DNA of 64,000 nucleotides from an uncultured Acetobacteraceae bacterium. Its GTDB lineage: Bacteria; Pseudomonadota; Alphaproteobacteria; Acetobacterales; Acetobacteraceae. Of this stretch, positions 1 to 64,000 are shown piece after piece; positions within the stretch are counted from its first letter, which is position 1; each line of letters begins with the position of its first letter. The notes under the pieces are model-generated. The model saw nothing but the letters and a program-made list of their open reading frames with translations. It was not told where the DNA came from and did no database searches. The position numbers and the translations under genes are program-made. The stretch covers positions 22,777 through 86,776 of the forward strand of contig CAIXEA010000029.1 in the NCBI GenBank assembly GCA_903918315.1, in the 5' to 3' direction.

Positions 1-50
1 GTGCCTCCGGCCCTGACCGGCCGCAAGGGGACACAGCGAACCCTGTGGGC

Positions 51-701
51 TTATTGGCTGACCCAGACGATGCGGTGGACCCAGGCGACCTCATTGAGGT
101 CGAAACTGAAATCCGGGTGCAACGGATTGAGGCTTTTCAATTCGACCCGGCGCGCCGATCGGCGGGCGAGTTGCTTGGCCATGACAGCCCCCGCACTGGT
201 GCGCACCACGACCCGATCGCCGCGTCGAATGGGCGACGCCGGGGAGACGACGATCAAGTCACCGTCGCGATAGACCGGCTCCATCGAGTCGCCACTGATC
301 TCGAGCGCATAGGCGTTGGGGTCACCGACTTCCGGCAGACTCACCTCATCCCAGCCGCCCCCAACCGGGAAGCCGCCGTCATCGAAATAGCCCTCCGCCC
401 CTGCCTGGGCCATGCCGATGAGAGGCACGCGCCGGACCGCGCCGCGCGGCTGCGCATCGCGGCTGAGCGCGCGCGCGCCCGAAACCAGAGCGGTAAAGGA
501 TTCCAGGGACGCCCCCGTGGCGTTGAGCACCTTGGCTACGCTTTCGGTGCTGGGCCAGCGGGCGCGGCCGTCGGGCATACGCCGTTTGGACACATTGAAC
601 GTCGTTGGATCCAGGCCGGCCTGCTTGGCGAGACCGGAGGCTGACAGACCATATTCGGCTGCCAGCGTGTCGAGCGCGCGCCAGACATCTTCATGCTTCA
701 T
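51..701 (-). CDS. HTH + S24 peptidase autocleaving repressor (CI/LexA-like; probable RogA-family)
   Basis: N-terminal HTH (LSASGLAKQAGLDPTTFN...RWPSTES), Ala-Gly cleavage-type site (AQAGAEG), catalytic Ser (ISGDSMEP) and Lys (VMAKQL); near pyrD as recalled for other alphaproteobacteria. Confidence 0.9.
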   Translation of the reverse strand: MKHEDVWRALDTLAAEYGLSASGLAKQAGLDPTTFNVSKRRMPDGRARWPSTESVAKVLNATGASLESFTALVSGARALSRDAQPRGAVRRVPLIGMAQAGAEGYFDDGGFPVGGGWDEVSLPEVGDPNAYALEISGDSMEPVYRDGDLIVVSPASPIRRGDRVVVRTSAGAVMAKQLARRSARRVELKSLNPLHPDFSFDLNEVAWVHRIVWVSQ

Positions 702-737
702 CGGGTGGGACCCATCGGGAAGTGGTAGGGCATTGTG

Positions 738-767
738 ATAGGAAAAGGCGCCCGGTGGAATAGGAAA
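738..767. promoter_or_regulatory. Two ATAGGAAA direct repeats, 22-bp period; candidate repressor half-sites
   Basis: ATAGGAAA at 738-745 and 760-767 in the divergent intergenic region; the same TAGGAA core forms a palindrome at 1265-1278. Confidence 0.5.
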
Positions 768-809
768 TGATACTTTGATGTTGCCATAGTATGCAACCCG
801 TGGTTTAGT

Positions 810-824
810 GTTCTTTGTTCGTTC
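810..824 (+). promoter_or_regulatory. Alphaproteobacterial LexA (SOS) box GTTC-N7-GTTC
   Basis: GTTCtttgttcGTTC is an exact match; it lies just after a plausible TTGCCA(781)...TTTAGT/TAGTGT promoter, 35 nt before the ATG at 859. Confidence 0.75.
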
Positions 825-858
825 TCATCTCATTCATCCCATTACAGGAGACGTCCCC

Positions 859-1260
859 ATGGCAACAGCCGCCCAACGCCAAGCGCTCCCCGGATCCACC
901 TCCATCAGAGCCGCGCATCGCGTTGCGCTGAGCGAGCGGACGCAGCCATTTCGCTCCGCGGAAGAGGCCTGGCTGTGGACCATGGGCGCACTGATCGCCC
1001 GGCGCGATGGCACCCGGACCTCATCCAGCCATGGCCGCATCGGCCGCCCCTGTGAGCCCGACGACATCGTCAAGAGCCTCGATGGGCTTTACCGTCAGCG
1101 CCGGATCGACCTCGTGCACGCCCGTATCCTGCGAATCTGGGGTGAGCGCGGGCATGCGCCCGATCCGTCCCACGGCATGGAGCGCGGCGATTGGAAGCTT
1201 TGGAAGGAGGCGTTGGATCGGTTGGAATGGCCGTTGCGGGTGAAGGGGATTGTGTCATAA
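859..1260 (+). CDS. Hypothetical 133-aa protein, possible phage Q/GafZ-like antiterminator
   Basis: AGGAG RBS at 846-850, ATG at 859; motifs EEAWLW, RPCEPDD, HARILRIWG and LWKEALDRLEWPL resemble the layout of Q-family proteins by eye; function is inference. Confidence 0.7.
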   Translation: MATAAQRQALPGSTSIRAAHRVALSERTQPFRSAEEAWLWTMGALIARRDGTRTSSSHGRIGRPCEPDDIVKSLDGLYRQRRIDLVHARILRIWGERGHAPDPSHGMERGDWKLWKEALDRLEWPLRVKGIVS

Positions 1261-1264
1261 TATT

Positions 1265-1278
1265 TTCCTAATTAGGAA
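1265..1278. promoter_or_regulatory. Perfect 14-bp palindrome TTCCTAATTAGGAA (operator candidate)
   Basis: Self-complementary; ends 8 nt upstream of TTGACA at 1287. Confidence 0.65.
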
Positions 1279-1286
1279 TTTTTACA

Positions 1287-1316
1287 TTGACAATCGATCC
1301 ATATCGCCATTAAGGT
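1287..1316 (+). promoter_or_regulatory. sigma70-type promoter TTGACA-N18-TAAGGT
   Basis: Perfect -35 at 1287-1292; TAnnnT -10 at 1311-1316. Confidence 0.55.
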
Positions 1317-1322
1317 TCCCCT

Positions 1323-1407
1323 CGTCAACGGGACGATTCCGTCCAGAGACAACCGCCATTCCTCCACCATCCTCAAAAGCCGCCCCTTTAGGGGGCGGCT
1401 TTTTTTT
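1323..1407 (+). ncRNA. Candidate ~85-nt short transcript (sRNA or attenuated leader)
   Basis: Bounded by the promoter and a strong terminator; alternative hairpins TCGTC/GACGA vs GGACG/CGTCC; C/U-rich CATTCCTCC segment. Confidence 0.4.
1375..1407 (+). terminator. Intrinsic terminator
   Basis: AAAAGCCGCCCC-TTTAG-GGGGCGGCTTTT stem followed by a T8 run (1400-1407). Confidence 0.85.
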
Positions 1408-1425
1408 ATCCGAAAGGGTCCCACC

Positions 1426-1662
1426 ATGGCTTTCGCGGTACGCAACCTCTCCGTCCTCAGCTACGCTAACGGATTTACGCTGTGGCACTACAAGGCCGGC
1501 AAGGATGCCCTGGCCGTGGTGAGCGGGGATAATTATTTCGCCGATGCGTCGGACATGCTCACCGCCGGCGACCTGCTGATGCTGACCGCGGCAGACGGCG
1601 CGCGCATCGTCGCGGTCGCCTTGTCCGACATTCAGACCGTTCTGACGGCGTCGCTGGCCTGA
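1426..1662 (+). CDS. Small conserved hypothetical protein (YANGFTLWHY family), possible phage virion/head-decoration-type protein
   Basis: GAAAGGG RBS; 78 aa with LSVLSYANGFTLWHY and NYFADASDMLTAGDL motifs; the phage association is recalled, not searched. Confidence 0.75.
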   Translation: MAFAVRNLSVLSYANGFTLWHYKAGKDALAVVSGDNYFADASDMLTAGDLLMLTAADGARIVAVALSDIQTVLTASLA

Positions 1663-1710
1663 CCTCCAGGCTGGCGGATATTTGAGTTTGGCTTTTTCAG
1701 GGTTTCCATT

Positions 1711-2472
1711 TTGGTTGAATTTTTGACCGTCGTTCGGACGGTGATGACCCTGCTGGCCGGCCTGCGACGGCCGGCCAGACAGGTATTTCTGCAACCGCTG
1801 CTGACCGTTTTCTTGCTGACGAGCTTCAACGCCGCACTGCATATCGCTCGGGAATCGAGCGTCGTGGACGGACTCCGGGTCGCGTTTCTGGATAGTGAGG
1901 CGTCCCGCGTTCAGCGCGCCAGAGAGGCCGACAACATGACGTTACAGGCCGAACTCCGGCATTTTGTCGACTCGAATCGGGTGATCGGGCAGTTGCTGGA
2001 TACAATTCTGCAACGCATGCCCGATGCCGCCCGGGTCCGCCTGGACGTCATCCATAATGGTGTCGTCGGCCTGAACGGTACCGGATTGCTCCGCTACGAC
2101 GTGGTTCATGCGGTCGCGGCGCCGGGTCGCGCGCCTGATCCATTGGTACAAAACCAGCCTATGGCGGACTGGGCGGATACCCTGCCCGCCTTGCTGGCCG
2201 GCCAATGCGTGCTGCGGCAGACGGAACTGCTGCATAACCAGCAAATGCGGGCCCGGCTGGCCGGGATGGCGGTTGGCACCTTGCTCGCTTGTCCGGTCGC
2301 CGACGTGCAAGGCCGGCTGCTCGGCGCGGTACTGATCATGTGGGACCTCAGCGATCCAACCCCGGCCGGGGCCCAGCTCGCACCGCTGATGCTGCTGGGC
2401 CAGCAGATCGGGGCGCAGATCGCGGCGATCCTTGACCTGCGGGGGCCGCCGCCCTGGCCCCCGGCGGGGTAG
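1711..2472 (+). CDS. Single-TM protein with C-terminal GAF-like domain (T4 holin T-like architecture); start uncertain (1711 TTG, 1741 GTG or 1744 ATG)
   Basis: Basic N-terminus, hydrophobic segment, helical linker, GAF-type LLACPVADVQGRLLGAVLIMWD. Confidence 0.7.
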   Translation: MVEFLTVVRTVMTLLAGLRRPARQVFLQPLLTVFLLTSFNAALHIARESSVVDGLRVAFLDSEASRVQRAREADNMTLQAELRHFVDSNRVIGQLLDTILQRMPDAARVRLDVIHNGVVGLNGTGLLRYDVVHAVAAPGRAPDPLVQNQPMADWADTLPALLAGQCVLRQTELLHNQQMRARLAGMAVGTLLACPVADVQGRLLGAVLIMWDLSDPTPAGAQLAPLMLLGQQIGAQIAAILDLRGPPPWPPAG

Positions 2473-2567
2473 AATACAGCTCTTGTTATCGTTATCATGA
2501 CGCCTATAACGGCGCGAATCGCGTAACCCTTCCGCACGCCGCGTTACAGAGGCATAACTTCGAACTT

Positions 2568-3632
2568 ATGACCCCTGCCCTCGCATCCGCCCTGTTGCCC
2601 CTGCTGCGCCGCCTCGATCCAGAGGATGCTCATAAGCTTGCCCTGCATGCGTTACGCTGGGGCCTGGCCGGGCGCGTGACCGCACCCGACGATCCCGTGC
2701 TTGCCGTCACGGTGCTCGGGCGTACCTTCGCCAATCCCATCGGCCTGGCTGCCGGGTTCGACAAAGATGCCGTGGCCGCCGGCGCGCTCATGCGGCTGGG
2801 CTTCGGTTTCGTCGAAACCGGCACGGTCACGCCCGTGCCGCAAGCCGGCAACACCCGTCCCCGCCTGTTCCGGCTGGACCCGGATCGCGCGGTCATCAAC
2901 CGGATGGGTTTCAACAATGGCGGGCTCGCGGTCTATCTTGATAATCTGGAGCGTCTGCACAGCCGGACCGTGCCCTTGGGGGCCAATGTCGGCATCAATA
3001 AGGAAGGGGCAGACCCGGAACGCGATTACCCGCTCCTGATCAAAGCCGTTGCGCCGCATGCCGATTACGTGGTGATCAACGTCTCATCCCCCAACACGCC
3101 GGGCTTACGGGATCTGCAAAGCGAAGAACGGCTGCGCGCTATCCTCCAGGCGGTCGCGACCGTCATCGAACGACCGCCCTTGCTGGTCAAGGTCGCCCCG
3201 GACTTGTCGGACGCGGGCCTGCAAGCGGTGGTGGAGACCTGCGTCGCCGAGGGTGTGCAAGGGTTGATCGTCGGCAATACTACGATCTCCCGCCCCGCCG
3301 GGTTGGTCTCACCGTTGATCCGCAAGGATGGCGGCTTGTCCGGTGCGCCGCTGCTGCCCTTGTCCACCCGGATGCTGGCCAGGGCTTTCCTGCTCTCCCG
3401 CGGGCGGTTGACGCTCATCGGTGCCGGCGGGGTCTTCAGCGGGAAGGACGCAATGCTGAAGATTCGGGCCGGGGCTTCCTTGGTTCAGCTGTACACGGGC
3501 TTCGCCTATCAGGGTCCGGCACTGATTCCGCGGCTGAAGGCAGACCTGGCCGCCGAACTGAAATCAGTGGGCTTTCAACGGCTTCAAGACGCCGTCGGCA
3601 CCGACGCGCAGGCATTGGCGGAGTACGCGTAA
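2568..3632 (+). CDS. pyrD: Quinone-dependent dihydroorotate dehydrogenase
   Basis: NPIGLAAGFDK, NRMGFNN, NVSSPNTPGLR and GGLSG motifs. Confidence 0.97.
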   Translation: MTPALASALLPLLRRLDPEDAHKLALHALRWGLAGRVTAPDDPVLAVTVLGRTFANPIGLAAGFDKDAVAAGALMRLGFGFVETGTVTPVPQAGNTRPRLFRLDPDRAVINRMGFNNGGLAVYLDNLERLHSRTVPLGANVGINKEGADPERDYPLLIKAVAPHADYVVINVSSPNTPGLRDLQSEERLRAILQAVATVIERPPLLVKVAPDLSDAGLQAVVETCVAEGVQGLIVGNTTISRPAGLVSPLIRKDGGLSGAPLLPLSTRMLARAFLLSRGRLTLIGAGGVFSGKDAMLKIRAGASLVQLYTGFAYQGPALIPRLKADLAAELKSVGFQRLQDAVGTDAQALAEYA

Positions 3633-4499
3633 ATGGAACATCTCTCCGGGTTCGCCACGCTGGCGCAGCGTTATGACGGATTCGTTCTGGACCTCTGGGG
3701 GGTGATCCATGACGGGGTCAATGCCTTCCCGCATGCAGTCGAGACGCTCGGCCATTTGCGGGCCGCCGGCAAGCGCACCTTGCTGCTCTCCAACGTCCCC
3801 CGCCCGAACGACGCCGTGCGCTCGATGATGCGCCGCATGGGGATCGAGGACACACTCTACACCGACATCCTGACCAGCGGCGAAGCCGTCCGCCGAGCAC
3901 TGATCACCCCGCCCGATCTGTGGTGGGCGCAGTTGGGACAGCGGGTCTACCATCTGGGGCCGGAGCGTGATCGCCCGGTGCTGGAAGGCCTGAAACTGAC
4001 CATCGCCGACACCCCCGCGGAGGCCGATTTCGTGCTGAACACCGGCCCGGACGATCACCGCAATCCCAGCGACATCGCCGAATTCGAAGACACGTTGCAG
4101 GCCTGTTGGGAACACCGATTGAAGATGATCTGCGCCAACCCGGATCTGGTGGTGATACGCGGCGGCGTGCGCGTGCTCTGCGCCGGATCGCTGGCGGAGC
4201 GGTATCGCGAACTCGGCGGCGATATCCGCAGCCTCGGCAAGCCCGATCCCGCCGTTTACCAGCCGGTGTTACAGCAATTGGGCATGCCGCCGGAGCGGGT
4301 GCTCGCCGTCGGGGACTCGCTGCGCACCGACATCGCCGGCGCGACGGGTGTGGGTCTGGCGTCCTGCTGGGTGCTGGATGGCATTCACGGTGCGGATCTG
4401 GCTGACGGCCGGGGCGGCTTCGATCCGGCGAAGACTGAGGCCGCGGCCCGCGCCGCCGGCATGCAACCGGTCGCCACGCTGCCGAAATTCATCTGGTAA
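3633..4499 (+). CDS. HAD-superfamily IIA hydrolase (TIGR01459-like)
   Basis: DLWGVIHDG, LGKP and GDSLRTDI motifs; ATG directly follows the pyrD stop. Confidence 0.9.
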   Translation: MEHLSGFATLAQRYDGFVLDLWGVIHDGVNAFPHAVETLGHLRAAGKRTLLLSNVPRPNDAVRSMMRRMGIEDTLYTDILTSGEAVRRALITPPDLWWAQLGQRVYHLGPERDRPVLEGLKLTIADTPAEADFVLNTGPDDHRNPSDIAEFEDTLQACWEHRLKMICANPDLVVIRGGVRVLCAGSLAERYRELGGDIRSLGKPDPAVYQPVLQQLGMPPERVLAVGDSLRTDIAGATGVGLASCWVLDGIHGADLADGRGGFDPAKTEAAARAAGMQPVATLPKFIW

Positions 4500-4527
4500 G
4501 ACCAATACAAAAACAGGGGAAACGTCC

Positions 4528-6273
4528 GTGTCCGAACAATCGCCTCGCAAGACAGCAGATCAGTTACGCTCCGCACGTTGGTTCGGCCCAGCGGATTTGC
4601 GGTCGTTCGGGCATCGCTCCCGCGCCATGCAGATGGGGTACGCGCCGGAGGAATGGACCGGCAAGCCAGTGATCGCCATCGTCAACACCTGGTCCGATCT
4701 GCAACCGTGCCACAGCCATTTCAAGCAGCGCGTCGATGACGTGAAGCGCGGCATCCTGATGGCGGGCGGATTCCCGGTGGAACTGCCGGCGCTGTCGGTG
4801 TCGGAAAGCTTCGTCAAGCCGACGACCATGATGTACCGCAACATGCTGGCGATGGAGACCGAAGAACTGTTACGCTCCCACCCCGTCGATGGCGCGGTGC
4901 TGATGGGCGGCTGCGATAAAACCACGCCGGGCCTGCTGCTGGGCGCGACCAGTATGAACATCCCGACCATCTTCCTGCCAGCCGGGCCGATGCTGCGGGG
5001 CAATTTCCAGGGGAAATTCCTCGGCTCTGGCTCTGATAGCTGGAAATACTGGGACGAACTGCGCGCCGGCAAGATCACCGACAAGGAATGGCTCGGGGTC
5101 GAGCAGGGCATCGCCCGGTCCTACGGCACCTGCATGACCATGGGCACCGCCAGCACGATGACCGCGATCGCGGAAGCCGTGGGCATGGTGCTGCCGGGTG
5201 GGTCGAGCGTTCCCGCCGCCGATGCGGGCCATATCCGTTTGGCCTCGGAATCCGGCCGCCGCATCGTCGAAATGGTATGGGAGGATCTGACCCCGCAGCG
5301 CATCCAGACCCACGCCGCGTTCGAGAATGCGATCGCGGTCGCTATGGCAATGGGCTGCTCCACCAATGCCATCATCCATCTCATCGCCATGGCGCGCCGC
5401 GCCGGCCTCGAGATCGGCCTCGCTGATTTCGAGCGCTACAGCCGCAAGGTTCCCGTCATCGGCAATGTCCGCCCCACCGGCAAGGCCTACCTGATGGAGG
5501 ATTTCTACTATGCCGGCGGCATCTGCGCGCTGATGAACAACATCCGCGAACATCTCCACCTCGACTGCCTGACCGTTACCGGCAAAACGATCGGGGACAA
5601 TATCGCGGGCGCGCAGGTCTTCAACGCCGATGTCATCCGCGGCCTCGACAACCCAATCTACGCCGAGGGCTCGCTGGCGGTGCTGACGGGCAACCTCGCT
5701 CCCGATGGTTGCGTCATCAAGCCGGCGGCGATGGAGGAACGCTTCCTGAAGCATTCCGGCCCGGCGGTGGTGTTCGACGATTACCCGTCGATGAAGAAGG
5801 CGGTCGAGGACGAGAGCTACCCCTTCACCCCCGACAGCGTGCTGGTGCTGCGCAACGCCGGGCCGCAGGGCGGGCCGGGCATGCCGGAATGGGGCATGCT
5901 GCCGATGCCGAAAAAGCTGCTGAAGGAAGGCTACCGCGACATGCTGCGGATGTCGGACGCGCGGATGTCCGGGACCTCCTACGGCGCCTGCATCCTGCAT
6001 GTCGCGCCGGAAAGCTATGTCGGCGGACCGTTGGGGCTGCTGCGCACGGGTGACATCGTCACCATCGACGTGGATGCGCGGTCGATCCGGATGGAAGTGT
6101 CCGACGAGGAACTCGCCGAACGCCGTGCCGCCTGGGTCAAGCCGGAGGTGCGGTTCGAGCGTGGCTATGGCTATGTCTACACCAAGCATATCCAGCAGGC
6201 GAATGAGGGTTGCGATTTCGATTTCCTGCGCACCGATTTCGGTGCACCGGTCGCCGAACCCGCGATTTACTGA
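4528..6273 (+). CDS. araD: IlvD/Edd-family sugar-acid dehydratase, L-arabinonate dehydratase-like
   Basis: GTG start; LRSARWFG...GHRSR, GGCDKT, GTCMTMGTAS and SDARMSGTSYG motifs. Confidence 0.8.
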   Translation: MSEQSPRKTADQLRSARWFGPADLRSFGHRSRAMQMGYAPEEWTGKPVIAIVNTWSDLQPCHSHFKQRVDDVKRGILMAGGFPVELPALSVSESFVKPTTMMYRNMLAMETEELLRSHPVDGAVLMGGCDKTTPGLLLGATSMNIPTIFLPAGPMLRGNFQGKFLGSGSDSWKYWDELRAGKITDKEWLGVEQGIARSYGTCMTMGTASTMTAIAEAVGMVLPGGSSVPAADAGHIRLASESGRRIVEMVWEDLTPQRIQTHAAFENAIAVAMAMGCSTNAIIHLIAMARRAGLEIGLADFERYSRKVPVIGNVRPTGKAYLMEDFYYAGGICALMNNIREHLHLDCLTVTGKTIGDNIAGAQVFNADVIRGLDNPIYAEGSLAVLTGNLAPDGCVIKPAAMEERFLKHSGPAVVFDDYPSMKKAVEDESYPFTPDSVLVLRNAGPQGGPGMPEWGMLPMPKKLLKEGYRDMLRMSDARMSGTSYGACILHVAPESYVGGPLGLLRTGDIVTIDVDARSIRMEVSDEELAERRAAWVKPEVRFERGYGYVYTKHIQQANEGCDFDFLRTDFGAPVAEPAIY

Positions 6274-6285
6274 GGAACACCGGCC

Positions 6286-7008
6286 ATGACCAAACTCAGT
6301 GACGCCACTCGCGACAAACTCAAAGGCGTCAGCACCGCGACGCTGGCCAGCGCGCTTTACAAGCGCGGCCTGCGCATCCAGATGATCCAGGATGTGCGGC
6401 CCCTCAGCGCCCCGAAAAACGGCAGCATGGTGGGGGAGGCCTATACCCTCCGCTACATGCCGGCACGTGAAGACCTCAATCCCATGACCGTCTTCCGCGA
6501 CCATACGCACCCGCAGCGCCGCGCAGTGGAAGAATGCCCGCCCGGTGCGGTCCTGGTGATGGACAGCCGCAAGGATCCGCGCGCGGCCTCCGCCGGCGGG
6601 ATCCTGGTCACCCGGCTGATGATGCGCGGCGAGGCCGGGGTGGTGACCGATGGTGGGTTCCGGGATTCCACGGAAATCGCCGGGCTGGACATTCCTTCCT
6701 ACCATAACCGCCCCTCCGCCCCGACCAATCTGACGCTGCATCAGGCAATCGAGATCAACGTCCCCATCGGCTGTGGCGACGCCCCGGTCTTCCCGGGCGA
6801 CGTGATGGTGGGCGATGGCGACGGCGTGATCGTCATCCCCGCGCATCTAGCCGACGAAATCGCCGAGGAGGCGGTGGAGATGACCGCGTTCGAGGATTTC
6901 GTCACCGAACGCGTCCGCGCAGGCGCCAAAACCATCGGGCTGTATCCGCCAACGGATCCGGCCAGCCTCGAGGCCTTCGAGGTTTGGCGGAATCAGAACA
7001 AGCGGTAG
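6286..7008 (+). CDS. RraA-like / HMG-CHA aldolase family protein
   Basis: GVVTDGGFRD and VFPGDVMVGDGDGVIVIP motifs. Confidence 0.85.
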   Translation: MTKLSDATRDKLKGVSTATLASALYKRGLRIQMIQDVRPLSAPKNGSMVGEAYTLRYMPAREDLNPMTVFRDHTHPQRRAVEECPPGAVLVMDSRKDPRAASAGGILVTRLMMRGEAGVVTDGGFRDSTEIAGLDIPSYHNRPSAPTNLTLHQAIEINVPIGCGDAPVFPGDVMVGDGDGVIVIPAHLADEIAEEAVEMTAFEDFVTERVRAGAKTIGLYPPTDPASLEAFEVWRNQNKR

Positions 7009-7065
7009 GCTGCGGCGCTCACAGCAATCGGCAGGCTGACCGTCCGCGGCCCGCCTGCCGGAGTC

Positions 7066-7923
7066 TCAATGAGAGAACAGCACCGGCACCGTCATCTCGG
7101 AAATCAACGTCCGGGTGACGCCGCCAAAGACCAGTTCCCGGGCCCGCGAGTGGCCGTAGGCCCCCGCGACGATCAGATCGACGCCCAGGTCAGCGGCGTA
7201 GGACAACAGCGCCTCGCCGTCCGAGATATCCCTTGCCACCGTATGCGCGGCCTCGGCCTTCACGCCATGGCGCGCCAGGTGCAGCGCGATGTCGGCCGCC
7301 GGCACCTCACCATGGACCCCAAGCCCGCGCGCCGGGTTGACCGCGAGAATGGTGACTTTCCTGGCGCGCTCCAGCAACGGCATCGCGTCGTTCACGGCCC
7401 GCGCCGCCTCGCGGCTGGCATTCCAGGCGACCAGTACATGTTCGCCCAGCGTCGCGCATTCACCGGCGAACGGCACCGCCAAAACCGGCCTTCCACTCGA
7501 CATCAGCGGCGTGACAACGGTCGCATGACGGCCCGCGTCGAGAGACTGGTCGTACGGATTGGGCTGCCCGACCACCACGATGTCACTGTAGCGCCCATGC
7601 AATGCCAGGGTCGCCGGTGTCGGCCCTTCCGTCAGACGCCATTCACCCTGGAGCTCCTGGCGGCGCACCGTGTCATGAAACGCCGCTTCGATCGCCGCGC
7701 ACTGCAAAACGGCATCACCGCGCATGCGCTCCAGCACCTGCTCCGGCCCCGCACCGGAGAATGCCATGCCCGCGCCATAGAAATATTCCGTATTCGGGAG
7801 ATCAATGACGCACAGGCCTATGAGATGAGCGCCATGCTGACGTGCGAGGGCGGCTGCGACAGCCAGGCGGGTGGTGCTGCGCGCGGTCGTGTCGAGGTGA
7901 ACCAATATGTCTTTTAGCGCCAT
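7066..7923 (-). CDS. Tandem-domain universal stress protein
   Basis: KDILVHLD, LVAWNASREAARA and GAYGHSRARELVFGGVT motifs. Confidence 0.93.
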   Translation of the reverse strand: MALKDILVHLDTTARSTTRLAVAAALARQHGAHLIGLCVIDLPNTEYFYGAGMAFSGAGPEQVLERMRGDAVLQCAAIEAAFHDTVRRQELQGEWRLTEGPTPATLALHGRYSDIVVVGQPNPYDQSLDAGRHATVVTPLMSSGRPVLAVPFAGECATLGEHVLVAWNASREAARAVNDAMPLLERARKVTILAVNPARGLGVHGEVPAADIALHLARHGVKAEAAHTVARDISDGEALLSYAADLGVDLIVAGAYGHSRARELVFGGVTRTLISEMTVPVLFSH

Positions 7924-7981
7924 CGATGGGGTCCTCCGTTACCGGTGTATTCCATGGTGGCGCAATCAGATCGCCTACGCC

Positions 7982-7995
7982 TTGATCTGGATCAT
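7982..7995. promoter_or_regulatory. FNR/FixK-type box TTGAT-N4-ATCAT upstream of the USP gene
   Basis: TTGATctggATCAT has one mismatch to TTGAT-N4-ATCAA; ~60-70 nt upstream of the USP start. Confidence 0.55.
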
Positions 7996-10268
7996 TTTGC
8001 CATCACCGGCGCTTCGCCTTCGACGCGTACTTTGTGCAAAGTCGCGATCAAGGTGCGCAATTCCCGGATGGAGAAGGGCTTGCGTAACAAGCCATCCAAC
8101 GGGCTGGTATCCGTATCGGAATGCGCCAATTCAGCGTAGCCGGTCACCAAGGCGATGGCCGCGGTCACGCCCTGCTCGCGCAGCGTCGTCGCGAGGTTAA
8201 GCCCCGTCATGCCCGGCATTGCATAATCCAGCAGGAAAAAATCCGGCTGCCGCGTCAAGGTCGGCAGAAGATCGAGTGCCTCCGCCCCGCCGGGCGCCTG
8301 AACGACCGTGCATCCCAGGTCTCGCAGCATCTCCATTGCGACAAGCCGCACCGCGGCGTCGTCGTCAACAACCATCACCAACAGCGACGTCATTTCCAGG
8401 CTCTCATTGGCCTGCTGGCGGACCGGCGCCTCGGTTTCCTCGTCGATCGTGGCACGGGGCAACAACAACGCCACGGCGGTCCCTTGCCCTTCGGCGCTTT
8501 CAAGCCGCACGGTTCCGCCGGACTGACGCGCCATGCCATGGCCATTATCAGCGATCATAACCCGGACATAGGCACCCGGCGCCGGATCGTCAGCGCTCGG
8601 CCCCGCTTCAAGGATTTCATTCGATGTTGTGATGGTCAGCTGTCCGCCATCCGGCATCGCATCGCGGGCGTTCAGACACAGGTTCAGGATCGCCGATTCC
8701 ACCTGGCTCGGGTCAATCATCGCCGGCCACAGATCGGGGGCCAGATCGGTGATGACCCGCACCCGGCGTCCCAATGTGCTGGTCGCCAGCGTGACGAGTT
8801 CGGCGACCAGCCGATTGAGGTCCGTCGGACGCGTGGTCAGCCGCTGGCGGCGGGAGAAGGCCAGCAATCGGGACGTGAGCTGCGCCCCACGCTGCACAGC
8901 CCCGGTCGCACGCTCGATCAGGCCGGTCAAACGCTCAAGGTCCGGCTGCTTCAAGGTAACCACGAGCTGCGACACCCGATGCTGCATCAGCTCGAGGTTA
9001 CCCAGCACGGTTGCCAGCATATTGTTGAAATCATGCGCGATGCCGCCGGCCAGCTGCCCCACCGCCTGCAGTTTCTGGGCTTGATGCAGCGCGGCTTCGG
9101 TTTTTTCGCGTTCGGCGACCTCAACCTGCAGCCGGTTGTTGATTTCCGACAGGGCGCGGGTGCGTTCGCCGACAAGGGATTCCAGAAGTTCGGCCTGTTA
9201 CCGGCGTTCCAGGTCGCGCGCATGGAGGCTGGACGCCATGGCATTGAAGGATTGCGCCAGCATGCCGAATTCCGAACCGCCCTCGGTCAGAGCGGCGCGC
9301 ACATTCAAATCGCCCTCCCGCCACCGCTGGGCGGTGCGTAGAAGCATTTCCGTGGGCACATAGATGAACCGGCGCCCAGCAAGCCAAGCCAGCATGAGCG
9401 CGATCATCGCGCAGCTTCCGGTAATCAAAAGGTCCCAGACGCTGCCATTGCCAAGATAGGCCATCGGATCCGGCGGAGACACAATCGCGATAGCGGTCAG
9501 CCCGGCTGCGCCCGGCGGGCCCGGTACATGCGCGGCCAGCCACGTCCCCCCCGACTGATCCGGCACCCGCTCAATGCCAGGCGTCGGCACAGTACGCAGC
9601 CTGCGCAGTGTTTCTGGTAACATTTGCAATGGCTTATCGACGATTGGCACCTGCCCGAAAACCGTACCGTCACGATCGGTGACGAACAGGAACGTATTGC
9701 CCACATGGGTATCCGGGGCAGGTGCTTCCTTCGCGATCTGGCGGGTGAAAGCCCCGAGGTCAAAGGCGACGACAAGAATATCGGACACAGAAGCGTTCCG
9801 GGTGATCCGCATCGATACCGGCAAAAACCGCCCTTCGAAACCGGGTATCGTGGTCACGGAACCCGTCGTCGGCAGGGCATCCACCGGCCGCTGGGGGAGC
9901 CAGGCCTGTGACTGCGGCCAGGCGGCGGCGATCGCCGGGGAAGCCGCACAAAGCAACCCACCCTCGGCGTTGGTGACCGCCAGAAATTTGGGGGAATCCA
10001 TGTCATCGCGCAGCGAGGCCAAAGCCCGCTCACACGCCGGGCCGGCTACGTGTAGGGCCGGCGAATGCCCGGCCACCGAGCCAATGCGTCGCGCGCCATC
10101 GATCAGGGACGTCAAGTCGGCGATTGCCTGATCTGCCGTATGCCGGGTGATGGCAACGAATTGCTGATACCGCTCCGCGTTCCGCTGCACTTCAGTGAAC
10201 AACTGCGCGGCCAGAATCGGCAGCATGCAGCCGAGGATCAACAAAAGAAGACGGGTGGAAAGCTTCAT
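7992..10268 (-). pseudogene. Hybrid sensor kinase (Cache-like/HAMP/HisKA/HATPase/REC) inactivated by an in-frame stop and an internal deletion
   Basis: ORFs 9198..10268 and 7992..9062 share a frame, joined by TAA (9198-9200) plus 45 sense codons; HATPase reads DNGHGM-ARQSGG with no F or G2 box. Confidence 0.9.
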
Positions 10269-10426
10269 CGCGTTGGTTTCTTATGTCCGCCCGGGCGTGA
10301 GAATGGCCTGACCACCCCAATGAGTTGTATCAGACTAACCTATAACAACGCCGATGGAAATTTATCGCTTGTTTTGGGCCTCCCTTCAATAAACCCGCAA
10401 ATCCCGCTGCCTGGCCGTGTCCGGCA

Positions 10427-10675
10427 TCAGACAGGCTCCAACGCTTCCACATTCCTCGCGGTCGCGAAGGTAATCCGGGTGCCGTCAGCCAGAGCGACGG
10501 TATGCGCCGACCGCACCGGCGAGCCCGTGGCGCTGTGAACGCTGGATGTTCCAGCGGCCGGGCGGAGCAGGCCTTCCAGGTCAATCTGCGGGATATTGGC
10601 CCCGGACGCGATGCTGACACGGGCCGTCCGGGTCCCGTTCAGACGTGAATCGGATGATGGTTTTGTCGCCTGCAT
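10427..10675 (-). CDS. Hypothetical 82-aa protein
   Basis: AAAGGG RBS 7 nt before the ATG at 10675; preceded by a CtrA-type promoter shared with the DUF2336 gene. Confidence 0.5.
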   Translation of the reverse strand: MQATKPSSDSRLNGTRTARVSIASGANIPQIDLEGLLRPAAGTSSVHSATGSPVRSAHTVALADGTRITFATARNVEALEPV

Positions 10676-10723
10676 GGTCGCTGCCCTTTGCCACGGCGCG
10701 GGATGCGCCGCCCGATGCCGGTC

Positions 10724-10756
10724 AGTATCGCGCCAAATAGTGAATAAAACGTTAAC
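10724..10756 (-). promoter_or_regulatory. CtrA-type promoter motif GTTAAC-N6-TTCACT...GCGCGA
   Basis: Minus strand GTTAACGTTTTATTCACTATTTGGCGCGATACT; 25/33 identical to 29438-29470. Confidence 0.55.
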
Positions 10757-10783
10757 AGGGCGGGGCAAAAGCGGCCTCGACGA

Positions 10784-11107
10784 TCACGGGGACGTGAGCG
10801 GAACCCGAATCATAATACCGGGAATATAGGAAGGCCGCCGCTCATCGGCGGCCTGATGGTGCGAACCAGGGGCGAAACCCTGGCTTGGATCAGGATGCTC
10901 CGACCGGTAAAAGCGGAGATCCACCTTCGAACGCGCATCACTGTCAGCACCGGGCGCGCCGTTCGTTTCATAGGTGGGAACCGGTGCGGCATCATTCAAA
11001 GGCGGATGGGCCGGTGGAATGGGTGGAATGGGCAAGGATGGCTGCGCCGTCGCAACGACCGCCCACAAGGCCCCAAGCAGCGGCCATGGGCGTCGTCGCC
11101 GGGTCAT
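10784..11107 (-). CDS. Hypothetical secreted proline-rich protein
   Basis: ATGA overlap with the Nudix stop; signal-like MTRRRRPWPLLGALWAVVATA followed by a Pro-rich tract. Confidence 0.65.
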   Translation of the reverse strand: MTRRRRPWPLLGALWAVVATAQPSLPIPPIPPAHPPLNDAAPVPTYETNGAPGADSDARSKVDLRFYRSEHPDPSQGFAPGSHHQAADERRPSYIPGIMIRVPLTSP

Positions 11108-11658
11108 GTGGCGGTCCCGCCAAGGCGGTGGACACCGCGGCGATCTCCCTCCGGATTGCCGGCGGGATGGCCCAGAACACCCGCCGCGCGCTCGCGCCAG
11201 GCATTGAGCGCCCAATGCACCGTCGGGAATGCGATCTCATCCCAGGGGATCTGGTCCCATTCAAACAGCGCGGTTTCGAGACTTTCCTCCCCGGCCGCAT
11301 GATGCGGCGCGTCGGGGTCCGCGAACCGTGCGCGAAAAATCACCTGAACCTGGCCGATACGGGCCACGCTGAAGACACCCAGGATGCCGTCTATCGCAAT
11401 CGCGGCCTCGGCTTCTTCCATGGCCTCACGCGCCGCCCCTTCCTCAAGGGTTTCGCCGAGTTCCATATAACCCGCGGGCAAAGTCCAGAAGCCACGACGC
11501 GGTTCGATGGCGCGGCGGCAAAGCAGGACGGACGAGCCCGACACAACCACCGCACCGACAACCACTTTAGGGTTCTGATAATCGATATGCCCGCAGGAGG
11601 CACAGACATCGCGTTCACGATTATCGCCGTCCGGAACCTGGCGGATGAAACTGGACAT
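11104..11658 (-). CDS. Nudix hydrolase with N-terminal zinc-ribbon remnant
   Basis: CASCGHIDYQNPK; Nudix box GYMELGETLEEGAAREAMEEA. Confidence 0.92.
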   Translation of the reverse strand: MSSFIRQVPDGDNRERDVCASCGHIDYQNPKVVVGAVVVSGSSVLLCRRAIEPRRGFWTLPAGYMELGETLEEGAAREAMEEAEAAIAIDGILGVFSVARIGQVQVIFRARFADPDAPHHAAGEESLETALFEWDQIPWDEIAFPTVHWALNAWRERAAGVLGHPAGNPEGDRRGVHRLGGTAT

Positions 11659-11728
11659 AGAACTAACGTGATCGCTCCAACGGCTCGGATCAAGCCCCCC
11701 GCTTCAGGTAACTACAGATAGCTTTGTC

Positions 11729-14700
11729 TCAGACCTGGTCATTGCGCAGCAGGTCGCGCAAAGCGGCAGCCGCGCGCTGGAATTCGGCCTCGGTCTCCGC
11801 GAAGGCGCCTTCCAGCCCTTTCGGATCCCCACCGGCAACCGCCAGCATGATGGTTCGCAGCCGCGCCTCGAGGGCCGCCATGGCATAGCAGCCGGCAACC
11901 CCTGCCATGGTGTGCGCCTGGGTGGAGATTTCCCGGGTCAGGCCAGATTCCAGTGCCCGCCGGAACGGCGGCAGCATCTCCTCAAGATCGACCAGACACG
12001 ATTCGATCAGCACTTCCAACGTTTCAGCCGGGATATTCGCCCGCAGCTCTTCAAGTCGGTCCATGGCCAGGATCGGCATTTGTTCTTCCTCCATCACATC
12101 CTGCCGGCCATGGTTCAGGTCATCTGGTTGCTCGGGCGCCGGCAGGAACCGATCAGGCGAAGCGCCCGCCGGATGGCCCGACCACACATGCCGGCCGAGT
12201 GCCAGCAGCAAGTCCAACAAAGCGACCGGTTTGCCGAGCACGCCATTCATGCCGGCCGCGGCGAAGGCGGCCTCATCCTCTGGACCGTTGTTGCCGGTTA
12301 GCGCCACGATTGGAATCCGCCGCCCCGGTCCCATGGATGCGCGCAGCCTCTGCGTCGCTTCAATCCCGCCCATGCCCGGCATGAAGATATCCATAAACAC
12401 GATATCATAGGGCGTTTGGTTCACCGCACGGATCGCGGCCTCCCCTGTCTCCGCGAGATCGACGAGATGCCCGCATCGGCGCAGCAAGGTCGCGGTGATA
12501 ATCCGGTTAGCGGGCACGTCTTCCACCAGCAGCACACGTGTCCGGGGCAGCGGCCGGCGCGCCATCGCCGCGGTCAGCGAGAGCGCCTCGGGGATGACGG
12601 GCAGCGACGGCACCGATACACCCGTCGCCTGCGACGCGACCAGAATGGACGCCGGCAGCGTAAGCCAGAACGAATTGCCGGCCGGCCCCAGGGTATCGCC
12701 ATCGTCGGCATGCCAGACGTCGCACCCGATGTCGCCACCCATCAGGGTTACGATATGATGGCATATCGACAGCCCCAGGCCGGTGCCGGCGGATGCGGCG
12801 GTATCGGGGCGATCAATGCGGGCGAAGGGCCGGAACAGCCGGGCACGGTCATCGGGTTGAATGACCGGTCCCTGATCCCGAACCATGATGCGCAATCCAG
12901 CAGCATGACCGGCGGACGCTGGTGGTTCCCGCTGAACCACGACCCAGACCGCACCAGGACGGGCGAATTTAACCGCATTGGATAACAGATTGAGCAAAAC
13001 CTGACGCAGGCGTCCCGCATCCGCGAAGAGCTGTGCCGGCACATCCGCGCTCACGTCCAACCGAAGTTCGAGGTCGCGTGCACCAGCCTGACCACCGAAC
13101 ATTTCCAGCGCCCCTTCCAGGAGCGGCCGGAGCTCAAACGCGCTGTCGCGTAAGGTCAGTTGCCCGGCCTCGAAGCGCGACATTTCCAGGATATCATTGA
13201 TCAGGCCCGCCAGTGCCTCCCCCGACTGGGCCGCCAAGGCGACCAATGTCCGCTGGGACTGCCCGAGTTCCCCATCCTCCAGCAATCGGATGGTATTGAG
13301 CAATGCATTCAAGGGGGTTCGTATTTCGTGACTGACAATAGCGACGAAGCGCGACTTCGCCTCATTCGCAGCCTCCGCCATCGCCCTGGCTTCATGCAGC
13401 GCGTCCTCGGCCATACGGCGTTCGGTTACGTCAGCGTAGAGGGTCACCGTCCCACCATCAGGCAGACGATTGCGCCGCAACTCCAGCACGCGTCCAACGG
13501 GCTTCGTTCGCTGTATAGTCCCGACGCGCCCGGAGCGCAGGATGGCCATGCGGCGGGCAACCTCGGCTTCGGGATCGACGATCCCGAACTCGCCGGCTTC
13601 GATCTGCGCGCGTAAAATGTCCTCCATGGACATGCCGATCTGCAGAAGCTCAGAGGGGATGCCGGCGAGTTCAGAAAAGCGGGCGTTCCATTCCATGAGG
13701 TGGAACTCCGAATCCATCATCGCGATGCCGTCGGTCATTCCGGCCAGCGTTGCCTCAAGCTGTTCGGTTTTGGCGAAGGAATAGGCCTTGGCGGCCTCCA
13801 ACTCGGCATTTGCGGCCGCGAGAAGCCCCCGTTCCTCCGCCAGAGCCAGCCCGCGCATGCGCCCCTGACGCAGGACAATCAGCAACACGCTCCCGGTGAT
13901 GCACAACAGAGCCGTGATAGACGCCGCGAAGATCGTCGCATCATGGTTCCAAAGCGCCGCCGGAAGCATGGCTTCGTCTTCATCGAGGGCGACGATGACC
14001 GCGAGATCGCGGCCAGGAACGCGGCGAAATCCATGGACCCGGCGCACGGCATCCGTGCCAGACGGGCCCAGCCAGAGGCCGTTGGAATCGGCCTCCATCG
14101 CCTTCATCATGGGGGTATCGGCCAGAGGCAAATTGGGCTCGACCGTATTTTGCCCGAAGCCGGCACGCAGACGGCCGTCTTCGGTGCCGACCAACATCAC
14201 CACGCCGTTCGTTCCGATATTGGCCTCGTAGAAGATGTCCAGAATAGCGGAGACGCGGTAATCCGCGGCGATCGCGCCTGAGAACGTACCGTCCGGCGCC
14301 TTCAGGGGCCGGGCGACATTGAGATGCCATTGCCGCATCACGGGATCAATTGCCGCGACACCGATGAACGGCATTGGATGGCTGGGGACATCCAATTCAA
14401 CGGCGAACTGGCGAACGTAGTTGAAAAAATCCCGGTCGGCGGCATTCGTGCCCACCGTTTCAGGCACAGAAGACTGCCGAATGATCCCGCGTTGATCCAA
14501 CAACAGCATATCGCGGCTGATCCCCGTGAGGACCAATGACGCCGCCCGCCGTGCCTCCAGATTGAAATGTGCGGGGTCTGCCTCCCAGGCCCGAGTCATG
14601 TCCTGAAGGGTTTGATCGATCGCCAAAATCTGGCGATTGATCTGTAACGCGAAGGCCGATGCCTGGCTGGTGACCGAGGACGTGATACGGGCCGAGGTCT

Positions 14701-14812
14701 GATCCCGCTGGGCGGTGATGGCGCTATTGGTACCGAACCATGTCAGCGCGATCAGGGCCGCCACGGCCACCACGATGGTAACCCCGCCCAGGATATATTG
14801 ATCGAGCCTCAT
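11729..14812 (-). CDS. Unorthodox hybrid sensor kinase (TM-Cache-TM-PAS-HisKA-HATPase-REC-Hpt)
   Basis: SHEIRTPLN H-box, NLLSNAVKF, GTGLGL, REC FMDIFMP, C-terminal Hpt AHTMAG; start could be 14812 or 14887. Confidence 0.92.
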   Translation of the reverse strand: MRLDQYILGGVTIVVAVAALIALTWFGTNSAITAQRDQTSARITSSVTSQASAFALQINRQILAIDQTLQDMTRAWEADPAHFNLEARRAASLVLTGISRDMLLLDQRGIIRQSSVPETVGTNAADRDFFNYVRQFAVELDVPSHPMPFIGVAAIDPVMRQWHLNVARPLKAPDGTFSGAIAADYRVSAILDIFYEANIGTNGVVMLVGTEDGRLRAGFGQNTVEPNLPLADTPMMKAMEADSNGLWLGPSGTDAVRRVHGFRRVPGRDLAVIVALDEDEAMLPAALWNHDATIFAASITALLCITGSVLLIVLRQGRMRGLALAEERGLLAAANAELEAAKAYSFAKTEQLEATLAGMTDGIAMMDSEFHLMEWNARFSELAGIPSELLQIGMSMEDILRAQIEAGEFGIVDPEAEVARRMAILRSGRVGTIQRTKPVGRVLELRRNRLPDGGTVTLYADVTERRMAEDALHEARAMAEAANEAKSRFVAIVSHEIRTPLNALLNTIRLLEDGELGQSQRTLVALAAQSGEALAGLINDILEMSRFEAGQLTLRDSAFELRPLLEGALEMFGGQAGARDLELRLDVSADVPAQLFADAGRLRQVLLNLLSNAVKFARPGAVWVVVQREPPASAGHAAGLRIMVRDQGPVIQPDDRARLFRPFARIDRPDTAASAGTGLGLSICHHIVTLMGGDIGCDVWHADDGDTLGPAGNSFWLTLPASILVASQATGVSVPSLPVIPEALSLTAAMARRPLPRTRVLLVEDVPANRIITATLLRRCGHLVDLAETGEAAIRAVNQTPYDIVFMDIFMPGMGGIEATQRLRASMGPGRRIPIVALTGNNGPEDEAAFAAAGMNGVLGKPVALLDLLLALGRHVWSGHPAGASPDRFLPAPEQPDDLNHGRQDVMEEEQMPILAMDRLEELRANIPAETLEVLIESCLVDLEEMLPPFRRALESGLTREISTQAHTMAGVAGCYAMAALEARLRTIMLAVAGGDPKGLEGAFAETEAEFQRAAAALRDLLRNDQV

Positions 14813-15009
14813 GGTCCGAGTGGGGTTCACGGTCGGCTGCGTTCCAGTTCCAGGCGAAGGATCATTTGTTCGGTTGTTCCGGCGCATAGCCGGTTTGGAA
14901 CGGTTTACGCAACCTCCAACGACACGAGATCACCAGGGTGTCAGGGCCGGTTTCCGTACGCCGGAACGACCCGCCCTGGTTGCCCAGAGCGGGGTTCCCA
15001 AAACGCGCC

Positions 15010-18571
<3,562 letters not shown>

Positions 18572-18754
18572 GGGCACATCCCCGGTGTCGTCCAATTGGG
18601 TGTCACCCGATTGTACGGGCCCCGCGTCCCTTGTCGAACCCTTTCCGAAGCCAAGGCCAGAATTTGGAATAACGCGCGTCCCGCTGCGTCCATCTATATA
18701 CTAGACAGCTGATCGCAGCCGCGATGCCCAATCAATGGCAGGAGGATCATAATA

Positions 18755-19627
18755 ATGAATGATATCAACGAATACCAAGGCTTGCGGGACTACCCGCTGG
18801 CGCGCCGCGGGTTCATGATGACCAGCCTGATCAGTGGATTCACCCTGGCGACCGAGCGCGCCGAGGCCCAGGCCCTCCAGACCGATACGACTGGAATCGA
18901 GGCCGGTGAGGCCCAGATCCCCGTGCCCGGCGGCTCCCTGCCCGGCTATTTCGCCCGCCCGGCGAAGGGGACCAAATTCCCCGTGATCATCGTCAATGAA
19001 GAGATTTTCGGCGTCCACGAATACATTAAGGACGTCTGCCGCCGCCTCGCTAAAGCCGGCTATCTGGCGGTCGCGACCGAGTACTACGCTCGCATCGGCG
19101 ATCTGTCGAAAATGAGCGACGTCAAGCAGATCATCGCCGACGTCATCTCAAAGGAGCCGGACGCACAATACATGGACGATGCCGAGGCGACCGTCGCCTG
19201 GGCCGCTGTCAATAAGGGCGACACCAACCGCCTCGGCGTGACCGGCTTCTGCCGCGGCGGGCGCATGTCGTGGCTGTTCGCCGCCCATAGTCCCAAGGTG
19301 AAAGCCGCCGTGGCCTGGTATGGCCCGGTCGGTGGCCAGCCCAGCCCCATCCAGCCGGCTACCGCAACCGACTACGCCGATCGGCTGCGCTGCCCGCTGT
19401 TAGGGCTTTATGGTGGGCAGGATCAGGGCATTCCGGTAGACGCTGTGAAAGCGGCGCAAGCCAAGGCGAAAGCGGCGCACAAGCAGGTCGAGATCGTGAT
19501 CTACCCCGATGCCCCGCACGGTTTCCATGCCGACTACCGCCCCAGCTACCGCAAGGACGCAGCCGAAGACGGCTGGAAGCGCATGCTGGCCTTTTTCAAG
19601 CAGAACGGGGTCGCCCCCAACGCCTGA
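18755..19627 (+). CDS. Dienelactone hydrolase family protein with twin-arginine-like leader
   Basis: EIFG, GFCRGG nucleophile, GGQD and HGFHADYRPSY motifs; ARRGFM near the N-terminus. Confidence 0.93.
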   Translation: MNDINEYQGLRDYPLARRGFMMTSLISGFTLATERAEAQALQTDTTGIEAGEAQIPVPGGSLPGYFARPAKGTKFPVIIVNEEIFGVHEYIKDVCRRLAKAGYLAVATEYYARIGDLSKMSDVKQIIADVISKEPDAQYMDDAEATVAWAAVNKGDTNRLGVTGFCRGGRMSWLFAAHSPKVKAAVAWYGPVGGQPSPIQPATATDYADRLRCPLLGLYGGQDQGIPVDAVKAAQAKAKAAHKQVEIVIYPDAPHGFHADYRPSYRKDAAEDGWKRMLAFFKQNGVAPNA

Positions 19628-19636
19628 AACCGGCGA

Positions 19637-19670
19637 TCTGGCCCGGGGATCCCAGCCTCCCCGGGCCAGA
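19637..19670 (+). terminator. Perfect 13-bp hairpin without U-tract
   Basis: TCTGGCCCGGGGA-8 nt-TCCCCGGGCCAGA between the hydrolase gene and livH. Confidence 0.5.
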
Positions 19671-19760
19671 CCATTCGGTGATCCGCGCCCCGCCGACAAT
19701 GCCTTGCGCAACCGCCCCCGGCCGTGTTTGCTCGTGACCCTGGGATAAGGAGTCGCGGCC

Positions 19761-20675
19761 CTGGCCTATGCGCTGCAACAGCTGATCAACGGCGTCACTT
19801 TGGGCATGATCTACGGCCTGATCGCGGTGGGTTACACCATGGTCTATGGCATCATCGGCATGATCAACTTCGCCCATGGTGACATTTTCATGGTGGGCGC
19901 CTTCCTGTCGCTGATCGCGCTCCTGGCCCTTGCCGGACTGGGCATCACCTCCATCCCCATCGCACTCGCGCTGACACTGCTGTTCGCCGCTGGTCTCGCC
20001 GCGCTGTATGGCTGGACGGTGGAGCGGGTGGCCTATCGCCCCTTGCGGGGGTCCTTTCGCCTCGCCCCGCTGATCAGCGCCATCGGCATGTCCATCGTGC
20101 TGCAGAATTTCGTCCAGGTCAGCCAGGGCGCGCGCGTGAAGCCGATGACCGCCCTCATCCCTGGCGGGTGGGAGTTGATGAACCAGGACGGGTTCACCGT
20201 GCAGCTCTCCTGGATGCAGATCGCCATCGTCGCCACCACGCTGATCGTGCTCACGATCTTCACCTGGCTGGTCACCAAAACCCCACTCGGGCGCACCATG
20301 CGCGCCTGCGAGCAGGACCTGAAAATGGCCGGCCTGCTCGGCATCGACACGGATCGCACGATCAGCCTCACCTTCGTCATCGGCGCCGCCCTGGCCGCCG
20401 TCGCGGGGCTGCTGTTTCTGCTCTATTACGGGGTCATCGACTTCTTCATCGGCTTCCTTGCCGGCGTCAAAGCCTTCACCGCCGCCGTGCTCGGCGGCAT
20501 TGGCAGCCTGCCGGGCGCGGTATTGGGCGGGCTGCTGATTGGCCTGATCGAAGTCTTCTGGTCCGCGTATTTCAGCGTCGAATACAAAGACGTCGCCGCC
20601 TTCGCGATCCTGATCCTGGTGCTGATTTTCCGTCCCACCGGAATCCTCGGCCGCGCGGAGGTTGAGAAGGTATGA
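19761..20675 (+). CDS. livH: Branched-chain amino acid ABC permease LivH (probable CTG start)
   Basis: xAYALQQLINGVTLG...GIIGMINFAHG; TAAGGAG RBS 8 nt before the CTG at 19761. Confidence 0.93.
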   Translation: MAYALQQLINGVTLGMIYGLIAVGYTMVYGIIGMINFAHGDIFMVGAFLSLIALLALAGLGITSIPIALALTLLFAAGLAALYGWTVERVAYRPLRGSFRLAPLISAIGMSIVLQNFVQVSQGARVKPMTALIPGGWELMNQDGFTVQLSWMQIAIVATTLIVLTIFTWLVTKTPLGRTMRACEQDLKMAGLLGIDTDRTISLTFVIGAALAAVAGLLFLLYYGVIDFFIGFLAGVKAFTAAVLGGIGSLPGAVLGGLLIGLIEVFWSAYFSVEYKDVAAFAILILVLIFRPTGILGRAEVEKV

Positions 20676-21949
20676 GGCCCGCCGTCCGCGACGCCGTCCT
20701 GTCGGCCCTGATCGCGTTGGGCCTATTCGCCCCCATGGTCGGGCTGGTGCTGAGCAATGGCGAGCAAGGTCTCGAACTGCACGGCCGCCCGCTCGCCGCC
20801 GCCGTCGTCGTCGCACTCGTGTTCTTTGGCCGCCTTGGCATGCATCTCTGGACCCATCGACCAGGGCATGAGGCACGGACGATCCGGAAATCGCTGAAAG
20901 TCCCGGCCGGAACCAGCAAATTCCTGGCCCCGGCCTTGCTCGCCGCCGCGGTGCTGCTGCCGCTGACGGGGTCGCGCTACTACGTCGATCTGGGCACGCT
21001 GGTGTTGACCTATGTCATGCTCGGCTGGGGACTCAACATCGTCGTCGGCCTCGCCGGGCTACTCGACCTCGGCTATGTCGCCTTCTATGCCGTCGGCGCC
21101 TATTCCTATGCGCTGCTGGCGGAAACCTTCGGACTGGGCTTCTGGACCTGCCTGCCTTTGGCCGGAATCCTCGCCGCCTTCGCCGGCATCCTGCTGGGCT
21201 TTCCCGTTCTGCGCCTGCGCGGCGACTACCTCGCCATCGTCACCCTGGCCTTTGGGGAGATCATTCGCGTCGTCCTCATCAACTGGGTCGAACTCACCCA
21301 TGGTCCGAACGGCATCACCGACATCCCCCGCCCAACCCTGTTCGGCCTGCGCTTCAGCATGGATGACGGCGACGACACGGTCGCCGGCTTCTTCGGGATC
21401 GAGGCCGAGACCATCCAGCGGGTCATCTTCCTCTATTACGTCATCCTGGCCCTCGCGCTGCTGACCAACTGGGTCACGTTGCGCCTGCGCCGCATGCCGC
21501 TCGGGCGCGCGTGGGAGGCACTGCGCGAAGACGAGATCGCCTGCAAATCGCTGGGCATCAACGTCACCAACACCAAGCTGACCGCCTTCGCCACCGGCGC
21601 CCTGTTCGGCGGTTTCGCCGGCGCCTTCTTCGCGACCCGCCAGGCCTTCATCAGCCCGGAAAGCTTCACCTTCATCGAAAGCGCCACCGTGCTGGCCATC
21701 GTGGTGCTCGGCGGCCTCGGCAGCCAGCTCGGGGTCGCCCTCGCCGCCCTCGTCATGGTCGGCGGACTGGAAATGCTGCGCGATTTGCTGAGCACGATCG
21801 GGGAGCAGATGGGCAGCGAGCTGTTTTCCGGGCTGGCCGGCGAATTGCCAACATACCGGATGCTGATCTTCGGCCTGGCGCTGGTGGTGATGATGGTGCT
21901 TCGCCCGCGCGGCCTGGTGTCCGGCCGCACCCCAACGGCGAGGCTGTGA
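20672..21949 (+). CDS. livM: Branched-chain amino acid ABC permease LivM
   Basis: GLNIVVGLAGLLDLGYVAFY and LRLRGDYLAIVTLAFGEI motifs. Confidence 0.95.
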   Translation: MRPAVRDAVLSALIALGLFAPMVGLVLSNGEQGLELHGRPLAAAVVVALVFFGRLGMHLWTHRPGHEARTIRKSLKVPAGTSKFLAPALLAAAVLLPLTGSRYYVDLGTLVLTYVMLGWGLNIVVGLAGLLDLGYVAFYAVGAYSYALLAETFGLGFWTCLPLAGILAAFAGILLGFPVLRLRGDYLAIVTLAFGEIIRVVLINWVELTHGPNGITDIPRPTLFGLRFSMDDGDDTVAGFFGIEAETIQRVIFLYYVILALALLTNWVTLRLRRMPLGRAWEALREDEIACKSLGINVTNTKLTAFATGALFGGFAGAFFATRQAFISPESFTFIESATVLAIVVLGGLGSQLGVALAALVMVGGLEMLRDLLSTIGEQMGSELFSGLAGELPTYRMLIFGLALVVMMVLRPRGLVSGRTPTARL

Positions 21950-22746
21950 TGCTGACCGTCACCGACCTCACCATGCGTTTCGGTGGCCTCACCGCCGTCG
22001 ATCGGCTGTCGTTTGAGGCCCGGCCGGGGGATATCACCGCCGTCATCGGCCCCAACGGCGCCGGTAAGACAACCGTCTTCAACTGCGTCACCGGGTTTTA
22101 CCGCCCCAGCAGCGGCGGCATCGCGCTGCGTCACGCCGATGGTGCCTCGTTCGAGCTGGCCCGCATGCCGGGCCACCGCATCGCCGCCCGTGCCAAGGTC
22201 GCCCGCACTTTCCAGAACATCCGCCTGTTTGCCGGCATGACGGTGTTGGAAAACCTGCTGGTCGCGCAACACAACACCCTGATGGCCGCGACCGGCTTCG
22301 GGGTGGTGGCGATCCTCGGCCCGGGCCGCTACCGCGCAGCCGAACGCGCGGGGATCGAAAAAGCCCGCCACTGGCTGGATCGCATCGGCCTGACCGATCG
22401 CGCCAACGACCCCGCCGGCGCCTTGCCCTACGGCGCGCAACGCCGCCTCGAAATCGCCCGCGCCATGTGCATCGACCCCGTGCTGCTCTGCCTTGATGAG
22501 CCCGCCGCCGGGCTCAATCCGCGGGAGAGTGAGGAGCTGAACCAGTTGCTGCTCGGCATCCGAGATGGTGGCTGTTCGTTGCTGCTGATCGAGCATGACA
22601 TGGGCGTGGTGATGCGCATTTCCGACCACATCGTGGTGCTGGATCACGGCAAGAAGATCGCCGACGGCACCCCAGGCGAGGTTCGCACTGATCCCGCCGT
22701 GATCGCGGCCTATCTGGGTGAAGGCGACGAGGAGGACGCGGCATGA
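21949..22746 (+). CDS. livG: ABC ATP-binding protein LivG
   Basis: GPNGAGKTT, LDEPAAGLN and EHDM motifs. Confidence 0.93.
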   Translation: MLTVTDLTMRFGGLTAVDRLSFEARPGDITAVIGPNGAGKTTVFNCVTGFYRPSSGGIALRHADGASFELARMPGHRIAARAKVARTFQNIRLFAGMTVLENLLVAQHNTLMAATGFGVVAILGPGRYRAAERAGIEKARHWLDRIGLTDRANDPAGALPYGAQRRLEIARAMCIDPVLLCLDEPAAGLNPRESEELNQLLLGIRDGGCSLLLIEHDMGVVMRISDHIVVLDHGKKIADGTPGEVRTDPAVIAAYLGEGDEEDAA

Positions 22747-23471
22747 CCGCCCCGCTGCTCTCGCTGTCCGGCGTTTCAACCTACTATGGCGCTATCCAGG
22801 CGCTGAAGAATGTGGATCTCCAGGTCCATGAGGGGGAGATCGTCACCCTCATCGGCGCCAACGGGGCGGGTAAATCCACCCTGATGATGACCGTCTGCGG
22901 CAACCCGCGGGCGCGGGCGGGTCAGATCATCTATGACGGACGCGACATCACGCATGAACCCACCCACCTTATTATGCGCCGGCAGATCGCGCAGGCGCCG
23001 GAAGGGCGGCGTATCTTCGGGCGCATGACGGTCTATGAGAACCTGCTGATGGGGGCCGAAACATCCGGCCAGACCAATGTCCCGGCGCTGCTGGATCAGG
23101 TCTGCGACCTGTTCCCCCGGCTGCGGGAGCGTCTGACCCAGCGCGGCGGCACGCTATCGGGGGGTGAACAGCAAATGCTTGCGATTGGCCGGGCGCTGAT
23201 GGCTCGGCCGCGCCTGTTACTGCTGGATGAGCCGTCCTTGGGACTGGCCCCCCTGGTCGTCCGCCAGATTTTCGGGGCCATTCGGACCTTGAACAAAGAG
23301 ACCGGGCTGACGGTGCTGCTGGTGGAGCAAAACGCCTATCAGGCGCTGCGGCTGGCCCATCGCGGCTATGTGCTGGTCAACGGCGCGATCACGATGGCGG
23401 GGACCGGGGTCGAGCTATTGGCGCGCCCTGAGATACGGGCCGCCTACCTCGAGGGCGGTCATTATACGTGA
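22743..23471 (+). CDS. livF: ABC ATP-binding protein LivF
   Basis: GANGAGKST, LSGGEQQM and LDEPSLGLAP motifs. Confidence 0.95.
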   Translation: MTAPLLSLSGVSTYYGAIQALKNVDLQVHEGEIVTLIGANGAGKSTLMMTVCGNPRARAGQIIYDGRDITHEPTHLIMRRQIAQAPEGRRIFGRMTVYENLLMGAETSGQTNVPALLDQVCDLFPRLRERLTQRGGTLSGGEQQMLAIGRALMARPRLLLLDEPSLGLAPLVVRQIFGAIRTLNKETGLTVLLVEQNAYQALRLAHRGYVLVNGAITMAGTGVELLARPEIRAAYLEGGHYT

Positions 23472-23520
23472 TCGCGGGATTCAGACCTTCGGTGAGTCCA
23501 CCTCCGGTCATCCCGCTCTA
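23469..23520 (+). repeat. REP/MITE-like palindromic element, copy 1
   Basis: TGATCGCGGGATTC...TCCACCTCC...ATCCCGCTCTA; begins on the livF TGA stop. Confidence 0.85.
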
Positions 23521-23522
23521 AA

Positions 23523-23553
23523 TCATGATCGGGTCATCGTGACCCAATCATGA
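23523..23553. terminator. 14-bp near-perfect hairpin adjacent to element copy 1
   Basis: TCATGATCGGGTCA-TCG-TGACCCAATCATGA, one mismatch, between convergent livF and GST genes. Confidence 0.5.
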
Positions 23554-23580
23554 CCTATTCTTAATTAGCAACCAAAAATA

Positions 23581-24291
23581 TCAGACTGCGGCAAAGGGTC
23601 CGCGGCCGAACATCTTGTCGAGCGCGGCTGGCGCCGCCTTGTCGAATTGCGTGGTACGGGTGCGGACATCGTCCACCTTGGCCAGCGCCGCCTTGACCGC
23701 CGGGCGGGCGTCGATCTGCTTCACCCAGCGGCTCACATTGGGGAATTTCGCAGCCATCTCGGCCCCCATCAGCATGGGGATGTTACGCAGCCAGGGATAA
23801 GTGGCGATGTCGGCAACACCGTAGTCGCCGGCCAGGTATTCCCGGGTGGCGAGGCGTTGATCAATCACCTCGGTGACACGGACCGCCTGAGTGATGTAGC
23901 GGCTGCGGGAATAGTCGTTCCCAGACGGGGCGAAGCGGATGTAATGCACCATCTGCCCGAACATAGGCCCGACCGTTGACATCTGGGTCATCAGCCACTG
24001 GATCGCCTCATATTTGGCGCCCAATGCCCGCGGCAGCAACTGACCGGTCTTCTCGGCGAGATAGAGCAGAATCGCCCCCGACTCGAAGCAGACATAATCC
24101 TGACCGTCGGGCCCTTCGGAATCGACGATCAACGGGACCTTGGCGTTCGGGTTGAGCGCCTTGAAGTCATCGCTGAACTGTTCGCCCGTGAACACATCGA
24201 GCGGGGCAACAGTATAAGCAAGGCCAAGTTCTTCGAGCGCGATATAGACCTTCACGACGTTCGGACTGCCCATGCCGTAGAGAGTGATCAT
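23581..24291 (-). CDS. Glutathione S-transferase (YfcG/YghU-like)
   Basis: SPNVVK, NPNAKVP, FESGAILLYLAEK and ADIATYPW motifs. Confidence 0.93.
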   Translation of the reverse strand: MITLYGMGSPNVVKVYIALEELGLAYTVAPLDVFTGEQFSDDFKALNPNAKVPLIVDSEGPDGQDYVCFESGAILLYLAEKTGQLLPRALGAKYEAIQWLMTQMSTVGPMFGQMVHYIRFAPSGNDYSRSRYITQAVRVTEVIDQRLATREYLAGDYGVADIATYPWLRNIPMLMGAEMAAKFPNVSRWVKQIDARPAVKAALAKVDDVRTRTTQFDKAAPAALDKMFGRGPFAAV

Positions 24292-24318
24292 TGTTTGTTT
24301 CCTTGAAGGGATTGGCGC

Positions 24319-25212
24319 TTAACGCGTCTTCGGCATGTCGTAACCAGCGTTCTTCTCGACGAACCGCACCATCGTCGAAATATCGGCATTGGCGGAGTCG
24401 GCCATGATCGCGTGCCGGTACATCAGTCGCGCGGTCTGGCAGAGCCACATCGGGACGCCGAGTTCCTCCCCTTGCTCCAGCGCCAGATCGACGTCTTTCA
24501 TCAGAATATGCAGCGCCGCCCCGAAATTGAAATCGCGGGTGAAGATCGAACGCGGAAACACCTTCTCCAACGCGGCATTGTTGCCGGTCCCAACGCTGAT
24601 CGCGGCGTAAAGGGCTTCCGGATCGACGCCACCCTTGGTGCCCATGACGAAGGCTTCGGATGACGCCACGAGGTTGATCGCGAACAGGATATTATTAGTC
24701 AGTTTCATGACCTGCGCCGCGCCCACCTTGTCGCCGGCGATGGTCAGCGTCGGCCCCCAGAGGGACAGCAACGGACGCACCGCCGCCACCGCGGCCGGAT
24801 CACCCGAAACCATCACCGACAATGTCCCCGCCCAGGCACCCGATGGCCCGCCGGAGATCGGGGCATCGACGATCGCCACGCCCTTGGCGTTCATGGCAAC
24901 CTCAACCTCACGCAGGAATTTGGCGCCGACGGTGCAGGTATTGACCAGGATTTTCATCCTGGTGCCTTGCAACAGGCCGTTGTCACCGAACACCACGGCG
25001 CGGAACGCGTTCAATGTCGGCAATGAGACGAACACGATCTCACAGCTGTCCGCGAGCGCCTTCGGGGTCGTGGCCTGGCGCGCCTGCCGATCCAGCAAGG
25101 GCTGCATGGCGGCCGGGTTCGTGTCGAGGATCGTCAGATTATGCCCGCCATCGAGCAATTTGCTGGCCATCGGCTGCCCCATACTGCCGACGCCAAGATA
25201 TCCTGCTTCCAT
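24319..25212 (-). CDS. NAD(P)-dependent beta-hydroxyacid dehydrogenase (3-hydroxyisobutyrate DH family)
   Basis: GYLGVGSMGQPMA, DAPISGG and KLTNN motifs. Confidence 0.92.
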   Translation of the reverse strand: MEAGYLGVGSMGQPMASKLLDGGHNLTILDTNPAAMQPLLDRQARQATTPKALADSCEIVFVSLPTLNAFRAVVFGDNGLLQGTRMKILVNTCTVGAKFLREVEVAMNAKGVAIVDAPISGGPSGAWAGTLSVMVSGDPAAVAAVRPLLSLWGPTLTIAGDKVGAAQVMKLTNNILFAINLVASSEAFVMGTKGGVDPEALYAAISVGTGNNAALEKVFPRSIFTRDFNFGAALHILMKDVDLALEQGEELGVPMWLCQTARLMYRHAIMADSANADISTMVRFVEKNAGYDMPKTR

Positions 25213-25395
25213 ATCCGTCCTCCTCCGACGCTGCGTGTGGGTCTGAGATGCCACGACATCACCCTTGCATGCAAAACCCAGCATGCGGACGGTACCGGCG
25301 GCAAGCGGTTCGGTTCCGGCCTTGTTGTCCGGCGCCGCGTGGCCTACCGAAGACCTCTGTTGGCGCCACACCGTCCCGATTGGACTCGAATCCCC

Positions 25396-26412
25396 ATGCG
25401 AAGCGTGTTTTTGACGTTGGTCCTGATGCTGGCCGCGTTCCCCGGCCATACGTCTGAGCCGACCAGGATCACGATTGTGCAAGGCAGTCTCGGATTCAAT
25501 TTCGTGCCGCTCGCGGTGGCCCGCGCCGAAGGGTATTTTGAGCAGGAAGGCCTGCAGGTTGAGGTCGTACTGACCGGCGCCGGCCCGAAAGCGATGACCG
25601 CGTTGCTCGGCGGTGGTGGGGCATTCAGCGCCTCGGTGCTGTTGGATGGGATCATGGCGCATCGCAAGGGTCTGGACGATGTGCGCGCCATCGCGACATT
25701 GTCGCACTTCTATAATGCCATGGTCATCCGCAAGGAGGTCGCGTCAGATCTGGGTATCTCTCTTGATCTGCCGTTGAAAGAGCGTGTGACCCGCATGAAG
25801 GGCATGCGGATCGGGGTGACGACGCCCGGAGCGAGTTCCGACCTCGCGATCCGCTATCTCGCGCTCAGCAATGGCCTGTCCCCGGACCGTGATCTCCAGA
25901 TCGTACCGCTGGGCGGCGTGGCCCCCATGATCGCTGGCATGCAGGCCCGCCAGGTCGATGGTTGCGCTTGTATTCCGGGCGTGGACGTCGTGCTCAAGCA
26001 CCAGGGCCTCGCGATAGACCTGATGCGGCCCGGGGAACTGGCCGATCTGGACGGGATCACGAACGGGACGTTGTATACGCTTGCATCTTATGCCGCCGCC
26101 CATCCAGACGTGGTTCAGGCCGTCGCGCGCGGCGTGACGAGGGCGACGATGCTGATCGCCCGCGACCCAATCCGGGCGAAAAACGACACCCGCCCGACCA
26201 TGAAAGAGATGGACGACGCGACCTTCGAGCAGGCATGGAAAACCTATCTGCCGTATCTGCCGAAAGACCCGGACATCACCGAAAGCGATTTCAACCGGGA
26301 GATGGCGTTCGAGAAGCTGGCTTTGCCTCCGAACGTGTTCAAGCCGGTCAACTATGATGCGATCGTGGATGCCAGCTATGTCCGCGCGGCGGCGAAAGCG
26401 CTCGTGCCGTAG
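25396..26412 (+). CDS. NitT/TauT (SsuA/THI5-like) ABC substrate-binding protein, orphan
   Basis: Signal peptide; GYFEQEGLQVE and KGMRIGVTTPGASSD motifs. Confidence 0.88.
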   Translation: MRSVFLTLVLMLAAFPGHTSEPTRITIVQGSLGFNFVPLAVARAEGYFEQEGLQVEVVLTGAGPKAMTALLGGGGAFSASVLLDGIMAHRKGLDDVRAIATLSHFYNAMVIRKEVASDLGISLDLPLKERVTRMKGMRIGVTTPGASSDLAIRYLALSNGLSPDRDLQIVPLGGVAPMIAGMQARQVDGCACIPGVDVVLKHQGLAIDLMRPGELADLDGITNGTLYTLASYAAAHPDVVQAVARGVTRATMLIARDPIRAKNDTRPTMKEMDDATFEQAWKTYLPYLPKDPDITESDFNREMAFEKLALPPNVFKPVNYDAIVDASYVRAAAKALVP

Positions 26413-26466
26413 CGCGTTCCAGCGGCATGGCACACGATGATCAGCCGTCGGCAGGTCGTTCGAGCA

Positions 26467-26573
26467 TAATCGCGGGATTCAGACCTTCGGTGATTCCACC
26501 TCCAGTCATCCCGCTGTTGCCTGATCGCGGGATTCAGACCTTCGGTGATTCCACCTCCGGTCATCCCGCTCTA
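26467..26573 (+). repeat. REP/MITE-like element, tandem copies 2 and 3 (55-bp period)
   Basis: 26467-26515 and 26522-26573 nearly identical to copy 1; the terminal CTA is the TAG stop of the convergent gene. Confidence 0.88.
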
Positions 26574-27356
26574 ATCGGCCGCGGCGGCAATCTGGCCCAA
26601 CCGGGATTCCGCGGCATAGCGGCGGACGGCGTCGCCAAACTCCTCAAACATGCGGCGGGAAATGCTGTCCGTCGGCCAGTCATATTCAGGATGCCACTGA
26701 ACGCCTACGGCATAGCGCGTGGCCGGCGTGACGACGCGCACGGCTTCGATCGTGCCATCCGGCGCGACACCCTCGATCGCCAGGCCAGGAGCGAGACGAT
26801 CGATGCCTTGGTTATGAAGGGAATTGACCGCGATCTCGGACGCGCCGGCGAGCCTGTGCAACCAGCCGCCGGGGGTCACTCGGATACTATGGGCCTTGCC
26901 CTGCCGTACCTTGGCCGAGGGCTGCATCGGGGTGGAGTGATCCAGGCGTCCCGGCACATCCTGCAGCCTTTGGTGCAGCGATCCGCCCATGGCGACATTC
27001 AATTCCTGGAACCCGCGGCAAATCGCCAGAACCGGCACCCCACGTGCGACCGCGGCGCGGATGAGCGGGAGGGTCAACCCATCGCGCGCGGGGTCTTCCC
27101 AGGTCCCTTCCGCATGCGGCGGACCGTCATATTGGGTCGGATGCACATTGGATCGACTGCCGGTCAGGATGATGCCATCGAGGCGGTCGAGCAGTGTCTC
27201 GACATCAGCCGTTGGTCCATTGGCTGGCAGCAGCACGGGCACACCGCCGACGACAAGATCGGTCGCCCGCACATAGGTGTCCGACGCGGCGTGGTTCGGC
27301 ATTCCGAAGACGCCGAACTGCTTGGTGCAGCAACTGATACCGACAAGAGGTTTCAT
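26571..27356 (-). CDS. Gamma-glutamyl-gamma-aminobutyrate hydrolase family (peptidase C26, PuuD-like)
   Basis: LTGSRSNVHP, LAICRGFQELNV, VNSLHNQG and GVQWHPE motifs. Confidence 0.92.
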   Translation of the reverse strand: MKPLVGISCCTKQFGVFGMPNHAASDTYVRATDLVVGGVPVLLPANGPTADVETLLDRLDGIILTGSRSNVHPTQYDGPPHAEGTWEDPARDGLTLPLIRAAVARGVPVLAICRGFQELNVAMGGSLHQRLQDVPGRLDHSTPMQPSAKVRQGKAHSIRVTPGGWLHRLAGASEIAVNSLHNQGIDRLAPGLAIEGVAPDGTIEAVRVVTPATRYAVGVQWHPEYDWPTDSISRRMFEEFGDAVRRYAAESRLGQIAAAAD

Positions 27357-27456
27357 AAACCTGAGATTCTCATGCTTTACGCATGATCCCCGATTCGAAT
27401 GGCAAAATGAAGACAAATCGTGTGATTGCGCGCCGCGTAACCGTCATAGCTGGGGC

Positions 27457-28095
27457 CTATCCCCCGCCCGTCGAATCACCCGGCATCGCCGAGGGTTCGA
27501 AGAGTTTGGCATCGAAGCTCCCGCCTAGCTGGGCGTTGAACAGCGTCACCTTGGTTTCCTTGCGCTGGGCATCCAGCACCGTCCACTGCCGCAGAGTCAG
27601 CGGTACGTCGGCGAAGACCAGGGTCAGCGTGCCCTCCCCCGGTTCGGCGGTGCGAACCAGGCTCACGTCGATTTCCCCTGGCAGGCGCTTGATGTCTGTC
27701 ACCGTGACGTCGCCCGACAGCGAGACCTTGGTGGCGAGCAGCATCCCAAGCGGCGTACGGCTGAGCGGCACGCGGCTGGTCTGGCGGATGGACGAATCCT
27801 GAAACACCAGCTCCCCATGCGAAGCGACCAACAGGAAGGGCGCGGGTGGACTATACTGAAACCGCATCCGGCCGGGGCGGGCGAGCCAGGCGTCGCCCTC
27901 ACTGACCCCGCCATCGGGCGCGACCTGCAGGAAGCGCGCCTTCAGCGCCGTCAGGCCATTCAAATACGTTTCAATTCGCGTCAGATCGGCGCGATCCTGC
28001 GCGGTTGGCTGAAACGCGGGTTCAGCCCGAACTTCCCCTGGCGCCATGAGGGGCGCCATCAGGCACAGGGTCGTCAGAAGGGTGCGTCGGAACAT
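27457..28095 (-). CDS. lolA: Outer-membrane lipoprotein carrier LolA
   Basis: ARFLQ...RPGRMRFQY, PLSRTPLGMLL and LRQWTVLDAQ motifs. Confidence 0.9.
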   Translation of the reverse strand: MFRRTLLTTLCLMAPLMAPGEVRAEPAFQPTAQDRADLTRIETYLNGLTALKARFLQVAPDGGVSEGDAWLARPGRMRFQYSPPAPFLLVASHGELVFQDSSIRQTSRVPLSRTPLGMLLATKVSLSGDVTVTDIKRLPGEIDVSLVRTAEPGEGTLTLVFADVPLTLRQWTVLDAQRKETKVTLFNAQLGGSFDAKLFEPSAMPGDSTGGG

Positions 28096-28134
28096 AGCGG
28101 GGATGTGGTCTTTCCAGATGGGATTTGCAAACCC

Positions 28135-29352
28135 CTATTCCGCAGCCACCGGCAGGGCTTCCGCCCAGAGCTCGGGGGCCAGCTCCTCCTTCCGATCAGG
28201 GAAGAACAGCGCGCAGGCCAGCGTCACCACCGAGAAGGCCGCCAAAACCAGCGTAACGGCGGTCAGATTGCCAGTGCGCTCATGCAGGAAGCTAACCACC
28301 GGTGCCGAGGCGGCCGCGCCGAGGAAACCCACAAAAAAGCGAACCGAGTAGATGCGGGCCCGCAGCTCCGGTGAGATGTAGCGAGCCGCCATCGTCTCGT
28401 TCACCGTCACCTGCCCGAAGATGGACGCCGCGACCGCACCCGCCAGCGGCAGCACCAGCCAGCCTTGCGCCACCGACAGCGCCGCCATCGCTGGTGCCAG
28501 GACCATGCTGATCGGCAGGAACACCCGCTTGAGCGTGTGCTTGTCGATCAGCCGACCGACCGTGAATTGGGTCAAGGCCCCGCAGAGGGTGGCGAGAAAG
28601 GCCAGCGCGCCGACAACCGGCAACAGATTGGGCGTGTCGGCCAGCCGCTCCTGCATCAGCTTGGGCAGCAGCAGCGTGAAGGCATTGAACACCAGACCGG
28701 AACTCGCGGCGATCAGCATCAGCACCAGCACCGCCCGCCGCACCAGGGCGCGGGGAATGGTCGGAAACGGCCTCGCACCGCGATGCGCGGGCCCACCCAC
28801 GATCGGGGTCCGCACCCACAGCAGGCCCACCACCGTGCACAGAAGCCCCGGCACCAAAAAGGCGGCGCGCCAGCTGAACTGCGCCGCCATGAACGCCGTC
28901 ACCACCGGTGCCAACGCCACCCCGATATTGCCGAACACGCCGTTGACCCCGATCGAACGCCCGGGCTTATCGCCCGCTGCCTCCACCAGCATGGTGGTGC
29001 CGATCGGATGGTAGATCGCGGTGAAGACCCCCACCCCGCCGAGCGTCGCGGCCAGGATCCAGGGACCGGGCGCAAAGGCGGAGGCGATCAGACACAGACC
29101 CGTCCCCAGGAAAAAGGCCGTCATCAGCGGTTTGCGGCCGACGCGCTGCGCCAGCCAGCCCTGCGGCAGTGACAACAGGCCGTAGAGCACGAACATGCCC
29201 GTCGCCAACGCCAGGATGGGACCGTAAGCCTCCCCGAACAGCCCGCCCGGTGCGGCCATGGCCAGCACCGCCGTCGGCAGGATCAGCAAGCTGTAATGGG
29301 TAAATGTATGGGCGGTATTGATGAACACGATCTGACGAGCGGCGGGAGTCAT
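28135..29352 (-). CDS. MFS transporter
   Basis: ~405 aa, multiple TM segments, GWLAQRVGRK loop motif, AIYHPIG. Confidence 0.92.
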   Translation of the reverse strand: MTPAARQIVFINTAHTFTHYSLLILPTAVLAMAAPGGLFGEAYGPILALATGMFVLYGLLSLPQGWLAQRVGRKPLMTAFFLGTGLCLIASAFAPGPWILAATLGGVGVFTAIYHPIGTTMLVEAAGDKPGRSIGVNGVFGNIGVALAPVVTAFMAAQFSWRAAFLVPGLLCTVVGLLWVRTPIVGGPAHRGARPFPTIPRALVRRAVLVLMLIAASSGLVFNAFTLLLPKLMQERLADTPNLLPVVGALAFLATLCGALTQFTVGRLIDKHTLKRVFLPISMVLAPAMAALSVAQGWLVLPLAGAVAASIFGQVTVNETMAARYISPELRARIYSVRFFVGFLGAAASAPVVSFLHERTGNLTAVTLVLAAFSVVTLACALFFPDRKEELAPELWAEALPVAAE

Positions 29353-29437
29353 TGAGTGGGTCCCTTGAGACGGCCGAAACGCGGCAGCTTCGTCCGTGCG
29401 AGGACGAACTGCAAGTCCGGCGCATTTTTCGCCCCGC

Positions 29438-29470
29438 GTTAACCGTTTCTTCACTCTTTCGCGCGAACAT
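29438..29470 (+). promoter_or_regulatory. CtrA-type promoter motif (TTAA-N7-TTCA)
   Basis: GTTAACCGTTTCTTCACTCTTTCGCGCGAACAT, ending 30 nt before the DUF2336 start. Confidence 0.6.
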
Positions 29471-29500
29471 GGGGCCGAAACCGGATCCAGGTGAGCCCGC

Positions 29501-30604
29501 ATGTCTTCCACGCTTTCCCATGCTGACGTGGCGCGACTGATCTCCGAACCGTCCTCCGCCTCCCGGGTGGTGCTGGCCGGTAAGCTGGGGCCAGAGCTCG
29601 ACAGTCCGCGTCTGACCACCCGCGAACTGGATCTGGCGCAGGACATTGTCCGCATCCTCGCCAAAGATGTCGAGGAAACGGTCCGCACCACGCTCGCGGC
29701 CAGCGTTCGTGCGTCCCGCAATCTGCCGCATGACGTCGCATTGCGGATCGCGTCGGATATCGAAGCGGTGGCGCTACCGGTCCTTGCGGCATCGCCCGTG
29801 TTGACGGACGCGGACCTGATGGCGTTCGTACGGGATGGTTCGGCGGCAAGGCAGCTCGCCATAGCCCAACGTCCGGTGGTGGCGGAGCCGGTGTCCGACG
29901 CTCTGGTCACCCATGCGGGGGAGGATGCCGTCGCCGCGCTTCTGGCCAATCCCGGCGCGATCATCGGTGAACCCGCGCTGGATCGCGCGGTCGATCGCTT
30001 TTCGGCCAGCGAGGCGGTCAAGGGTGCGATGGTGCGACGCGAAACGCTCCCCGCCGCGGTGGCGGAGCGGCTGGTGACGCTGGTTTCCATGCAACTGCGT
30101 GATCATCTGGTACGGCATCATGCTTTACCCGCGGCGGCGGCGGCCGACATCGTGATGCGCGGGCGGGAGCAGGCGGTGATCCGCCTCAGTGCCGGCGCTG
30201 GGGACGGCGACCTGGCGGCCATGATCAGCCAGATTTACCGCGGCGGACGCCTGAGCCCATCCTTGGTGCTGCGATCGCTCTGCACCGGCGATATCGGGTT
30301 TTTCGAGGCAGCGATGGCCGAACTGAGCGGTGTCCGGGTGGAGAACGTCCAAATCCTGCTTCGGGATGCGGGGCCCCATGGCCTGGTTTCGTTGTACCGG
30401 CGAACGGGGCTACCAGATCGGATGTTCGCGGCGGTGCGGGCAACGATGGATGTGGTCCAGGAAACCGGCTTCAATGGGGAGGCCAGGGAACTGGAACGCT
30501 ACCGCGCGAAAGTCATCGCCCGGGTGCTGACGCAGGTGCGGACCTTCGACGCCGCCGATGCGGACTATCTGGTCGATCGACTGGGCGACGCCCTGGCGGC
30601 GTAG
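29501..30604 (+). CDS. DUF2336 domain protein (SpbR-like family)
   Basis: LPHDVALRIASDIEAVALPVLAASPVLTDADL and AIAQRPVVAEPVSDALV motifs. Confidence 0.9.
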   Translation: MSSTLSHADVARLISEPSSASRVVLAGKLGPELDSPRLTTRELDLAQDIVRILAKDVEETVRTTLAASVRASRNLPHDVALRIASDIEAVALPVLAASPVLTDADLMAFVRDGSAARQLAIAQRPVVAEPVSDALVTHAGEDAVAALLANPGAIIGEPALDRAVDRFSASEAVKGAMVRRETLPAAVAERLVTLVSMQLRDHLVRHHALPAAAAADIVMRGREQAVIRLSAGAGDGDLAAMISQIYRGGRLSPSLVLRSLCTGDIGFFEAAMAELSGVRVENVQILLRDAGPHGLVSLYRRTGLPDRMFAAVRATMDVVQETGFNGEARELERYRAKVIARVLTQVRTFDAADADYLVDRLGDALAA

Positions 30605-30653
30605 AGCGTGATCGGCGGAGGTGGAATCACCGGAGCCGTGAATCACGCGATCA
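30602..30653 (-). repeat. REP/MITE-like element, copy 4 (diverged, compensatory stem changes)
   Basis: TAGAGCGTGAT...GGAGGTGGAATCACCG...AATCACGCGATCA; starts on the DUF2336 TAG stop. Confidence 0.8.
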
Positions 30654-30663
30654 AACAATCACG

Positions 30664-31674
30664 CTAGGCCGGCACGCCTTTGCTGGTTGAATACTCGAAA
30701 TGCAGCGCCTGATCCGGATGCACCACCGCGAACGCGGCATGGGCCGCCATTGCCGCCTCACTAAAGCCCTGCAGGATCAGTTTCAGCTTGCCGGGGTAGT
30801 TGGCCACGTCGCCGATGGCGAACACGCCCGGGGTACTGGTCTGGCAGGTCGCGGGATCGATGGTGACGTGATGCAAATCGCGCTCCAGCCCCCAGGACGC
30901 GATCGGGCCGAGGTCCATCGACAGGCCAAAAAACGGCAGCAACACATCGGCCGGGAGCAGTTTCGTGTCGCCCTTCAACGTCGCGACCTCCACGCCGGTC
31001 AGCGTGCCGCCAGTGCCGTGCAAAGCATGTAATTGATAGGGAATGACCATCTCGACCTCCCCTCGCGCCGCCGCGGCATCGAGCTGGGCCGCGGTTTCCG
31101 GGGCCGCGCGGAATTTGGGACGCCGATGCACGACCGAAACCTGGGCGATGTCCTTCAAGGCCAGTGCCCAATCCACCGCGGAATCGCCGCCGCCGGCAAT
31201 GACCACGCGCTTGCCACGCAAAAGCTCCCGCTGACGGACATAATATTGGACCGCGCCCGTGGCCTCATAGGCTGGCAGGCCTTCCAGCGGCGGGCGGTTG
31301 GGGCCGAAGGCGCCAGCGCCGGCGGCGACGATCACCGCCCTGGCCTTGATCGTATCCCCCTGATCGGTGGTGAGCACGAAGGCGCCGGCCTGACCGCTGA
31401 GGGTTTCGACCCGCCGCCCCAGCAGACGCGGTGTGTCGAAGGGCGCGATCTGCTGTTCCAGCTTCGCGACCAACTCCCCCGCGTCGATCGCCGGATGGGC
31501 CGGGATGTCATAAATGGGCTTTTCCGGATACAGCGCGGCGCACTGCCCACCGACATCGGTCAGCGCGTCGATCAGGACGGCGGACAGTTTGAGCATGCCA
31601 AGCTCGAACACCGAGAATAACCCGACCGGGCCCGCGCCGACGATCGCGACGTCGGTTTCGATTTCCTGTGCCAT
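30664..31674 (-). CDS. Thioredoxin-reductase-like ferredoxin--NADP(+) reductase
   Basis: GAGPVG, GGQCAALYPEKPIYDIP, GGGDSAVDW and YPGKLKLILQGF motifs; no CxxC. Confidence 0.92.
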   Translation of the reverse strand: MAQEIETDVAIVGAGPVGLFSVFELGMLKLSAVLIDALTDVGGQCAALYPEKPIYDIPAHPAIDAGELVAKLEQQIAPFDTPRLLGRRVETLSGQAGAFVLTTDQGDTIKARAVIVAAGAGAFGPNRPPLEGLPAYEATGAVQYYVRQRELLRGKRVVIAGGGDSAVDWALALKDIAQVSVVHRRPKFRAAPETAAQLDAAAARGEVEMVIPYQLHALHGTGGTLTGVEVATLKGDTKLLPADVLLPFFGLSMDLGPIASWGLERDLHHVTIDPATCQTSTPGVFAIGDVANYPGKLKLILQGFSEAAMAAHAAFAVVHPDQALHFEYSTSKGVPA

Positions 31675-31887
31675 CATTGCCCCCTGGAACACCAGCCGGC
31701 TGCGCGTTACCCCTCACCGCGCTCCAGAGCAATACCGGTTTAGGTTGAATCGCGCAGCGATCCACAAACCGGTAAAATGGCTCGATAAAATATATCTAAA
31801 GTATGTGCGTTGTCAGACGGACACGCTTCAGCGGGGCGGACAGATGGCAGCAAGTAGGTGTCAGCGACGGTTTTGAAAGGGGTGCGG

Positions 31888-32076
31888 ATGCCGGCGAAAG
31901 GACGAACAAAGGCGGGAACGAAAGCCGTGGCGAACGAGCTAAGGCGATTGGCCGCAGCGGTCGCCGTGACCCAGCCTGCCACGCCGCCCGAATCACCGGC
32001 GCGGGAGCCAGCGGCGACGGCGGCGGAGAGGGCGGCGGAGAGGGCATTTTTCGACTCCCTCGGGGGTGATCCCTGA
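31888..32076 (+). CDS. Hypothetical 62-aa protein
   Basis: GAAAGGGG RBS before the ATG at 31888; AT-rich upstream region; C-terminal AERAFFDSLGGDP. Confidence 0.5.
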   Translation: MPAKGRTKAGTKAVANELRRLAAAVAVTQPATPPESPAREPAATAAERAAERAFFDSLGGDP

Positions 32077-32095
32077 TCGCGAAATCGTCCGGCCA

Positions 32096-33688
32096 TTACC
32101 GATCCAGCCAGACATCCTCCATCCGCCAGCCGTTGAAGATGCTGTTGACCATGATGGTGATGTTCTTCACCTCCGGGCGCCAGCAGGTGCCGCCGCGCAA
32201 GTAGTAGATCATCGGCCGCACCGCCTCTTCGGTCAGCTTGCGGTCGATTTCCCACGCGATCTGCTTGCGTTTGGTCTGGTCGCGCTCAGCCGATTGTTTC
32301 GTAATCAGCGCATCGACGTTTTTGTTGCAGTAATCCATGTAGGTGCGTGAACCGCAGGCGTAGTTCTCCGGATAGTTCTGATCCGGATCGTCCACACCGT
32401 TTCCGACCTGACTGAGGGCGATCTGGTATTCGCGGCGGATGAGCTTGGGGACCCAGATCGCGGTTTCGATCACGTCGAGTTCGGCGTCGATATAAATCTC
32501 CTTCAGCTGGCTGATCAGGATGATCGAGGAATCGCGGTAGGTGGGGATGTTGCGGGTCGATAATTTCAGCGCCAGACGCTTATCCGGGCCGTAACCATGC
32601 GCCTCCATGATGGCGCGGGCCTTGGCGCGGCTTTTGGCGACGTCGGGGTCGTAGCCGGGCATGGTGGCCAACATTTCCTTCGGCATGCCCCAGCTGCCTT
32701 CGGGCTGCGGCTGCATGGCGCCGCCGATATCGCCCTGGCCTTCGGTCTGAATGTCGATGAAGGCCTTGCGATCGATCGCCATGGCGACCGCGCGGCGCAC
32801 GTCCAGGTTGTCGAAGGGCGGCACCGGGTTCATCAGCACATTGGCGGCCACGTTCATCGGCGAGATGTCGCAAATCGCCTGCGGCATCTGCTTTTTCACA
32901 TCGGCCACCAGCGGCACGGTCAGCTCATAGGGGAAGATCATGTCGAAATTGCCCGCCACCAGCGCCAGGATCGCGGTGGAACGGTTAGGGATGATCGTCC
33001 ATTCGATCGCATCAAGGTAGGGCAGGCCCGGCTTCCAATAGTTGGGGTTGCGCACCACCTTGATCGATTGATTGGACTTGTATTCGACGTATTTGAACGG
33101 CCCGGTGCCGATGGGGTTCTGCCGCATCTCCCGCGGCGACACATGGCATGGGTACATCGGCGTGAAGCCAGAGGCGAGCAGGCCGAGCAGCGCCGGCTGC
33201 GGCGCTTTCAGTTTGACTGCGATTTCCTCCGGCCCATTGACGGCCACGCTTTCGATGTTGGAGTACCAGCCTTTACGGAAGTTGACTTTGAAGTTCTCCT
33301 TCGCGGTGCCCATCAAAAGGTCGAAGGTGCATTTCACATCGGCCGAGGTGAAGGGTTTGCCGTCATGCCAGCTCACACCCTTGCGTAGCGCGAATGTGAG
33401 GGTTTTGCCGTCTTCGCTCCATTTCCATTCGGTCGCGAGTTCGGGGACGATGCCGTCGAGCGTGTTCTGGCGCTTGTGCTGGTCGAAGATCACCAGGTTG
33501 TTAAAGATCGACATCGCCGGCGCGTTGACGGAAATGGTGCCTTCTTCGTGGATCGACATGCTGCCGGGGCTGTCGCGATGAGTGAGGCGCAGTGTGCCCC
33601 CCTGTTTCTGCGCCTGGGCCGGAGAGAAGGTCAGTGCGGTCAGCAGGCCGATGATGGCGAGTTTGACCACGGCTCGAATGCGACTCAC
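32096..33688 (-). CDS. Family 5 (peptide/nickel) ABC substrate-binding protein, orphan
   Basis: GTG start; PELATEWKWSEDGKTLTFALRKGVSWHDGKPFTSADV and PIGTGPF motifs. Confidence 0.93.
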   Translation of the reverse strand: MSRIRAVVKLAIIGLLTALTFSPAQAQKQGGTLRLTHRDSPGSMSIHEEGTISVNAPAMSIFNNLVIFDQHKRQNTLDGIVPELATEWKWSEDGKTLTFALRKGVSWHDGKPFTSADVKCTFDLLMGTAKENFKVNFRKGWYSNIESVAVNGPEEIAVKLKAPQPALLGLLASGFTPMYPCHVSPREMRQNPIGTGPFKYVEYKSNQSIKVVRNPNYWKPGLPYLDAIEWTIIPNRSTAILALVAGNFDMIFPYELTVPLVADVKKQMPQAICDISPMNVAANVLMNPVPPFDNLDVRRAVAMAIDRKAFIDIQTEGQGDIGGAMQPQPEGSWGMPKEMLATMPGYDPDVAKSRAKARAIMEAHGYGPDKRLALKLSTRNIPTYRDSSIILISQLKEIYIDAELDVIETAIWVPKLIRREYQIALSQVGNGVDDPDQNYPENYACGSRTYMDYCNKNVDALITKQSAERDQTKRKQIAWEIDRKLTEEAVRPMIYYLRGGTCWRPEVKNITIMVNSIFNGWRMEDVWLDR

Positions 33689-33788
33689 GTGGGGCGTCCT
33701 TCCCTGGATTATCCGTTGGCGGCTTGTGTTGACAGGACTGTGGCACGGGGGGCGGGCCGGCTCAATCGGGAAGAAGCTGCCAAATAAA

Positions 33789-33836
33789 GCGCCCACGGGA
33801 GCGCCCACTGGAGCACCCACTGGAGCACCCACTGGG
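33789..33836 (+). repeat. 4 x 12-bp tandem repeat (GCRCCCACKGGR)
   Basis: GCGCCCACGGGA GCGCCCACTGGA GCACCCACTGGA GCACCCACTGGG. Confidence 0.9.
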
Positions 33837-33925
33837 GTTGGTTCTGTCCCGCCCTCAGAAATACGGACAGGCGCACCCCGACCCAGCGATAGACCCGACT
33901 CCACCCCTACGGCACACTACCAGGC

Positions 33926-34369
33926 ATGTTGTCCCGCCCCCTCCCCGACCTCCAGGCCACCGAAGGCCTGGCCGCCGCCCTGGCCGCGCGGGTGCGCCGC
34001 GGCGATTCGATCCTCCTGTCGGGCCCGCTGGGTGCCGGTAAGTCCGCCTTTGCGCGTGCGTTTCTGCGGGCGCTGACCGCCGATGCGGCGCTGGAAGTGC
34101 CCAGCCCGACCTTCACCCTGGTGCAGAGCTACGACACGCCGCGCGGGCCGGTGCATCACTTCGACCTCTGGCGCCTGACGGATTCAACCGCGATGGCCGA
34201 ACTCGGCTGGGACGACGCCACCGATGACATCGTGCTGGTGGAATGGCCCGACCGCCTGGGCCCGTTGACCCCGGCACGGGCACTGACCCTGACGCTGCGC
34301 ATCACCGGGGACGACTCCCGCGCCGTCACGATCGAAGGCTGGGACGATCGGCTGGGGGACCTGGCATGA
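33926..34369 (+). CDS. tsaE: tRNA t6A biosynthesis ATPase TsaE
   Basis: GPLGAGKS, VPSPTFTLVQ, HFDLWRL and LVEWP motifs. Confidence 0.96.
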   Translation: MLSRPLPDLQATEGLAAALAARVRRGDSILLSGPLGAGKSAFARAFLRALTADAALEVPSPTFTLVQSYDTPRGPVHHFDLWRLTDSTAMAELGWDDATDDIVLVEWPDRLGPLTPARALTLTLRITGDDSRAVTIEGWDDRLGDLA

Positions 34370-35385
34370 CCCGGGATGAGGCTATCGCCGCGTTCCTGCG
34401 CCAGCACGGCCATGAAGCCGCGACCATAACCCCCCTGGCACAGGATGCGAGCTTCCGGCGATATCTCCGCCTGAGCGGCGGCCTTGTACTCATGGACGCC
34501 CCGCCGCCGGAGGACATAACCCCGTTCCTGCGCATCCGCGCCCACCTCGCCGCCATTGGCTTGTCGGTGCCCGGCATCGTCGCGGCGGACGAAACCCAGG
34601 GGCTGCTGCTGGAGGAGGATCTCGGCGACGACCTGTTCGGCAGCATCCTCACCCCCGACAATGCAGCGATGCTGTTCAATGCCGCGGTGGACACGCTGGT
34701 GGCGATCCAAAGGGCGGCGCCACCAGCGGCGTTGCCGGCGTGGAACACCACCATGATGCGCGACACCGCGCTGGGCACGCTGTTCGACTGGTGGTGGCCA
34801 GCGGCGTTTGGCACCCCCGCCCCTGACGACGCCCGCCAGGACGTGGCCGCGGCGTTGACCACCATGCTGGCGCCGCTGGCGGCCGGGCCGACATGTTTTG
34901 TGCACCGCGACTTCTTCGCCGGCAACCTGCTATGGATGCCCAACCGTACCGGCATCCGCCGTGTCGGCCTGATCGACTTCCAGGGCGCCGCCCTCGGACA
35001 TCCCGCTTATGATCTGGTGTCACTGATGCAGGACGCGCGCCGCTCGATTAACCCAACCCATGAGGAACGCGCCCTGCAGCGCTACTGCGCCGCCCGGCCT
35101 GATCAGGATCCATCGGCATTCCGCGCCGCCTATGACGCCTGCGCGGCGCAGCGGCATCTGCGCGTGGCCTGCCAGTGGGTGCGGCTGGCGGTGCGGGATG
35201 GGAAACCGCAGTACCTGGCGTATGGCCCCCGCACCTGGGCACTGCTGGATCGCGCATTGGCCCGCCCGGCCGCGGCGCCATTGGCCGCGGCACTGGATCA
35301 CTGGGTACCTCAGGCCAAACGGGGGAATCCGCCCCTTCAGACGATGGCCGGCGCAGACCCGGCGATGATGGGCAGGAAAGCGTGA
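34366..35385 (+). CDS. amgK: Anomeric MurNAc/GlcNAc kinase (APH family)
   Basis: DASFRRYLR, LLLEEDLGD, HRDFFAGN and IDFQGA motifs; sits between tsaE and murU. Confidence 0.88.
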   Translation: MTRDEAIAAFLRQHGHEAATITPLAQDASFRRYLRLSGGLVLMDAPPPEDITPFLRIRAHLAAIGLSVPGIVAADETQGLLLEEDLGDDLFGSILTPDNAAMLFNAAVDTLVAIQRAAPPAALPAWNTTMMRDTALGTLFDWWWPAAFGTPAPDDARQDVAAALTTMLAPLAAGPTCFVHRDFFAGNLLWMPNRTGIRRVGLIDFQGAALGHPAYDLVSLMQDARRSINPTHEERALQRYCAARPDQDPSAFRAAYDACAAQRHLRVACQWVRLAVRDGKPQYLAYGPRTWALLDRALARPAAAPLAAALDHWVPQAKRGNPPLQTMAGADPAMMGRKA

Positions 35386-36137
35386 GCAACCCCATGACCA
35401 TCCACCCTCGGACTGCCATGGTCCTCGCCGCCGGCCTGGCAACGCGCATGCGGCCGCTGACGGATCACACCGCCAAGCCGCTGCTGATGCTGGGCGGGCA
35501 GACGCTGCTGGATCATGCGCTGGATCGCCTGGCCGAGGCTGGAGTCGAAACCGTGGCCGTCAACGCCTTCTGGCAGGCGGACAAGGTGGCCGCGCACCTG
35601 GCATCCCGCACCAAACCGCCGACGACGGTGCTCCACCGGGAAACGACGTTGCTCGACACGGGCGGGGGGGTGAAGAACGCGCTCGATATCCTCGGCCCGG
35701 ATCCGTTCTACGTGATCAACGGCGACGCGGTCTGGCTGGATGGGCCAACCCCGGCACTGACCCGGCTGGCGCGGGCATGGAGCGATGATGTGGACGCGGT
35801 GCTGCTGCTGCACCGGACATGCCAGATCATGGGGGACGTCGGGCGCGGGGACTTCGCCCTCGATCCGCTGGGCATACCGCGGCGGCGGCGGGAGCGGGAG
35901 ATCGTGCCTTATCTGTTTGCCGGGGTGCAGCTGATGCACCCGCGCCTGATGGACGGCATGCCGGACGATGCGTTCAGCACCAACCGGGCCTGGAACCGGG
36001 CTTTGGACGCCGGCCGCCTGCGCGCGGTGGTGCATGATGGGCACTGGTTCCATCTTTCCACGCCTTCAGACCTGAAAGACGCAGAAGAGGTGATGCTCGC
36101 CCCGGTGACGGGTGACGCGAAATGGCCGTGGCGGTAA
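35382..36137 (+). CDS. murU: MurNAc-1-P uridylyltransferase (nucleotidyltransferase)
   Basis: AMVLAAGLATRMRPLT, KPLL, LDTGGG and INGDA motifs; GTGA overlap with amgK. Confidence 0.88.
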   Translation: MSNPMTIHPRTAMVLAAGLATRMRPLTDHTAKPLLMLGGQTLLDHALDRLAEAGVETVAVNAFWQADKVAAHLASRTKPPTTVLHRETTLLDTGGGVKNALDILGPDPFYVINGDAVWLDGPTPALTRLARAWSDDVDAVLLLHRTCQIMGDVGRGDFALDPLGIPRRRREREIVPYLFAGVQLMHPRLMDGMPDDAFSTNRAWNRALDAGRLRAVVHDGHWFHLSTPSDLKDAEEVMLAPVTGDAKWPWR

Positions 36138-36153
36138 CCAAGGGGCGTTGAAC

Positions 36154-39129
36154 ATGGCGGCGCTGAACCTTTTCACCCTGCCGCCGTATGTCCCCTTTCT
36201 GGACGCTATCGCCGCCGCCTGGCTGGCGCGCGGCGATGACCCATTGCAGATGGCCCGAGGCCTGATCCTGCTGCCAACCCGCCGGGCGGCGCGCGCGCTG
36301 GCGGACGCGTTCCTGCGTCTGTCAGATGGCAAACCGCTGCTGCTGCCGCGGATCACCGCCCTCGGTGCATTGGATGAGGCGCCGCTGACCCTGGCGGGCG
36401 CACTGGACCTGCCGCCGGCGGTCGAGCCGATGCAGCGCCTGGCTGCGCTGACGCGTCTGATCCTGGCGATGGGGGGACGGAACGGCGCGCCGAAGGGCGC
36501 AGACCGGGCATGGCTCCTGGCGCAGGAACTGGCCCAGCTGATGGATGAGGCGGAGCGGGCCGAAATCGACCTCGCCCAGCGGCTGCCGGACGCAGCAGAC
36601 CCGGCCTTTGCTGAGCATTGGGCGGAGACGCTGACGTTTTTGCATATCGTGACGGAGGCCTGGCCGGCCTGGCTGGCCGATAACGGGCTGATGAACCCGG
36701 CGGCACGGCAGGTCGCGCTGCTGAACGCCCAGGCCGAGGCCTGGCGCGATGCCGCGCCGGAGGAGCCCATCCTGATCGCCGGTACCACCGCCGGGGTACC
36801 GGCCGTGGCTCGGCTGCTCGCAGTCGTGGCGCGGCTGCCGGCCGGCCAGGTGGTGTTCCCGGCGCTGGATATGCTGATGGACGATGCCGCCTGGACCGAC
36901 CTGGAGGAATCGCATCCGCAGGCGGGGTTGCAGCGGCTGCTGCATGGGCTCGGTGCGACGCGCGACGATGTCATGCCCTGGCCCTGGCCCCTGCAGCCCG
37001 CCAACGGCGTGCCGGAGGGGCGATTCGCCCTGCTCTCCCGCGCGCTATTGCCGGCCAAGGCGTTGTCGGCATGGCGCCCGATTGCTGATGAGGCGGCCCC
37101 GGACCTGGACGGGATCTGGCGCCTGACGGCCGCGGATCAGCAGGAGGAAGCCGAGGCCATTGCCATCTTGCTGCGTGGCGCGCTCGAAAGCCCCGGCGCG
37201 TCCGCCGCCTTGGTCACACCGGACCGCATGCTGGCCAATCGCGTCACTGCCGCCCTGCTCCGGTATGGCGTGGTCGCCGATGACAGTGCCGGGGAGGAAC
37301 TGGCCGATACCCCGCCCGCGGTGTTCCTGCGCTTGCTGATCCGCGCCGTCGCCGAATCGCTGGCCCCGGTGCCGCTGCTGGCACTGCTGAAACACCCGCT
37401 GGCCGCCGCTGGCCTGTCCCCGGCCGCCTGCCGGCGGGAGGCGCGGGCGCTGGAACTGGCGATCCTGCGCGGACCGCGGCCCAACTCGGGCTTCGCCGGC
37501 ATCCGGATGGCGCTGGATCAGCAAAACGCCCCCGAAGCGATCCAGGCGTTCTGGAAACAGGTGGTCCTATGCCTGGAGCCCGTCCTCCGCATGCAGTCCG
37601 CGGTTGAGTCCAGCCCGCTGGAGGCACTGGCCGCGGTGATCGGGGCCGCTGAACGCCTCGCCGCCACCGATGCAAGCACCGGCCCTGCCCGGCTCTGGTC
37701 CGGCGAAGAGGGTGAAGCGCTGGCAACCCGCCTCTCGGACGTGCTCGCCGCCCTTCCCGGCATGCCGGATCAGAGGTGGGCGGTGCTGCCCGGGTTGCTC
37801 GACGCCGTGCTGCAAGGCGGGGCGGTGCGTGACCGCCGCGCGATGCGGGGGCGCGACGGGTCACTGCATCCGCGCGTGTTCATCTGGGGGCTGCTGGAGG
37901 CGCGGCTGCAAAGTACCGACCTGCTGATCCTCGGTGGCCTGGCGGAGACAGTCTGGCCGCCGGCAACCGACCCCGGCCCCTGGCTGTCGCGGCCGATGCG
38001 AAAAAGCGTCGGGCTGCCCTCACCCGAGGAAATCGTCGGCCAGGCCGCGCATGACTTCGCAGCCACGGTCTGCGCGGCGCGTCAGATCGTTCTGTCCTGC
38101 CCGGAACGCCGAGACGGCGCCCCGGCCGTGCCAGCGCGCTGGCTGACGCGGCTGGAGATGTTCCTGGCCGGACGAAATCTGTCTTTGCCCGCGCATCCCG
38201 CCGCCGCCTGGGTGCGGGCGCTTGATCTGCCGGCGGATGGGCCCCGGCCGGTGCCGCCGCCGCGACCCAACCCGCCTGTCGCACGCCGTCCGCGGAAGCT
38301 GAGCGTGACCGAGATCGAGACCTGGATCCGCGACCCCTACGCAATCTACGCCAGGCACATCCTGAAGCTGAAAGCGCTCGATCCGCTCGACCAACTGACC
38401 GATGCCAGCGATTACGGATCGCTGGTGCATGACGGGATGAAGGCCTTCTACAGCGCCGCCGGGCGGCGCTGGCCCGCCGATGCGCCAGCGCGGCTGCGGG
38501 CCGCCATGGCCAAGACGCTCAAGCAGGCAGGGCTGCGCCCGGCCTTGCAGGCCTGGTGGCGGCCGCGGCTGGATCGCATCGCCGACTGGGTCGCGGAAAT
38601 CGAGGCAGCACGCTGGGCGGCGGATCCGCCGCATGCCATCCGGGCGGAAGTGCCGGGTGCGCTCGATCTTCCGTCCGGCCGTGGTTTCCGGCTGACAGGC
38701 CGGGCGGATCGCATCGATCGGCGGGGCGACGGGACTCTGACGATTTTCGACTACAAGACCGGCACGCTGCCAAAGCAGACCGACGTCGAAACCGGCCTTA
38801 TCCCGCAGTTGCCGCTGGAAGCCGCGATGGCCGCCGCCGGTGCCTTCGGACCCGAAATCTCCGGGGCGGTCACGGAATTGCTCTACTGGCACCTGACCGG
38901 CGGCACCACGCCGGGGGAGTCTTTGCACTTGTTCAAGGGTGCGGCCGCACCCACACAAGCCGCCGCGGCCACCGCGCTGGATCGACTGCGCGGCCTGATC
39001 GATGCCTATGACGACCCGGCCCGCGCCTATCTGTCGCAGCCGCACCCTGGTCAGACGCCGCGCTTCTCGGACTATGTCCAACTTGCCAGAGTCGCGGAAT
39101 GGCAGGCAGCCGGGGACAATGAGGAATGA
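36154..39129 (+). CDS. addB: Double-strand break repair nuclease AddB
   Basis: LLPTRRAARAL, LSVTEIETWIRDPYAIYA and GRADRID...FDYKTG motifs. Confidence 0.96.
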   Translation: MAALNLFTLPPYVPFLDAIAAAWLARGDDPLQMARGLILLPTRRAARALADAFLRLSDGKPLLLPRITALGALDEAPLTLAGALDLPPAVEPMQRLAALTRLILAMGGRNGAPKGADRAWLLAQELAQLMDEAERAEIDLAQRLPDAADPAFAEHWAETLTFLHIVTEAWPAWLADNGLMNPAARQVALLNAQAEAWRDAAPEEPILIAGTTAGVPAVARLLAVVARLPAGQVVFPALDMLMDDAAWTDLEESHPQAGLQRLLHGLGATRDDVMPWPWPLQPANGVPEGRFALLSRALLPAKALSAWRPIADEAAPDLDGIWRLTAADQQEEAEAIAILLRGALESPGASAALVTPDRMLANRVTAALLRYGVVADDSAGEELADTPPAVFLRLLIRAVAESLAPVPLLALLKHPLAAAGLSPAACRREARALELAILRGPRPNSGFAGIRMALDQQNAPEAIQAFWKQVVLCLEPVLRMQSAVESSPLEALAAVIGAAERLAATDASTGPARLWSGEEGEALATRLSDVLAALPGMPDQRWAVLPGLLDAVLQGGAVRDRRAMRGRDGSLHPRVFIWGLLEARLQSTDLLILGGLAETVWPPATDPGPWLSRPMRKSVGLPSPEEIVGQAAHDFAATVCAARQIVLSCPERRDGAPAVPARWLTRLEMFLAGRNLSLPAHPAAAWVRALDLPADGPRPVPPPRPNPPVARRPRKLSVTEIETWIRDPYAIYARHILKLKALDPLDQLTDASDYGSLVHDGMKAFYSAAGRRWPADAPARLRAAMAKTLKQAGLRPALQAWWRPRLDRIADWVAEIEAARWAADPPHAIRAEVPGALDLPSGRGFRLTGRADRIDRRGDGTLTIFDYKTGTLPKQTDVETGLIPQLPLEAAMAAAGAFGPEISGAVTELLYWHLTGGTTPGESLHLFKGAAAPTQAAAATALDRLRGLIDAYDDPARAYLSQPHPGQTPRFSDYVQLARVAEWQAAGDNEE

Positions 39130-39220
39130 GCGCTGTCGGAGCAAATTGCCCAAGCACCGCGCGAGTGGGGTGTTTAGCGCAGGGGCAAAACAGCGCCTCC
39201 TTCACAGATCGGGCCCGCCC

Positions 39221-42200
39221 ATGACCGAGGAATCCCCCCGCGACCGTGCCACTCGGGCGCAACGGGAGGCCTCTGACCCCGCGGTGTCCGCCTTCGTCGC
39301 TGCCTCCGCCGGCTCGGGCAAGACCAAGCTTCTGACCGATCGGCTGCTGCGCCTCATGCTGACCGACGGCGTAAGGCCGGAGCGGATCCAATGTCTGACT
39401 TTCACCAAAGCCGCCGCGGCCGAGATGTCGGTGCGGCTGCAACGCCTGCTCGGCGGTTGGGTGACGATGGACGATCCAACGCTGGACGCGGCGCTGATCG
39501 CGTTGGACATGATCCCGACGCCGTCGCTGCGCCGGACCGCGCGGGCCTTGTTCGCGCGGGTCCTCGATCTGCCCGGCGGCATGCGTATTGGCACCATTCA
39601 TGCCTTCTGCCAGTCCCTGCTGCGCCGGTTCCCCCTGGAAGCCGCGCTATCGCCGCATTTCCAACTGGTGGACGACCGCGATGCCGAGGACGCGCTGACC
39701 GAAGCCCGCGAAGCGATGCTGACCAAAGCCGAAGCCAACCACCTCAACATTGCGCTGGAGTTGCTCGCTGGCCTGTCGAGCGCGGAGCAATTCGGCGCCA
39801 ACGTCAAAACATTGCTGGCCGATCGGGATCGGGTGACCCAGGCGCTGGCGCATCCCGACCTCGCGGGGGCGCAGCGTCGGGCGCTGGGGGTCACGGCCGA
39901 CAGCGCCGATGCGCTGATCGCTTCGGCGGTGAACTGGCAGGAAGAACCCGGCCTTCGCAATGCCGCCCTGATCGTGCGCAGCCTGGGTTCCCCGGGGATC
40001 AAGAAAGCCGCTGAAGCGATGCTGGACTGGCTCAGTTGCGATGCCGAACACCGGTCTGCAAATTGGGATGTGTGGCGCAGCTTGTTCATCACCACGCAAG
40101 ATAAGGTTTTTTCCGCAAAATCCTTTGTCAGCCAGGGAGTTACCAAAGCACATCCGGATCTGGTGGAGATTTTCTTCGCGGAGGGCGAACGCATCCTCGC
40201 TGTGCAGGACTCGCTGCGGGCTTTGAACCTGGCCGAAGCCTCGGCCGCTTTGTTCAGCCTCGCCGCGCCTGTGCTGACAGCCTATGCGGACCACAAAGAG
40301 CGGACCGGGCTGTTGGACTACGACGATCTGATTGGGCGGACGTCGAAGTTATTGCACGATCCGGGGGCCGCCTGGGTGCTGTACAAGCTCGACGGCGGCA
40401 TCGATCATCTGCTGCTCGACGAGGTACAGGATATCGCGCGGCAGCAGTGGCAAATCGCCCACGCCCTTACCGACGAATTCTTTGCTGGTTTCGGCGCGCG
40501 CGACCAGCGGCGCACCGTTTTCGCCGTCGGCGATCCCAAGCAGTCGATCTTTGGATTTCAGGGGGCGGATGTCTCAACATTCGAATCCTCCCGCCGCCGC
40601 CTCGCGACAACGGTGCGCGGCGCCGGGGAGACCTTTGTCGATGTTCCCCTCGATGTGTCCTTCCGTTCAGCCGAACCCGTGCTGGCGCTGGTGGACGCGG
40701 TGTTCGGCGATCCCACCGCCGCCCTGGGCGTGGTTACCCCGGGGGACACTCTGGCCCATTTCGCCAATCGCGCCGGGCATGCGGGGGCGGTGGAGCTCTG
40801 GCCGCTTGCCCCCCTACCCGACGCGGCGAAGCCTGATCCAACCGCCGTGCCGGACAGCAACCAGACCCAGACCGACGCCCCGAAAGCCCTGGCTGACCGG
40901 ATCGCGGACTGGATCAAGGCGCAGACCGACGGCTCGGTCCGGCTTGAAAGCCGAGATCGGCCGTTGCGGCCGGGCGATGTGATGGTGCTGGTGCGCCGGC
41001 GCAACAGCTTCGCCGTTGCGTTGGTGCGGGCGTTGAAAACGCGCGGCGTGCCGGTGGCGGGCATGGACCGGATGGTGCTGACCGATCAGCCGGCGGTGCA
41101 GGACCTGATGGCTCTCGCGGATGCGCTGCTGCTGCCGGAAGACGACCTGACATTTGCCGCCCTGCTGACCAGCCCGCTGGGTGGTCTGGGCGACGACGAC
41201 CTCATGGCACTCTGTATCGACCGGGCCGGCACGGTGGCGGAGGCGTTGCGCCGCCGCGCCACAGAGCGACCCCAGTGGCAGAAGGCCTGGACATTCTTCG
41301 CCACTTTGCAGGCCCGGGTCGATTATGCCACGCCCTATGCCATCCTGGCGGAGGGGCTGGGCGCGTTGGGCGGGCGGGCGCGGTTGCTGGCCCGGCTTGG
41401 CCCGGAAGCGGCGGAGCCGATCGCGGAATTGCTCAACGCGGCGTTGACCTATAGCGCGATCCACCCACCATCCCTGCAAGGGTTCCTGCACTGGATCCGC
41501 CGCTCAGGCGCCGAAGTGAAGCGGGAGGCGGAGGCCGCGGGCAATCTGGTGCGGATCATGACCGTACACGGCGCCAAAGGCCTACAGGCGCCGGTGGTGA
41601 TCGTACCCGACACCACCGCTATGCCGACGGATCGAAATACCATTGTTTGGGCGGACCAGGCCGTGCCCCTCTGGACCCCCAACAAGGCGCTGCGCTGCAA
41701 GGCGGTAGAGCATATTCGGGCCGACGCATTCCAGCGGGAAATCGCGGAATACAACCGCTTGCTTTATGTCGCTCTAACCCGCGCCGAAGACCGGCTGATC
41801 ATCTGCGGCTGGCAGACAAAGCGGGGTATCAGCGATGCCAGTTGGTACAGGGCTGCTGAGCGCGGATTCGCTCGGATAGCAGCGTCCGAAGAAGCATTTG
41901 GCAGTTGGGGCGTGCTGCGGCGGTTCGCCGCCCCGCAAATCGCCGTCCCCAGTGTGGGACCGTCCGGCCACACGGCCCCAAATCCTGAACCGTTGCCCGC
42001 CTGGATTGGCCGCTCACCGGACTGGACCGCCGCGCCCGCGCCGTTGGAACCCGCTCGGCCGCAGCCTTTGGCCCCAAGCCGGCCAGATGGTGGGGAACTG
42101 GGAACGGTGCCGGAAGTGGCTTCGCCTTTGGCCGAACGGATGGAACAAGGCGACCGGTTCCGCCGGGGCCAACTGATCCACGGGTTGTTGCAGCATCTGC

Positions 42201-42667
42201 CGTCCCTGCCACCGGGCGACCGCGCCGACGCTGCACGGCGCTTTCTGGCCCGCCCCGGCCAGGGCTTGGCCCCGGGTTCGGCCATGATCATGGTCAGGGA
42301 AATCCTGGCGATCCTGGAACACCCCGATCTGGCGCCGCTGTTCGGGCCGGGAAGCCGGGCGGAGGTGCCGCTGACCGGGGTTGTCGGCGGCGCGGTGGTT
42401 GGCGGACTGGTGGACCGACTCGCGGTTCTAAGGGATCGAGTGCTGGTGGCGGATTTCAAGACCAACCGCACGCCCCCGGCCGCTGTCGCTGACACGCCAA
42501 TCCTGTATCGACGGCAGATGGCGCTGTACCGGGCGGTGTTACGGGCGGTTTTCCCTGATCGCCGGGTTATTTGCGCCCTGGTCTGGACCCGGGACGCGCG
42601 GGTTGTCATCCTGCCGGACGAGATCCTCGATCAGCACGAACCCAGACCCGCGTCCAACGCGGCTTGA
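39221..42667 (+). CDS. addA: Double-strand break repair helicase AddA
   Basis: ASAGSGKT, LTFTKAAAAEM, LLDEVQD, MTVHGAKGL and ADFKTNR motifs. Confidence 0.97.
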   Translation: MTEESPRDRATRAQREASDPAVSAFVAASAGSGKTKLLTDRLLRLMLTDGVRPERIQCLTFTKAAAAEMSVRLQRLLGGWVTMDDPTLDAALIALDMIPTPSLRRTARALFARVLDLPGGMRIGTIHAFCQSLLRRFPLEAALSPHFQLVDDRDAEDALTEAREAMLTKAEANHLNIALELLAGLSSAEQFGANVKTLLADRDRVTQALAHPDLAGAQRRALGVTADSADALIASAVNWQEEPGLRNAALIVRSLGSPGIKKAAEAMLDWLSCDAEHRSANWDVWRSLFITTQDKVFSAKSFVSQGVTKAHPDLVEIFFAEGERILAVQDSLRALNLAEASAALFSLAAPVLTAYADHKERTGLLDYDDLIGRTSKLLHDPGAAWVLYKLDGGIDHLLLDEVQDIARQQWQIAHALTDEFFAGFGARDQRRTVFAVGDPKQSIFGFQGADVSTFESSRRRLATTVRGAGETFVDVPLDVSFRSAEPVLALVDAVFGDPTAALGVVTPGDTLAHFANRAGHAGAVELWPLAPLPDAAKPDPTAVPDSNQTQTDAPKALADRIADWIKAQTDGSVRLESRDRPLRPGDVMVLVRRRNSFAVALVRALKTRGVPVAGMDRMVLTDQPAVQDLMALADALLLPEDDLTFAALLTSPLGGLGDDDLMALCIDRAGTVAEALRRRATERPQWQKAWTFFATLQARVDYATPYAILAEGLGALGGRARLLARLGPEAAEPIAELLNAALTYSAIHPPSLQGFLHWIRRSGAEVKREAEAAGNLVRIMTVHGAKGLQAPVVIVPDTTAMPTDRNTIVWADQAVPLWTPNKALRCKAVEHIRADAFQREIAEYNRLLYVALTRAEDRLIICGWQTKRGISDASWYRAAERGFARIAASEEAFGSWGVLRRFAAPQIAVPSVGPSGHTAPNPEPLPAWIGRSPDWTAAPAPLEPARPQPLAPSRPDGGELGTVPEVASPLAERMEQGDRFRRGQLIHGLLQHLPSLPPGDRADAARRFLARPGQGLAPGSAMIMVREILAILEHPDLAPLFGPGSRAEVPLTGVVGGAVVGGLVDRLAVLRDRVLVADFKTNRTPPAAVADTPILYRRQMALYRAVLRAVFPDRRVICALVWTRDARVVILPDEILDQHEPRPASNAA

Positions 42668-42690
42668 GGCCGGGCGTCGAGCCCTTATTT
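42663..42690 (+). promoter_or_regulatory. Possible RpoH-type promoter for trxA
   Basis: CTTGAG-N15-CTTATTT resembles the alphaproteobacterial sigma32 consensus CTTGAA-N16-CCTATAT. Confidence 0.35.
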
Positions 42691-42718
42691 CACGGTTACG
42701 CAACTCAAAGAGGTCCCC

Positions 42719-43051
42719 ATGAGCGAAAATACCAAACCCGTCACCGACGACAGCTTCGCGACAGATGTCGTGGAAGCCAGCAAATCTGGCCCGGTCCTGG
42801 TCGATTTCTGGGCAGAATGGTGTGGCCCCTGCAAGATGATTGGCCCGGCGTTGGAAGAAATCGCCGGTGAGTTGGCCGGCAAATTGACGGTCGCGAAGGT
42901 CGATATCGACAATAATCCGATGTCGCCGACCAAGTTCGCGGTGCGCGGTATCCCGACGCTGATCCTTTTCAAGGACGGCAAGCCAGCCGCAACCCAGGTC
43001 GGCGCCCTGCCGAAGGGCCGTCTGAAAGAATGGATCGCCAACAACATCTAA
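42719..43051 (+). CDS. trxA: Thioredoxin
   Basis: [11 protein letters not shown] motif. Confidence 0.98.
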
Positions 43052-43060
43052 CCCGCGGTG

Positions 43061-43088
43061 GGAAGGTGCCCTGATGGGCACCTTCAAC
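43061..43088 (+). terminator. Hairpin after trxA
   Basis: GAAGGTGCCC-TGAT-GGGCACCTTC, no clear U-tract. Confidence 0.5.
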
Positions 43089-43271
43089 CAGCGGTACCTG
43101 TTTAAACGGCAGAGCGCTCCTCGCCTCACGCTGTCGTGTGTGCCTTTATAACTGATATGACGCTATTATCTTGCTTTCATACCCCAACACGGTCTTGATA
43201 CCTTTCGTAACGCGCCGTTTATTTTTTGTGATTCTGATCATGGGGCGGATAATGGGCTGGAGCAGGCGCTG

Positions 43272-44870
43272 ATGGCAGCCGAATATCGCACGGGTGCGGA
43301 AACGGTCGCACGCAACGTTCACCTCATAGTCCTGATCCTGGTTCTGACCCTTACGACCCTTCACGTTCCCCTGAATCGCCGTGCTGACGATGCCTTCCGT
43401 GAAGGTGCGTACCTGATGTACGGCGTGTCCGGCCAAGGCAACGCCGCGATGGCTGCCCCGGTCGCGTTACGTGGCGGAATCGAGCGTGTTCCCGCCATTC
43501 TTGCCCGAACTTTCTGTGAACCGGACTATCAGATCGTTTGCGTTCGCAAGATCGGTATCGCGCTGACAGTGGGCTCGGTCGCGCTCTATTTGCTGATCCT
43601 GACCGTCATCGCGGGTTTTGGTACGCTGATCAGTGTTTATGCGGGCATACCCGCGATTGCCGTGCTGATCACCTTAAATGGCAGCGCGAGCAGTCCGGCC
43701 GATCTGTTTATCGGTGCGCCCGGCGCGGTCGATCTTGGTGTTCTGGCAATCTTGTATATTGCCCTGCGCGTCGCCCGCGATTCACAGGACGCGACCGAGC
43801 GATACTCACGCCGCTGGCTGTTCGGCTTGGGGGTTGTCGCCGGCTTCGGGCAGTTCTGGGCCTATGACCGCGGCATTGTCGGGCTCGTCCTGCTGGTCAC
43901 AACGATGTTTGGCACCAGCAGGCTGCTGCCGGGTACGAGGCCCAAGCGGACCATTGTTTCAGGTCTGCTCCTGGGGCTGGCACTCTCGTTCTTGATGGGC
44001 ATCAACCGGGGCTTCGTCGCGAATATAACGGCTCAGGTTTATTGGCTGCAACACAGCGATATCTGGTGGCTTCACTGGACGACGCCCATGATGCTCGTCA
44101 ATGGGCCCGCTGTTCTGATGGTTCTGCTGCTGCTTGGGCTGGGCTTTCAAATCGTTCAGCGCAATATCGCCATCGGCGAAACCGGCGAGGCGTTCAGCCT
44201 GCGCCTGCTCATGATCGCGACGGCGTTTTATATGGTGCAGATGCTCCTGCGCCCCGACGCCCAACATATCGGGTCCGTGCTGGCCGTCGCCGCGCTGCTG
44301 GCGGCCATGGTTTTGAGCCAGATTGGGTTGCCCTGGATGTGGGGGGTCACCCCCAGGAGAATCCTGTTCATCGCCGTCTGCATGGTGTTCGTCACATCCA
44401 TCTATGGTCCCCGAACAGTGGCCTCTCTTCCGGATCTATGGTCGCGGGACTTCGATGCCGCGCCGGATAGCTGGTACTCCCGAACGCCGCGTGACGCCGA
44501 ACTCGTTCCGGCTGGCCTGAAGGAAGCAGCGGATATGATCAAAGCACGCGGCGCGGATTGTACTTATAGTTTTAGCAATGAAGGGCTGCTGTATTTGCTC
44601 GCCAGCACGCCGCCCTGCTCGCGCTTCGCCTACCCCGTTTATATCACACAATCACAAGAGCCCCTGGTGATCGCCGAGCTTGAAGCCGCGAAACCGCCGA
44701 TCATCCTGGCACAATCCGGGGCATGGTCGAACGCCGTGGATGGGCTGAGCCTGAGCGACCGTACGCCACAACTGGCGGAATGGCTCAAAGCCAACTACCC
44801 GGGCCGAAAAATGCTCCCGGGGGGATACGAGATCCGCATGCGGGAAGTGACGGGCAAGCCGGCTCGATAG
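43272..44870 (+). CDS. Polytopic membrane protein, possible GT-C-fold glycosyltransferase; start uncertain
   Basis: Many hydrophobic segments, DAFREG loop, soluble C-terminal domain; AT-rich upstream region; sits between trxA and folC. Confidence 0.75.
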   Translation: MAAEYRTGAETVARNVHLIVLILVLTLTTLHVPLNRRADDAFREGAYLMYGVSGQGNAAMAAPVALRGGIERVPAILARTFCEPDYQIVCVRKIGIALTVGSVALYLLILTVIAGFGTLISVYAGIPAIAVLITLNGSASSPADLFIGAPGAVDLGVLAILYIALRVARDSQDATERYSRRWLFGLGVVAGFGQFWAYDRGIVGLVLLVTTMFGTSRLLPGTRPKRTIVSGLLLGLALSFLMGINRGFVANITAQVYWLQHSDIWWLHWTTPMMLVNGPAVLMVLLLLGLGFQIVQRNIAIGETGEAFSLRLLMIATAFYMVQMLLRPDAQHIGSVLAVAALLAAMVLSQIGLPWMWGVTPRRILFIAVCMVFVTSIYGPRTVASLPDLWSRDFDAAPDSWYSRTPRDAELVPAGLKEAADMIKARGADCTYSFSNEGLLYLLASTPPCSRFAYPVYITQSQEPLVIAELEAAKPPIILAQSGAWSNAVDGLSLSDRTPQLAEWLKANYPGRKMLPGGYEIRMREVTGKPAR

Positions 44871-44918
44871 AGCGGGATGACTCGAGGTGGAGGACCTAAG
44901 GTTCGAATCCCGCGATCA
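44868..44918 (-). repeat. REP/MITE-like element, copy 5
   Basis: TAGAGCGGGATGA...GAGGTGGA...GAATCCCGCGATCA; starts on the TAG stop of 43272..44870. Confidence 0.83.
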
Positions 44919-44932
44919 CGCTCAGGCGGACT

Positions 44933-46213
44933 TCAGGCAGGCGATACGCCGTCACTCGCCAGCACAGTGCCGGCCAAATAGAGGCTTCCGCAGATCAACA
45001 CCCGTGCAGGTGCTCCCTTGCGCGGCAGCGCGCGCAAGGCATCCGCGACAGTTGGCCCCGGCCGCGCAACGCCGCCCGAAGCCGCGATCACGTCCGCCAA
45101 CGGCATGGCCCCGTGCTGGTTCGGTTCCGCGACCGCCCAGAGTGTCGTCACATGCGGGACAATCGGACGCAGAAACCCTGCCCCATCCTTCGCCTGGTTC
45201 AGACCTGCGATTACATGCACAGGCCGATCGGCCCACCCCCGCAGATGGGCCGCCAGGGCCGCACCGGCGCCGGGATTATGGCCGCCATCCAGCCAAAGCT
45301 CCCAGTCCGGAGGAATGAGACGGGTCAATGCACCGCGCAGGCGCTGCATCCGGGCTGGCCATTCGGCCGCGGCGATACCCGCGGCGAAAGCCCTCTCTGG
45401 AACGGGAAGCCCACTGGCACGCAACGCCGCGATCGCGATGCCAGCATTGTCCATCTGATGAACACCCGGCAGGCCGGGCGCTGGCAGGAGCAGCTCCCCA
45501 TCGGCATCGACGAACCGAAACCCGGCCGCGAGAGGCTCAACCGTCCAATCCCTTCCCCGCAAGCGGAGTGTGGCGCCGCATGCGGCGGCATGACGCACCA
45601 AGACAGCCACGCACTCATCCGGCTGATCACCACTGATCGCCGGGACGCCGTGCTTCATGATACCGGCCTTTTCGGCCGCGATCAGGGCAATCGTGTCCCC
45701 GAGCAACTCCTTGTGATCCAGGGAGATGGCGGTAATCGCCGTGGCCGCCGGAGCAGGAATGACATTGGTCGCGTCGCCCCGTCCGCCGAGGCCGACTTCC
45801 AGAATGCACAGGTCCGCCGGCTGGCTGGCGAACAGATGGAAAGCGGCGGCGGTGATGACTTCGAACAGGGTGATGGGCTCATTGGCGTTGATCGCCTCGA
45901 CATGCGCCATGGTGGCATTCAGCAGATCATCGGACACGATCTGTCCGGCAACGCGGAAGCGCTCGTTGAAGCGAACCAAGTGCGGCGAGGTGAAGACATG
46001 CACGCGCCAGCCGGCGGCTTCGCCAATCGCGCGCAGGAAAGCACAGGTGCTGCCTTTGCCATTCGTGCCAGCGACGTGGATGACGGGGGGCAGACGCTGC
46101 TCGGGTTGACCGAGTTTCGCCAGCAGGCCGCGCAGGCGATCCAGGCTCAAATCCATCAGTCGAGGGTGCAGGCTGGAGAGTCGCGCCAGCACCGGGTCGG
46201 TATTATCGCTCAC
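44933..46213 (-). CDS. folC: Folylpolyglutamate/dihydrofolate synthase
   Basis: HVAGTNGKGST, FTSPHLVRFNER, LEVGLGGRGD and LDGGHNP motifs. Confidence 0.96.
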   Translation of the reverse strand: MSDNTDPVLARLSSLHPRLMDLSLDRLRGLLAKLGQPEQRLPPVIHVAGTNGKGSTCAFLRAIGEAAGWRVHVFTSPHLVRFNERFRVAGQIVSDDLLNATMAHVEAINANEPITLFEVITAAAFHLFASQPADLCILEVGLGGRGDATNVIPAPAATAITAISLDHKELLGDTIALIAAEKAGIMKHGVPAISGDQPDECVAVLVRHAAACGATLRLRGRDWTVEPLAAGFRFVDADGELLLPAPGLPGVHQMDNAGIAIAALRASGLPVPERAFAAGIAAAEWPARMQRLRGALTRLIPPDWELWLDGGHNPGAGAALAAHLRGWADRPVHVIAGLNQAKDGAGFLRPIVPHVTTLWAVAEPNQHGAMPLADVIAASGGVARPGPTVADALRALPRKGAPARVLICGSLYLAGTVLASDGVSPA

Positions 46214-47076
46214 GCCGCCGCCGCATGACCCCGGATGCGCAGCAGGCCGATGACCCGCGCCAGGGTGGCTTTGAGGTCGCTGCGTTTGACCACCATGTCG
46301 ATAATGCCATGTTCGAGCAGGTATTCGGCGCGCTGGAAGCCCTCTGGGAGCTTCTCACGCACCGTCTGCTCGATGACGCGGGCGCCGGCGAATCCGATCA
46401 ACGCGCCGGGTTCGGCGATCTGGAGATCACCGAGCATGGCGAAACTGGCGCTCACCCCGCCGGTCGTCGGGTCGGTCAGAACGACGATATAGGGCAGCCC
46501 GGCATCACGGACCATCTGGGTGGCGATGACGGAGCGCGGCATCTGCATCAGGCTGATGGCCCCTTCCTGCATCCGCGCGCCGCCAGAGGCGGTGAACACC
46601 ACGAGCGGGGCATCCTGCAGCACCGCCAGTCGCGCCGCGGCGACCAGTCCGTTGCCGACAGCGGCCCCCATGGAACCGCCGATAAAGCCGAACTCCATCG
46701 CCGCGACCACCGTCTTATGGCCACCGATCGTCCCGTGCGCGACGACGATGGCATCGTCGAGTTTGGTTTTGTCGCGGGCTTCCTTCAGCCGATCGGTGTA
46801 GCGCTTGGTATCGCGAAAGCGCAGCGGGTCGGGATTGGCTTTGGGCAGCTCAATGCGGCTATGGCTCCCCTCATCGAAGGTCCAATTCAGGCGCTCGATG
46901 GCGGAGCCGCGCATATGATGGCCGCAATGACCGCAGACCTTTAGGTTAGAGACGAGGTCACGGTGAAAGATCATCTGCTGGCAGGCAGGACATTGATGCC
47001 AGAGATTATCCGGCACCTCGCGTTTGGCGAACAGGGTGCGGATTTTGGGGCGGACGAATTCGGTGAGCCAGCTCAT
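46210..47076 (-). CDS. accD: Acetyl-CoA carboxylase carboxyltransferase beta subunit
   Basis: CPAC...CGHC zinc finger, GGSMG, SGGARMQEG and PTTGGV motifs. Confidence 0.97.
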   Translation of the reverse strand: MSWLTEFVRPKIRTLFAKREVPDNLWHQCPACQQMIFHRDLVSNLKVCGHCGHHMRGSAIERLNWTFDEGSHSRIELPKANPDPLRFRDTKRYTDRLKEARDKTKLDDAIVVAHGTIGGHKTVVAAMEFGFIGGSMGAAVGNGLVAAARLAVLQDAPLVVFTASGGARMQEGAISLMQMPRSVIATQMVRDAGLPYIVVLTDPTTGGVSASFAMLGDLQIAEPGALIGFAGARVIEQTVREKLPEGFQRAEYLLEHGIIDMVVKRSDLKATLARVIGLLRIRGHAAAA

Positions 47077-47172
47077 GGATTGGGATGCCCGATAGGGTGT
47101 TCGAACGGAGGGTTAGCGCAAGCGGCGCCCATGGGGAAGCACTCTGAATATATCGGTGCTGCGCGCCTGCCC

Positions 47173-47201
47173 CCTTGTCATCGGCCCGGTTTCGACCGAT
47201 G
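47173..47201 (+). promoter_or_regulatory. Possible RpoH-type promoter for the nfu operon
   Basis: CTTGtc-N16-CCGATGT. Confidence 0.4.
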
Positions 47202-47264
47202 TAGCTGATCATCGTCCAGGACCGCAGCGGTCCTGTTTCCCTTACCACGACCAGGCAGGTTCCC

Positions 47265-47828
47265 ATGTTCATCGAAACCGAAGGCACGCCCAACCCCGCG
47301 ACGCTGAAATTCCTGCCGGGCCAGGACGTGATGGGCTTCTCGACGGCCGACTTCGCCTCCGCCTCTTCGGCCGGTCGCAGCCCGCTCGCGAGCGCCCTGT
47401 TCGACCTGCCGGGCGTCGCGCGGGTGTTCCTGGGTGGCGATTTCATCACGGTGACGAAGACCGACGCGATCGCCTGGCAGGCGCTAAAGCCGCAGGTGTT
47501 GGGCGCGATCATGGAGCATTTCGTGGCCGGCCGCCCCGTGATCGACGGCGTCGTCGATGGCGATCTGGTCGGAGAGGATGTTGACCCGGCGGACCAGGAG
47601 GTTGTGGACCAGATCAAAGAGCTGCTCGATACCCGCGTCCGCCCGGCGGTGGCCGGCGACGGTGGCGACATCGTCTTCCGCGGCTTCCGTGACGGGATCG
47701 TGCGGCTGCACATGCAGGGCGCGTGCTCGGGCTGTCCGTCGTCCAAGGCGACGTTGAAGCATGGGATCGAGAACATGCTGAAGCATTATGTGCCGGAAGT
47801 GGTCGCCGTGGAGCAGGTCGAGTTCTGA
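47265..47828 (+). CDS. NifU/Nfu-type Fe-S scaffold/carrier protein
   Basis: [27 protein letters not shown] and GACSGCPSS motifs. Confidence 0.95.
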
Positions 47829-47898
47829 AGCCTGGGCTGGTGCTTTCGTCCGCCGCGCCGCACAATCCCCCTCAGACCTCATCCGACAGGAGTCCACG

Positions 47899-48486
47899 AT
47901 GACCATCGACGCCGCGGGCCTCGACCTGCTTTTTCGCGAAGCACGCAGCCAGAACAAGTGGAAGGACGAGCCTGTCTCCGACGAGACGATTCACGCGCTC
48001 TACGACATTCTGAAGTTCGGCCCGACTTCGGCCAACAGCTCGCCGGCGCGGTTCGTGTTCATCCGCTCAAAGGAGGGCAAGGACCGCCTGGCTCCGGCTT
48101 TGTCGTCGGGCAACCTGGCCAAGACCATGTCGGCGCCCGTCAGCGTGATCGTCGCTTATGACCCGAAATTCCACGAGAAACTGCCCAAACTCTTTCCGCA
48201 CAACCTTGATGCCGCGAGTTGGTTCACCAGCAACGAGTCGCTCGCGGCGACCACGGCATTCCGCAACGGCACGCTTCAGGGTGCTTATTTGATGATCGCC
48301 GCCCGTTCGCTCGGCCTCGACGTCGGCGGCATGTCGGGTTTCGACAATGCCAAGGTGGACGCGGAATTCTTCCAGTATTCCGGGTGGCGGTCGAACTTCC
48401 TCGTCAATATCGGCCATGGCGATCCAGAGGGTGTGTTCGCCCGCTCGCCGCGACTTGATTTCGATGAGGCCTGCCAGTTCGCCTGA
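47899..48486 (+). CDS. Nitroreductase family, malonic semialdehyde reductase (RutE-like)
   Basis: [28 protein letters not shown] and GGMSGFD motifs. Confidence 0.9.
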
Positions 48487-48498
48487 TCCGAGCGGCGC

Positions 48499-49152
48499 AT
48501 GCGCATTCTGACCCTTGATTCCGCGCTTGCCCGCTGTTCCGCGGCGCTGGTCACCGATGGGACGGTGCTGGCGCACCGCGTTCACGACGCCGCACGCGGC
48601 CATGCCGCGCTGCTGCCAGTGATCGTGCGCGATATCCTGGCCGAGGCTGGGGCCCCCAGCTTCGATCTGGTGGCCGTGACGGTCGGGCCTGGCAGTTTCA
48701 CCGGCATCCGTGCGGGGCTGGCCCTGGCGCAAGGTCTGGCGCTGGCCTCCGATATGCCCATCGTGGCGGTGACCGTAGGGGAGGCGCTGGCCTTTGGCCT
48801 CCAGCCGCCAACCGGCCGGGCGCTGTGGATTGCCACCGATAGCCGGCGCGGGCGGGTGTTTCTGGAACGCGACGGCGCTGTCGCCGCCTTCGATCTGACA
48901 GCTTTGCCTCGCCCGTCCGGGCCGGTGGCGCTGGCAGGCGATGCGGGGCATATCGTGGCGGCCTGGCTGGCGGCGAAAGATATCGACGTGATGTTGACCA
49001 ACGCCCGCCTGCCTGGACCCGAAGGCATCGCGGCGGCGGCCGAGGCACGCCGGCTCGGCGCCCTGCCCGCCCTCGCGGCCCAACCACTCTATATTGACCC
49101 GCCGGAGGCAAAGCCGCCCGCGGGCGGACTGCGGCCGCCACCGCAGGCGTGA
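48499..49152 (+). CDS. tsaB: tRNA t6A biosynthesis protein TsaB
   Basis: ILTLDSA, GHAALL and VGPGSFTGIRAG motifs. Confidence 0.95.
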   Translation: MRILTLDSALARCSAALVTDGTVLAHRVHDAARGHAALLPVIVRDILAEAGAPSFDLVAVTVGPGSFTGIRAGLALAQGLALASDMPIVAVTVGEALAFGLQPPTGRALWIATDSRRGRVFLERDGAVAAFDLTALPRPSGPVALAGDAGHIVAAWLAAKDIDVMLTNARLPGPEGIAAAAEARRLGALPALAAQPLYIDPPEAKPPAGGLRPPPQA

Positions 49153-49174
49153 CGCCAGCCCAAAGGCAACGCCG

Positions 49175-49621
49175 ATGATCCCACCGTTGGTCCCCGTCAG
49201 CACGTCCCATGCCGAAGTGATGGGCCATATTCACGAAGCGGCGTTTCCACCAGACGAGGTGTGGTCCGCCACCGTCCTGGCGCTGCATGCGGGCCTGCCT
49301 GGTGGATTCGGCCTCATGGACCCACGAGGGGGCTTCGTGCTGGCACGCACGATCATGGATGAAAGCGAAATTCTGACGATCGGGGTCGTGCCGCAAGCGC
49401 GGCGGCTCGGGATCGGTGCCCGGTTATTGCGCGCGGTCATGACAGAGGCCGCATCCATGGCCGCGACCACGATGTTTCTGGAGGTTGCGACCCATAACGG
49501 CGCGGCGCGGGCCTTATACGCTGGTCTCGGGTTTCAGGAGGTCGGCCTGCGTAAGCGCTATTATCCCAACGGCGATGACGCGCTGGTGATGCGGGTCGCT
49601 CTCACGTCCCCCGGCGGATGA
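49175..49621 (+). CDS. rimI: RimI-like GNAT acetyltransferase
   Basis: ESEILTIGV, RRLGIG, FLEV, LYAGLGF and RKRYY motifs. Confidence 0.88.
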   Translation: MIPPLVPVSTSHAEVMGHIHEAAFPPDEVWSATVLALHAGLPGGFGLMDPRGGFVLARTIMDESEILTIGVVPQARRLGIGARLLRAVMTEAASMAATTMFLEVATHNGAARALYAGLGFQEVGLRKRYYPNGDDALVMRVALTSPGG

Positions 49622-49847
49622 CCAGTACGCTGCGCCCATCCGGGTAGGTTGCGATCGACAGGACCTCGTGTCCCTGCTCTTTGGCGGTGCGCGGGACATT
49701 GCGGAGGGGTTCTTCGCCTTTCAGGGTCACACGCAGCACCTGGCCGGGGACCATGCGATCAAGCGCCAGGCGAGTCCGCACGAAGGTCATCGGGCAGAGA
49801 TCGCTGGTGATGTCGATCTCGCGATCGGCCGCTGGGGTTTGCTCCAT
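49602..49847 (-). CDS. TusA/SirA-family sulfurtransferase
   Basis: IDITSDLCPMTFVRTRLAL motif; 3' end overlaps rimI by 20 nt. Confidence 0.9.
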   Translation of the reverse strand: MEQTPAADREIDITSDLCPMTFVRTRLALDRMVPGQVLRVTLKGEEPLRNVPRTAKEQGHEVLSIATYPDGRSVLVIRRGT

Positions 49848-50034
49848 CGATAGGCCCTGTTCGCTGTAACCATCCAGGCCGGGTGCGGCCGCGAATGGCA
49901 CCTGTACAGGACGCTGGCGGATACCGGCAAGATCGCCGCCTCCGGTGTTCGATAGACAGGGACCCGTGGGATCGGCTACGCAATCCGGGCGCGCCTGTGT
50001 GTCCGCCATCCTGCCGGCGGAGGATCAGCGCCCT

Positions 50035-50550
50035 ATGGCAACAAGGGATCGGATGGAATCGCGCATCGAGCGTCTGTGCGTCGAGCGAGGCTTGAAAATG
50101 ACGGGGCAGCGCCGCGTCGTCGCCCGGGTCCTGTCGGATGCCAGCGATCACCCTGATGTCGAGGAATTGTATCGCCGCGCGGCCGAACGCGATTCCCGCA
50201 TCTCGATCGCCACCGTCTACCGAACGGTTCGGCTGTTCGAGGAGAAAGGCATTCTCGAACGCCGCGACTTCGGCGGTGGCCGGGCCCGCTACGAACCCAG
50301 CGAACATGGCCATCATCACCACCTGATCGATGTCGAGACCGGCAAGGTGATCGAATTCGAAGACGCCGAACATGAAGCGCTGATGCGGACCATCGCACGG
50401 CGACTCGGATTTGAACTGGTATCCCTAAGGCTTGAACTGTTCGGCCGCCGGCTGGAACCCGCGCCCGCGGCGCCCGGTGCCCGAACCGCCAAACGCCCTC
50501 GGCGCCGCGATGTGAACCCGCCCCTTATGACCAATCAGGTGCCGTCATGA
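50035..50550 (+). CDS. fur: Fur-family regulator (Fur/Mur)
   Basis: MTGQRR, DHPDVEELY, IATVYRT and HHHHLIDVETGKVIEF motifs; start 50035 or 50053. Confidence 0.93.
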   Translation: MATRDRMESRIERLCVERGLKMTGQRRVVARVLSDASDHPDVEELYRRAAERDSRISIATVYRTVRLFEEKGILERRDFGGGRARYEPSEHGHHHHLIDVETGKVIEFEDAEHEALMRTIARRLGFELVSLRLELFGRRLEPAPAAPGARTAKRPRRRDVNPPLMTNQVPS

Positions 50551-51368
50551 CCGAATCGTCTCCCTCCTCGGCGCCGCTGTTCGCGGAAATTCAGGCCGGC
50601 AATCTCGGGGTGCGCCTCGCGACCTCCGCCGATGAGATCGATGCGATGCAAGCCCTGCGCTATCGGGTGTTCTATGGCGAGATGGGGGCGAAGGCGGATG
50701 CCGCGACCGCCCGGTCCCAGCGTGATCGGGATGCCTATGACGCGGTGGCGGACCATCTGCTGGTGGTCGATCATGACCTTGGCGAGGGGGCCAAAGGCGT
50801 CGTCGGAACCTATCGGTTGATTCGCTCAGAAGCCGCGGCAAAAATCGGCCATTTCTATTCCGCCGACGAATACGATTTGTCTAAGTTAGAAGCTTTTGAC
50901 GGCAAGATTCTGGAGCTCGGCCGATCCTGCGTGGCGGAGCAATATCGTGGGCGGGCGGTGATGCAACTGCTCTGGAGCGGGATCGCCGCCTATGTTTTCC
51001 ACCACGATATCGCGCTGATGTTCGGCTGTGCCAGCCTGCCAGGGACCGATACCGATGCTCTGGCGACCGAGTTGACCTATCTGTACTACCACCACCTCGC
51101 CCCTGCCGCGATCCGGCCGCGTGCCCTGCCACATCGCTATATCGAAATGCGCCGGGTCGACCGGGATTCGTTCGATCCCCGGCGCGCTTTGGCGGCGCTG
51201 CCACCGTTGGTCAAAGGCTATCTGCGGCTGGGCGGTTTCGTGGGGGACGGCGCGGTGATCGATGCCCAATTCAACACCACCGACATCGCGGTTGTGGTGA
51301 AGACCGACCTCGTGACTCAAAAATATGCCCACCATTACGAGCGTCAGTCCCGCGGTTCGGCTGTCTGA
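50547..51368 (+). CDS. GNAT N-acyltransferase, ornithine-lipid synthase OlsB-like
   Basis: ALRYRVF, DAYD...DHLLV, VGTYR, LELGRSCV and LPPLVKGYLRLG motifs. Confidence 0.88.
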   Translation: MTESSPSSAPLFAEIQAGNLGVRLATSADEIDAMQALRYRVFYGEMGAKADAATARSQRDRDAYDAVADHLLVVDHDLGEGAKGVVGTYRLIRSEAAAKIGHFYSADEYDLSKLEAFDGKILELGRSCVAEQYRGRAVMQLLWSGIAAYVFHHDIALMFGCASLPGTDTDALATELTYLYYHHLAPAAIRPRALPHRYIEMRRVDRDSFDPRRALAALPPLVKGYLRLGGFVGDGAVIDAQFNTTDIAVVVKTDLVTQKYAHHYERQSRGSAV

Positions 51369-51379
51369 GCCTTTCGCCC

Positions 51380-52915
51380 ATGCGATCGTCCTTGCTCGCC
51401 TTGCCGAGCCGGCTGTCCGGTTGGAGCGCAGTTTGGCTGACATTCAGCCTTGGCGCGCTCAGCGCTGCCGCATTGCCGCCCCTCCATGTGCTTCCGGTGC
51501 TGCTGGTGAGCGTACCAGGATTACTGACCCTGATTGGCCGATCAGATCACGCTGCGATGGCATTTCGCCGCGGCTGGTGGTTTGGGTTCGGCCTTAACCT
51601 GTTGGGGCTTTATTGGGTAACCGAGGCGATTCTGATTGAGGGCGAACGGTTCTGGTGGCTCGTGCCCCTCGCTGTTCCGGCCTTGGCCGCGGTCATGGCC
51701 GTGTTCATTGGGCTTGCGACGATGGGAACACGGCTGGCATCGGCGGGCTGGCGGCGAATCCTGATGCTGGCGGGCTGCTGGACGGCCATGGACCTCGCCC
51801 GCCAGTTCGTGCTGACGGGCTTTCCGTGGAACCCACTGGGGAGCGTCTGGGCTGTTCCCGGCCCCATCGGCGATGTCATGATCCAACCGGCGGCCTGGGT
51901 GAGCGTGCATGGCCTGACTCTATTGACGGTGCTTCTGGCCGCGGCACCCACACTGGGCTGGCAAGGCTGGGCCGCGGCGGGGATCAGCATTCTGCTCTGG
52001 GCCGGTTTTGGGGCGTCGCCGCCGTCACAGCCTGCGCAATCACCGGGTGCACGAATGGTCGTGGCGCAGGGCAACGTGCCGCAGGGCCAGAAATGGGACC
52101 GATCCCTGATCGACAGCACGTTCGATCGCTACCTCCGCTTGACGGCGGAGGGGATCCAACGCGCTGGCCCAGGTACCACCGTCGTGCTTTGGCCGGAGAC
52201 CGCCTCCCCCTATCAATTGGCGACCGATGCCGGCGCCCGCATGGCTATCAGCGATGTCATCGGCGATGCCATCGCGCTGATCGGCGCCGTTCGCTTCGGG
52301 GCGGAAGGCAGACCTCGTAACAGCCTGTTTGCCCTCGCGTCCGGCGGATTGATCACGCAGATCTACGACAAAGCCCATCTCGTACCCTTTGGGGAATACC
52401 AGCCTGACTGGCTGGCGATCGGCATCCAGCTCGTGCCCGGGGGGGGCTTCATGCCTGGACCGGGGCCAACAACGCTGTCCCCCCCAGGCATTCCCCCGGT
52501 CGGACCGCAGATCTGCTACGAGATCATCTTCCCTGGCCAGATCGTGGACGAAGCGAATCGCCCCGCCTGGATCGCCAATGTGACCAATGACGCATGGTTC
52601 GGTAATTCCTCCGGGCCGCGTCAGCATTTGGCGGCGGCACGGATGCGCGCGGTGGAAGAAGGGCTCCCCCTGGTCCGGGCGGCAAATACCGGCATATCGG
52701 CGGTGTTCGACGGGCGCGGTCATGAGATCGCGCGACTCGGCATGCGTGAAACGGGGACGATTGTGACGGACCTGCCACCAGCCCTGCCGCCAACCATATT
52801 TGCCCGGTTTGGATTGGCCTTGCCGGCGGTTATGGCCTTGACGGCCATCATAAGTGCGATGATCGGCGCCAATCCGTGGGATCGACGGGTTCAGCGACGT
52901 TCCAGAAACACTTAA
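51380..52915 (+). CDS. lnt: Apolipoprotein N-acyltransferase
   Basis: WPET, KAHLVPFGEY, QICYE, NVTNDAWFG and RAANTGIS motifs. Confidence 0.96.
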   Translation: MRSSLLALPSRLSGWSAVWLTFSLGALSAAALPPLHVLPVLLVSVPGLLTLIGRSDHAAMAFRRGWWFGFGLNLLGLYWVTEAILIEGERFWWLVPLAVPALAAVMAVFIGLATMGTRLASAGWRRILMLAGCWTAMDLARQFVLTGFPWNPLGSVWAVPGPIGDVMIQPAAWVSVHGLTLLTVLLAAAPTLGWQGWAAAGISILLWAGFGASPPSQPAQSPGARMVVAQGNVPQGQKWDRSLIDSTFDRYLRLTAEGIQRAGPGTTVVLWPETASPYQLATDAGARMAISDVIGDAIALIGAVRFGAEGRPRNSLFALASGGLITQIYDKAHLVPFGEYQPDWLAIGIQLVPGGGFMPGPGPTTLSPPGIPPVGPQICYEIIFPGQIVDEANRPAWIANVTNDAWFGNSSGPRQHLAAARMRAVEEGLPLVRAANTGISAVFDGRGHEIARLGMRETGTIVTDLPPALPPTIFARFGLALPAVMALTAIISAMIGANPWDRRVQRRSRNT

Positions 52916-53075
52916 CAAAACCCACAAACACGCCAATTAATCTTTTTTAAGATTTTTCTATCGCGCAAACAGCGCATTGTTGACAATTCTCGGTTGTGGT
53001 TTTAACACCAGCTCGCCATACAGACGGCAATCGCGCGTCATCAATGACATTTTCACGCTTGGATGTCGCTTAACT
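52911..53075. promoter_or_regulatory. AT-rich regulatory region of the XRE gene with palindromes and several TTAA half-sites
   Basis: AATCTT-TTTT-AAGATT (52939-52954); ATTGTTGACAAT containing TTGACA (52980-52985). Confidence 0.5.
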
Positions 53076-53105
53076 AACGCAATTCTCAACCATGAGGAAA
53101 CATCG

Positions 53106-53564
53106 ATGGCAGGGGTCGAGCAGATCGCAGGCATCGAACGCGAGGGGCGTCCCAGCCCGATCGACGTCCATGTCGGGACACGCATCCGGCTGCGCCGCAC
53201 CCTGCTCGGCATGTCGCAAGAACGGCTGGGGGAGGCCCTGGGCCTCACGTTCCAGCAGGTTCAGAAATATGAGCGTGGCGTCAACCGGGTCGGTGCCTCG
53301 CGGCTCTTCGATCTGTCCCGCGTGCTGGACGTACCCATCAGCTTCTTCTTCGACGATATGCCCGACAATCTGGCCAGCACATTTGGCGCCCAGCCGGGCC
53401 GCCGTCCCGCTGGTTTCCTGGATACCGGTGACTCCGGCGTTGATGAAGCTTTGAACCGGCGGGAAACGCTGGAACTGGTGCGCGCCTACTACCGCATCAC
53501 GGATCCGTCGGTCCGCAAGCGGGTGTTCGATCTCATCAAATCGATGGGTCCACCAGAAGCCTGA
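53106..53564 (+). CDS. XRE-family HTH transcriptional regulator (lnt-linked)
   Basis: PIDVHVGTRIRLRR...GLTFQQVQKYERGVNRVGASRL motif. Confidence 0.94.
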   Translation: MAGVEQIAGIEREGRPSPIDVHVGTRIRLRRTLLGMSQERLGEALGLTFQQVQKYERGVNRVGASRLFDLSRVLDVPISFFFDDMPDNLASTFGAQPGRRPAGFLDTGDSGVDEALNRRETLELVRAYYRITDPSVRKRVFDLIKSMGPPEA

Positions 53565-53571
53565 TTCCCCA

Positions 53572-54096
53572 TCAAATCAACTGTGGGTTGTCAAAGCGCG
53601 GATTCCGCGCGAGGAAAAGCGCGTCACGCAGCGCCCGCGCCAGCGCCCGTTTTTCCACGGCCCCCAGTGCCGCCCCAACTTCCAAATGCTGCTGACGCTG
53701 GCCGAGCAGCAACCGCGGCACCCGGCCATTCTCTTCTTCCAGCAGCACGTTCAGCCAGGCGGCCGGCAGGCGGATCTGCGAACGCCGCCCGGATGGCGTG
53801 GTGCGCACGATGCGCAACTGCCCGGCAGTCAGCACCACCCGTTCGGAGGCACGGCCCGACCGATGGTGCAAATGCAGCAGACCCAGAACGATCGGGATTT
53901 CGATCATGCAGAAGGCGGTTACCGGCCAAGCCCCCAGCATCCAGAAACGCACGCCAAGGGCAGCACAAAGCCCAATGAGCGCCCGGGCCAGCCAACGCCG
54001 GCCCGGCGCCGCCAGGCTTCGGTGAGGCCGGATCGTCGCCTCAAAAATCACAGGCTCCGGATTGACGACGGAATCAACTGGCATGGTCGCGGACAA
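53572..54096 (-). CDS. DUF2244 integral membrane protein
   Basis: RPHRSL, GAWPV and EVGAALGAVEKRALA motifs. Confidence 0.88.
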   Translation of the reverse strand: MSATMPVDSVVNPEPVIFEATIRPHRSLAAPGRRWLARALIGLCAALGVRFWMLGAWPVTAFCMIEIPIVLGLLHLHHRSGRASERVVLTAGQLRIVRTTPSGRRSQIRLPAAWLNVLLEEENGRVPRLLLGQRQQHLEVGAALGAVEKRALARALRDALFLARNPRFDNPQLI

Positions 54097-54161
54097 CCCT
54101 GACGCAAATGATATAGGATGGCGACGGCGGCAATCGCGCCGTGTGACGAGTATAACCTGTT

Positions 54162-54860
54162 ATGCCGGTTCTTTCGAAATCTTCCGCAACGGCGCAGCAA
54201 CCCAAATCAACCCGGGCGATACCAATCGCGGCGGTGCGGCCGTTCCTGACCGCGCTGGCAGCCGGCAATCCCAATCCAGAGACTGAACTGGTCTACAGCG
54301 ATCCGTTTACGTTGCTGGTCGCCGTCGTGCTGTCGGCACAGGCGACCGATGTATCGGTCAACCGCGCAACGGCGACGCTGTTCAAGGATGCCCCCACCCC
54401 GGCCGCGATGGTCGCTTTAGGCGTGGACGGGGTTGGCCGGCATATCCGCTCGATCGGCCTTTGGCAGGGCAAGGCGCGGAATGTGGTCGCACTGTCGCAC
54501 ATTCTATTGGACCGATATGCCGGCGCCGTACCGCAGGACCGGGAGGCCCTGGAATCGCTGCCGGGCGTCGGACGTAAAACGGCCAATGTCGTACTGAATG
54601 TCGCCTTCGGCCATCCGACGATGGCGGTCGACACGCATATCTTCCGCATCGGCAACCGCACCGGCCTGGCGCCAGGCACCACACCGCGCATGGTCGAGGA
54701 CAGGCTGATCAAACGCATCCCGGCGGACATGCTGCGCGACGCGCATAATTGGCTGATCCTGCACGGGCGCTACATCTGCAAAGCCCGCAAGCCGGAATGC
54801 TGGCGCTGCCCGGCGACACAATGGTGCCGGTTTAAGGACAAGGTCCTTGCCCCCGGCTGA
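54162..54860 (+). CDS. nth: Endonuclease III
   Basis: LLVAVVLSAQATD, LPGVGRKTANVV, AVDTH and CKARKPECWRC motifs. Confidence 0.97.
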   Translation: MPVLSKSSATAQQPKSTRAIPIAAVRPFLTALAAGNPNPETELVYSDPFTLLVAVVLSAQATDVSVNRATATLFKDAPTPAAMVALGVDGVGRHIRSIGLWQGKARNVVALSHILLDRYAGAVPQDREALESLPGVGRKTANVVLNVAFGHPTMAVDTHIFRIGNRTGLAPGTTPRMVEDRLIKRIPADMLRDAHNWLILHGRYICKARKPECWRCPATQWCRFKDKVLAPG

Positions 54861-55925
54861 TCACTGAACCGGCCAGTCGATCTCCGGCAGGCGCAGGAGC
54901 GGTACCTGGCGCATCGACAAGGTGCGAAACTGCAGCGTGAGTGGCACATCGACATCCGGTGTCTCCCCTTCTGCTGGCGTGCCGGCAAGCAATGAGAGCA
55001 CGGCCTTGGCGGCGGTGACCGCTGATCGGGTCAACACACCAGAATCCGCGAGGGCATCCAGAGTGGCACCATAGCCCGTTACATGCGAATTGCCCGCACC
55101 CATCGGCTGCAACTGGTCATCCAAAGCGAGGGTCGCGGAAGCCGCCAGATTGAGCGGCCCCCAGGCCAGAACCAGCCGCTGAACCTCGACCGAACCGCCG
55201 CCGTCACGCCAGGAAGCGGCCCAAGGCGTTAGTCCCTGGATGGGTGGCAGTGGCCCAACGACGCCACCCTCTGCTGCCAGCGAAGCCAGCCGCGCCCCAA
55301 GCGGCCAATGCACCACGGGCGGTAACGCGATGTCACTGGCCTCGATAGAGAATTGGATCACTTTGTCGCCCGGTCCGGCCAGAGGCTCAAATCCAAGATG
55401 CGCGCGCGCTTGGGCAATCGCGAACCCCTGGGCCTTAGCGAGCCCAGGTGCCGGCCCGTTCGCTCCGCCAGGATTGGCACGGAGGTTGGATAACAGCACC
55501 TCAAACTCACGCGATTCGTCATTGGACGCGAGGGTGGTGCCAGCGGCGAAGCGATCTGCCTCGATTCGGACCTCGGGCAATCCGGGCAGACGCAACCGTT
55601 GGGTTCCCTCCACTTCGATTTCCAGAAATCGCGGGTCTGAAAGGGCGACCGACAAAGTGATCCTGGAGGCCTGCCAGACGAACATGGGCGTGCGCGCCGG
55701 GTCGGCACCGATGACCAATTCCCCGATCGTCAAACGGGCCGCGAATGGCCACCCCGCCGAATGCGTGCGCCCATGCGCTATGGTGAGACCAACGGTCCGC
55801 ATGCGATCCGCCCAAGCCTCGAATCCCGCCTCAAGGCGCTTCGCCGCGATTTCCCAAAGGATCGCGTCGGCGATGAACAAGGCCGCCATCAATGACACGG
55901 CGAGGATCCAGACCCTGCGTCTCAT
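54861..55925 (-). CDS. DUF2125 domain protein
   Basis: N-terminal TM, AGWPFAARL, WGPL...LALDDQLQPMG and C-terminal VPLTL...LP.IDW motifs. Confidence 0.82.
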   Translation of the reverse strand: MRRRVWILAVSLMAALFIADAILWEIAAKRLEAGFEAWADRMRTVGLTIAHGRTHSAGWPFAARLTIGELVIGADPARTPMFVWQASRITLSVALSDPRFLEIEVEGTQRLRLPGLPEVRIEADRFAAGTTLASNDESREFEVLLSNLRANPGGANGPAPGLAKAQGFAIAQARAHLGFEPLAGPGDKVIQFSIEASDIALPPVVHWPLGARLASLAAEGGVVGPLPPIQGLTPWAASWRDGGGSVEVQRLVLAWGPLNLAASATLALDDQLQPMGAGNSHVTGYGATLDALADSGVLTRSAVTAAKAVLSLLAGTPAEGETPDVDVPLTLQFRTLSMRQVPLLRLPEIDWPVQ

Positions 55926-56089
55926 GCGTCTCCATGCCACACAGGATGGTCTTTCAGGTCGAGGGTCGGATGTCTCGGTTCGTCCCAAGCCACCTAATAG
56001 GACAGCGCCGATCCCAAAGTAAGTCCGGCGTGCTGGTAAATCAGGGCGCTTGTCGGAATTTTCATGATCACGGCGCGCAAACGGTGCAT

Positions 56090-56222
56090 TTACCCCCAAC
56101 ATCCACGGTCTCTTTCGGGCCTGTGGATAAACACTATTGTTATAAACAAAACAATACTATGGGGACCTTACCTCGTTTATTATGAGAATTGTGACAGTGC
56201 TTAGCTCACAGAGTTACCCACA
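56090..56222. other. Candidate replication origin: DnaA boxes flanking an AT-rich core
   Basis: Perfect TGTGGATAA (56122-56130), TTACCCACA (56214-56222), weaker boxes at 56090-56107; only 6 G/C in 56131-56160. Confidence 0.5.
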
Positions 56223-56926
56223 GGGCCTGTTGGTGGGTCGATCGTCTGTTCCAGCGCGTGTTTGAGGCGTTCCATCAGTTCGTCGCGCGGCAAACCAACC
56301 GGGAGCGCTGGCAGGATCTTCACATGAATCGTGCCTGGATATTTGTGAAAGGCACGCCGTCCCCAACGCAGTCCAGAGTCCGTGATCACCGGAATGACCG
56401 GCATTTTGGTGCGGGTCGCCAAAGCGGCGACACCGGGTTGCAACGGCAGCAAGGCGCCGGGTGGCGCGCGGGTGCCTTCCGGGAAAATGACGATCTGGCG
56501 CCCGTCCTGGATCACACGCTGCCCCTGCCTGACCAATTCCCGGATGGTGCGGGCCCCGCCTTCCCGGTCAACGGCGATCATATCGGTCGCCTTCATGAGA
56601 GGCCCCATGAGCGGGATCCGCAGCAGTTCCTTTTTCAAGACATAGCAACAGCGTGGCAGCAGCGTGAACCAGACCAGAGTATCAAAGGCCGACTGATGGC
56701 GGGACGCGATCAGGGCCGGACCTGGGGGAAGATTCTCTTGCCCGGACACGTCCAGCCGAATGCCGCAGATCACCCGCGCCGACCAGATTCCAAGGCTTGA
56801 CCAGGCGACCGCGATCGGGAGGAGTTTGGTCGGCACGACAAGACGCATGACGCCTCCGATGAGGCTCAGGATCGCCGTGCCGCCGAAGAATACGATGTAA
56901 AAGAGGAAGGATCGTATCACAATCAT
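56201..56926 (-). CDS. plsC: 1-acyl-sn-glycerol-3-phosphate acyltransferase family
   Basis: HQSAFDT, KKEL, VDR and IFPEGTR motifs. Confidence 0.9.
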   Translation of the reverse strand: MIVIRSFLFYIVFFGGTAILSLIGGVMRLVVPTKLLPIAVAWSSLGIWSARVICGIRLDVSGQENLPPGPALIASRHQSAFDTLVWFTLLPRCCYVLKKELLRIPLMGPLMKATDMIAVDREGGARTIRELVRQGQRVIQDGRQIVIFPEGTRAPPGALLPLQPGVAALATRTKMPVIPVITDSGLRWGRRAFHKYPGTIHVKILPALPVGLPRDELMERLKHALEQTIDPPTGPVGNSVS

Positions 56927-57552
56927 CCGGCATGTCCCGTGTGTCTTGGCGTATCCCGTACCGGGAGCCAGGCCGTAACCCCGGTCAGGGCGATCAGGTA
57001 TTTTGAATATTCCTCAGCCATCAACCGCGACAGAAGTGTGCGCTTCGTGCCCCCCGGAAGCAGCACGGGCTCCGCGAGAAGAGTGGTATCGGGCAGAACA
57101 TGCCGCAGTTCCACCAACGCCCGCGGCATATGATAATAGGCGGTCACGACCAGGAGACTCCGAATTTGGTTGTCGTTCACCCAGGCCGCGGTCTCCTGCG
57201 CATTGCCGAAGGTGGAATTGGCGTGCCGCCCAAGCGTTATACGTCGTGCAAGGGCGGCGGTGTCCACCCCGGATCCGCGTCCAAGCACCGAGAGGTCCGC
57301 CCCTCCGCCGATGCCGGAGATCAGGAGCTTGTCTGCCCGCCCATCTGATAGAAGATGCAGGGCCAGCTCAACTCGGTCCGCGCCGCCGGTCAGGACGACG
57401 ATTCCATCGGCCATGCCTGGGTATTGCGCCTCTTGCGACGTCAGACGCAGGAACCACAGAAAGCCTGCCCCCCAGCAACCCACCGCCACGGACAGAACCA
57501 ACGCCAGGCGCAGTCCCCAGTGGCGGACGAATTGGCATAGGACCGGCTTCAC
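56923..57552 (-). CDS. YdcF/DUF218 family protein
   Basis: IVVLTGGADRV, LLISG, STFGNAQE and VTAYYHMPRA motifs; GTGA overlap with ftsX. Confidence 0.9.
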   Translation of the reverse strand: MKPVLCQFVRHWGLRLALVLSVAVGCWGAGFLWFLRLTSQEAQYPGMADGIVVLTGGADRVELALHLLSDGRADKLLISGIGGGADLSVLGRGSGVDTAALARRITLGRHANSTFGNAQETAAWVNDNQIRSLLVVTAYYHMPRALVELRHVLPDTTLLAEPVLLPGGTKRTLLSRLMAEEYSKYLIALTGVTAWLPVRDTPRHTGHAG

Positions 57553-58478
57553 GGGAGTTGCCTTAGCCATCGGCGGACGGTGCCCTGGGCGGTCAGGAAA
57601 CCGATCAGCGCCGCGCCGCCCGGGATGATCAACAGGCTCATCCAAAGCCCCGGCGGTAACGCCGCCAGAACGTCGAAGACAGTCTCCGGCAACGCCTTGG
57701 CACCGGAAAACGGTGCGACGACGCTGGCCAATGTCAGCAATGCCGGCACCGCCAATAAAGCGCCGATGAGGCCCCCAATCGCCGCCAGAGTGGTGGCGCG
57801 CGCCGCGAAACGCCCGGCGATATAGGAATCGGTCGCACCCAGGCCATGCACGATCTCAATCGCCTCCCGCCGCGCCGACAGCCCGGCCCGGGTCGCGACC
57901 GCGATGACAGCCGTCGCAACAGCGGCAACCAGAAGCAGCGCGAGGCCAGAGCAAGCTTGCAGACTCCAGGCCAAGGCCGAAAGCCGCCGCAGCCAAACAC
58001 CATGGTCTTCAAGCACGGCGCCGGGCACGGCCGCCTGGAGTTGCGCGTTCAACGGGCCGATGTCCATGCTGCCCGACGTCAGATGCACCGCGACGACAGC
58101 GGGCATCGGCACGGACAGATGCTCCGCGCTCGTGCCTAACCAGGGTCGCAGCAGCTCACCCAATTCTTCATCGGACAGCGAATGGACGGACGCAATCCCG
58201 GCGGTCGCCGACAGCAGCGTGAGCGCCGAGTCCAGCCGGTTGCGTGAACCTCGTTCCGCCGGACCGGTGGGATTCGGGATCTGCAGCGTGAGCGCGGATC
58301 CGGCGCCATCCTGCCAATGACGCGCCAAAGCCGCCGTGCCGAACCAGCCGGCCGCGGCGAGCGCGGCCAAGAAGGCCATCGCGGCGACCAGCAGCGGCAG
58401 CATACGATCGGCCAGCGCCTGACGCAGGCCGAGTTCATCGAAGCCAGCGGGACGGAGGGAGGCCGACGGGACCTTCAT
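57549..58478 (-). CDS. ftsX: Cell division permease FtsX
   Basis: Four-TM layout; IEIVHGLGATDSYIA motif. Confidence 0.92.
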   Translation of the reverse strand: MKVPSASLRPAGFDELGLRQALADRMLPLLVAAMAFLAALAAAGWFGTAALARHWQDGAGSALTLQIPNPTGPAERGSRNRLDSALTLLSATAGIASVHSLSDEELGELLRPWLGTSAEHLSVPMPAVVAVHLTSGSMDIGPLNAQLQAAVPGAVLEDHGVWLRRLSALAWSLQACSGLALLLVAAVATAVIAVATRAGLSARREAIEIVHGLGATDSYIAGRFAARATTLAAIGGLIGALLAVPALLTLASVVAPFSGAKALPETVFDVLAALPPGLWMSLLIIPGGAALIGFLTAQGTVRRWLRQLP

Positions 58479-59152
58479 CCGTGTGCCACCAATCGGCCGT
58501 GATCCAGCCGAAGGGCCGCACCAGGATGGCGGGCGACCAAGGTATCGTTATGGGTCGCGACGATGACCGTAGTACCCAGGCGATTCAGCTCCTGAAACAG
58601 CTGCATCAGGCGCTCCGCCTGCGGCTCGTCCAGATTGCCGGTTGGTTCGTCGGCCAGGAGCAAACTCGGCCGCACGATAACAGCACGGGCGATGGCCACG
58701 CGCTGCTGCTCCCCGCCTGAGAGTTCTGGCGGGCGGGCGCCCAGCTTGCGGGCCAAACCAACCCAACGCAGCAACTCCGTGACATCGGCCCGGATCTGAC
58801 CTTCCGGCCGGCCCGCGATACGCAGCGGCAAGGCGACATTATCGAAGGCGCTGAGATGTTGGAGGAGGCGGAAATCCTGGAAGACGACGCCGATGCGGCG
58901 GCGCAGCCGTGGCAGCGCCTTGCGCGGGGTCCGGTCGATATCCGCCCCCAAAATCGACAGATGTCCGCGTGTCGGAAGTACCGCGAGATACATCATTTTC
59001 AGAAGGCTACTCTTGCCCGCGCCCGATGGTCCCAGCAGCCAGCGGAACGCACCTTCGGGCAACGCGAATGTGATATCGCGCAGCACTTCGGGCGCGGTCT
59101 CGGCGCCGCTGACGCGGCCATAGCGCAGACCTACAGACTCGAATCGGACCAT
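58475..59152 (-). CDS. ftsE: Cell division ATPase FtsE
   Basis: [33 protein letters not shown] and ADEPTGNLD motifs. Confidence 0.95.
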
Positions 59153-59264
59153 GCGCGCAGCCTATCCGCCGGGACCGGTCCCTTGCCATCCCGTATCTCA
59201 AAAGCGATTGATATGGCAGCGCGGCTGTGCGAACGAACCGCCGCGTCAAACGGAAACCCTTGCC

Positions 59265-59672
59265 ATGCGCATTGTCTGTCCCGCCTGCTCCGCCCGGTAT
59301 GAGGTCAAGGAAGCGCTGCTCATTCCAGGCCGGAAAACGCGATGCGCACGCTGCGCCGCCGAATGGGTACCGTTGCGGGTGGATCCACCGGCGCCGGCCA
59401 AGCCGGAGGAACCGGCGGACCCGGATGCGCCACCGTTGGGCATGACCTCATTGGCTGGCCTGTCCGCGATGGACCGCCTGGGCGCGCATCCCTACCGTCC
59501 CATGCCGTCCATGGCACTTCGTCTCGCTTGGGTGACCACAGCCATGGTCGTGCCGCTTCTGGTGGGTTGCTTCTTCGGCTACCGGGAGGCGGTGATGGAA
59601 GCCTGGCCCGCCAGCGCCCGCCTTTATTCTGCATTTGGGCTTGTCCAGACTGACAATTCGTCTCGTCGATGA
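59265..59672 (+). CDS. Zinc-ribbon (MJ0042-type) membrane protein, ZitP-like, short
   Basis: CPACSARY...RCARCAAEW, Pro-rich linker, one TM, WPASARLY; divergent from ftsE. Confidence 0.85.
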   Translation: MRIVCPACSARYEVKEALLIPGRKTRCARCAAEWVPLRVDPPAPAKPEEPADPDAPPLGMTSLAGLSAMDRLGAHPYRPMPSMALRLAWVTTAMVVPLLVGCFFGYREAVMEAWPASARLYSAFGLVQTDNSSRR

Positions 59673-59720
59673 CGCCCAAGACCAAACGCGTCGGTGACGA
59701 GATAAACCAGGGGAAACATC

Positions 59721-61655
59721 ATGCCGGACAACCGGGGCAGCGTGCTACGGATCGAGATCACTGAACGGCTCAGCCCGGTCTTTGGCGGCACCGTGTTCGG
59801 CGATGTCGGCGCCTATGAGTGTCTCAGCGGCACGGTCTACGGCGCGCTCGACCCCGCGCATTCGCACAATCGCGACATCGTCAACCTCGACAAAGCGCCC
59901 CGCGACGCGAATGGCCTGGTGGCATATGAATCCGCGTTCTCGCTGATCAAGCCGATCGACGTCAGCAAGGGCAATGGCTGGCTGATGTATGACGTGCCGA
60001 ATCGCGGCAACAAGGTCGCGCTGACACGGCTGAACCTGGGCGCGGACGGCAACCGCCCGGTCACGGCGGAGCACGCCGGCAACGGCTTCCTGATGCGCAA
60101 CGGCTTCTCCGTCGTCTGGAGCGCCTGGCAAACCGGCGTTCCCGCGGGAGCCGATCGGCTGGATGCGCGGTTTCCCGTGGCGGTGGGGGCGGAGGGGCCG
60201 ATCACCGGGGTCAACCGGGATGAGTTCATCGCGGAGGAAACCGGCGGGCCGGGCGATGCGTTCATTCAGGTCGTCTCGGCCGAGCGGTTCATCGCCAAAT
60301 TGTCTTATCCGGTCGCGGATCAGGATCCGGCGAAGGCAAGCCTGACCGTGCGGCAGAGGGAGAGAGATCCGCGGGCGACGCCACCGGGCCTGGCCTGGCG
60401 CTACATCGACGACCGCCATATCGAGGTCACCCGGCCCAGCGGCGGGTTCGACCTCGGCTCGATCTATGAGTTCGTCTATCCCGCCCGCGATCCCGCGGTG
60501 ATGGGGATCGGGTTCGCGGCCATCCGCGATCTGGTGGCGTTTCTGCGCCATGACGGGCCGGATAATCCGCTCGGCGGGTCGATCCGGCACACGGTTGGGT
60601 TCGGCATTTCCCAGTCCGGGCGAGTGCTGCGGGACTTCGTCCATTTGGGGTTCAACATGGCGGCCGATGGCGGGCGCGTGTTCGATGCGATTTTCCCGAT
60701 CGTGGGCGGGTCGCGGCGGACCTACATCAACTACGCCTTTGCCCAGCCGGGCCGCTATGCGCGCCAGCACGAGGATCACTCATTCCTCGATGACCAGTTC
60801 CCGTTCACCTATAGCACGCTGCATGACCCGATCAGTGGCAAGACCGATGGCATTCTGCGCCGCGCGGAAGCGGATGGGGTGGTGCCGAAGGTGATCCATC
60901 TGGATACCGACTCCGACCTTTGGGTGGGGCGGGCATCGCTGGTGGCGACGGATACCCGCGGCACGGATGTGGCGATGCCCGACACTGTGCGCATCTTCAT
61001 GGCGTCTGGCATCCAGCACGCGGTGCACAAGCCACCGGTGAAGGTGGTGACGGAACTGCCGGGCAACCCGCTCGGCTACAGTTCATACATGCGGGCGCTG
61101 CTGCTGGCACTGACCGACTGGGTCGAGCACGGTACACCACCGCCGGACAGCCAGTTCCCCTCCGTCGCCGCGGGCACGCTGGTGACGCGGGAGGCGGCCG
61201 AGGCCGGGTTTCCGGCAATACCCGGCGTCACCTTCCCCGATGTGCTGAATGGGCTGACGCTGCGCGACCATTCGGTGGAACCCCCGATTGAGGGCGCGCC
61301 CTATCCGGTCCTGATCTCCGCGGTGGATGCGGATGGCAACAGCCTGGGCGGATTGCGCCACCCACTGTTGACGGCACCGGTCGCGACACATACCGGCTGG
61401 GCGGTGCGGATCGCGGGTTACGCGGCGGGGGATCTGTTCACGATCCAGGGCTCATGCGCGCCCTTCCCGGCCACACCGGACGCAAACGACCCGCGCCCGT
61501 CCCTTGCCGAACGATATGGAACCCGGGAGGCCTGGGCCGCACAGGTCATCGCCGCGACTGAGGGCCTGGTAGCCGATCGGCTGCTGCTGCGGGAGGACGC
61601 GGATCGCCTGATCGCCGTGGTTGGGGAGACGTGGGACGCGGTGGCGGTGCTGTAG
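59721..61655 (+). CDS. Large alpha/beta-hydrolase domain protein
   Basis: YDVPNRGNK, GFGISQSGRVLR nucleophile elbow, DADGN and LLLREDA motifs. Confidence 0.85.
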   Translation: MPDNRGSVLRIEITERLSPVFGGTVFGDVGAYECLSGTVYGALDPAHSHNRDIVNLDKAPRDANGLVAYESAFSLIKPIDVSKGNGWLMYDVPNRGNKVALTRLNLGADGNRPVTAEHAGNGFLMRNGFSVVWSAWQTGVPAGADRLDARFPVAVGAEGPITGVNRDEFIAEETGGPGDAFIQVVSAERFIAKLSYPVADQDPAKASLTVRQRERDPRATPPGLAWRYIDDRHIEVTRPSGGFDLGSIYEFVYPARDPAVMGIGFAAIRDLVAFLRHDGPDNPLGGSIRHTVGFGISQSGRVLRDFVHLGFNMAADGGRVFDAIFPIVGGSRRTYINYAFAQPGRYARQHEDHSFLDDQFPFTYSTLHDPISGKTDGILRRAEADGVVPKVIHLDTDSDLWVGRASLVATDTRGTDVAMPDTVRIFMASGIQHAVHKPPVKVVTELPGNPLGYSSYMRALLLALTDWVEHGTPPPDSQFPSVAAGTLVTREAAEAGFPAIPGVTFPDVLNGLTLRDHSVEPPIEGAPYPVLISAVDADGNSLGGLRHPLLTAPVATHTGWAVRIAGYAAGDLFTIQGSCAPFPATPDANDPRPSLAERYGTREAWAAQVIAATEGLVADRLLLREDADRLIAVVGETWDAVAVL

Positions 61656-61678
61656 GGGAGGAGAAAGCGCCCCGGACT

Positions 61679-62842
61679 TCACCACCGAACGGGCAGGTTC
61701 AGCAAACCACGAAACGCCCAGCCACCGATACGGACCGGGACCGACGGGTCCAGCGCCATCCCCGGAAACCGCGCGAACAAAGCCGGCAGCGCCACATCCG
61801 CGATCATCGCGCGCGAGGCCCAGGCGCCCACGCAGTAGTGCGGGCCCGCCCCGAAGGCGATGCTTTTGGAGGCGTCACGGGCGGTATCGAACCGGTCGGG
61901 ATCGGCGAACACCGCCGCATCCCGATTGGCGGACCCAATCAGGAAGAAGACCCGGTCTTCCGGCGCCAGTTCGATCGGGCCGCGCCGCCAGGATTGCGCG
62001 ACCCGGCGCGGCATCATGCCGATGGGGGAAATCCAGCGGGCATATTCCTCGAACACCTGGAGCCAGGACACCGCGCCCGCCAGTACCGCATCGCGCTGAT
62101 CGGGATGCGTCAGCAGCGCCCAGACGCAGCCGGCGATGGCGTCACGGGGTTCGTTTTGTCCGCCGGAGATGGCCAGTTTGATGTTGGCACGGATGCTTGC
62201 CATCGGCGTGCCGGCGGCCCGCATCAGACCGAGCATGCTCCGATCCTCGGCTCCGCCGGGCTGCGTCAGGCGGTCATCGATCGCCGCGTCGATGGCAGCG
62301 GTAGCGGCATGGCAGCGGGTTTCGACCGCGGGATTGCCGGCGTAATTGGCGATACCGTCGATCATGGCCTGCGACCAGGCATCGAGATCCTGGGCACGGG
62401 CATTGGTCAGGCCGGTGATGTCTTTAAGGCACTCACCCGAGAAGGGCAGCGCGAAATCGCGCCACAGATCACAGGCACCCGACTGCGGCAGCGCATCCAG
62501 CAGCCGATGCGCGTGGGCCTGAAAGCGCGCGGTCCAGTGGTCCTTGACGGTACGGGGTGAGAGGCCAGGGAAGATGACCTTGCGTTCGGCGGCATGCGCG
62601 GCGCCGTCCTTGCGCATCATGTTGTGCCCCATCAGCCGCGTCATGAGGCCGCCGGGTTGGTCCGAGCTGAAGACCTCCGTCGCCTTCTCCGATGCCAAGA
62701 TGTCCTCATGGCGCGCCATCACGGTGCCGTTGAGTTGCGGGATGAAGGCAATAGGCGCGTGAGCGCGAAGGTGAGCAAGGGTCGGGTAAGGGTCGTCCCA
62801 GAAGGACTTGAGGTCGATATCGACCCGCGGTGCGGTGTTCAC
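61679..62842 (-). CDS. Cytochrome P450 with atypical I-helix
   Basis: FGAGPHYCVG heme motif, EYAR (ExxR), GSANRD; I-helix GGQNEPR; GTGA overlap with arsC. Confidence 0.95.
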   Translation of the reverse strand: MNTAPRVDIDLKSFWDDPYPTLAHLRAHAPIAFIPQLNGTVMARHEDILASEKATEVFSSDQPGGLMTRLMGHNMMRKDGAAHAAERKVIFPGLSPRTVKDHWTARFQAHAHRLLDALPQSGACDLWRDFALPFSGECLKDITGLTNARAQDLDAWSQAMIDGIANYAGNPAVETRCHAATAAIDAAIDDRLTQPGGAEDRSMLGLMRAAGTPMASIRANIKLAISGGQNEPRDAIAGCVWALLTHPDQRDAVLAGAVSWLQVFEEYARWISPIGMMPRRVAQSWRRGPIELAPEDRVFFLIGSANRDAAVFADPDRFDTARDASKSIAFGAGPHYCVGAWASRAMIADVALPALFARFPGMALDPSVPVRIGGWAFRGLLNLPVRW

Positions 62843-63204
62843 GTTAGCAGCGCTTCGACCCGCCCCGGCGGGCGGCACACCGCCGTACCTCGGGGCGAGA
62901 CGACGATGGGGCGCTCCATCAACACGGGATGCGCGGCCAGCGCGTCCAGAATCTGATCATCAGTTTTACCGGGGTCATCCAGGCCGAGTTCGCTGAACAG
63001 GCCGCCTTTGCGGCGCAGGATCTGGCGCGGGGTCAGGCCCATGGCCGTCAGCAACCCCTGCATCTCCGCCCGTGTCGGAGGGGTCTTGAGATATTCCACC
63101 ACAAGCGGCTTGGTCCCGGCATCGCGCAGCAGGCCCAACACCTTGCGCGACGTGGCGCAGGCCGGGTTATGGTAAATCGTGATCCCAGAGGGTTTTTCGG
63201 GCAT
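62839..63204 (-). CDS. arsC: Glutaredoxin-type arsenate reductase family
   Basis: YHNPACATSRK, VEYLKTPP, LMERPIVV and CRP motifs. Confidence 0.9.
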   Translation of the reverse strand: MPEKPSGITIYHNPACATSRKVLGLLRDAGTKPLVVEYLKTPPTRAEMQGLLTAMGLTPRQILRRKGGLFSELGLDDPGKTDDQILDALAAHPVLMERPIVVSPRGTAVCRPPGRVEALLT

Positions 63205-63296
63205 TGGCTCCCCACGATGGAATAAAGCGCGACGGTGGTGGATTGAACGTGCTTCATCTTCGTCCATCTACAAGCAACCACAAGAGGGACGAGTCC

Positions 63297-63908
63297 ATGT
63301 TCAAGCGCATTGCCAAAACCGTGCTGACCCTTGGCCTGACAGGACTGCTCACCGGGGCGGCTCTGGCGCAGACCACGCCGCCAACGCGTATTCGGGGCAC
63401 CATCGCCTCACTGAACGACCGCCTCCTGACGATCACCAGCCGCGACGGACAAACGCTGACCGTGACGCTGGCCGAGAATGTCACCGTCTCGGCGGTCAAA
63501 AAGATCGATCTCGCGACGGTCGGGGACGGTGCCTATATCGGCACCGCCAGCCGCACCGAAGCCGGCGGGCAACAGGCAATCGAAGTGCTGGTTTTCCCCG
63601 AGGCCATGCGCGGCACCGGCGAGGGCCATTTCGCCTGGGACCTGGAACCGGGCAGCATGATGACCAACGGCACGGTGAAAGCCGCCGCCGCCAAGGGCAC
63701 CGGGAAGGAACTCACGGTCGCCTATAAAGACAGCAGCCAAACCGTGACCGTCCCGGCCAATGCACCCGTGGTCACGCTGGCGCCGGCGGAAAAAGCCGAT
63801 CTGAAACCGGGTGCGCCGGTGTTCCTGTCAGCGATGAAGAATGCCGAGGGTCAGTTCACCGCCGCCCGTGTGACGGTGGGCAAGGATGGCGTCGCTCCGC
63901 CGATGTAG
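63297..63908 (+). CDS. Secreted beta-rich hypothetical protein (DUF5666-like)
   Basis: Signal peptide; PTRIRGTI, GEGHFAWDL.PGSMMTN and DLKPGA motifs. Confidence 0.85.
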   Translation: MFKRIAKTVLTLGLTGLLTGAALAQTTPPTRIRGTIASLNDRLLTITSRDGQTLTVTLAENVTVSAVKKIDLATVGDGAYIGTASRTEAGGQQAIEVLVFPEAMRGTGEGHFAWDLEPGSMMTNGTVKAAAAKGTGKELTVAYKDSSQTVTVPANAPVVTLAPAEKADLKPGAPVFLSAMKNAEGQFTAARVTVGKDGVAPPM

Positions 63909-63914
63909 CATCGC

Positions 63915-63956
63915 CCCCCGCTCCCGTTGCATGCTGCGCATAAACGGGAGCGGGGG
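63915..63956 (+). terminator. 14-bp perfect hairpin overlapping the next RBS
   Basis: CCCCCGCTCCCGTT / AACGGGAGCGGGGG. Confidence 0.6.
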
Positions 63957-63961
63957 AAGTC

Positions 63962-64000
63962 ATGCGCGTCACCTGGACAAATCTGACGATGGCACCGGAA
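63962..64000 (+). CDS. Start of an ORF truncated by the window edge
   Basis: GGGGGAAG RBS then ATG; MRVTWTNLTMAPE open to the end of the window. Confidence 0.4.
   Translation, partial: MRVTWTNLTMAPE

Follow-up and report, generated by a model that had tools for sequence, protein, structure and literature searches.

A putative RogA-type repressor module with TAGGAA operators and a LexA box in an alphaproteobacterial genome

Results and Discussion

A small gene module at the beginning of the 64,000-nucleotide stretch of DNA analysed here (the window) is probably controlled by a RogA-type repressor that would act through TAGGAA operators on two units, the divergent gene p2 and a short RNA followed by p3, with LexA as a plausible second lock. 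The window starts with the repressor gene on the minus strand, which is separated by a 157-bp intergenic region from p2 on the plus strand. On the 3' side of p2 follow a 165-bp intergenic region, p3, a gene for a 253-aa membrane protein and then pyrD. The three genes of the module are as follows.

51..701, minus strand: putative RogA-family repressor gene, 216 aa, with an N-terminal HTH, a C-terminal Peptidase_S24 domain and intact Ala-Gly, Ser and Lys
859..1260, plus strand: p2, 133-aa uncharacterised protein, divergent from the repressor
1426..1662, plus strand: p3, 78-aa protein of a phage protein family (phrog_18004, function unknown, E=1.5e-11)

This order, with the repressor and p2 transcribed away from each other and p3 behind p2, is common to 30 related genomes of the same genus, and p3 is syntenic in 28 of the 30. 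As both flanks of the module consist of housekeeping genes (pyrD, ilvD, efp and suhB), the module does not lie in a prophage.

The repressor and its relation to RogA

Residues 93-211 of the repressor were identified as Peptidase_S24 (Pfam PF00717, E=1.6e-22), and the protein as a whole matches phrog_4, 'transcriptional repressor' (E=3.8e-29). The possibility that it is the true LexA was rejected, as the true lexA is located on contig C91. The RogA protein of Caulobacter is a 213-aa HTH/S24-like repressor of gafYZ (Gozzi et al. 2022, PMC9632790), and the RogA-PgafYZ system of Caulobacter crescentus is also found in Tran et al. 2024 (PMC11150451). The window repressor was compared with Caulobacter RogA (CCNA_00080) by primer-deduced termini only. 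The rogA primers, which are assigned in the Methods of PMC9632790, encode MATLSHGQIW... and ...IVWVSQ-stop; the window repressor ends in ...HRIVWVSQ, and the termini of its family read L(T/S/K)H..(I/V)W and ...RIVW(A/V)SQ-stop. These matching terminal peptides, together with the shared architecture of an HTH and an S24-like domain in proteins of 213 and 216 aa, provide good, if partial, evidence for placing the repressor in the RogA family. Homologues with 55-67% identity are present, in single copy, in about one quarter of a class-wide sample of 301 genomes, and conservation within the aligned family is highest in the HTH region.

The residues for self-cleavage were placed by alignment to A84, G85, S119 and K156 of E. 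coli LexA, which gave an Ala-Gly cleavage site (residues ~108-109, in AQ-AG), the Ser (in GDSM) and the Lys (in AKQL) in the repressor. Among 56 aligned homologues with more than 55% identity, Ala, Gly and Ser are each present in 56/56 and Lys in 54/56. With these residues intact, RecA-stimulated cleavage of the repressor may be expected, if with modest confidence. A possible but rather doubtful alternative is that the repressor binds TAGGAA without being RecA-cleavable and answers to another inducer, such as stationary phase or an antirepressor, in which case LexA would be the sole link to DNA damage. Caulobacter RogA, which is described as having no catalytic residues and responds in stationary phase, would be a precedent, LexA-like proteins under RecA-independent control are known (PMC7101444), and Ser and Lys have been lost in many homologues at 30-52% identity, which fits the published statement on Caulobacter RogA. 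The occurrence of this loss among members at 30-52% identity marks it as a subgroup trait and not a family-defining one, and without selection for self-cleavage it would be difficult to account for the retention of Ala-Gly, Ser and Lys in the window repressor and its closer homologues. Judged by these residues, the family has cleavage-competent and cleavage-dead branches, both with TAGGAA upstream.

Putative operators between the repressor and p2

The initial, sequence-only reading of this DNA had pointed to two copies of ATAGGAAA with 22-bp spacing in front of the repressor gene. They are located at 738-745 and 760-767 and are the sole two copies in the window. The shorter TAGGAA occurs 8 times in the window, with 4 of these copies inside 540 bp of the locus, and 224 times in the whole 5.04-Mb genome (64.8% G+C). 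Exact TAGGAA pairs no more than 60 bp apart number 4 genome-wide, and 2 of them are at the locus; no other pair in the genome is convincing, as would be expected for a local repressor. Two candidates for extra regulon sites, a TAGGAA pair inside an RND pump gene and a pair overlapping a LexA box at a radical-SAM gene, were rejected as sites of the repressor. The sites and the promoter in the intergenic region are listed here.

739..754, plus strand: putative operator O1, TAGGAAAAGGCGCCCG (TAGGAA-N4-nnCC); TAGGAA exact in 24/30 relatives, C at +12 in 24
761..776, plus strand: putative operator O2, TAGGAAATGATACTTT, 22 bp from O1; exact in 22/30 relatives, C at +12 in 24
781..809, plus strand: p2 promoter, assigned by eye and not called by the consensus scan; -35 TTGCCA 781-786, 17-bp spacer, -10 TTTAGT 804-809

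Footprinting of the orthologous intergenic regions had been set beforehand as the test of a TAGGAA operator set, and TAGGAA proved to be conserved both in the 30 congeners and across the class. After the upstream regions of the 30 congeners had been anchored on an invariant promoter block, O1 and O2 could both be recognised, each with no more than one mismatch, in 25 relatives, and in 24 of these they are spaced by exactly 22 bp. This fixed spacing of two helical turns suggests that occupancy is probably cooperative. As CC stands at +12/+13 of both O1 and O2, each site takes the form TAGGAA-N4-nnCC, and the pattern of conservation indicates asymmetric 16-bp operators in place of bare half-sites. 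All conserved TAGGAA sites share one orientation, a uniformity that is unusual for a symmetric dimer. O1 would lie inside the spacer of a putative minus-strand promoter of the repressor gene, and autoregulation is proposed on this basis. In this genus, O2 ends 4-6 bp short of the -35 of p2 and does not overlap the core promoter. Repression of p2 via O1 and O2 is therefore less evident here than in those other families that have TAGGAAT inside the promoter spacer.

The spacer of the p2 promoter holds ATGCAACC-N3-GGTT, which is the most conserved non-coding block in the 30 relatives. Taken as the palindrome ATGyAACC-N3-GGTTrCAT, this block is essentially confined to the p2 promoter within each relative's genome, and it may be the site at which p2 acts, or a site of the repressor in another binding mode. 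The interpretation of AACC-N3-GGTT as a third, inverted operator of a TAGGTT type was rejected because its arms are invariant but not its centre, where the 'TA' would have to be. Nor was a sigma-32-type promoter accepted for p2, as the spacing does not fit.

The region downstream of p2

A perfect 14-bp TAGGAA palindrome near the -35 of a downstream promoter had also been proposed from the sequence, and TTCCTAATTAGGAA is indeed present at 1265-1278, 5 nt past the p2 stop codon and 8 nt ahead of TTGACA. It is unique in the 5.04-Mb genome. The features of this region are the following.

1255..1270, minus strand: distal operator-like site TAGGAAAATATTATGA, the left palindrome arm; lineage-specific, common only to the relative L009 and without C at +12
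1273..1288, plus strand: putative promoter-proximal operator TAGGAATTTTTACATT, sharing 2 nt with the beginning of the -35
1287..1316, plus strand: downstream promoter; -35 TTGACA 1287-1292, 18-bp spacer, -10 TAAGGT 1311-1316
1323..1410, plus strand: predicted sRNA-like or leader transcript with a 5' hairpin, a C/U-rich tract and an intrinsic terminator at 1375-1410 (terminator scan)

In an alignment of the downstream regions of 29 relatives, in which the anchor of L022 was corrected by eye, the promoter-proximal TAGGAA is exact in 24/29 and has one mismatch in the other 5, and it stands 13-15 bp before TTGAC in 28-29 of the 29. The TTGAC and TAa..t elements of the promoter are conserved in the same anchored alignment. 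Three close relatives carry a second, direct copy of TAGGAA 20 bp upstream in place of the left palindrome arm. Conservation downstream of p2 is limited to the promoter-proximal TAGGAA and does not extend to the 14-bp palindrome as such. Of the operator set put forward in the sequence-only reading, O1, O2 and the promoter-proximal site are thus conserved, whereas the palindrome arm recurs in L009 only and the description as bare half-sites had to be given up.

The predicted RNA shows compensatory changes in its 5' hairpin and a conserved CUCCUCCC tract (alignment of 27 relatives), and its terminator is strong. A search of positions 600-1800 against Rfam gave no family near its gathering score.

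Association of TAGGAA with the repressor across the class

The class-wide sample comprised 49 loci from other alphaproteobacterial families, 29 in a first set and 20 with more distant homologues of the repressor. In the 29 loci, the density of TAGGAA is 5.3/kb within 200 bp upstream of the repressor gene and 0.11/kb elsewhere (an enrichment of about 48-fold), and with 31 occurrences it ranks first among 60 hexamers of the same composition, for which the median is 2. The 20 more distant homologues show the same pattern. The divergent gene p2 adjoins the repressor in the 30 congeners and in 16-17 of the 29 class-level loci, and TAGGAA is found upstream of the repressor in 9/13 loci without p2 as well, including palindromes of the form TTCCTA-N2-4-TAGGAA in L048 and L053. 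This enrichment, which extends to the loci without p2, indicates that the motif goes with the repressor and not with p2. Across 45 sites, the extended motif reads TAGGAA-wAwwwn-C(c)TA; position +12 is C in 35/45 and is followed by T at +14 and A at +15, and the consensus points to a degenerate TAGGAA-N4-TTCCTA with a weak TTCCTA partner half.

The published data on Caulobacter RogA bear directly on this motif. The sequence-only reading had described the RogA motif, with some reserve, as built on GGAA/TTCC half-sites, and this is right, as PMC9632790 gives GGAA-N4-TTCC. Purified Caulobacter RogA binds PgafYZ fragments with GGAA-N4-TTCC repeats, as mapped by SPR (PMC9632790). The SPR oligo table of the same paper gives the RogA site in ATAGGAATATCTTCC, AATAGGAATATCTTCCTCA, AATAGGAATATCTTCCTCAGTGCGGAATATAAACC and TAGGAATATCTTCC, from which the RogA-bound region can be read as GCGGAATAGGAATATCTTCCTCAGTGCGGAATATAAACCTATAGT; this region contains ATAGGAAT and a full TAGGAA-N4-TTCC (PMC9632790). 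The putative operators of the window share this operator core, ATAGGAA...TTCC, that is, GGAA-N4-TTCC, and in both systems two adjacent sites are present on the target promoter and the location is chromosomal, outside a prophage. The TAGGAA motifs are therefore best regarded, as part of the explanation that we consider probable as a whole, as putative operators of the 51..701 repressor with the form TAGGAA-N4-(T/A)nCC(TA).

Two other assignments of the motif were considered. TAGGAA could be the binding element of p2, which would then be an activator or a Q-like antiterminator recruited at the downstream promoter and reading through the 1375-1410 terminator, with autoregulatory copies upstream. 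The downstream unit does resemble a late promoter followed by a terminator, every TAGGAA site points to the downstream promoters, and p2 is Arg-rich and helical, with Q21 in its list of fold matches. This assignment is nonetheless improbable, given the 9/13 loci that have TAGGAA upstream of the repressor in the absence of p2, the occurrence of the same sequence in DNA bound by purified RogA (PMC9632790) and the lack of a detectable DNA-binding family or fold in p2. The p2 protein has no match in Pfam (DUF6456 included), NCBIfam or PHROG, also at E values up to 10 and with six distant homologues, and its identification as a DUF6456 or GafZ-like protein is thus unsupported. Its AF2 model consists of four helices (pLDDT 77) and gave no match below E=0.7 against the PDB and BFVD, and a p2 profile found nothing below E=0.29 among PDB sequences. 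The Q21 match is not significant (rank 12, E=9.2, probability 0.06, TM 0.35), and identification of p2 as a Q-type antiterminator is thus unsupported.

Alternatively, TAGGAA might not be a dedicated operator but an element associated with promoters, either UP-like or in the role of an unusual -35, or it could be bound by a global factor of the nucleoid or the cell cycle. In many families TTCCTA on the repressor strand does stand about 17 bp upstream of a -10-like TTATGA, and the flanks of TAGGAA are A/T-rich. The variable position of TAGGAA relative to the -35, however, speaks against a promoter element, as the motif precedes the -35 by 14 bp or by about 21 bp or directly follows it, depending on the promoter, and palindromic versions exist in L048, L053 and the window. 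Furthermore, the genomic copies show no genome-wide enrichment and cluster at the locus only, and binding of RogA to such DNA has been published (PMC9632790). This last assignment is highly improbable, and the motif is treated below as a putative operator of the repressor.

The LexA box

The alphaproteobacterial SOS box, known from Rhodobacter, Sinorhizobium and Caulobacter, is a direct repeat, GTTC-N7-GTTC, that is bound by LexA. A perfect match to this repeat had been reported from the sequence for the intergenic region that also carries O1 and O2, and it was found again at the position given here.

810..824, plus strand: LexA box GTTC-N7-GTTC (GTTCTTTGTTCGTTC), abutting the p2 -10 (804-809) and covering the likely transcription start

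The promoter of the genome's own lexA has GAAC-N7-GAAC just past its -35 (GAACCAATATAGAAC), and the recA promoter has three boxes of the same type; the alphaproteobacterial type of LexA box therefore applies in this genome. The 810-824 box agrees with the known SOS box in its exact core, its location close to a promoter and the presence of the same type at lexA and recA. In contrast to the known cases, the promoter region here also holds the putative operators of a second, LexA-like repressor, and within the genus only a subclade has retained the box. It is exact in 4/30 relatives; in L005, L006 and L013 its offset is unchanged, but its N7 differs and its flanks have diverged. In L007, L008 and L009, which belong to the same subclade, it has decayed, so that it is lineage-restricted within the genus. 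Conservation within the genus is weak evidence for the box if taken alone. Among the 16 other families with the p2 promoter, 5 have exact LexA boxes at or just past its -10. Boxes occur at 1.56/kb at the p2 promoter of other families, as compared to 0.012/kb elsewhere in the loci, and in 0/13 loci without p2.

Control of the locus by the local repressor alone, with 810-824 as an incidental T/C-rich repeat of the 5' UTR that LexA does not use, is a real but lesser possibility. In its favour, 26/30 congeners do not have the box, which has decayed in L007, L008 and L009; the genome contains 155 matches to GTTC-N7-GTTC; and GTTC occurs a third time at 817-820, with an overlap that points to simple repetition. 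On the other hand, 155 matches in 5.04 Mb correspond to a chance of about 0.005 for a match in 157 bp, the offset is constant and the N7 different in four species, the equivalent promoter of other families shows an enrichment of about 125-fold, and boxes of this type are present at lexA and recA of the genome itself. Occupancy of 810-824 by LexA is, on this evidence from the DNA, reasonably likely. The repeated and independent placement of LexA boxes on the p2 promoter makes two-tier control by LexA and the local repressor, as proposed in the sequence-only reading, credible for the window.

A proposed mechanism and its relation to known systems

In the arrangement that we propose, dimers of the repressor would occupy O1 and O2, which lie on one face of the helix in the region flanked by the repressor promoter and the divergent p2 promoter, and a third site at 1273-1288, abutting or overlapping the -35, would block the downstream promoter. 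That promoter would yield a short terminated RNA of about 85 nt, and read-through would reach p3. Bound repressor would thereby shut off both p2 and the RNA/p3 unit, the direction of regulation being inferred. LexA would block p2 at its start site and would provide a second lock in this lineage. With the Ala-Gly site and the Ser/Lys dyad intact, DNA damage (RecA*) would be expected to remove LexA as well as the local repressor and so switch the module on.

The module differs from RogA-PgafYZ in several respects. Neither gafYZ nor a gene transfer agent (GTA) is the target here: the GTA hallmark DUF2460 (PF09343) was not found in the genome, with Caulobacter as a positive control, and the termini of p2 differ from those of GafY. 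The TAGGAA sites of the window are located in the repressor's own divergent region, and its Ala-Gly, Ser and Lys are kept; Caulobacter RogA was reported without catalytic residues and gave no ChIP-seq peak at its own promoter (PMC9632790). Autoregulation and self-cleavage can therefore not be transferred from RogA to the window repressor. A second promoter with a putative operator would drive an sRNA-like transcript here, and a LexA box is superimposed.

The OR/PRM-PR region of lambda cI offers a second comparison. Both systems have an HTH-S24 repressor with self-cleavage residues, tandem sites about two helical turns apart and divergent promoters, one for the repressor gene and the other for the genes that are held off. 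Unlike lambda, the module has no surrounding prophage and no Cro-like HTH gene, its operators are strongly asymmetric, and it is inherited across a whole bacterial class. A local repressor, RstR, and LexA act on one promoter region in the rstR-rstA system of CTXphi, a filamentous phage whose repressor and operator are unrelated to those described here.

Implications for the RogA family

So far, RogA has been described in a single organism, in which ChIP gave two targets and the motif was stated only as GGAA-N4-TTCC. The RogA-type operator can now be written as TAGGAA-N4-TTCCTA, conserved across Alphaproteobacteria, and most of the sampled family members keep the self-cleavage residues. The usual partner of the repressor is an uncharacterised divergent protein of 120-140 aa, often with a LexA box, and not an activator of a GTA. 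In the present genome, which lacks the GTA hallmark gene that was tested, the repressor appears to gate p2 and an sRNA-like transcript. The wiring differs from that of the one known case in its intact cleavage residues, its location in the repressor's own divergent region, its new partner gene, its sRNA-like target and its probable LexA lock.

A broader and tentative interpretation is that the RogA family was ancestrally a self-cleaving, SOS-type repressor that held off p2, the founding case of a new, regulator-like protein family and often co-locked by LexA, through a class-wide TAGGAA-N4-TTCCTA operator. The catalytically dead RogA of Caulobacter would then have been co-opted later for control of the GTA, and the repressor of the window may in addition control a trans-acting sRNA whose CUCCUCCC seed is of the anti-Shine-Dalgarno type. 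If this is true, the gating of the sRNA here would link DNA damage to post-transcriptional control. For researchers working on GTAs, the locus and its relatives provide a testable view of the origin of the RogA switch, and for those working on the SOS response, a candidate for a second, very small DNA-damage regulon.

Conservation of the repressor and its putative operator

The repressor encoded at 51–701 (minus strand) probably belongs to the RogA family, and its catalytic Ser and Lys and its Ala-Gly site are retained in all homologues with more than 55% identity. Among the more distant, class-level homologues (30–52% identity, L064–L083), the catalytic Ser and Lys are replaced in most, and the Ala-Gly site is also often replaced. 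The putative operator core TAGGAA is found upstream of the repressor gene both in homologues that keep these residues and in those that have lost them.

In loci from other alphaproteobacterial families (L035–L063), the 25 nt directly before the start codon of the repressor gene were read. In many of these families the start context TTATGAGAAATTGTTCCC-ATG is conserved, a -10-like TTATGA lies about 12 nt before the ATG with TTCCTA, the reverse complement of the operator core, 17 bp further upstream, and the start lacks a Shine-Dalgarno sequence. The lack of a Shine-Dalgarno sequence, together with the position of the TTATGA, suggests that the repressor mRNA may be near-leaderless in many families.

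In loci of other families that lack p2, the divergent gene for an uncharacterised 133-amino acid protein (859–1260, plus strand), the repressor gene often directly adjoins pyrD (L051, L055, L056, and L060). The repressor-pyrD neighbourhood therefore predates, or arose independently of, the p2/p3 insert.

The p2 promoter and the p2-p3 gap

The block at 780–809 of the p2 promoter, CTTGC-N6-GTATGCAACC-N3-GGTT, ranks highest in conservation among the non-coding stretches of the locus. In half of the genus it forms a 19–21-bp palindrome whose centre varies, ATGyAACC-N3-GGTTrCAT(A), and within each genome ATGyAACC-N3-GGTTrCAT is essentially confined to the p2 promoter. One candidate binder is p2 itself.

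Two features lie beyond p2:
1323–1410, sRNA-like transcript downstream of the TTGACA promoter under putative operator control
1426–1662 (plus strand), p3, 78 amino acids, match to phrog_18004 (E = 1.5e-11)

The RNA matched no Rfam family. Its 5' hairpin carries compensatory changes among 27 relatives, its conserved CUCCUCCC tract resembles an anti-Shine-Dalgarno sequence, and its intrinsic terminator is followed by the ribosome-binding site of p3. In one same-genus relative (L008), the p2-p3 gap contains the terminator hairpin (GGACCGCCCC...GGGACGGTCCTTTTTT) four times in tandem instead of once. The match of p3 is to a phage protein family without known function; its synteny is kept within the genus, and p3 was not found beside p2 in other families.

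LexA boxes

Of 16 unrelated families, 5 carry an exact LexA box (GAAC/GTTC-N7) in the p2 promoter, at its -10 or just past it (repressor-p2 intergenic regions of L040, L042, L057, L059, and L062); none was identified in 13 repressor loci lacking p2. Elsewhere in the source genome, the promoter of a radical-SAM gene (G000, contig C74, 65520–65600) has a LexA box, GTTCCTATTATGTTC, adjoining TTGACG, and three boxes lie upstream of recA (contig C44). The radical-SAM and recA boxes are useful seeds to define the SOS regulon of this organism.

Follow-up and report, generated by a model that had tools for sequence, protein, structure and literature searches.

Palindromes at gene ends in an uncultured Acetobacteraceae genome are very probably modules of a MITE family most likely driven by IS630-type transposases

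The palindromes that we studied in the window, a stretch of 64,000 nucleotides from an uncultured Acetobacteraceae bacterium (the source genome), are very probably copies of one module, hairpin 2, of a MITE family most likely driven by IS630-type transposases. An earlier note on this DNA had proposed a REP/MITE family, and its MITE side agrees with what we found, namely TA duplication, IS630-like ends and a spread over 135 loci.

All five palindrome copies reported in that note lie at the positions given for them (Table 1); copy 5 matches at 44868-44918 (minus strand), and copy 4 is indeed present at 30602-30654 (minus strand) but is longer, reaching 30666. The 51-52-bp unit described there is likewise real, but is only one module of a larger modular element with two subfamilies. 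When up to three mismatches were allowed, the 51-nt consensus matched the window twice, compared with no match in 100 shuffles.

Table 1. Copies of the palindrome in the window
Copy	Position	Strand	Description
1	23469-23520	+	solo hairpin-2 module, subfamily A
2	26467-26521	+	hairpin-2 module, subfamily A; unit 1 of head-to-tail dimer
3	26522-26573	+	hairpin-2 module, subfamily A; equals the consensus exactly
4	30602-30666	-	hairpin-2 module, subfamily B, with left extension
5	44868-44925 (end approximate)	-	diverged hairpin-2 module, subfamily A

Copy 1 reads TGATC-GCGGGAT-TCA-GACC-TTC-GGTG-AGTC-CACC-TCC-GGTC-ATCCCGC-TCTA; its first three bases, TGA (23469-71), are the stop codon of the gene at 22743-23471 (+), and on the right it ends in CTC-TA, the next base being A. 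The dimer of copies 2 and 3 has a 55-bp period, with TAATC as the left end of copy 2 and the junction GCTGTTGCC, and the terminal CTA of copy 3 (26571-73) is the TAG stop of the gene at 26571-27356 (-). On the minus strand, copy 4 reads TA-GCGTGAT-TGTTTGATC-GCGTGAT-TCA-CGGC-TCC-GGTG-ATTC-CACC-TCC-GCCG-ATCACGC-TC-TA. Its TAG (30602-04) ends the gene at 29528-30604 (+) and the CTA at its far end (30664-66) serves as stop codon for the convergent gene at 30664-31692 (-); copy 4 is thus the whole intergenic space between two convergent stop codons. The TAG of copy 5 (44868-70) is the stop of the gene at 43272-44870 (+), its apical part is mutated (GGTCCTCCACC), and its other end, GATCACGCTC-AG (to ~44925), is a decayed GCTC-TA terminus. 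The fusion of element ends to stop codons therefore holds for four gene stops, or five with the second stop at copy 4, and our own codon-usage gene caller places all four loci between convergent genes, as had been claimed. We also confirmed the compensatory change from GCGGGAT/ATCCCGC to GCGTGAT/ATCACGC in copy 4, whose inner stem is altered as well, from GACC/GGTC to CGGC/GCCG.

Using a profile built on the five window copies (nhmmer), we found ~150 copies genome-wide, which makes this a dispersed family. The 5.04-Mb genome holds ~156 hairpin-2 and 58 hairpin-1 modules (214 in total) at 135 loci, 22 of which touch a contig end. At least 44 loci carry near-identical 104-bp composites of the two hairpins, with the layout TA/GAGC-hairpin 1-GCTC TA-linker-hairpin 2-GCTC/TA. 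In these, hairpin 1 is TA/GAGCATGTCCGGTGC-loop-GCACCGGACATGCTC, the linker that follows it is TA-A-CCGATTGTTTGATC, and hairpin 2 is GCGTGAT-TCA-CGGC-TCC-GGTG-ATTC-CACC-TCC-GCCG-ATCACGC/TC-TA. Both forms are small and non-coding (composite, 104 bp; solo module, 52 bp), without an ORF, and their minimum free energy (MFE) folds are hairpins. Solo modules occur at loci dispersed over many contigs (40 solo A and 23 solo B), and head-to-tail arrays with fixed periods of 55 or 62 bp are common. Solo hairpin-2 copies have no crisp left end, with a TA 3-16 nt upstream of TGATC; this end mirrors the right end poorly as an inverted repeat, so whether they move by themselves is less certain than for the composite. 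The 104-bp composite is probably the unit active at present in the source genome, and solo hairpin-2 units and tandem arrays, the kinds present in the window, are probably older or partial derivatives.

We then consider the target site. Our flank statistics rest on 18 composites, all 104 bp, that a strict regular expression caught among ~44; 35 composites inspected by eye agree with the pattern. The base before the left TA was C or T in 18 of 18 and the base after the right TA was A or G in 17 of 18, although only 6.6% of the genome's NTAN sites are YTAR, the rarest NTAN class at 65% G+C. Because the identity of the outer Y is independent of that of the outer R, whereas the inner G and C are fixed, a 4-bp YTAR duplication of the IS5/IS1380 type is excluded. 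Comparison with relatives provided the empty sites that had been sought. At C62:28187, sister genomes G004 and G014 keep both convergent genes (TTT-TAG / TTC-TAA) with no element. Several sister genomes have TAA as the orthologous stop at C93:1626 and C149:6405 (others have TGA at C93), and the source genome reads TA+G(element)...CTC-TA-A, i.e., a TA duplication at a TAA stop. Filled and empty sites at these three loci differ by the element plus one TA. Among these comparisons, G006 had a variant of its own, independently inserted within one of the shared intergenic regions, on the stop of the opposite gene. The locus of window copy 4 has the same two genes in G004, with a 19-nt spacer and no element; this was the only window locus open to comparison, as the genes flanking copies 1, 2/3, and 5 were not syntenic in the ten relatives searched. 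These data show that insertion takes place at the TA of YTAR sites, with TA duplication. The suggestion that TAG is targeted does not hold, since TAA and TAG stops are used alike; rather, the outermost bases of the element, G...C, make both TA copies read TAG on the strand entering it. The empty sites and the dispersal of 49 near-identical copies, all of subfamily B, show recent movement.

A search for insertion sequences (ISs) with the same ends pointed to IS630-type elements. Several contig ends carry collapsed multi-copy ISs that start TA/GAGCCTGTCCGC... and TA/GAGCATGTCCGA... (4 and 5 ends), and the hairpin-1 arm variants GAGCCTGTCCG and GAGCATGTCCG are identical to these IS termini over 11 nt; hairpin 1 is two fused IS ends. 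The contig-end fragments encode the N terminus (MPRPYSHDLRERALA) and the C terminus (...EECANYIRHSGY) of a transposase, 67% and 58% identical, respectively, to two ORFs of an IS in sister genome G048. The latter IS is complete (1.05 kb), has TA flanks and inverted repeats GAGCATGATCGT..., and encodes a DDE_3 domain (E = 5e-32, 111 bits); its inverted repeat agrees at 10 of 12 positions with GAGCGTGATCGG, the sequence at the outer end of hairpin 2. A six-frame search of the source genome gave no DDE_3 match and its assembly has no full-length IS630 copy, which we attribute to unassembled IS bodies, the assembly having no contigs under ~1.5 kb. Judging from the ~140-nt contig-end fragments and the sister-genome IS, the candidate driver is most likely the IS630/Tc1-mariner-type transposases of resident ISs, acting in trans. 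Another IS, present in 27 copies (protein end ...KSVHTA-stop), is not favoured as the driver, its end GGCCGTGTGGACG matching the MITE ends at only ~5 of 13 positions. This IS is also located at TA+R.

Genome-wide, the gene-orientation bias suspected from the window proved strong. Gene calls are approximate and come from our own simple codon log-odds caller (88% coding, 4567 genes), which replaced a GC3-only caller that was too strict (77% coding). Loci lay in 61 convergent, 45 tandem, and 3 divergent contexts, compared with 647, 3011, and 668 such intergenic regions in the genome, i.e., a preference for gene 3' ends. A stop codon falls in or at the ends of 83 of the 135 loci (61%), 72 of these stops being TAG, and AGC directly follows 91 of 784 TAG stops, compared with 2.5% of TAA and 1.7% of TGA stops. 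Composites showed no orientation bias, 17(+5) loci having the stop at the 5' end and 15(+5) having it at the 3' end, as predicted for symmetric DNA insertion. Insertion into a TAA or TAG stop of either flanking gene would keep an in-frame stop at the same position, so that such insertions would be close to neutral. A sizeable share of YTAR sites would be stop codons, and insertions in promoters or within operons are presumably purged; near-neutral stop insertions, rare YTAR sites, and purging would together lead to a pile-up at stops, above all between convergent genes. Stops, however, are only ~21% of non-coding YTAR sites, yet 61% of loci touch one, and this excess needs selection or an additional targeting rule.

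Of the structural selection that had been proposed for the palindrome, the underlying stem covariation is upheld. Paired cells made up 95% of the outer and middle stems, whereas column shuffles gave 78% and shifted partners 25-39%, and five paired positions had double compensatory changes; the MFE fold of copy 3 is a three-stem hairpin, both as RNA (-23.0 kcal/mol, z -4.9) and as DNA (-12.1, z -4.4). The covariation is therefore real, but alone it is no proof, since two ends binding one transposase would covary likewise; it reflects either hairpin formation or the fit of both arms to the same transposase, which the data do not separate. The SD/anti-SD core, GGAGGTG / CACCTCC, is present as described, but an RNA role for it is unsupported because its last C varies in relatives (CACCTNCG) and orientation is unbiased.

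These features bear on whether hairpin 2 is a structured module useful to the host that rides on MITEs, its spread being driven by host benefit and not by transposition alone, e.g., as an RNA 3'-end or stability element, a bidirectional terminator, an SD/anti-SD mimic, or a protein-binding DNA cruciform. The compensatory changes, the core motif, and the position directly after stop codons would fit such a role, as would the apical CTYCGGTGATTCCACCTNCG, which is common to at least 30 Acetobacteraceae assemblies of several genera beside hairpin-1 modules that differ from species to species. However, our scan of the collection required the apical motif, so that its invariance across genera is partly built in, and among copies picked up independently of the pattern we saw decay of the ordinary sort, a compensated apical stem, and even a different hairpin in place of the apical part. 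The element family, found in at least 30 Acetobacteraceae assemblies, is also absent from most species of the same genus. In addition, G-T wobble was no commoner than other mismatches, and as regards an intrinsic terminator, no T-run follows hairpin 2 and orientation to the upstream gene is unbiased (the T-rich linker begins to lie only 8-10 nt beyond hairpin 1). Rfam gave no match at the gathering score over the whole window, and none even at E <= 1 for 26380-30720. On balance, we consider a spread driven by host benefit unlikely. A related proposal, to which we also give only a small chance, is that hairpin 2, with its apical CTYCGGTGATTCCACCTNCG and covarying basal stems, is an old structure-constrained cargo kept across genera, with the hairpin-1 carrier ends swapped to fit each species' IS630 transposase, and that it persists via an RNA- or ssDNA-level role at gene 3' ends. 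If so, it might shield or terminate transcripts whichever way it is oriented, or bind a conserved host protein, and the G...C termini would have evolved as a "safe-site" device that turns stop codons into neutral landing pads.

More plausible, though still doubtful, is that solo and tandem hairpin-2 units are immobile remnants of an older MITE wave which multiply or persist only by slippage, unequal recombination, or gene conversion, the composite alone being mobile today. Subfamily A copies are far more diverged among themselves than the 49 subfamily B copies, and both the fixed-period arrays and the ragged left boundaries of solo copies would be expected of remnants. Against this, solo loci of both subfamilies are spread across many contigs, and in G006 a solo unit of the variant particular to that species occupies, exactly TA-to-TA, a stop codon whose counterpart in relatives is TAA, which indicates that in at least one lineage solo units have inserted by themselves. 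By contrast, the REP half of the earlier proposal, in which a tyrosine transposase associated with REPs (HUH/Y1; RAYT) would move single-strand hairpins of REP/REPIN type by cutting and pasting, is highly improbable. The likeness to REP/BIME/REPIN sequences (PMC3733652) is considerable, i.e., many short, imperfect 3'-end palindromes between convergent or tandem genes, compensated stems, mosaic clusters or tandems, and ends that supply TAG, for which GTAG-tagged REPs giving TAG stops to flanking ORFs are a precedent (Di Nocera et al. 2013, PMC3733652). Yet the ends here are paired (TA/GAGC...GCTC/TA), with no unpaired GTAG or CGTC tetranucleotide tag, and the same study reported no CGTC repeats in Acetobacteraceae. 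Y1_Tnp (PF01797) was absent from the source genome, in a search that matched six control genomes, and from G006, so that no RAYT gene was found in either element-rich genome; it was present in 6 of 41 same-genus genomes, and those of the six in which we looked for the element too, namely G001, G013, G015, and G018, had no copies. TA duplication at empty sites and the 11-nt identity to IS630-type termini likewise argue for a MITE instead.

Bacterial MITEs derived from IS630/Tc1-mariner elements include RUP of Streptococcus pneumoniae and Nezha of cyanobacteria. The family described here resembles these in being small and non-coding, with terminal inverted repeats matching a resident IS630-family IS, TA duplication, hairpin fold-back, and tens to hundreds of intergenic copies. 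It differs in its fused-inverted-repeat hairpin joined to a second hairpin common to several genera, its strict YTAR preference, terminal G...C bases that rebuild TAG on both sides, the 61% of loci that abut a stop, frequent one-module tandem arrays, and its Acetobacteraceae hosts. Correia elements (NEMIS) of Neisseria are ~100-150 bp, TA-duplicating inverted repeats without a transposase gene of their own, often lie at gene ends, and are transcribed as hairpins; their TIRs are 26 bp long, they contain an IHF site and have promoter/RNase III functions, and no driver is known for them. Here, in contrast, there is a candidate IS630-type driver with matching ends, and an RNA function is only hypothetical. 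IS630 of Shigella sonnei targets CTAG with TA duplication; the shared traits are a palindromic TA-centred target, a 2-bp TA duplication, and, for the candidate driver, a two-frame DDE_3 transposase, but the elements here are non-autonomous, their target is relaxed to YTAR, and the full IS of the source genome is unassembled.

Our literature searches found neither the core sequence in such a context nor any account of comparable MITEs or REPs from Acetobacteraceae or Roseomonas, and in the searches run the hairpin-2 module was described in no paper or Rfam entry. What emerges is a neat new MITE family with a mechanism of an already known type, and its stop-rebuilding behavior, being predictable from IS630 biology, leaves the understanding of such elements unchanged. 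For annotation, it means that ~9% of the genome's TAG stops (72/784) lie inside elements and that many of the short "terminator-like" hairpins between genes are copies of a transposon; the elements and their parent ISs also explain part of the fragmentation of the assembly (22/135 loci at contig ends). The family provides a clean, quantified example of a TA/YTAR-targeting transposon surviving in a compact, G+C-rich genome, its target being largely limited to stop codons that the element's own end restores.

The earlier note's positions for five palindromes in the window were borne out when the sequences were re-read there; in a common orientation the copies follow TGATC-GCGGGAT-TCA-GACC-TTC-GGTG-ATTC-CACC-TCC-GGTC-ATCCCGC-TCTA, with copy 5 a diverged member of the family. 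Copy 4 carries the compensated outer stem described in that note (GCGTGAT/ATCACGC), and its middle stem is also exchanged for compensated pairs (CGGC/GCCG). When genes were called with a codon-usage caller trained on this genome (4567 genes, 88% coding), all four loci lay between convergent genes and the stop codons claimed to lie inside the element ends were found there. The caller added one that the first reading had missed: at copy 4 the second gene also has its stop within the element, which therefore reaches exactly from stop codon to stop codon. A separate small palindrome (23523-23553; ATCATGATCGGGTCA-TCG-TGACCCAATCATGA) follows copy 1 immediately on its 3' side, still within the gap separating the convergent genes; with a single occurrence of its core genome-wide, it belongs to no repeat family and may be a native terminator.

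Element copies in the window (stop codons from the gene caller), orthologous sites in same-genus sister genomes (G) and copies with exchanged apical hairpins (C, contig of the window's genome; L, fetched locus)
Feature	Position	Strand	Stop codon or observation
Copy 1	23469-23520	+	TGA 23469-71
Copy 2	26467-26521	+	
Copy 3	26522-26573	+	CTA 26571-73
Copy 4	30602-30666	-	TAG 30602-04; second gene, CTA 30664-66
Copy 5	44868-44925	-	TAG 44868-70
Empty site	C62:28187		G004, G014: same convergent genes, ...TTT TAG / ...TTC TAA, element absent
Empty site	C93:1626		orthologous stop TAA in three sister genomes, TGA in three others
Empty site	C149:6405		orthologous stop TAA in 2/2 sister genomes compared; TA-G(element)...CTC-TA-A in the window's genome
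Empty site	copy 4		G004: two flanking genes 19 nt apart, element absent
Region orthologous to C93:1626 (L101)	G006:C67:23580-24190		independent insertion
Orthologue of copy 4 (L127)	G006:C121:5800-7260		extra gene
Apical swap	L009:~1009		Acetobacteraceae MAG JANXMB01 (= G006)
Apical swap	L015:~2969		Acetobacteraceae MAG JANXMB01 (= G006)
Apical swap	L032:~4333		Acetobacteraceae MAG JANXMB01 (= G006)

The window (C29:22777-86776) belongs to an assembly of 5.04 Mb in 241 contigs with 64.8% G+C, in which a profile built from the five copies recovered ~150 copies. These split into two subfamilies: A, with GCGGGAT stems, is fairly diverged and frequently forms head-to-tail arrays, while B, with GCGTGAT/CGGC stems, comprises 49 almost identical copies. 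Extending the flanks revealed that a subfamily B copy usually forms the 3' half of a larger composite of 104 bp, yTA/GAGCATGTCCGGTGC-TTTCAG-GCGCACCGGACATGCTC/TA-A-CCGATTGTTTGATC-[hairpin 2]-TC/TA-r, in which hairpin 1 is a near-perfect palindrome with compensated variants (GAGCATG...CATGCTC, GAGCCTG...CAGGCTC, GAGTCTG...CAGACTC and GTGCATG...CATGCAC). In the window the family is represented by one of its modules, hairpin 2, in solo and tandem form. With four profiles, 214 modules were catalogued at 135 loci of this genome: 44 composites of hairpins 1B and 2B, 40 solo 2A, 23 solo 2B, 14 arrays of 2-4 units of 2A and 14 other combinations. ViennaRNA folding reproduced the element stems and gave the composite energies of -57.0 (RNA, z -7.9) and -33.9 kcal/mol (DNA, z -8.2). 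Other small families beginning TA-GAGC... are also dispersed in this genome, namely TAGAGCCTGTCCGTCTAAAGACGGACAGGCTCTA and TAGAGCAATACCGGTTTAGGTTGAATCGCGCAGCGATCAACAAACCGGT... (~10 copies each) and GTAGAGCAGCGCYAGCAAAAATCGTTCCCGCGATGTGTGAATCCAG... (~25 copies, often beside GTCATGGCCCGGCTTGTCCGGGC repeats).

Species-representative genomes were scanned with a pattern whose apical part was fixed and whose stems were free. Among the matches listed were 98 loci from 30 or more assemblies. Nearly all of these belong to Acetobacteraceae, the hosts being Roseomonas, Rubritepida, Roseococcus, Acidisphaera and MAGs labelled Acetobacteraceae, Rhodospirillales or "Asaia bogorensis". The architecture CTAGAGC-[species-specific hairpin 1]-GCTCTAr-yyTTTGTTTnny-[hairpin 2]-CTCTAr recurs, with hairpin 2 common to several genera. 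Within the genus the distribution is patchy, with 114 pattern matches in the genome of the window, 71 in G006, 1-4 in three others and 0 in the rest. Since the scan fixed the apical part, the apical invariance of hairpin 2 is partly a matter of ascertainment; in 32 further copies from the fetched loci, outside the pattern selection, the apical stem is compensated and decay is of the ordinary kind. In three such unselected cases the hairpin-2 basal stems (GTGATTCACGCC...GGCGATCAC) are retained but topped by another apical hairpin, CGAGGTTGA-AGTC-AACCTCAG, representing module swapping within hairpin 2.

For the 18 composites with strictly defined limits, we analyzed the target site: C or T precedes the left TA in 18/18 and A or G follows the right TA in 17/18. 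YTAR makes up only 6.6% of all NTAN tetranucleotides in the genome, so the target preference is genuine, and what is duplicated is the 2-bp TA. A 4-bp duplication was rejected because the outer bases vary independently of each other (CA 6, CG 5, TG 3, TA 3) and the inner G and C are invariant. Nor did the targeting of TAG, raised as a possibility in the earlier note, hold up, the preferred target being YTAR. When the joined flanks of 16 composites were compared with 40 same-genus genomes and 17 regions were fetched and aligned, the empty sites that the note had proposed to look for in relatives were found. Among the window loci, copy 4 had an empty counterpart in G004, and the others showed no synteny in the ten relatives tried. 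At C93:1626 this genome reads TA-G(element)...CTC-TA-A, and deleting the element with one TA gives back TAA. The orthologous region of G006 shows an independent insertion, TA to TA, of that species' hairpin-2 variant (GCGCGAT stems). It lies on the stop codon of the opposite gene and changes the TAA of relatives to TAG: the codon is TAA in four genomes (that of the window plus three relatives) and TGA in one, with TAG in G006 itself. The G006 orthologue of copy 4 has an extra gene of ~800 bp between genes that are adjacent and convergent in this genome and G004.

We then considered what might mobilize these elements. A DDE_3 search of this genome was negative, probably an assembly artefact; its contig ends hold collapsed multi-copy insertion sequences. 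Four contig ends start with yTA followed by GAGCCTGTCCGCTCAAAG... and then encode MPRPYSHDLRERALA, and five start with TA followed by GAGCATGTCCGACTTATATCC..., the opposite strand encoding ...LLRKADERSIAEVWHRIGKLIDHFTPEECANYIRHSGY; over their first 11 nt the two types show full identity with the two arm variants of hairpin 1. Used as a DNA query, the first type of end found related complete elements in sister genomes. The one in G048 is ~1.05 kb long, with TA on both sides, inverted repeats GAGCATGATCGTTTTAAGTTGAC and two overlapping reading frames, whose products gave weak HTH_Tnp_IS630-type domain matches and DDE_3 at E = 5e-32 (111 bits); the contig-end peptides are 67% and 58% identical to these two products. 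The window's genome carries a second pair of IS630-like ends as well. At its outer end (GAGCGTGATCGG), hairpin 2 agrees with the inverted repeat of the G048 element at 10/12 positions. Hairpin 1 accordingly consists of two fused IS630-type ends, and the composite is delimited by two IS630-type ends flanked by TA; we infer that these IS630-type transposases move the elements.

Other insertion sequences were seen at the contig ends. At 27 of them (e.g., C61:9881-9999, C25:1-135 and C62:56979-57095) lies a high-copy element, a major source of assembly fragmentation, whose transposase frame (...GKLKRFKRVAMRCEKTKRNYEAFVSLACVFVLIKSVHTA) lacks its own stop; it terminates ...CACACGGCC, and the stop always comes from the flank as TA+A or TA+G, indicating TA-R sites for this element too. 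A further 50 + 34 contig ends (e.g., both ends of C102 and the right end of C128) are the two ends of another multi-copy element, (C/T)TA(A/G) followed by CCCATCTTATTCATC..., whose YTAR flanks suggest that it is IS5-like and duplicates 4 bp (YTAR). In this genome one rare target is thus common to several unrelated mobile elements.

The earlier note had proposed a lineage-specific REP/MITE family under structural selection, naming RAYT-associated REPs as a parallel. GTAG-tagged REPs are known to supply TAG stops from their ends (PMC3733652), a likeness to the present family, and the same survey did not find CGTC repeats in Acetobacteraceae. A Y1/RAYT transposase was found neither in this genome nor in G006, the other element-rich one; it occurs in 6/41 same-genus genomes, and the four of these that were screened had 0 copies of the element, so the REP/RAYT reading was dropped. 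As for structural selection, the stem covariation was confirmed: across 151 unique sequences of hairpin 2, taken from the window's genome and from other Acetobacteraceae, 95% of cells in the outer and middle stems were paired, vs 78% in column shuffles (maximum 80%) and 25-39% with shifted partners. Full double changes occurred at five pair positions: 9-45 (TA 83, GC 37, CG 23), 16-41 (GC 83, CG 62), 17-40 (AT 80, GC 50, CG 12), 18-39 (CG 113, GC 34) and 8-46 (GC 125, CG 14, AT 6). However, the same pattern is predicted if both arms must fit one transposase; the stems of these sequences showed no excess of G-T over other mismatches.

Among the classifiable loci, 61 lay in convergent, 45 in tandem and 3 in divergent intergenic regions, of which the genome has 647, 3011 and 668, respectively; 4 loci were genic. 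Even under a model in which insertion needs only a gene 3' end (convergent region = 2, tandem = 1), convergent regions were over-represented (58% observed vs 30% expected). A stop codon lay in or at the element ends at 83/135 loci, TAG in 72 of these, and AGC directly followed 91/784 TAG stops in this genome, vs 2.5% of TAA and 1.7% of TGA. Stops were struck at ~3x their share among non-coding YTAR sites, and composites showed no orientation bias relative to the abutting gene (stop at the 5' end 17(+5), at the 3' end 15(+5)). The fusion to stop codons probably arises, as a by-product, from the YTAR/TA target, the G...C termini and selection against other sites.

Literature and Rfam searches found no published description or Rfam family for the hairpin sequence. 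The elements resemble IS630-derived MITEs in their TA duplication, palindromic TA-centred target and ends like those of resident insertion sequences. Together, they form a genuine and clearly defined family of IS630-type MITEs, for which these searches found no earlier description in Acetobacteraceae.

Follow-up and report, generated by a model that had tools for sequence, protein, structure and literature searches.

Does a perfect DnaA box beside AT-rich DNA mark the chromosomal origin of an uncultured Acetobacteraceae bacterium, or does it belong to another kind of DnaA-dependent element? The question arises from a 64,000-nt stretch of its genome (GCA_903918315.1 CAIXEA010000029.1:22777-86776; hereafter the window), in which an initial annotation read the region at 55926-56225 as a candidate origin adjoining the ftsEX-ydcF-plsC operon and named a DnaA-regulated promoter or titration site as the alternative. 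Knowledge of how non-coding chromosomal sites (datA, DARS1 and DARS2) control DnaA comes almost entirely from E. coli, and for Alphaproteobacteria the prevailing view is that DnaA is regulated chiefly through HdaA-dependent inactivation, proteolysis and CtrA. Comparison of the locus with its counterparts in related genomes favours the class of explanation that had been offered as the alternative. The region holds a single-copy module with a conserved three-part anatomy, fixed spacing and a constant neighbouring gene, and its location is not that of an origin.

The locus and its DnaA boxes

The assembly (G000) consists of 241 contigs with a total of 5.04 Mb and a GC content of 65%; among named records the closest, at 68% PlsC identity, is a MAG that goes by 'uncultured Acetobacteraceae bacterium'. 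Pfam searches bear out the gene calls of the initial annotation: ftsE, ftsX, a DUF218 (ydcF-like) gene and plsC form one minus-strand run, the last gene of which is plsC (56201..56926, minus strand; 1-acylglycerol-3-phosphate acyltransferase type; Pfam Acyltransferase, 1.2e-26). A gene of the DUF2125 family, which to our knowledge is unstudied, follows on the same strand (54861..55925; Pfam DUF2125, 2.7e-37) and encodes a protein of 354 aa with an N-terminal membrane anchor. As the true start of this gene is the ATG at 55925 (MRRRVWILAV...), the spacer between plsC and DUF2125 extends over 55926-56200. A remote relationship connects the DUF2125 family with Chorein-N/AsmA-type lipid-transfer domains (PMC6791001).

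Every sequence feature named for this region by the initial annotation is present. The perfect DnaA box TGTGGATAA (56122..56130, plus strand) is the sole perfect box in the 64-kb window, a finding that is not significant alone, since at least one such box occurs in 15% of shuffles. The whole 5-Mb genome contains 19 perfect DnaA boxes, and clusters of more than two boxes (at most one mismatch) were found nowhere across its 5.04 Mb. A one-mismatch box (TTACCCACA) occupies 56214-56222, within the codons of the plsC tail (PVGNSVS*), and two weak boxes lie at 56090-98 (TTACCCCCA) and 56099-107 (ACATCCACG). The AT-rich DNA around which these boxes sit (GC 0.33 over 80 bp) has the lowest GC of all 80-bp windows in the 64 kb; its description as the most AT-rich stretch therefore holds at this window size, while at other sizes it ranks only second or third. 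Inside this AT-rich spacer is the inverted repeat TATTGTT-N8-AACAATA (56135-41 and 56150-56), the right arm of which coincides with the TTG core of the IHF-like site described below. Relatives do not conserve this repeat as such, nor the trio-like TACTAT/CACTAT motifs.

A conserved module upstream of DUF2125

Fixed length and recurrence in relatives delimit a DnaA/IHF-type module of 133 bp (56090..56222, minus strand), which is read from box 1 to box 2. Box 1 (56207..56222, minus strand) has the form of a 'double DnaA box', TGTGGGTAA-CTC-TGTG, and overlaps the last plsC codons. Its strong box (56214-56222), with one mismatch here, is perfect in many relatives and matches TTATCCACA at 9/9 or 8/9 positions in most species; a 3-bp spacer separates it from the vestige of a second box, in which TGTG alone is retained. 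The 16-mer so formed, TGTGG(A/G)TAA-CTC-TGTG, is near-invariant in 54 genus copies, and its reverse complement ACAGAGTTATCCACAG is, in relatives, identical at 16/16 positions to box R4 of E. coli oriC with its flank. The 'tandem-box pattern' that had been suspected in the plsC tail is borne out as a true double DnaA box, and its 3-bp spacing is the pair geometry preferred by E. coli DnaA in vivo at ChIP-defined 'double DnaA box' sites (PMC11317965). The proposal that DnaA sites have shaped the last plsC codons also withstands comparison: where the motif lies inside plsC, the tails VDNSV or VGNSV are forced, in other cases the motif is placed just past the stop codon, and the adjacent codons vary.

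An IHF-like site, here CATAGTATTGTTT (56149..56161, minus strand), always starts 45-46 nt past the 16-mer. Its genus consensus, YAA-N4-TTGAW, is the complement of the IHF consensus (IBS) WATCAANNNNTTR (PMC10380432). Among the 54 copies, the site keeps A63 (52/54), T69 (41), T70 (43), G71 (38) and A72 (36), and the strict form YAA-N4-TTGAW is found in 19/54 copies against 0.03 expected in shuffles. The site lies midway between the box centres, with arms of ~62 and ~61 bp. Box 2, here TGGGGGTAA (56090..56098, minus strand), is a weaker box that points the same way as box 1, with the genus consensus C-TG(G/T)GGAT(G/A)A; among the 12 loci with a clean first hit, its distance past the 16-mer is 106-108 nt in 11 and 120 nt in G003, and by eye it keeps the same register in the remaining six loci. 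The layout is accordingly box 1, 45 nt, IHF-like site, ~50 nt and box 2, the two boxes being head-to-tail and 124 bp apart. In the spacer between these anchors, length and low GC (0.34-0.50) are kept and sequence is not. The position of the module relative to the plsC stop ranges from -51 to +61 nt and its distance from the DUF2125 ATG from 77 to 325 nt, with the internal geometry constant throughout; a fixed internal geometry combined with floating gene distances indicates that the module is independent of the flanking genes.

The distribution of the module was assessed by searching 77 genomes of the genus with a gapped pattern and with the reversed pattern as control. The module pattern was found in 57/77 genomes, as compared to 4/77 for the reversed control, and in 38/44 of the good-quality genomes; nearly always there is exactly one match per genome, and in most of the 57 it spans 129-131 nt. 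A lone box carries no significance, and the case for more than chance is made by the recurrence in 57/77 genomes. Outside the genus, 22/400 genomes of the class match, and several of these matches are obvious tandem-box arrays. Gene order is equally instructive: plsC is followed by DUF2125 in 19/24 genus relatives sampled, and the module stands directly upstream of DUF2125 in every case checked (the 19/24 genus loci with both genes, as well as G087, G090, G092 and G020). In G020, an inversion of 22 kb has parted the module from plsC, and the module is still with DUF2125. In a second family, all three sampled genomes (3/3) have a module-like hit of the same length 1.8-1.9 kb upstream of a DUF2125 homologue.

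The perfect box of this genome is no part of the conserved anatomy. Although its presence at 56122-56130 is confirmed, it is missing from the corresponding intergenic regions of 17 other relatives, and its orientation is opposite to that of boxes 1 and 2. With its flank, it forms a 14-nt inverted repeat (86%) with box 1 and the flank of box 1 (GGGCCTGTGGATAA versus TTACCCACAGGGCC), and it thus looks like a local inverted copy of these, peculiar to this genome.

Boxes of the same type recur elsewhere in the genome. Matches to the 16-mer with at most two mismatches number four, against none for the reversed control. Two of these four R4-type boxes are placed ~95 bp upstream of gcrA (Pfam GcrA, 2.9e-28) and ~95 bp upstream of uvrC, respectively, and the uvrC upstream region contains a second DnaA-box pair (C155:81564 and 81710). 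In Caulobacter, gcrA is a documented DnaA-activated target (PMC8203912). Owing to the excess of extended matches (4 versus 0) and the locations at gcrA and uvrC, box 1 is very probably a real DnaA site.

Other identities for the conserved motifs were tried and set aside. A scan of the module detected no sigma-70-like promoter, and when the TTGAT of the IHF-like site was taken as a -35 element, no consistent -10 was seen by eye. A sigma-54 promoter at box 2 was rejected, the GG-N10-GC signature being visible by eye in two loci only. An RNA element was likewise rejected, with no Rfam match and zero consensus fold on either strand.

Strand polarity and the origin question

An origin at this site would differ from the hemE-linked origin known in Caulobacter and rhizobia, and the module would then be the oriC of the lineage, relocated from that position. 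Several observations are in line with such a relocation. The region combines a strong box, further weak boxes, an IHF-like site and an AT-rich stretch among the top three of the window; the module is single-copy and conserved; hemE and yqfL are unlinked here and lack adjacent boxes; and the assembly offers no better box cluster. The decisive evidence against it comes from strand polarity: neither GC skew, nor orientation-corrected GC3 skew, nor KOPS polarity has a minus-to-plus switch at the site in this genome.

GC skew alone is a poor instrument in this lineage, with contigs of this genome typically at plus or minus 0.03; the large-scale GC skew of G001 and G003 (whole-contig, coarse-sampled) is flat or a plus/minus mosaic and hence uninformative. 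A clearer signal is provided by the most strand-biased octamers on the skew-oriented contigs of this genome, GGGCAGGG (80 to 14) and GGGGAGGG (55 to 8), which together represent the KOPS family GGGNAGGG, 81% of which lies on the leading strand here. At the module, KOPS polarity has the same sign on both sides in five genomes, as seen from the plus/minus counts to the left and right, respectively, in G000 (2/13 and 0/2), G001 (20/6 and 17/4), G011 (3/16 and 3/14), G020 (10/2 and 5/0) and G023 (3/6 and 3/8); the counts in G006 and G015 are uninformative. In relatives with informative counts, GGGNAGGG polarity is a clearer guide at this site than GC skew. G011 has a strong and clean GC/GC3 skew that is uniformly positive for 100 kb on either side of the module, and in G003 GC and GC3 skew are uniform over the sampled 20-kb flanks. 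On its left side, the site in G000 has a positive GC3 skew, which is the wrong sign, and on its right a skew of ~0, a wrong pattern for an origin; the cumulative skew minimum of C29, the contig of this locus, is found ~27 kb away.

In two near-complete relatives, the origin-type flip maps far from the module. In G092, GGGCAGGGY occurs 16 times on the minus and 4 times on the plus strand over 1.36-1.80 Mb and then 36/36 times on the plus strand over 1.86-2.99 Mb; the flip thus falls at 1.80-1.86 Mb, with dnaA at 1.808 Mb, and the module, at 4.094 Mb, is 2.25 Mb away. In G087 (a single contig), GGGCAGGGC is found 48 minus/2 plus up to 1.38 Mb and 38 plus/12 minus from there to 3.78 Mb, with the flip at 1.38-1.41 Mb and the module 1.2 Mb away at 2.615 Mb, with plus hits on its left. 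The distance between dnaA and the module is 2.1-2.4 Mb in the near-complete G092, G087 and G090, and in the present genome dnaA (on C74), hemE (C150) and yqfL (C152) are all unlinked to the module.

Comparison with established origins shows both likenesses and differences. Box 1 with its flank resembles R4-C1 of E. coli oriC, in which R4 is followed after a 3-bp spacer by a neighbouring weak site, and the head-to-tail boxes with an IHF(-like) site between them recall the left half, R1-IBS1-R5M. Unlike E. coli oriC, the module is without a strand-asymmetry switch, a multi-box array or linkage to origin markers, and its AT-rich DNA lies between the boxes and not outside them. Two conserved boxes, a half box and one genome-specific box are fewer than typical origins possess. 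In Azospirillum, an oriC with six boxes occupies the interval from yqfL to hemE (bioRxiv 10.64898/2026.09.14.751567). With the hemE/yqfL-linked origins of Caulobacter, rhizobia and Azospirillum, the module shares DnaA boxes, an IHF(-like) site, AT-rich DNA and an alphaproteobacterial host; it differs in that hemE and yqfL are on other contigs here and in that the polarity tests exclude an origin at the module. Uniform polarity at the site, together with flips 1.2-2.25 Mb away, means that the module is not an origin, so that the reading as oriC is rejected with near certainty and a relocated oriC retains only the slightest probability. Nor is the module a terminus.

The true oriC of this assembly was not located by the searches made. 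Canonical parS sites (at most two mismatches) are absent from the assembly; hemE is followed by hemH and has no DnaA boxes alongside; and the 80-bp gap upstream of yqfL is devoid of DnaA boxes. In G011, yqfL lies within uniformly skewed DNA, with a terminus-type switch ~70 kb away. The rpsT-dnaA spacer is AT-rich, yet has no DnaA box at up to two mismatches. A change-point scan of all contigs returned many weak origin-like points, with C29 outside the top 12. A palindromic pair of perfect boxes (C221:14480/14491) by a 300-bp AT-rich tract, downstream of citrate synthase, was considered and rejected, skew and KOPS being uniformly plus there. Another DnaA-box locus, C99:64158-64230, was also inspected. 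In calling an origin in this lineage, it does not suffice that a perfect DnaA box adjoins AT-rich DNA.

Candidate roles of the module

We know of no datA or DARS element in Alphaproteobacteria. The explanation that we place first, tentatively and at somewhat less than even chances, is that the module belongs to the datA/DARS class, as a single-copy, datA-like element of ~133 bp for DnaA-IHF looping and docking. In E. coli datA, DnaA boxes are arranged around one IHF site with critical spacing, and an IHF-dependent loop joins the box-bound DnaA (PMC10380432). The layout of the module is of this kind, with boxes on both sides of a single, predicted IHF-like site and with conserved spacing; like datA, the module is also short, non-coding, non-origin and single-copy, and the two are similar in size (~133 bp, as compared to 187 bp for the minimal datA).

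From this anatomy, we infer binding of DnaA and IHF, formation of a loop and an effect on DnaA. DnaA would nucleate on the high-affinity R4-type double box (TGTGGRTAA-CTC-TGTG), and IHF, on the consensus-like site midway, would bend the AT-rich spacer into a hairpin. The bend would set the weaker, same-orientation box 124 bp off face to face with the first, the distal box being expected on the same helical face about 12 turns from box 1, and a DnaA-IHF-DnaA loop could then close. Such a loop would probably regulate how much DnaA is free or active, whether through titration or through inactivation as at datA, and transcription of DUF2125 next to it may be affected as well.

The datA-like reading is favoured by the near-invariant 16-mer, the fixed offset of the IHF-like site, the locked position of box 2 and the lack of promoter, Rfam or RNA-fold signals in the module. 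Against it, conservation extends to no more than a strong box, a half box and a distal box, whereas three boxes (7, 2 and 3) are required in datA. Furthermore, datA is origin-proximal, whereas the module lies 1.2-2.3 Mb from the origin-type flip, at relative positions that differ between G087 and G092, and the lineage is a different one (Alphaproteobacteria). The unbroken linkage to DUF2125 would suit a gene-regulatory role equally well. E. coli DARS1 and DARS2 are also non-origin DnaA-box elements, and DARS2 uses IHF too; their defining core, a head-to-head, adjacent pair of boxes I and II with box III, is however absent from the conserved module, in which the only box of opposite orientation is genome-specific and stands 83 nt from box 1. 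The more specific proposal that the module is a functional counterpart of datA, with a DnaA-IHF loop inactivating or sequestering the initiator after initiation, perhaps with the box pair upstream of uvrC as a DARS-like partner, is possible and, on balance, unlikely.

A close rival of the datA-like reading, with which it is not mutually exclusive, is that the module is a DnaA/IHF-dependent, far-upstream regulatory region of DUF2125, in which DnaA would act as a transcription factor and be brought to a downstream promoter by the IHF bend; we give this about one chance in three. Gene linkage supports it: wherever this was checked, DUF2125 comes immediately after the module, which remained with DUF2125 and not with plsC after the inversion in G020, and another family has a module-like hit of the same length upstream of its DUF2125 homologue. 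Double boxes are characteristic of DnaA regulon sites, and the R4-type boxes upstream of gcrA (a DnaA target) and uvrC in this genome fit the same role. In the 3-bp spacing of its pair and its position upstream of a gene, the module is like the DnaA-regulon promoter sites of Caulobacter gcrA, ftsZ and podJ and the double boxes of E. coli (PMC11317965), in which paired boxes are 2-3 bp apart; here the pair reads TGTGGRTAA-CTC-TGTGnnnnn, its second box being weak. It differs from such sites in its long and variable distance from the gene start and in having an additional second box in a symmetric, IHF-centred arrangement. The variation of the module-ATG distance counts against DUF2125 control, as does the lack of a sigma-70-type promoter by scan. 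Moreover, the nearest relatives share only one promoter-like block (GGTTCCTCT...CCTATAAG), and its place ~90 nt beyond box 2 would put the module at about -105 to -235, and simple activation does not call for a symmetric, spacing-locked box-IHF-box layout. If this reading is correct, expression of a putative envelope protein of the lipid-transfer type is tied to the replication cycle, and the lipid-transfer kinship of DUF2125 would make biological sense beside plsC and ftsEX.

It is improbable that the motifs serve a role unrelated to DnaA, either as the operator of a TGTG-N8-TGTG regulator or as a functionless, decaying relic of a tandem DnaA-box array. DnaA binding to the module is a prediction from sequence, perfect boxes are not enriched genome-wide over the reversed control in relatives, and the 12-nt unit TGTGGATAACTC, which forms tandem arrays in other alphaproteobacteria (for example, G283 and G356), is a possible source of such a relic. 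These points are outweighed by the quality of the box (9/9 or 8/9 to TTATCCACA in most species, and 16/16 to R4 with its flank), by the occurrence of extended matches at classic DnaA-regulon genes with none in the control, and by the strict spacing, the conservation of which across 57 species argues for current selection.

Non-origin DnaA-IHF sites are known in kind and, as far as the literature was searched, such an element is undescribed for this class. At the least, the module would add a member to the DnaA regulon and link an envelope (lipid-transfer-like) gene beside ftsEX-plsC with the replication cycle. If it is a functional counterpart of datA, non-coding loci that control the DnaA cycle exist well outside the enterobacteria, with an anatomy that can be read from sequence. 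A spacing-locked box-IHF-box module that is found genus-wide and echoed in a second family thus provides a testable candidate DnaA-control site for the class.

Composition along the window and strand polarity in relatives

Over approximately 23 kb (window 6200-29200; 29-52 kb of the contig, CAIXEA010000029.1), the orientation-corrected GC3 skew is strongly negative, and positive blocks lie on both sides. Along the contig, cumulative skew reaches its lowest value at the right edge of this negative block, which may represent an inverted or acquired segment. The GC content is elevated at window 34000-40000 (0.67-0.72 vs. 0.64 for the whole window). Two further spots rank among the most AT-rich of the window (GC 0.28-0.35 over 60-100 bp), located at 1214-1330 and at 52904-53000, the latter lying between genes for an HTH_3 regulator and an lnt-like protein.

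Among relatives of the same genus, dnaA of the near-complete genome G092 (1.81 Mb) coincides with the origin-type flip (minus to plus) in the strand bias of KOPS-type octamers. In the single-contig genome G087, dnaA (0.523 Mb) is located ~0.87 Mb from this flip (1.38-1.41 Mb), a separation reflecting either a rearranged chromosome or a shift of dnaA relative to oriC. GC skew and KOPS polarity are concordant in the other genomes, while they carry opposite signs on two contigs of the relative G011: on C10, the skew is +0.03 to +0.10, yet GGGNAGGG is found 6 times in plus and 30 times in minus orientation; on C7, the skew is -0.06 to -0.16, yet the counts are 21 plus and 6 minus.

Repeats and DnaA boxes elsewhere in the genome

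A REP- or MITE-like element of ~110 nt, with the hairpin TTAGAGCATG...CATGCTCTAA as its core, is repeated in intergenic regions of the genome under study (C99:64285-64400, C221:13480-13595, C150:39165-39205 and C150:41455-41500); no copies were found within the 64-kb window.

Outside the window, contig C221 (14200-14520) also harbours DnaA boxes arranged as a perfect palindromic pair, caggcTGTGGATAAtgTTATCCACAgcctg, adjoining an AT-rich tract of ~300 bp (GC 0.31-0.46) downstream of citrate synthase. Since both skew and KOPS are plus throughout this contig, the locus is no obvious origin. On contig C155 (81560-81720, likewise outside the window), two DnaA boxes in the same orientation, 146 bp apart and separated by an AT-rich spacer, lie immediately upstream of uvrC (ATG at 81806): TTATCCACG at 81564 and the perfect box TTATCCACA at 81710, the latter with an R4-type flank (as in box R4 of E. 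coli oriC), CTCACATACTTATCCACAGG.

A DnaA box upstream of gcrA

An R4-type DnaA box, ACAGAGTTGTCCACAA, is present on contig C74 (83349-83364), again outside the window, ~95 bp upstream of a gene identified as a gcrA homologue (Pfam GcrA, 2.9e-28). The position of this box suggests that the DnaA-to-GcrA link of Caulobacter is retained in the lineage of this uncultured Acetobacteraceae bacterium.
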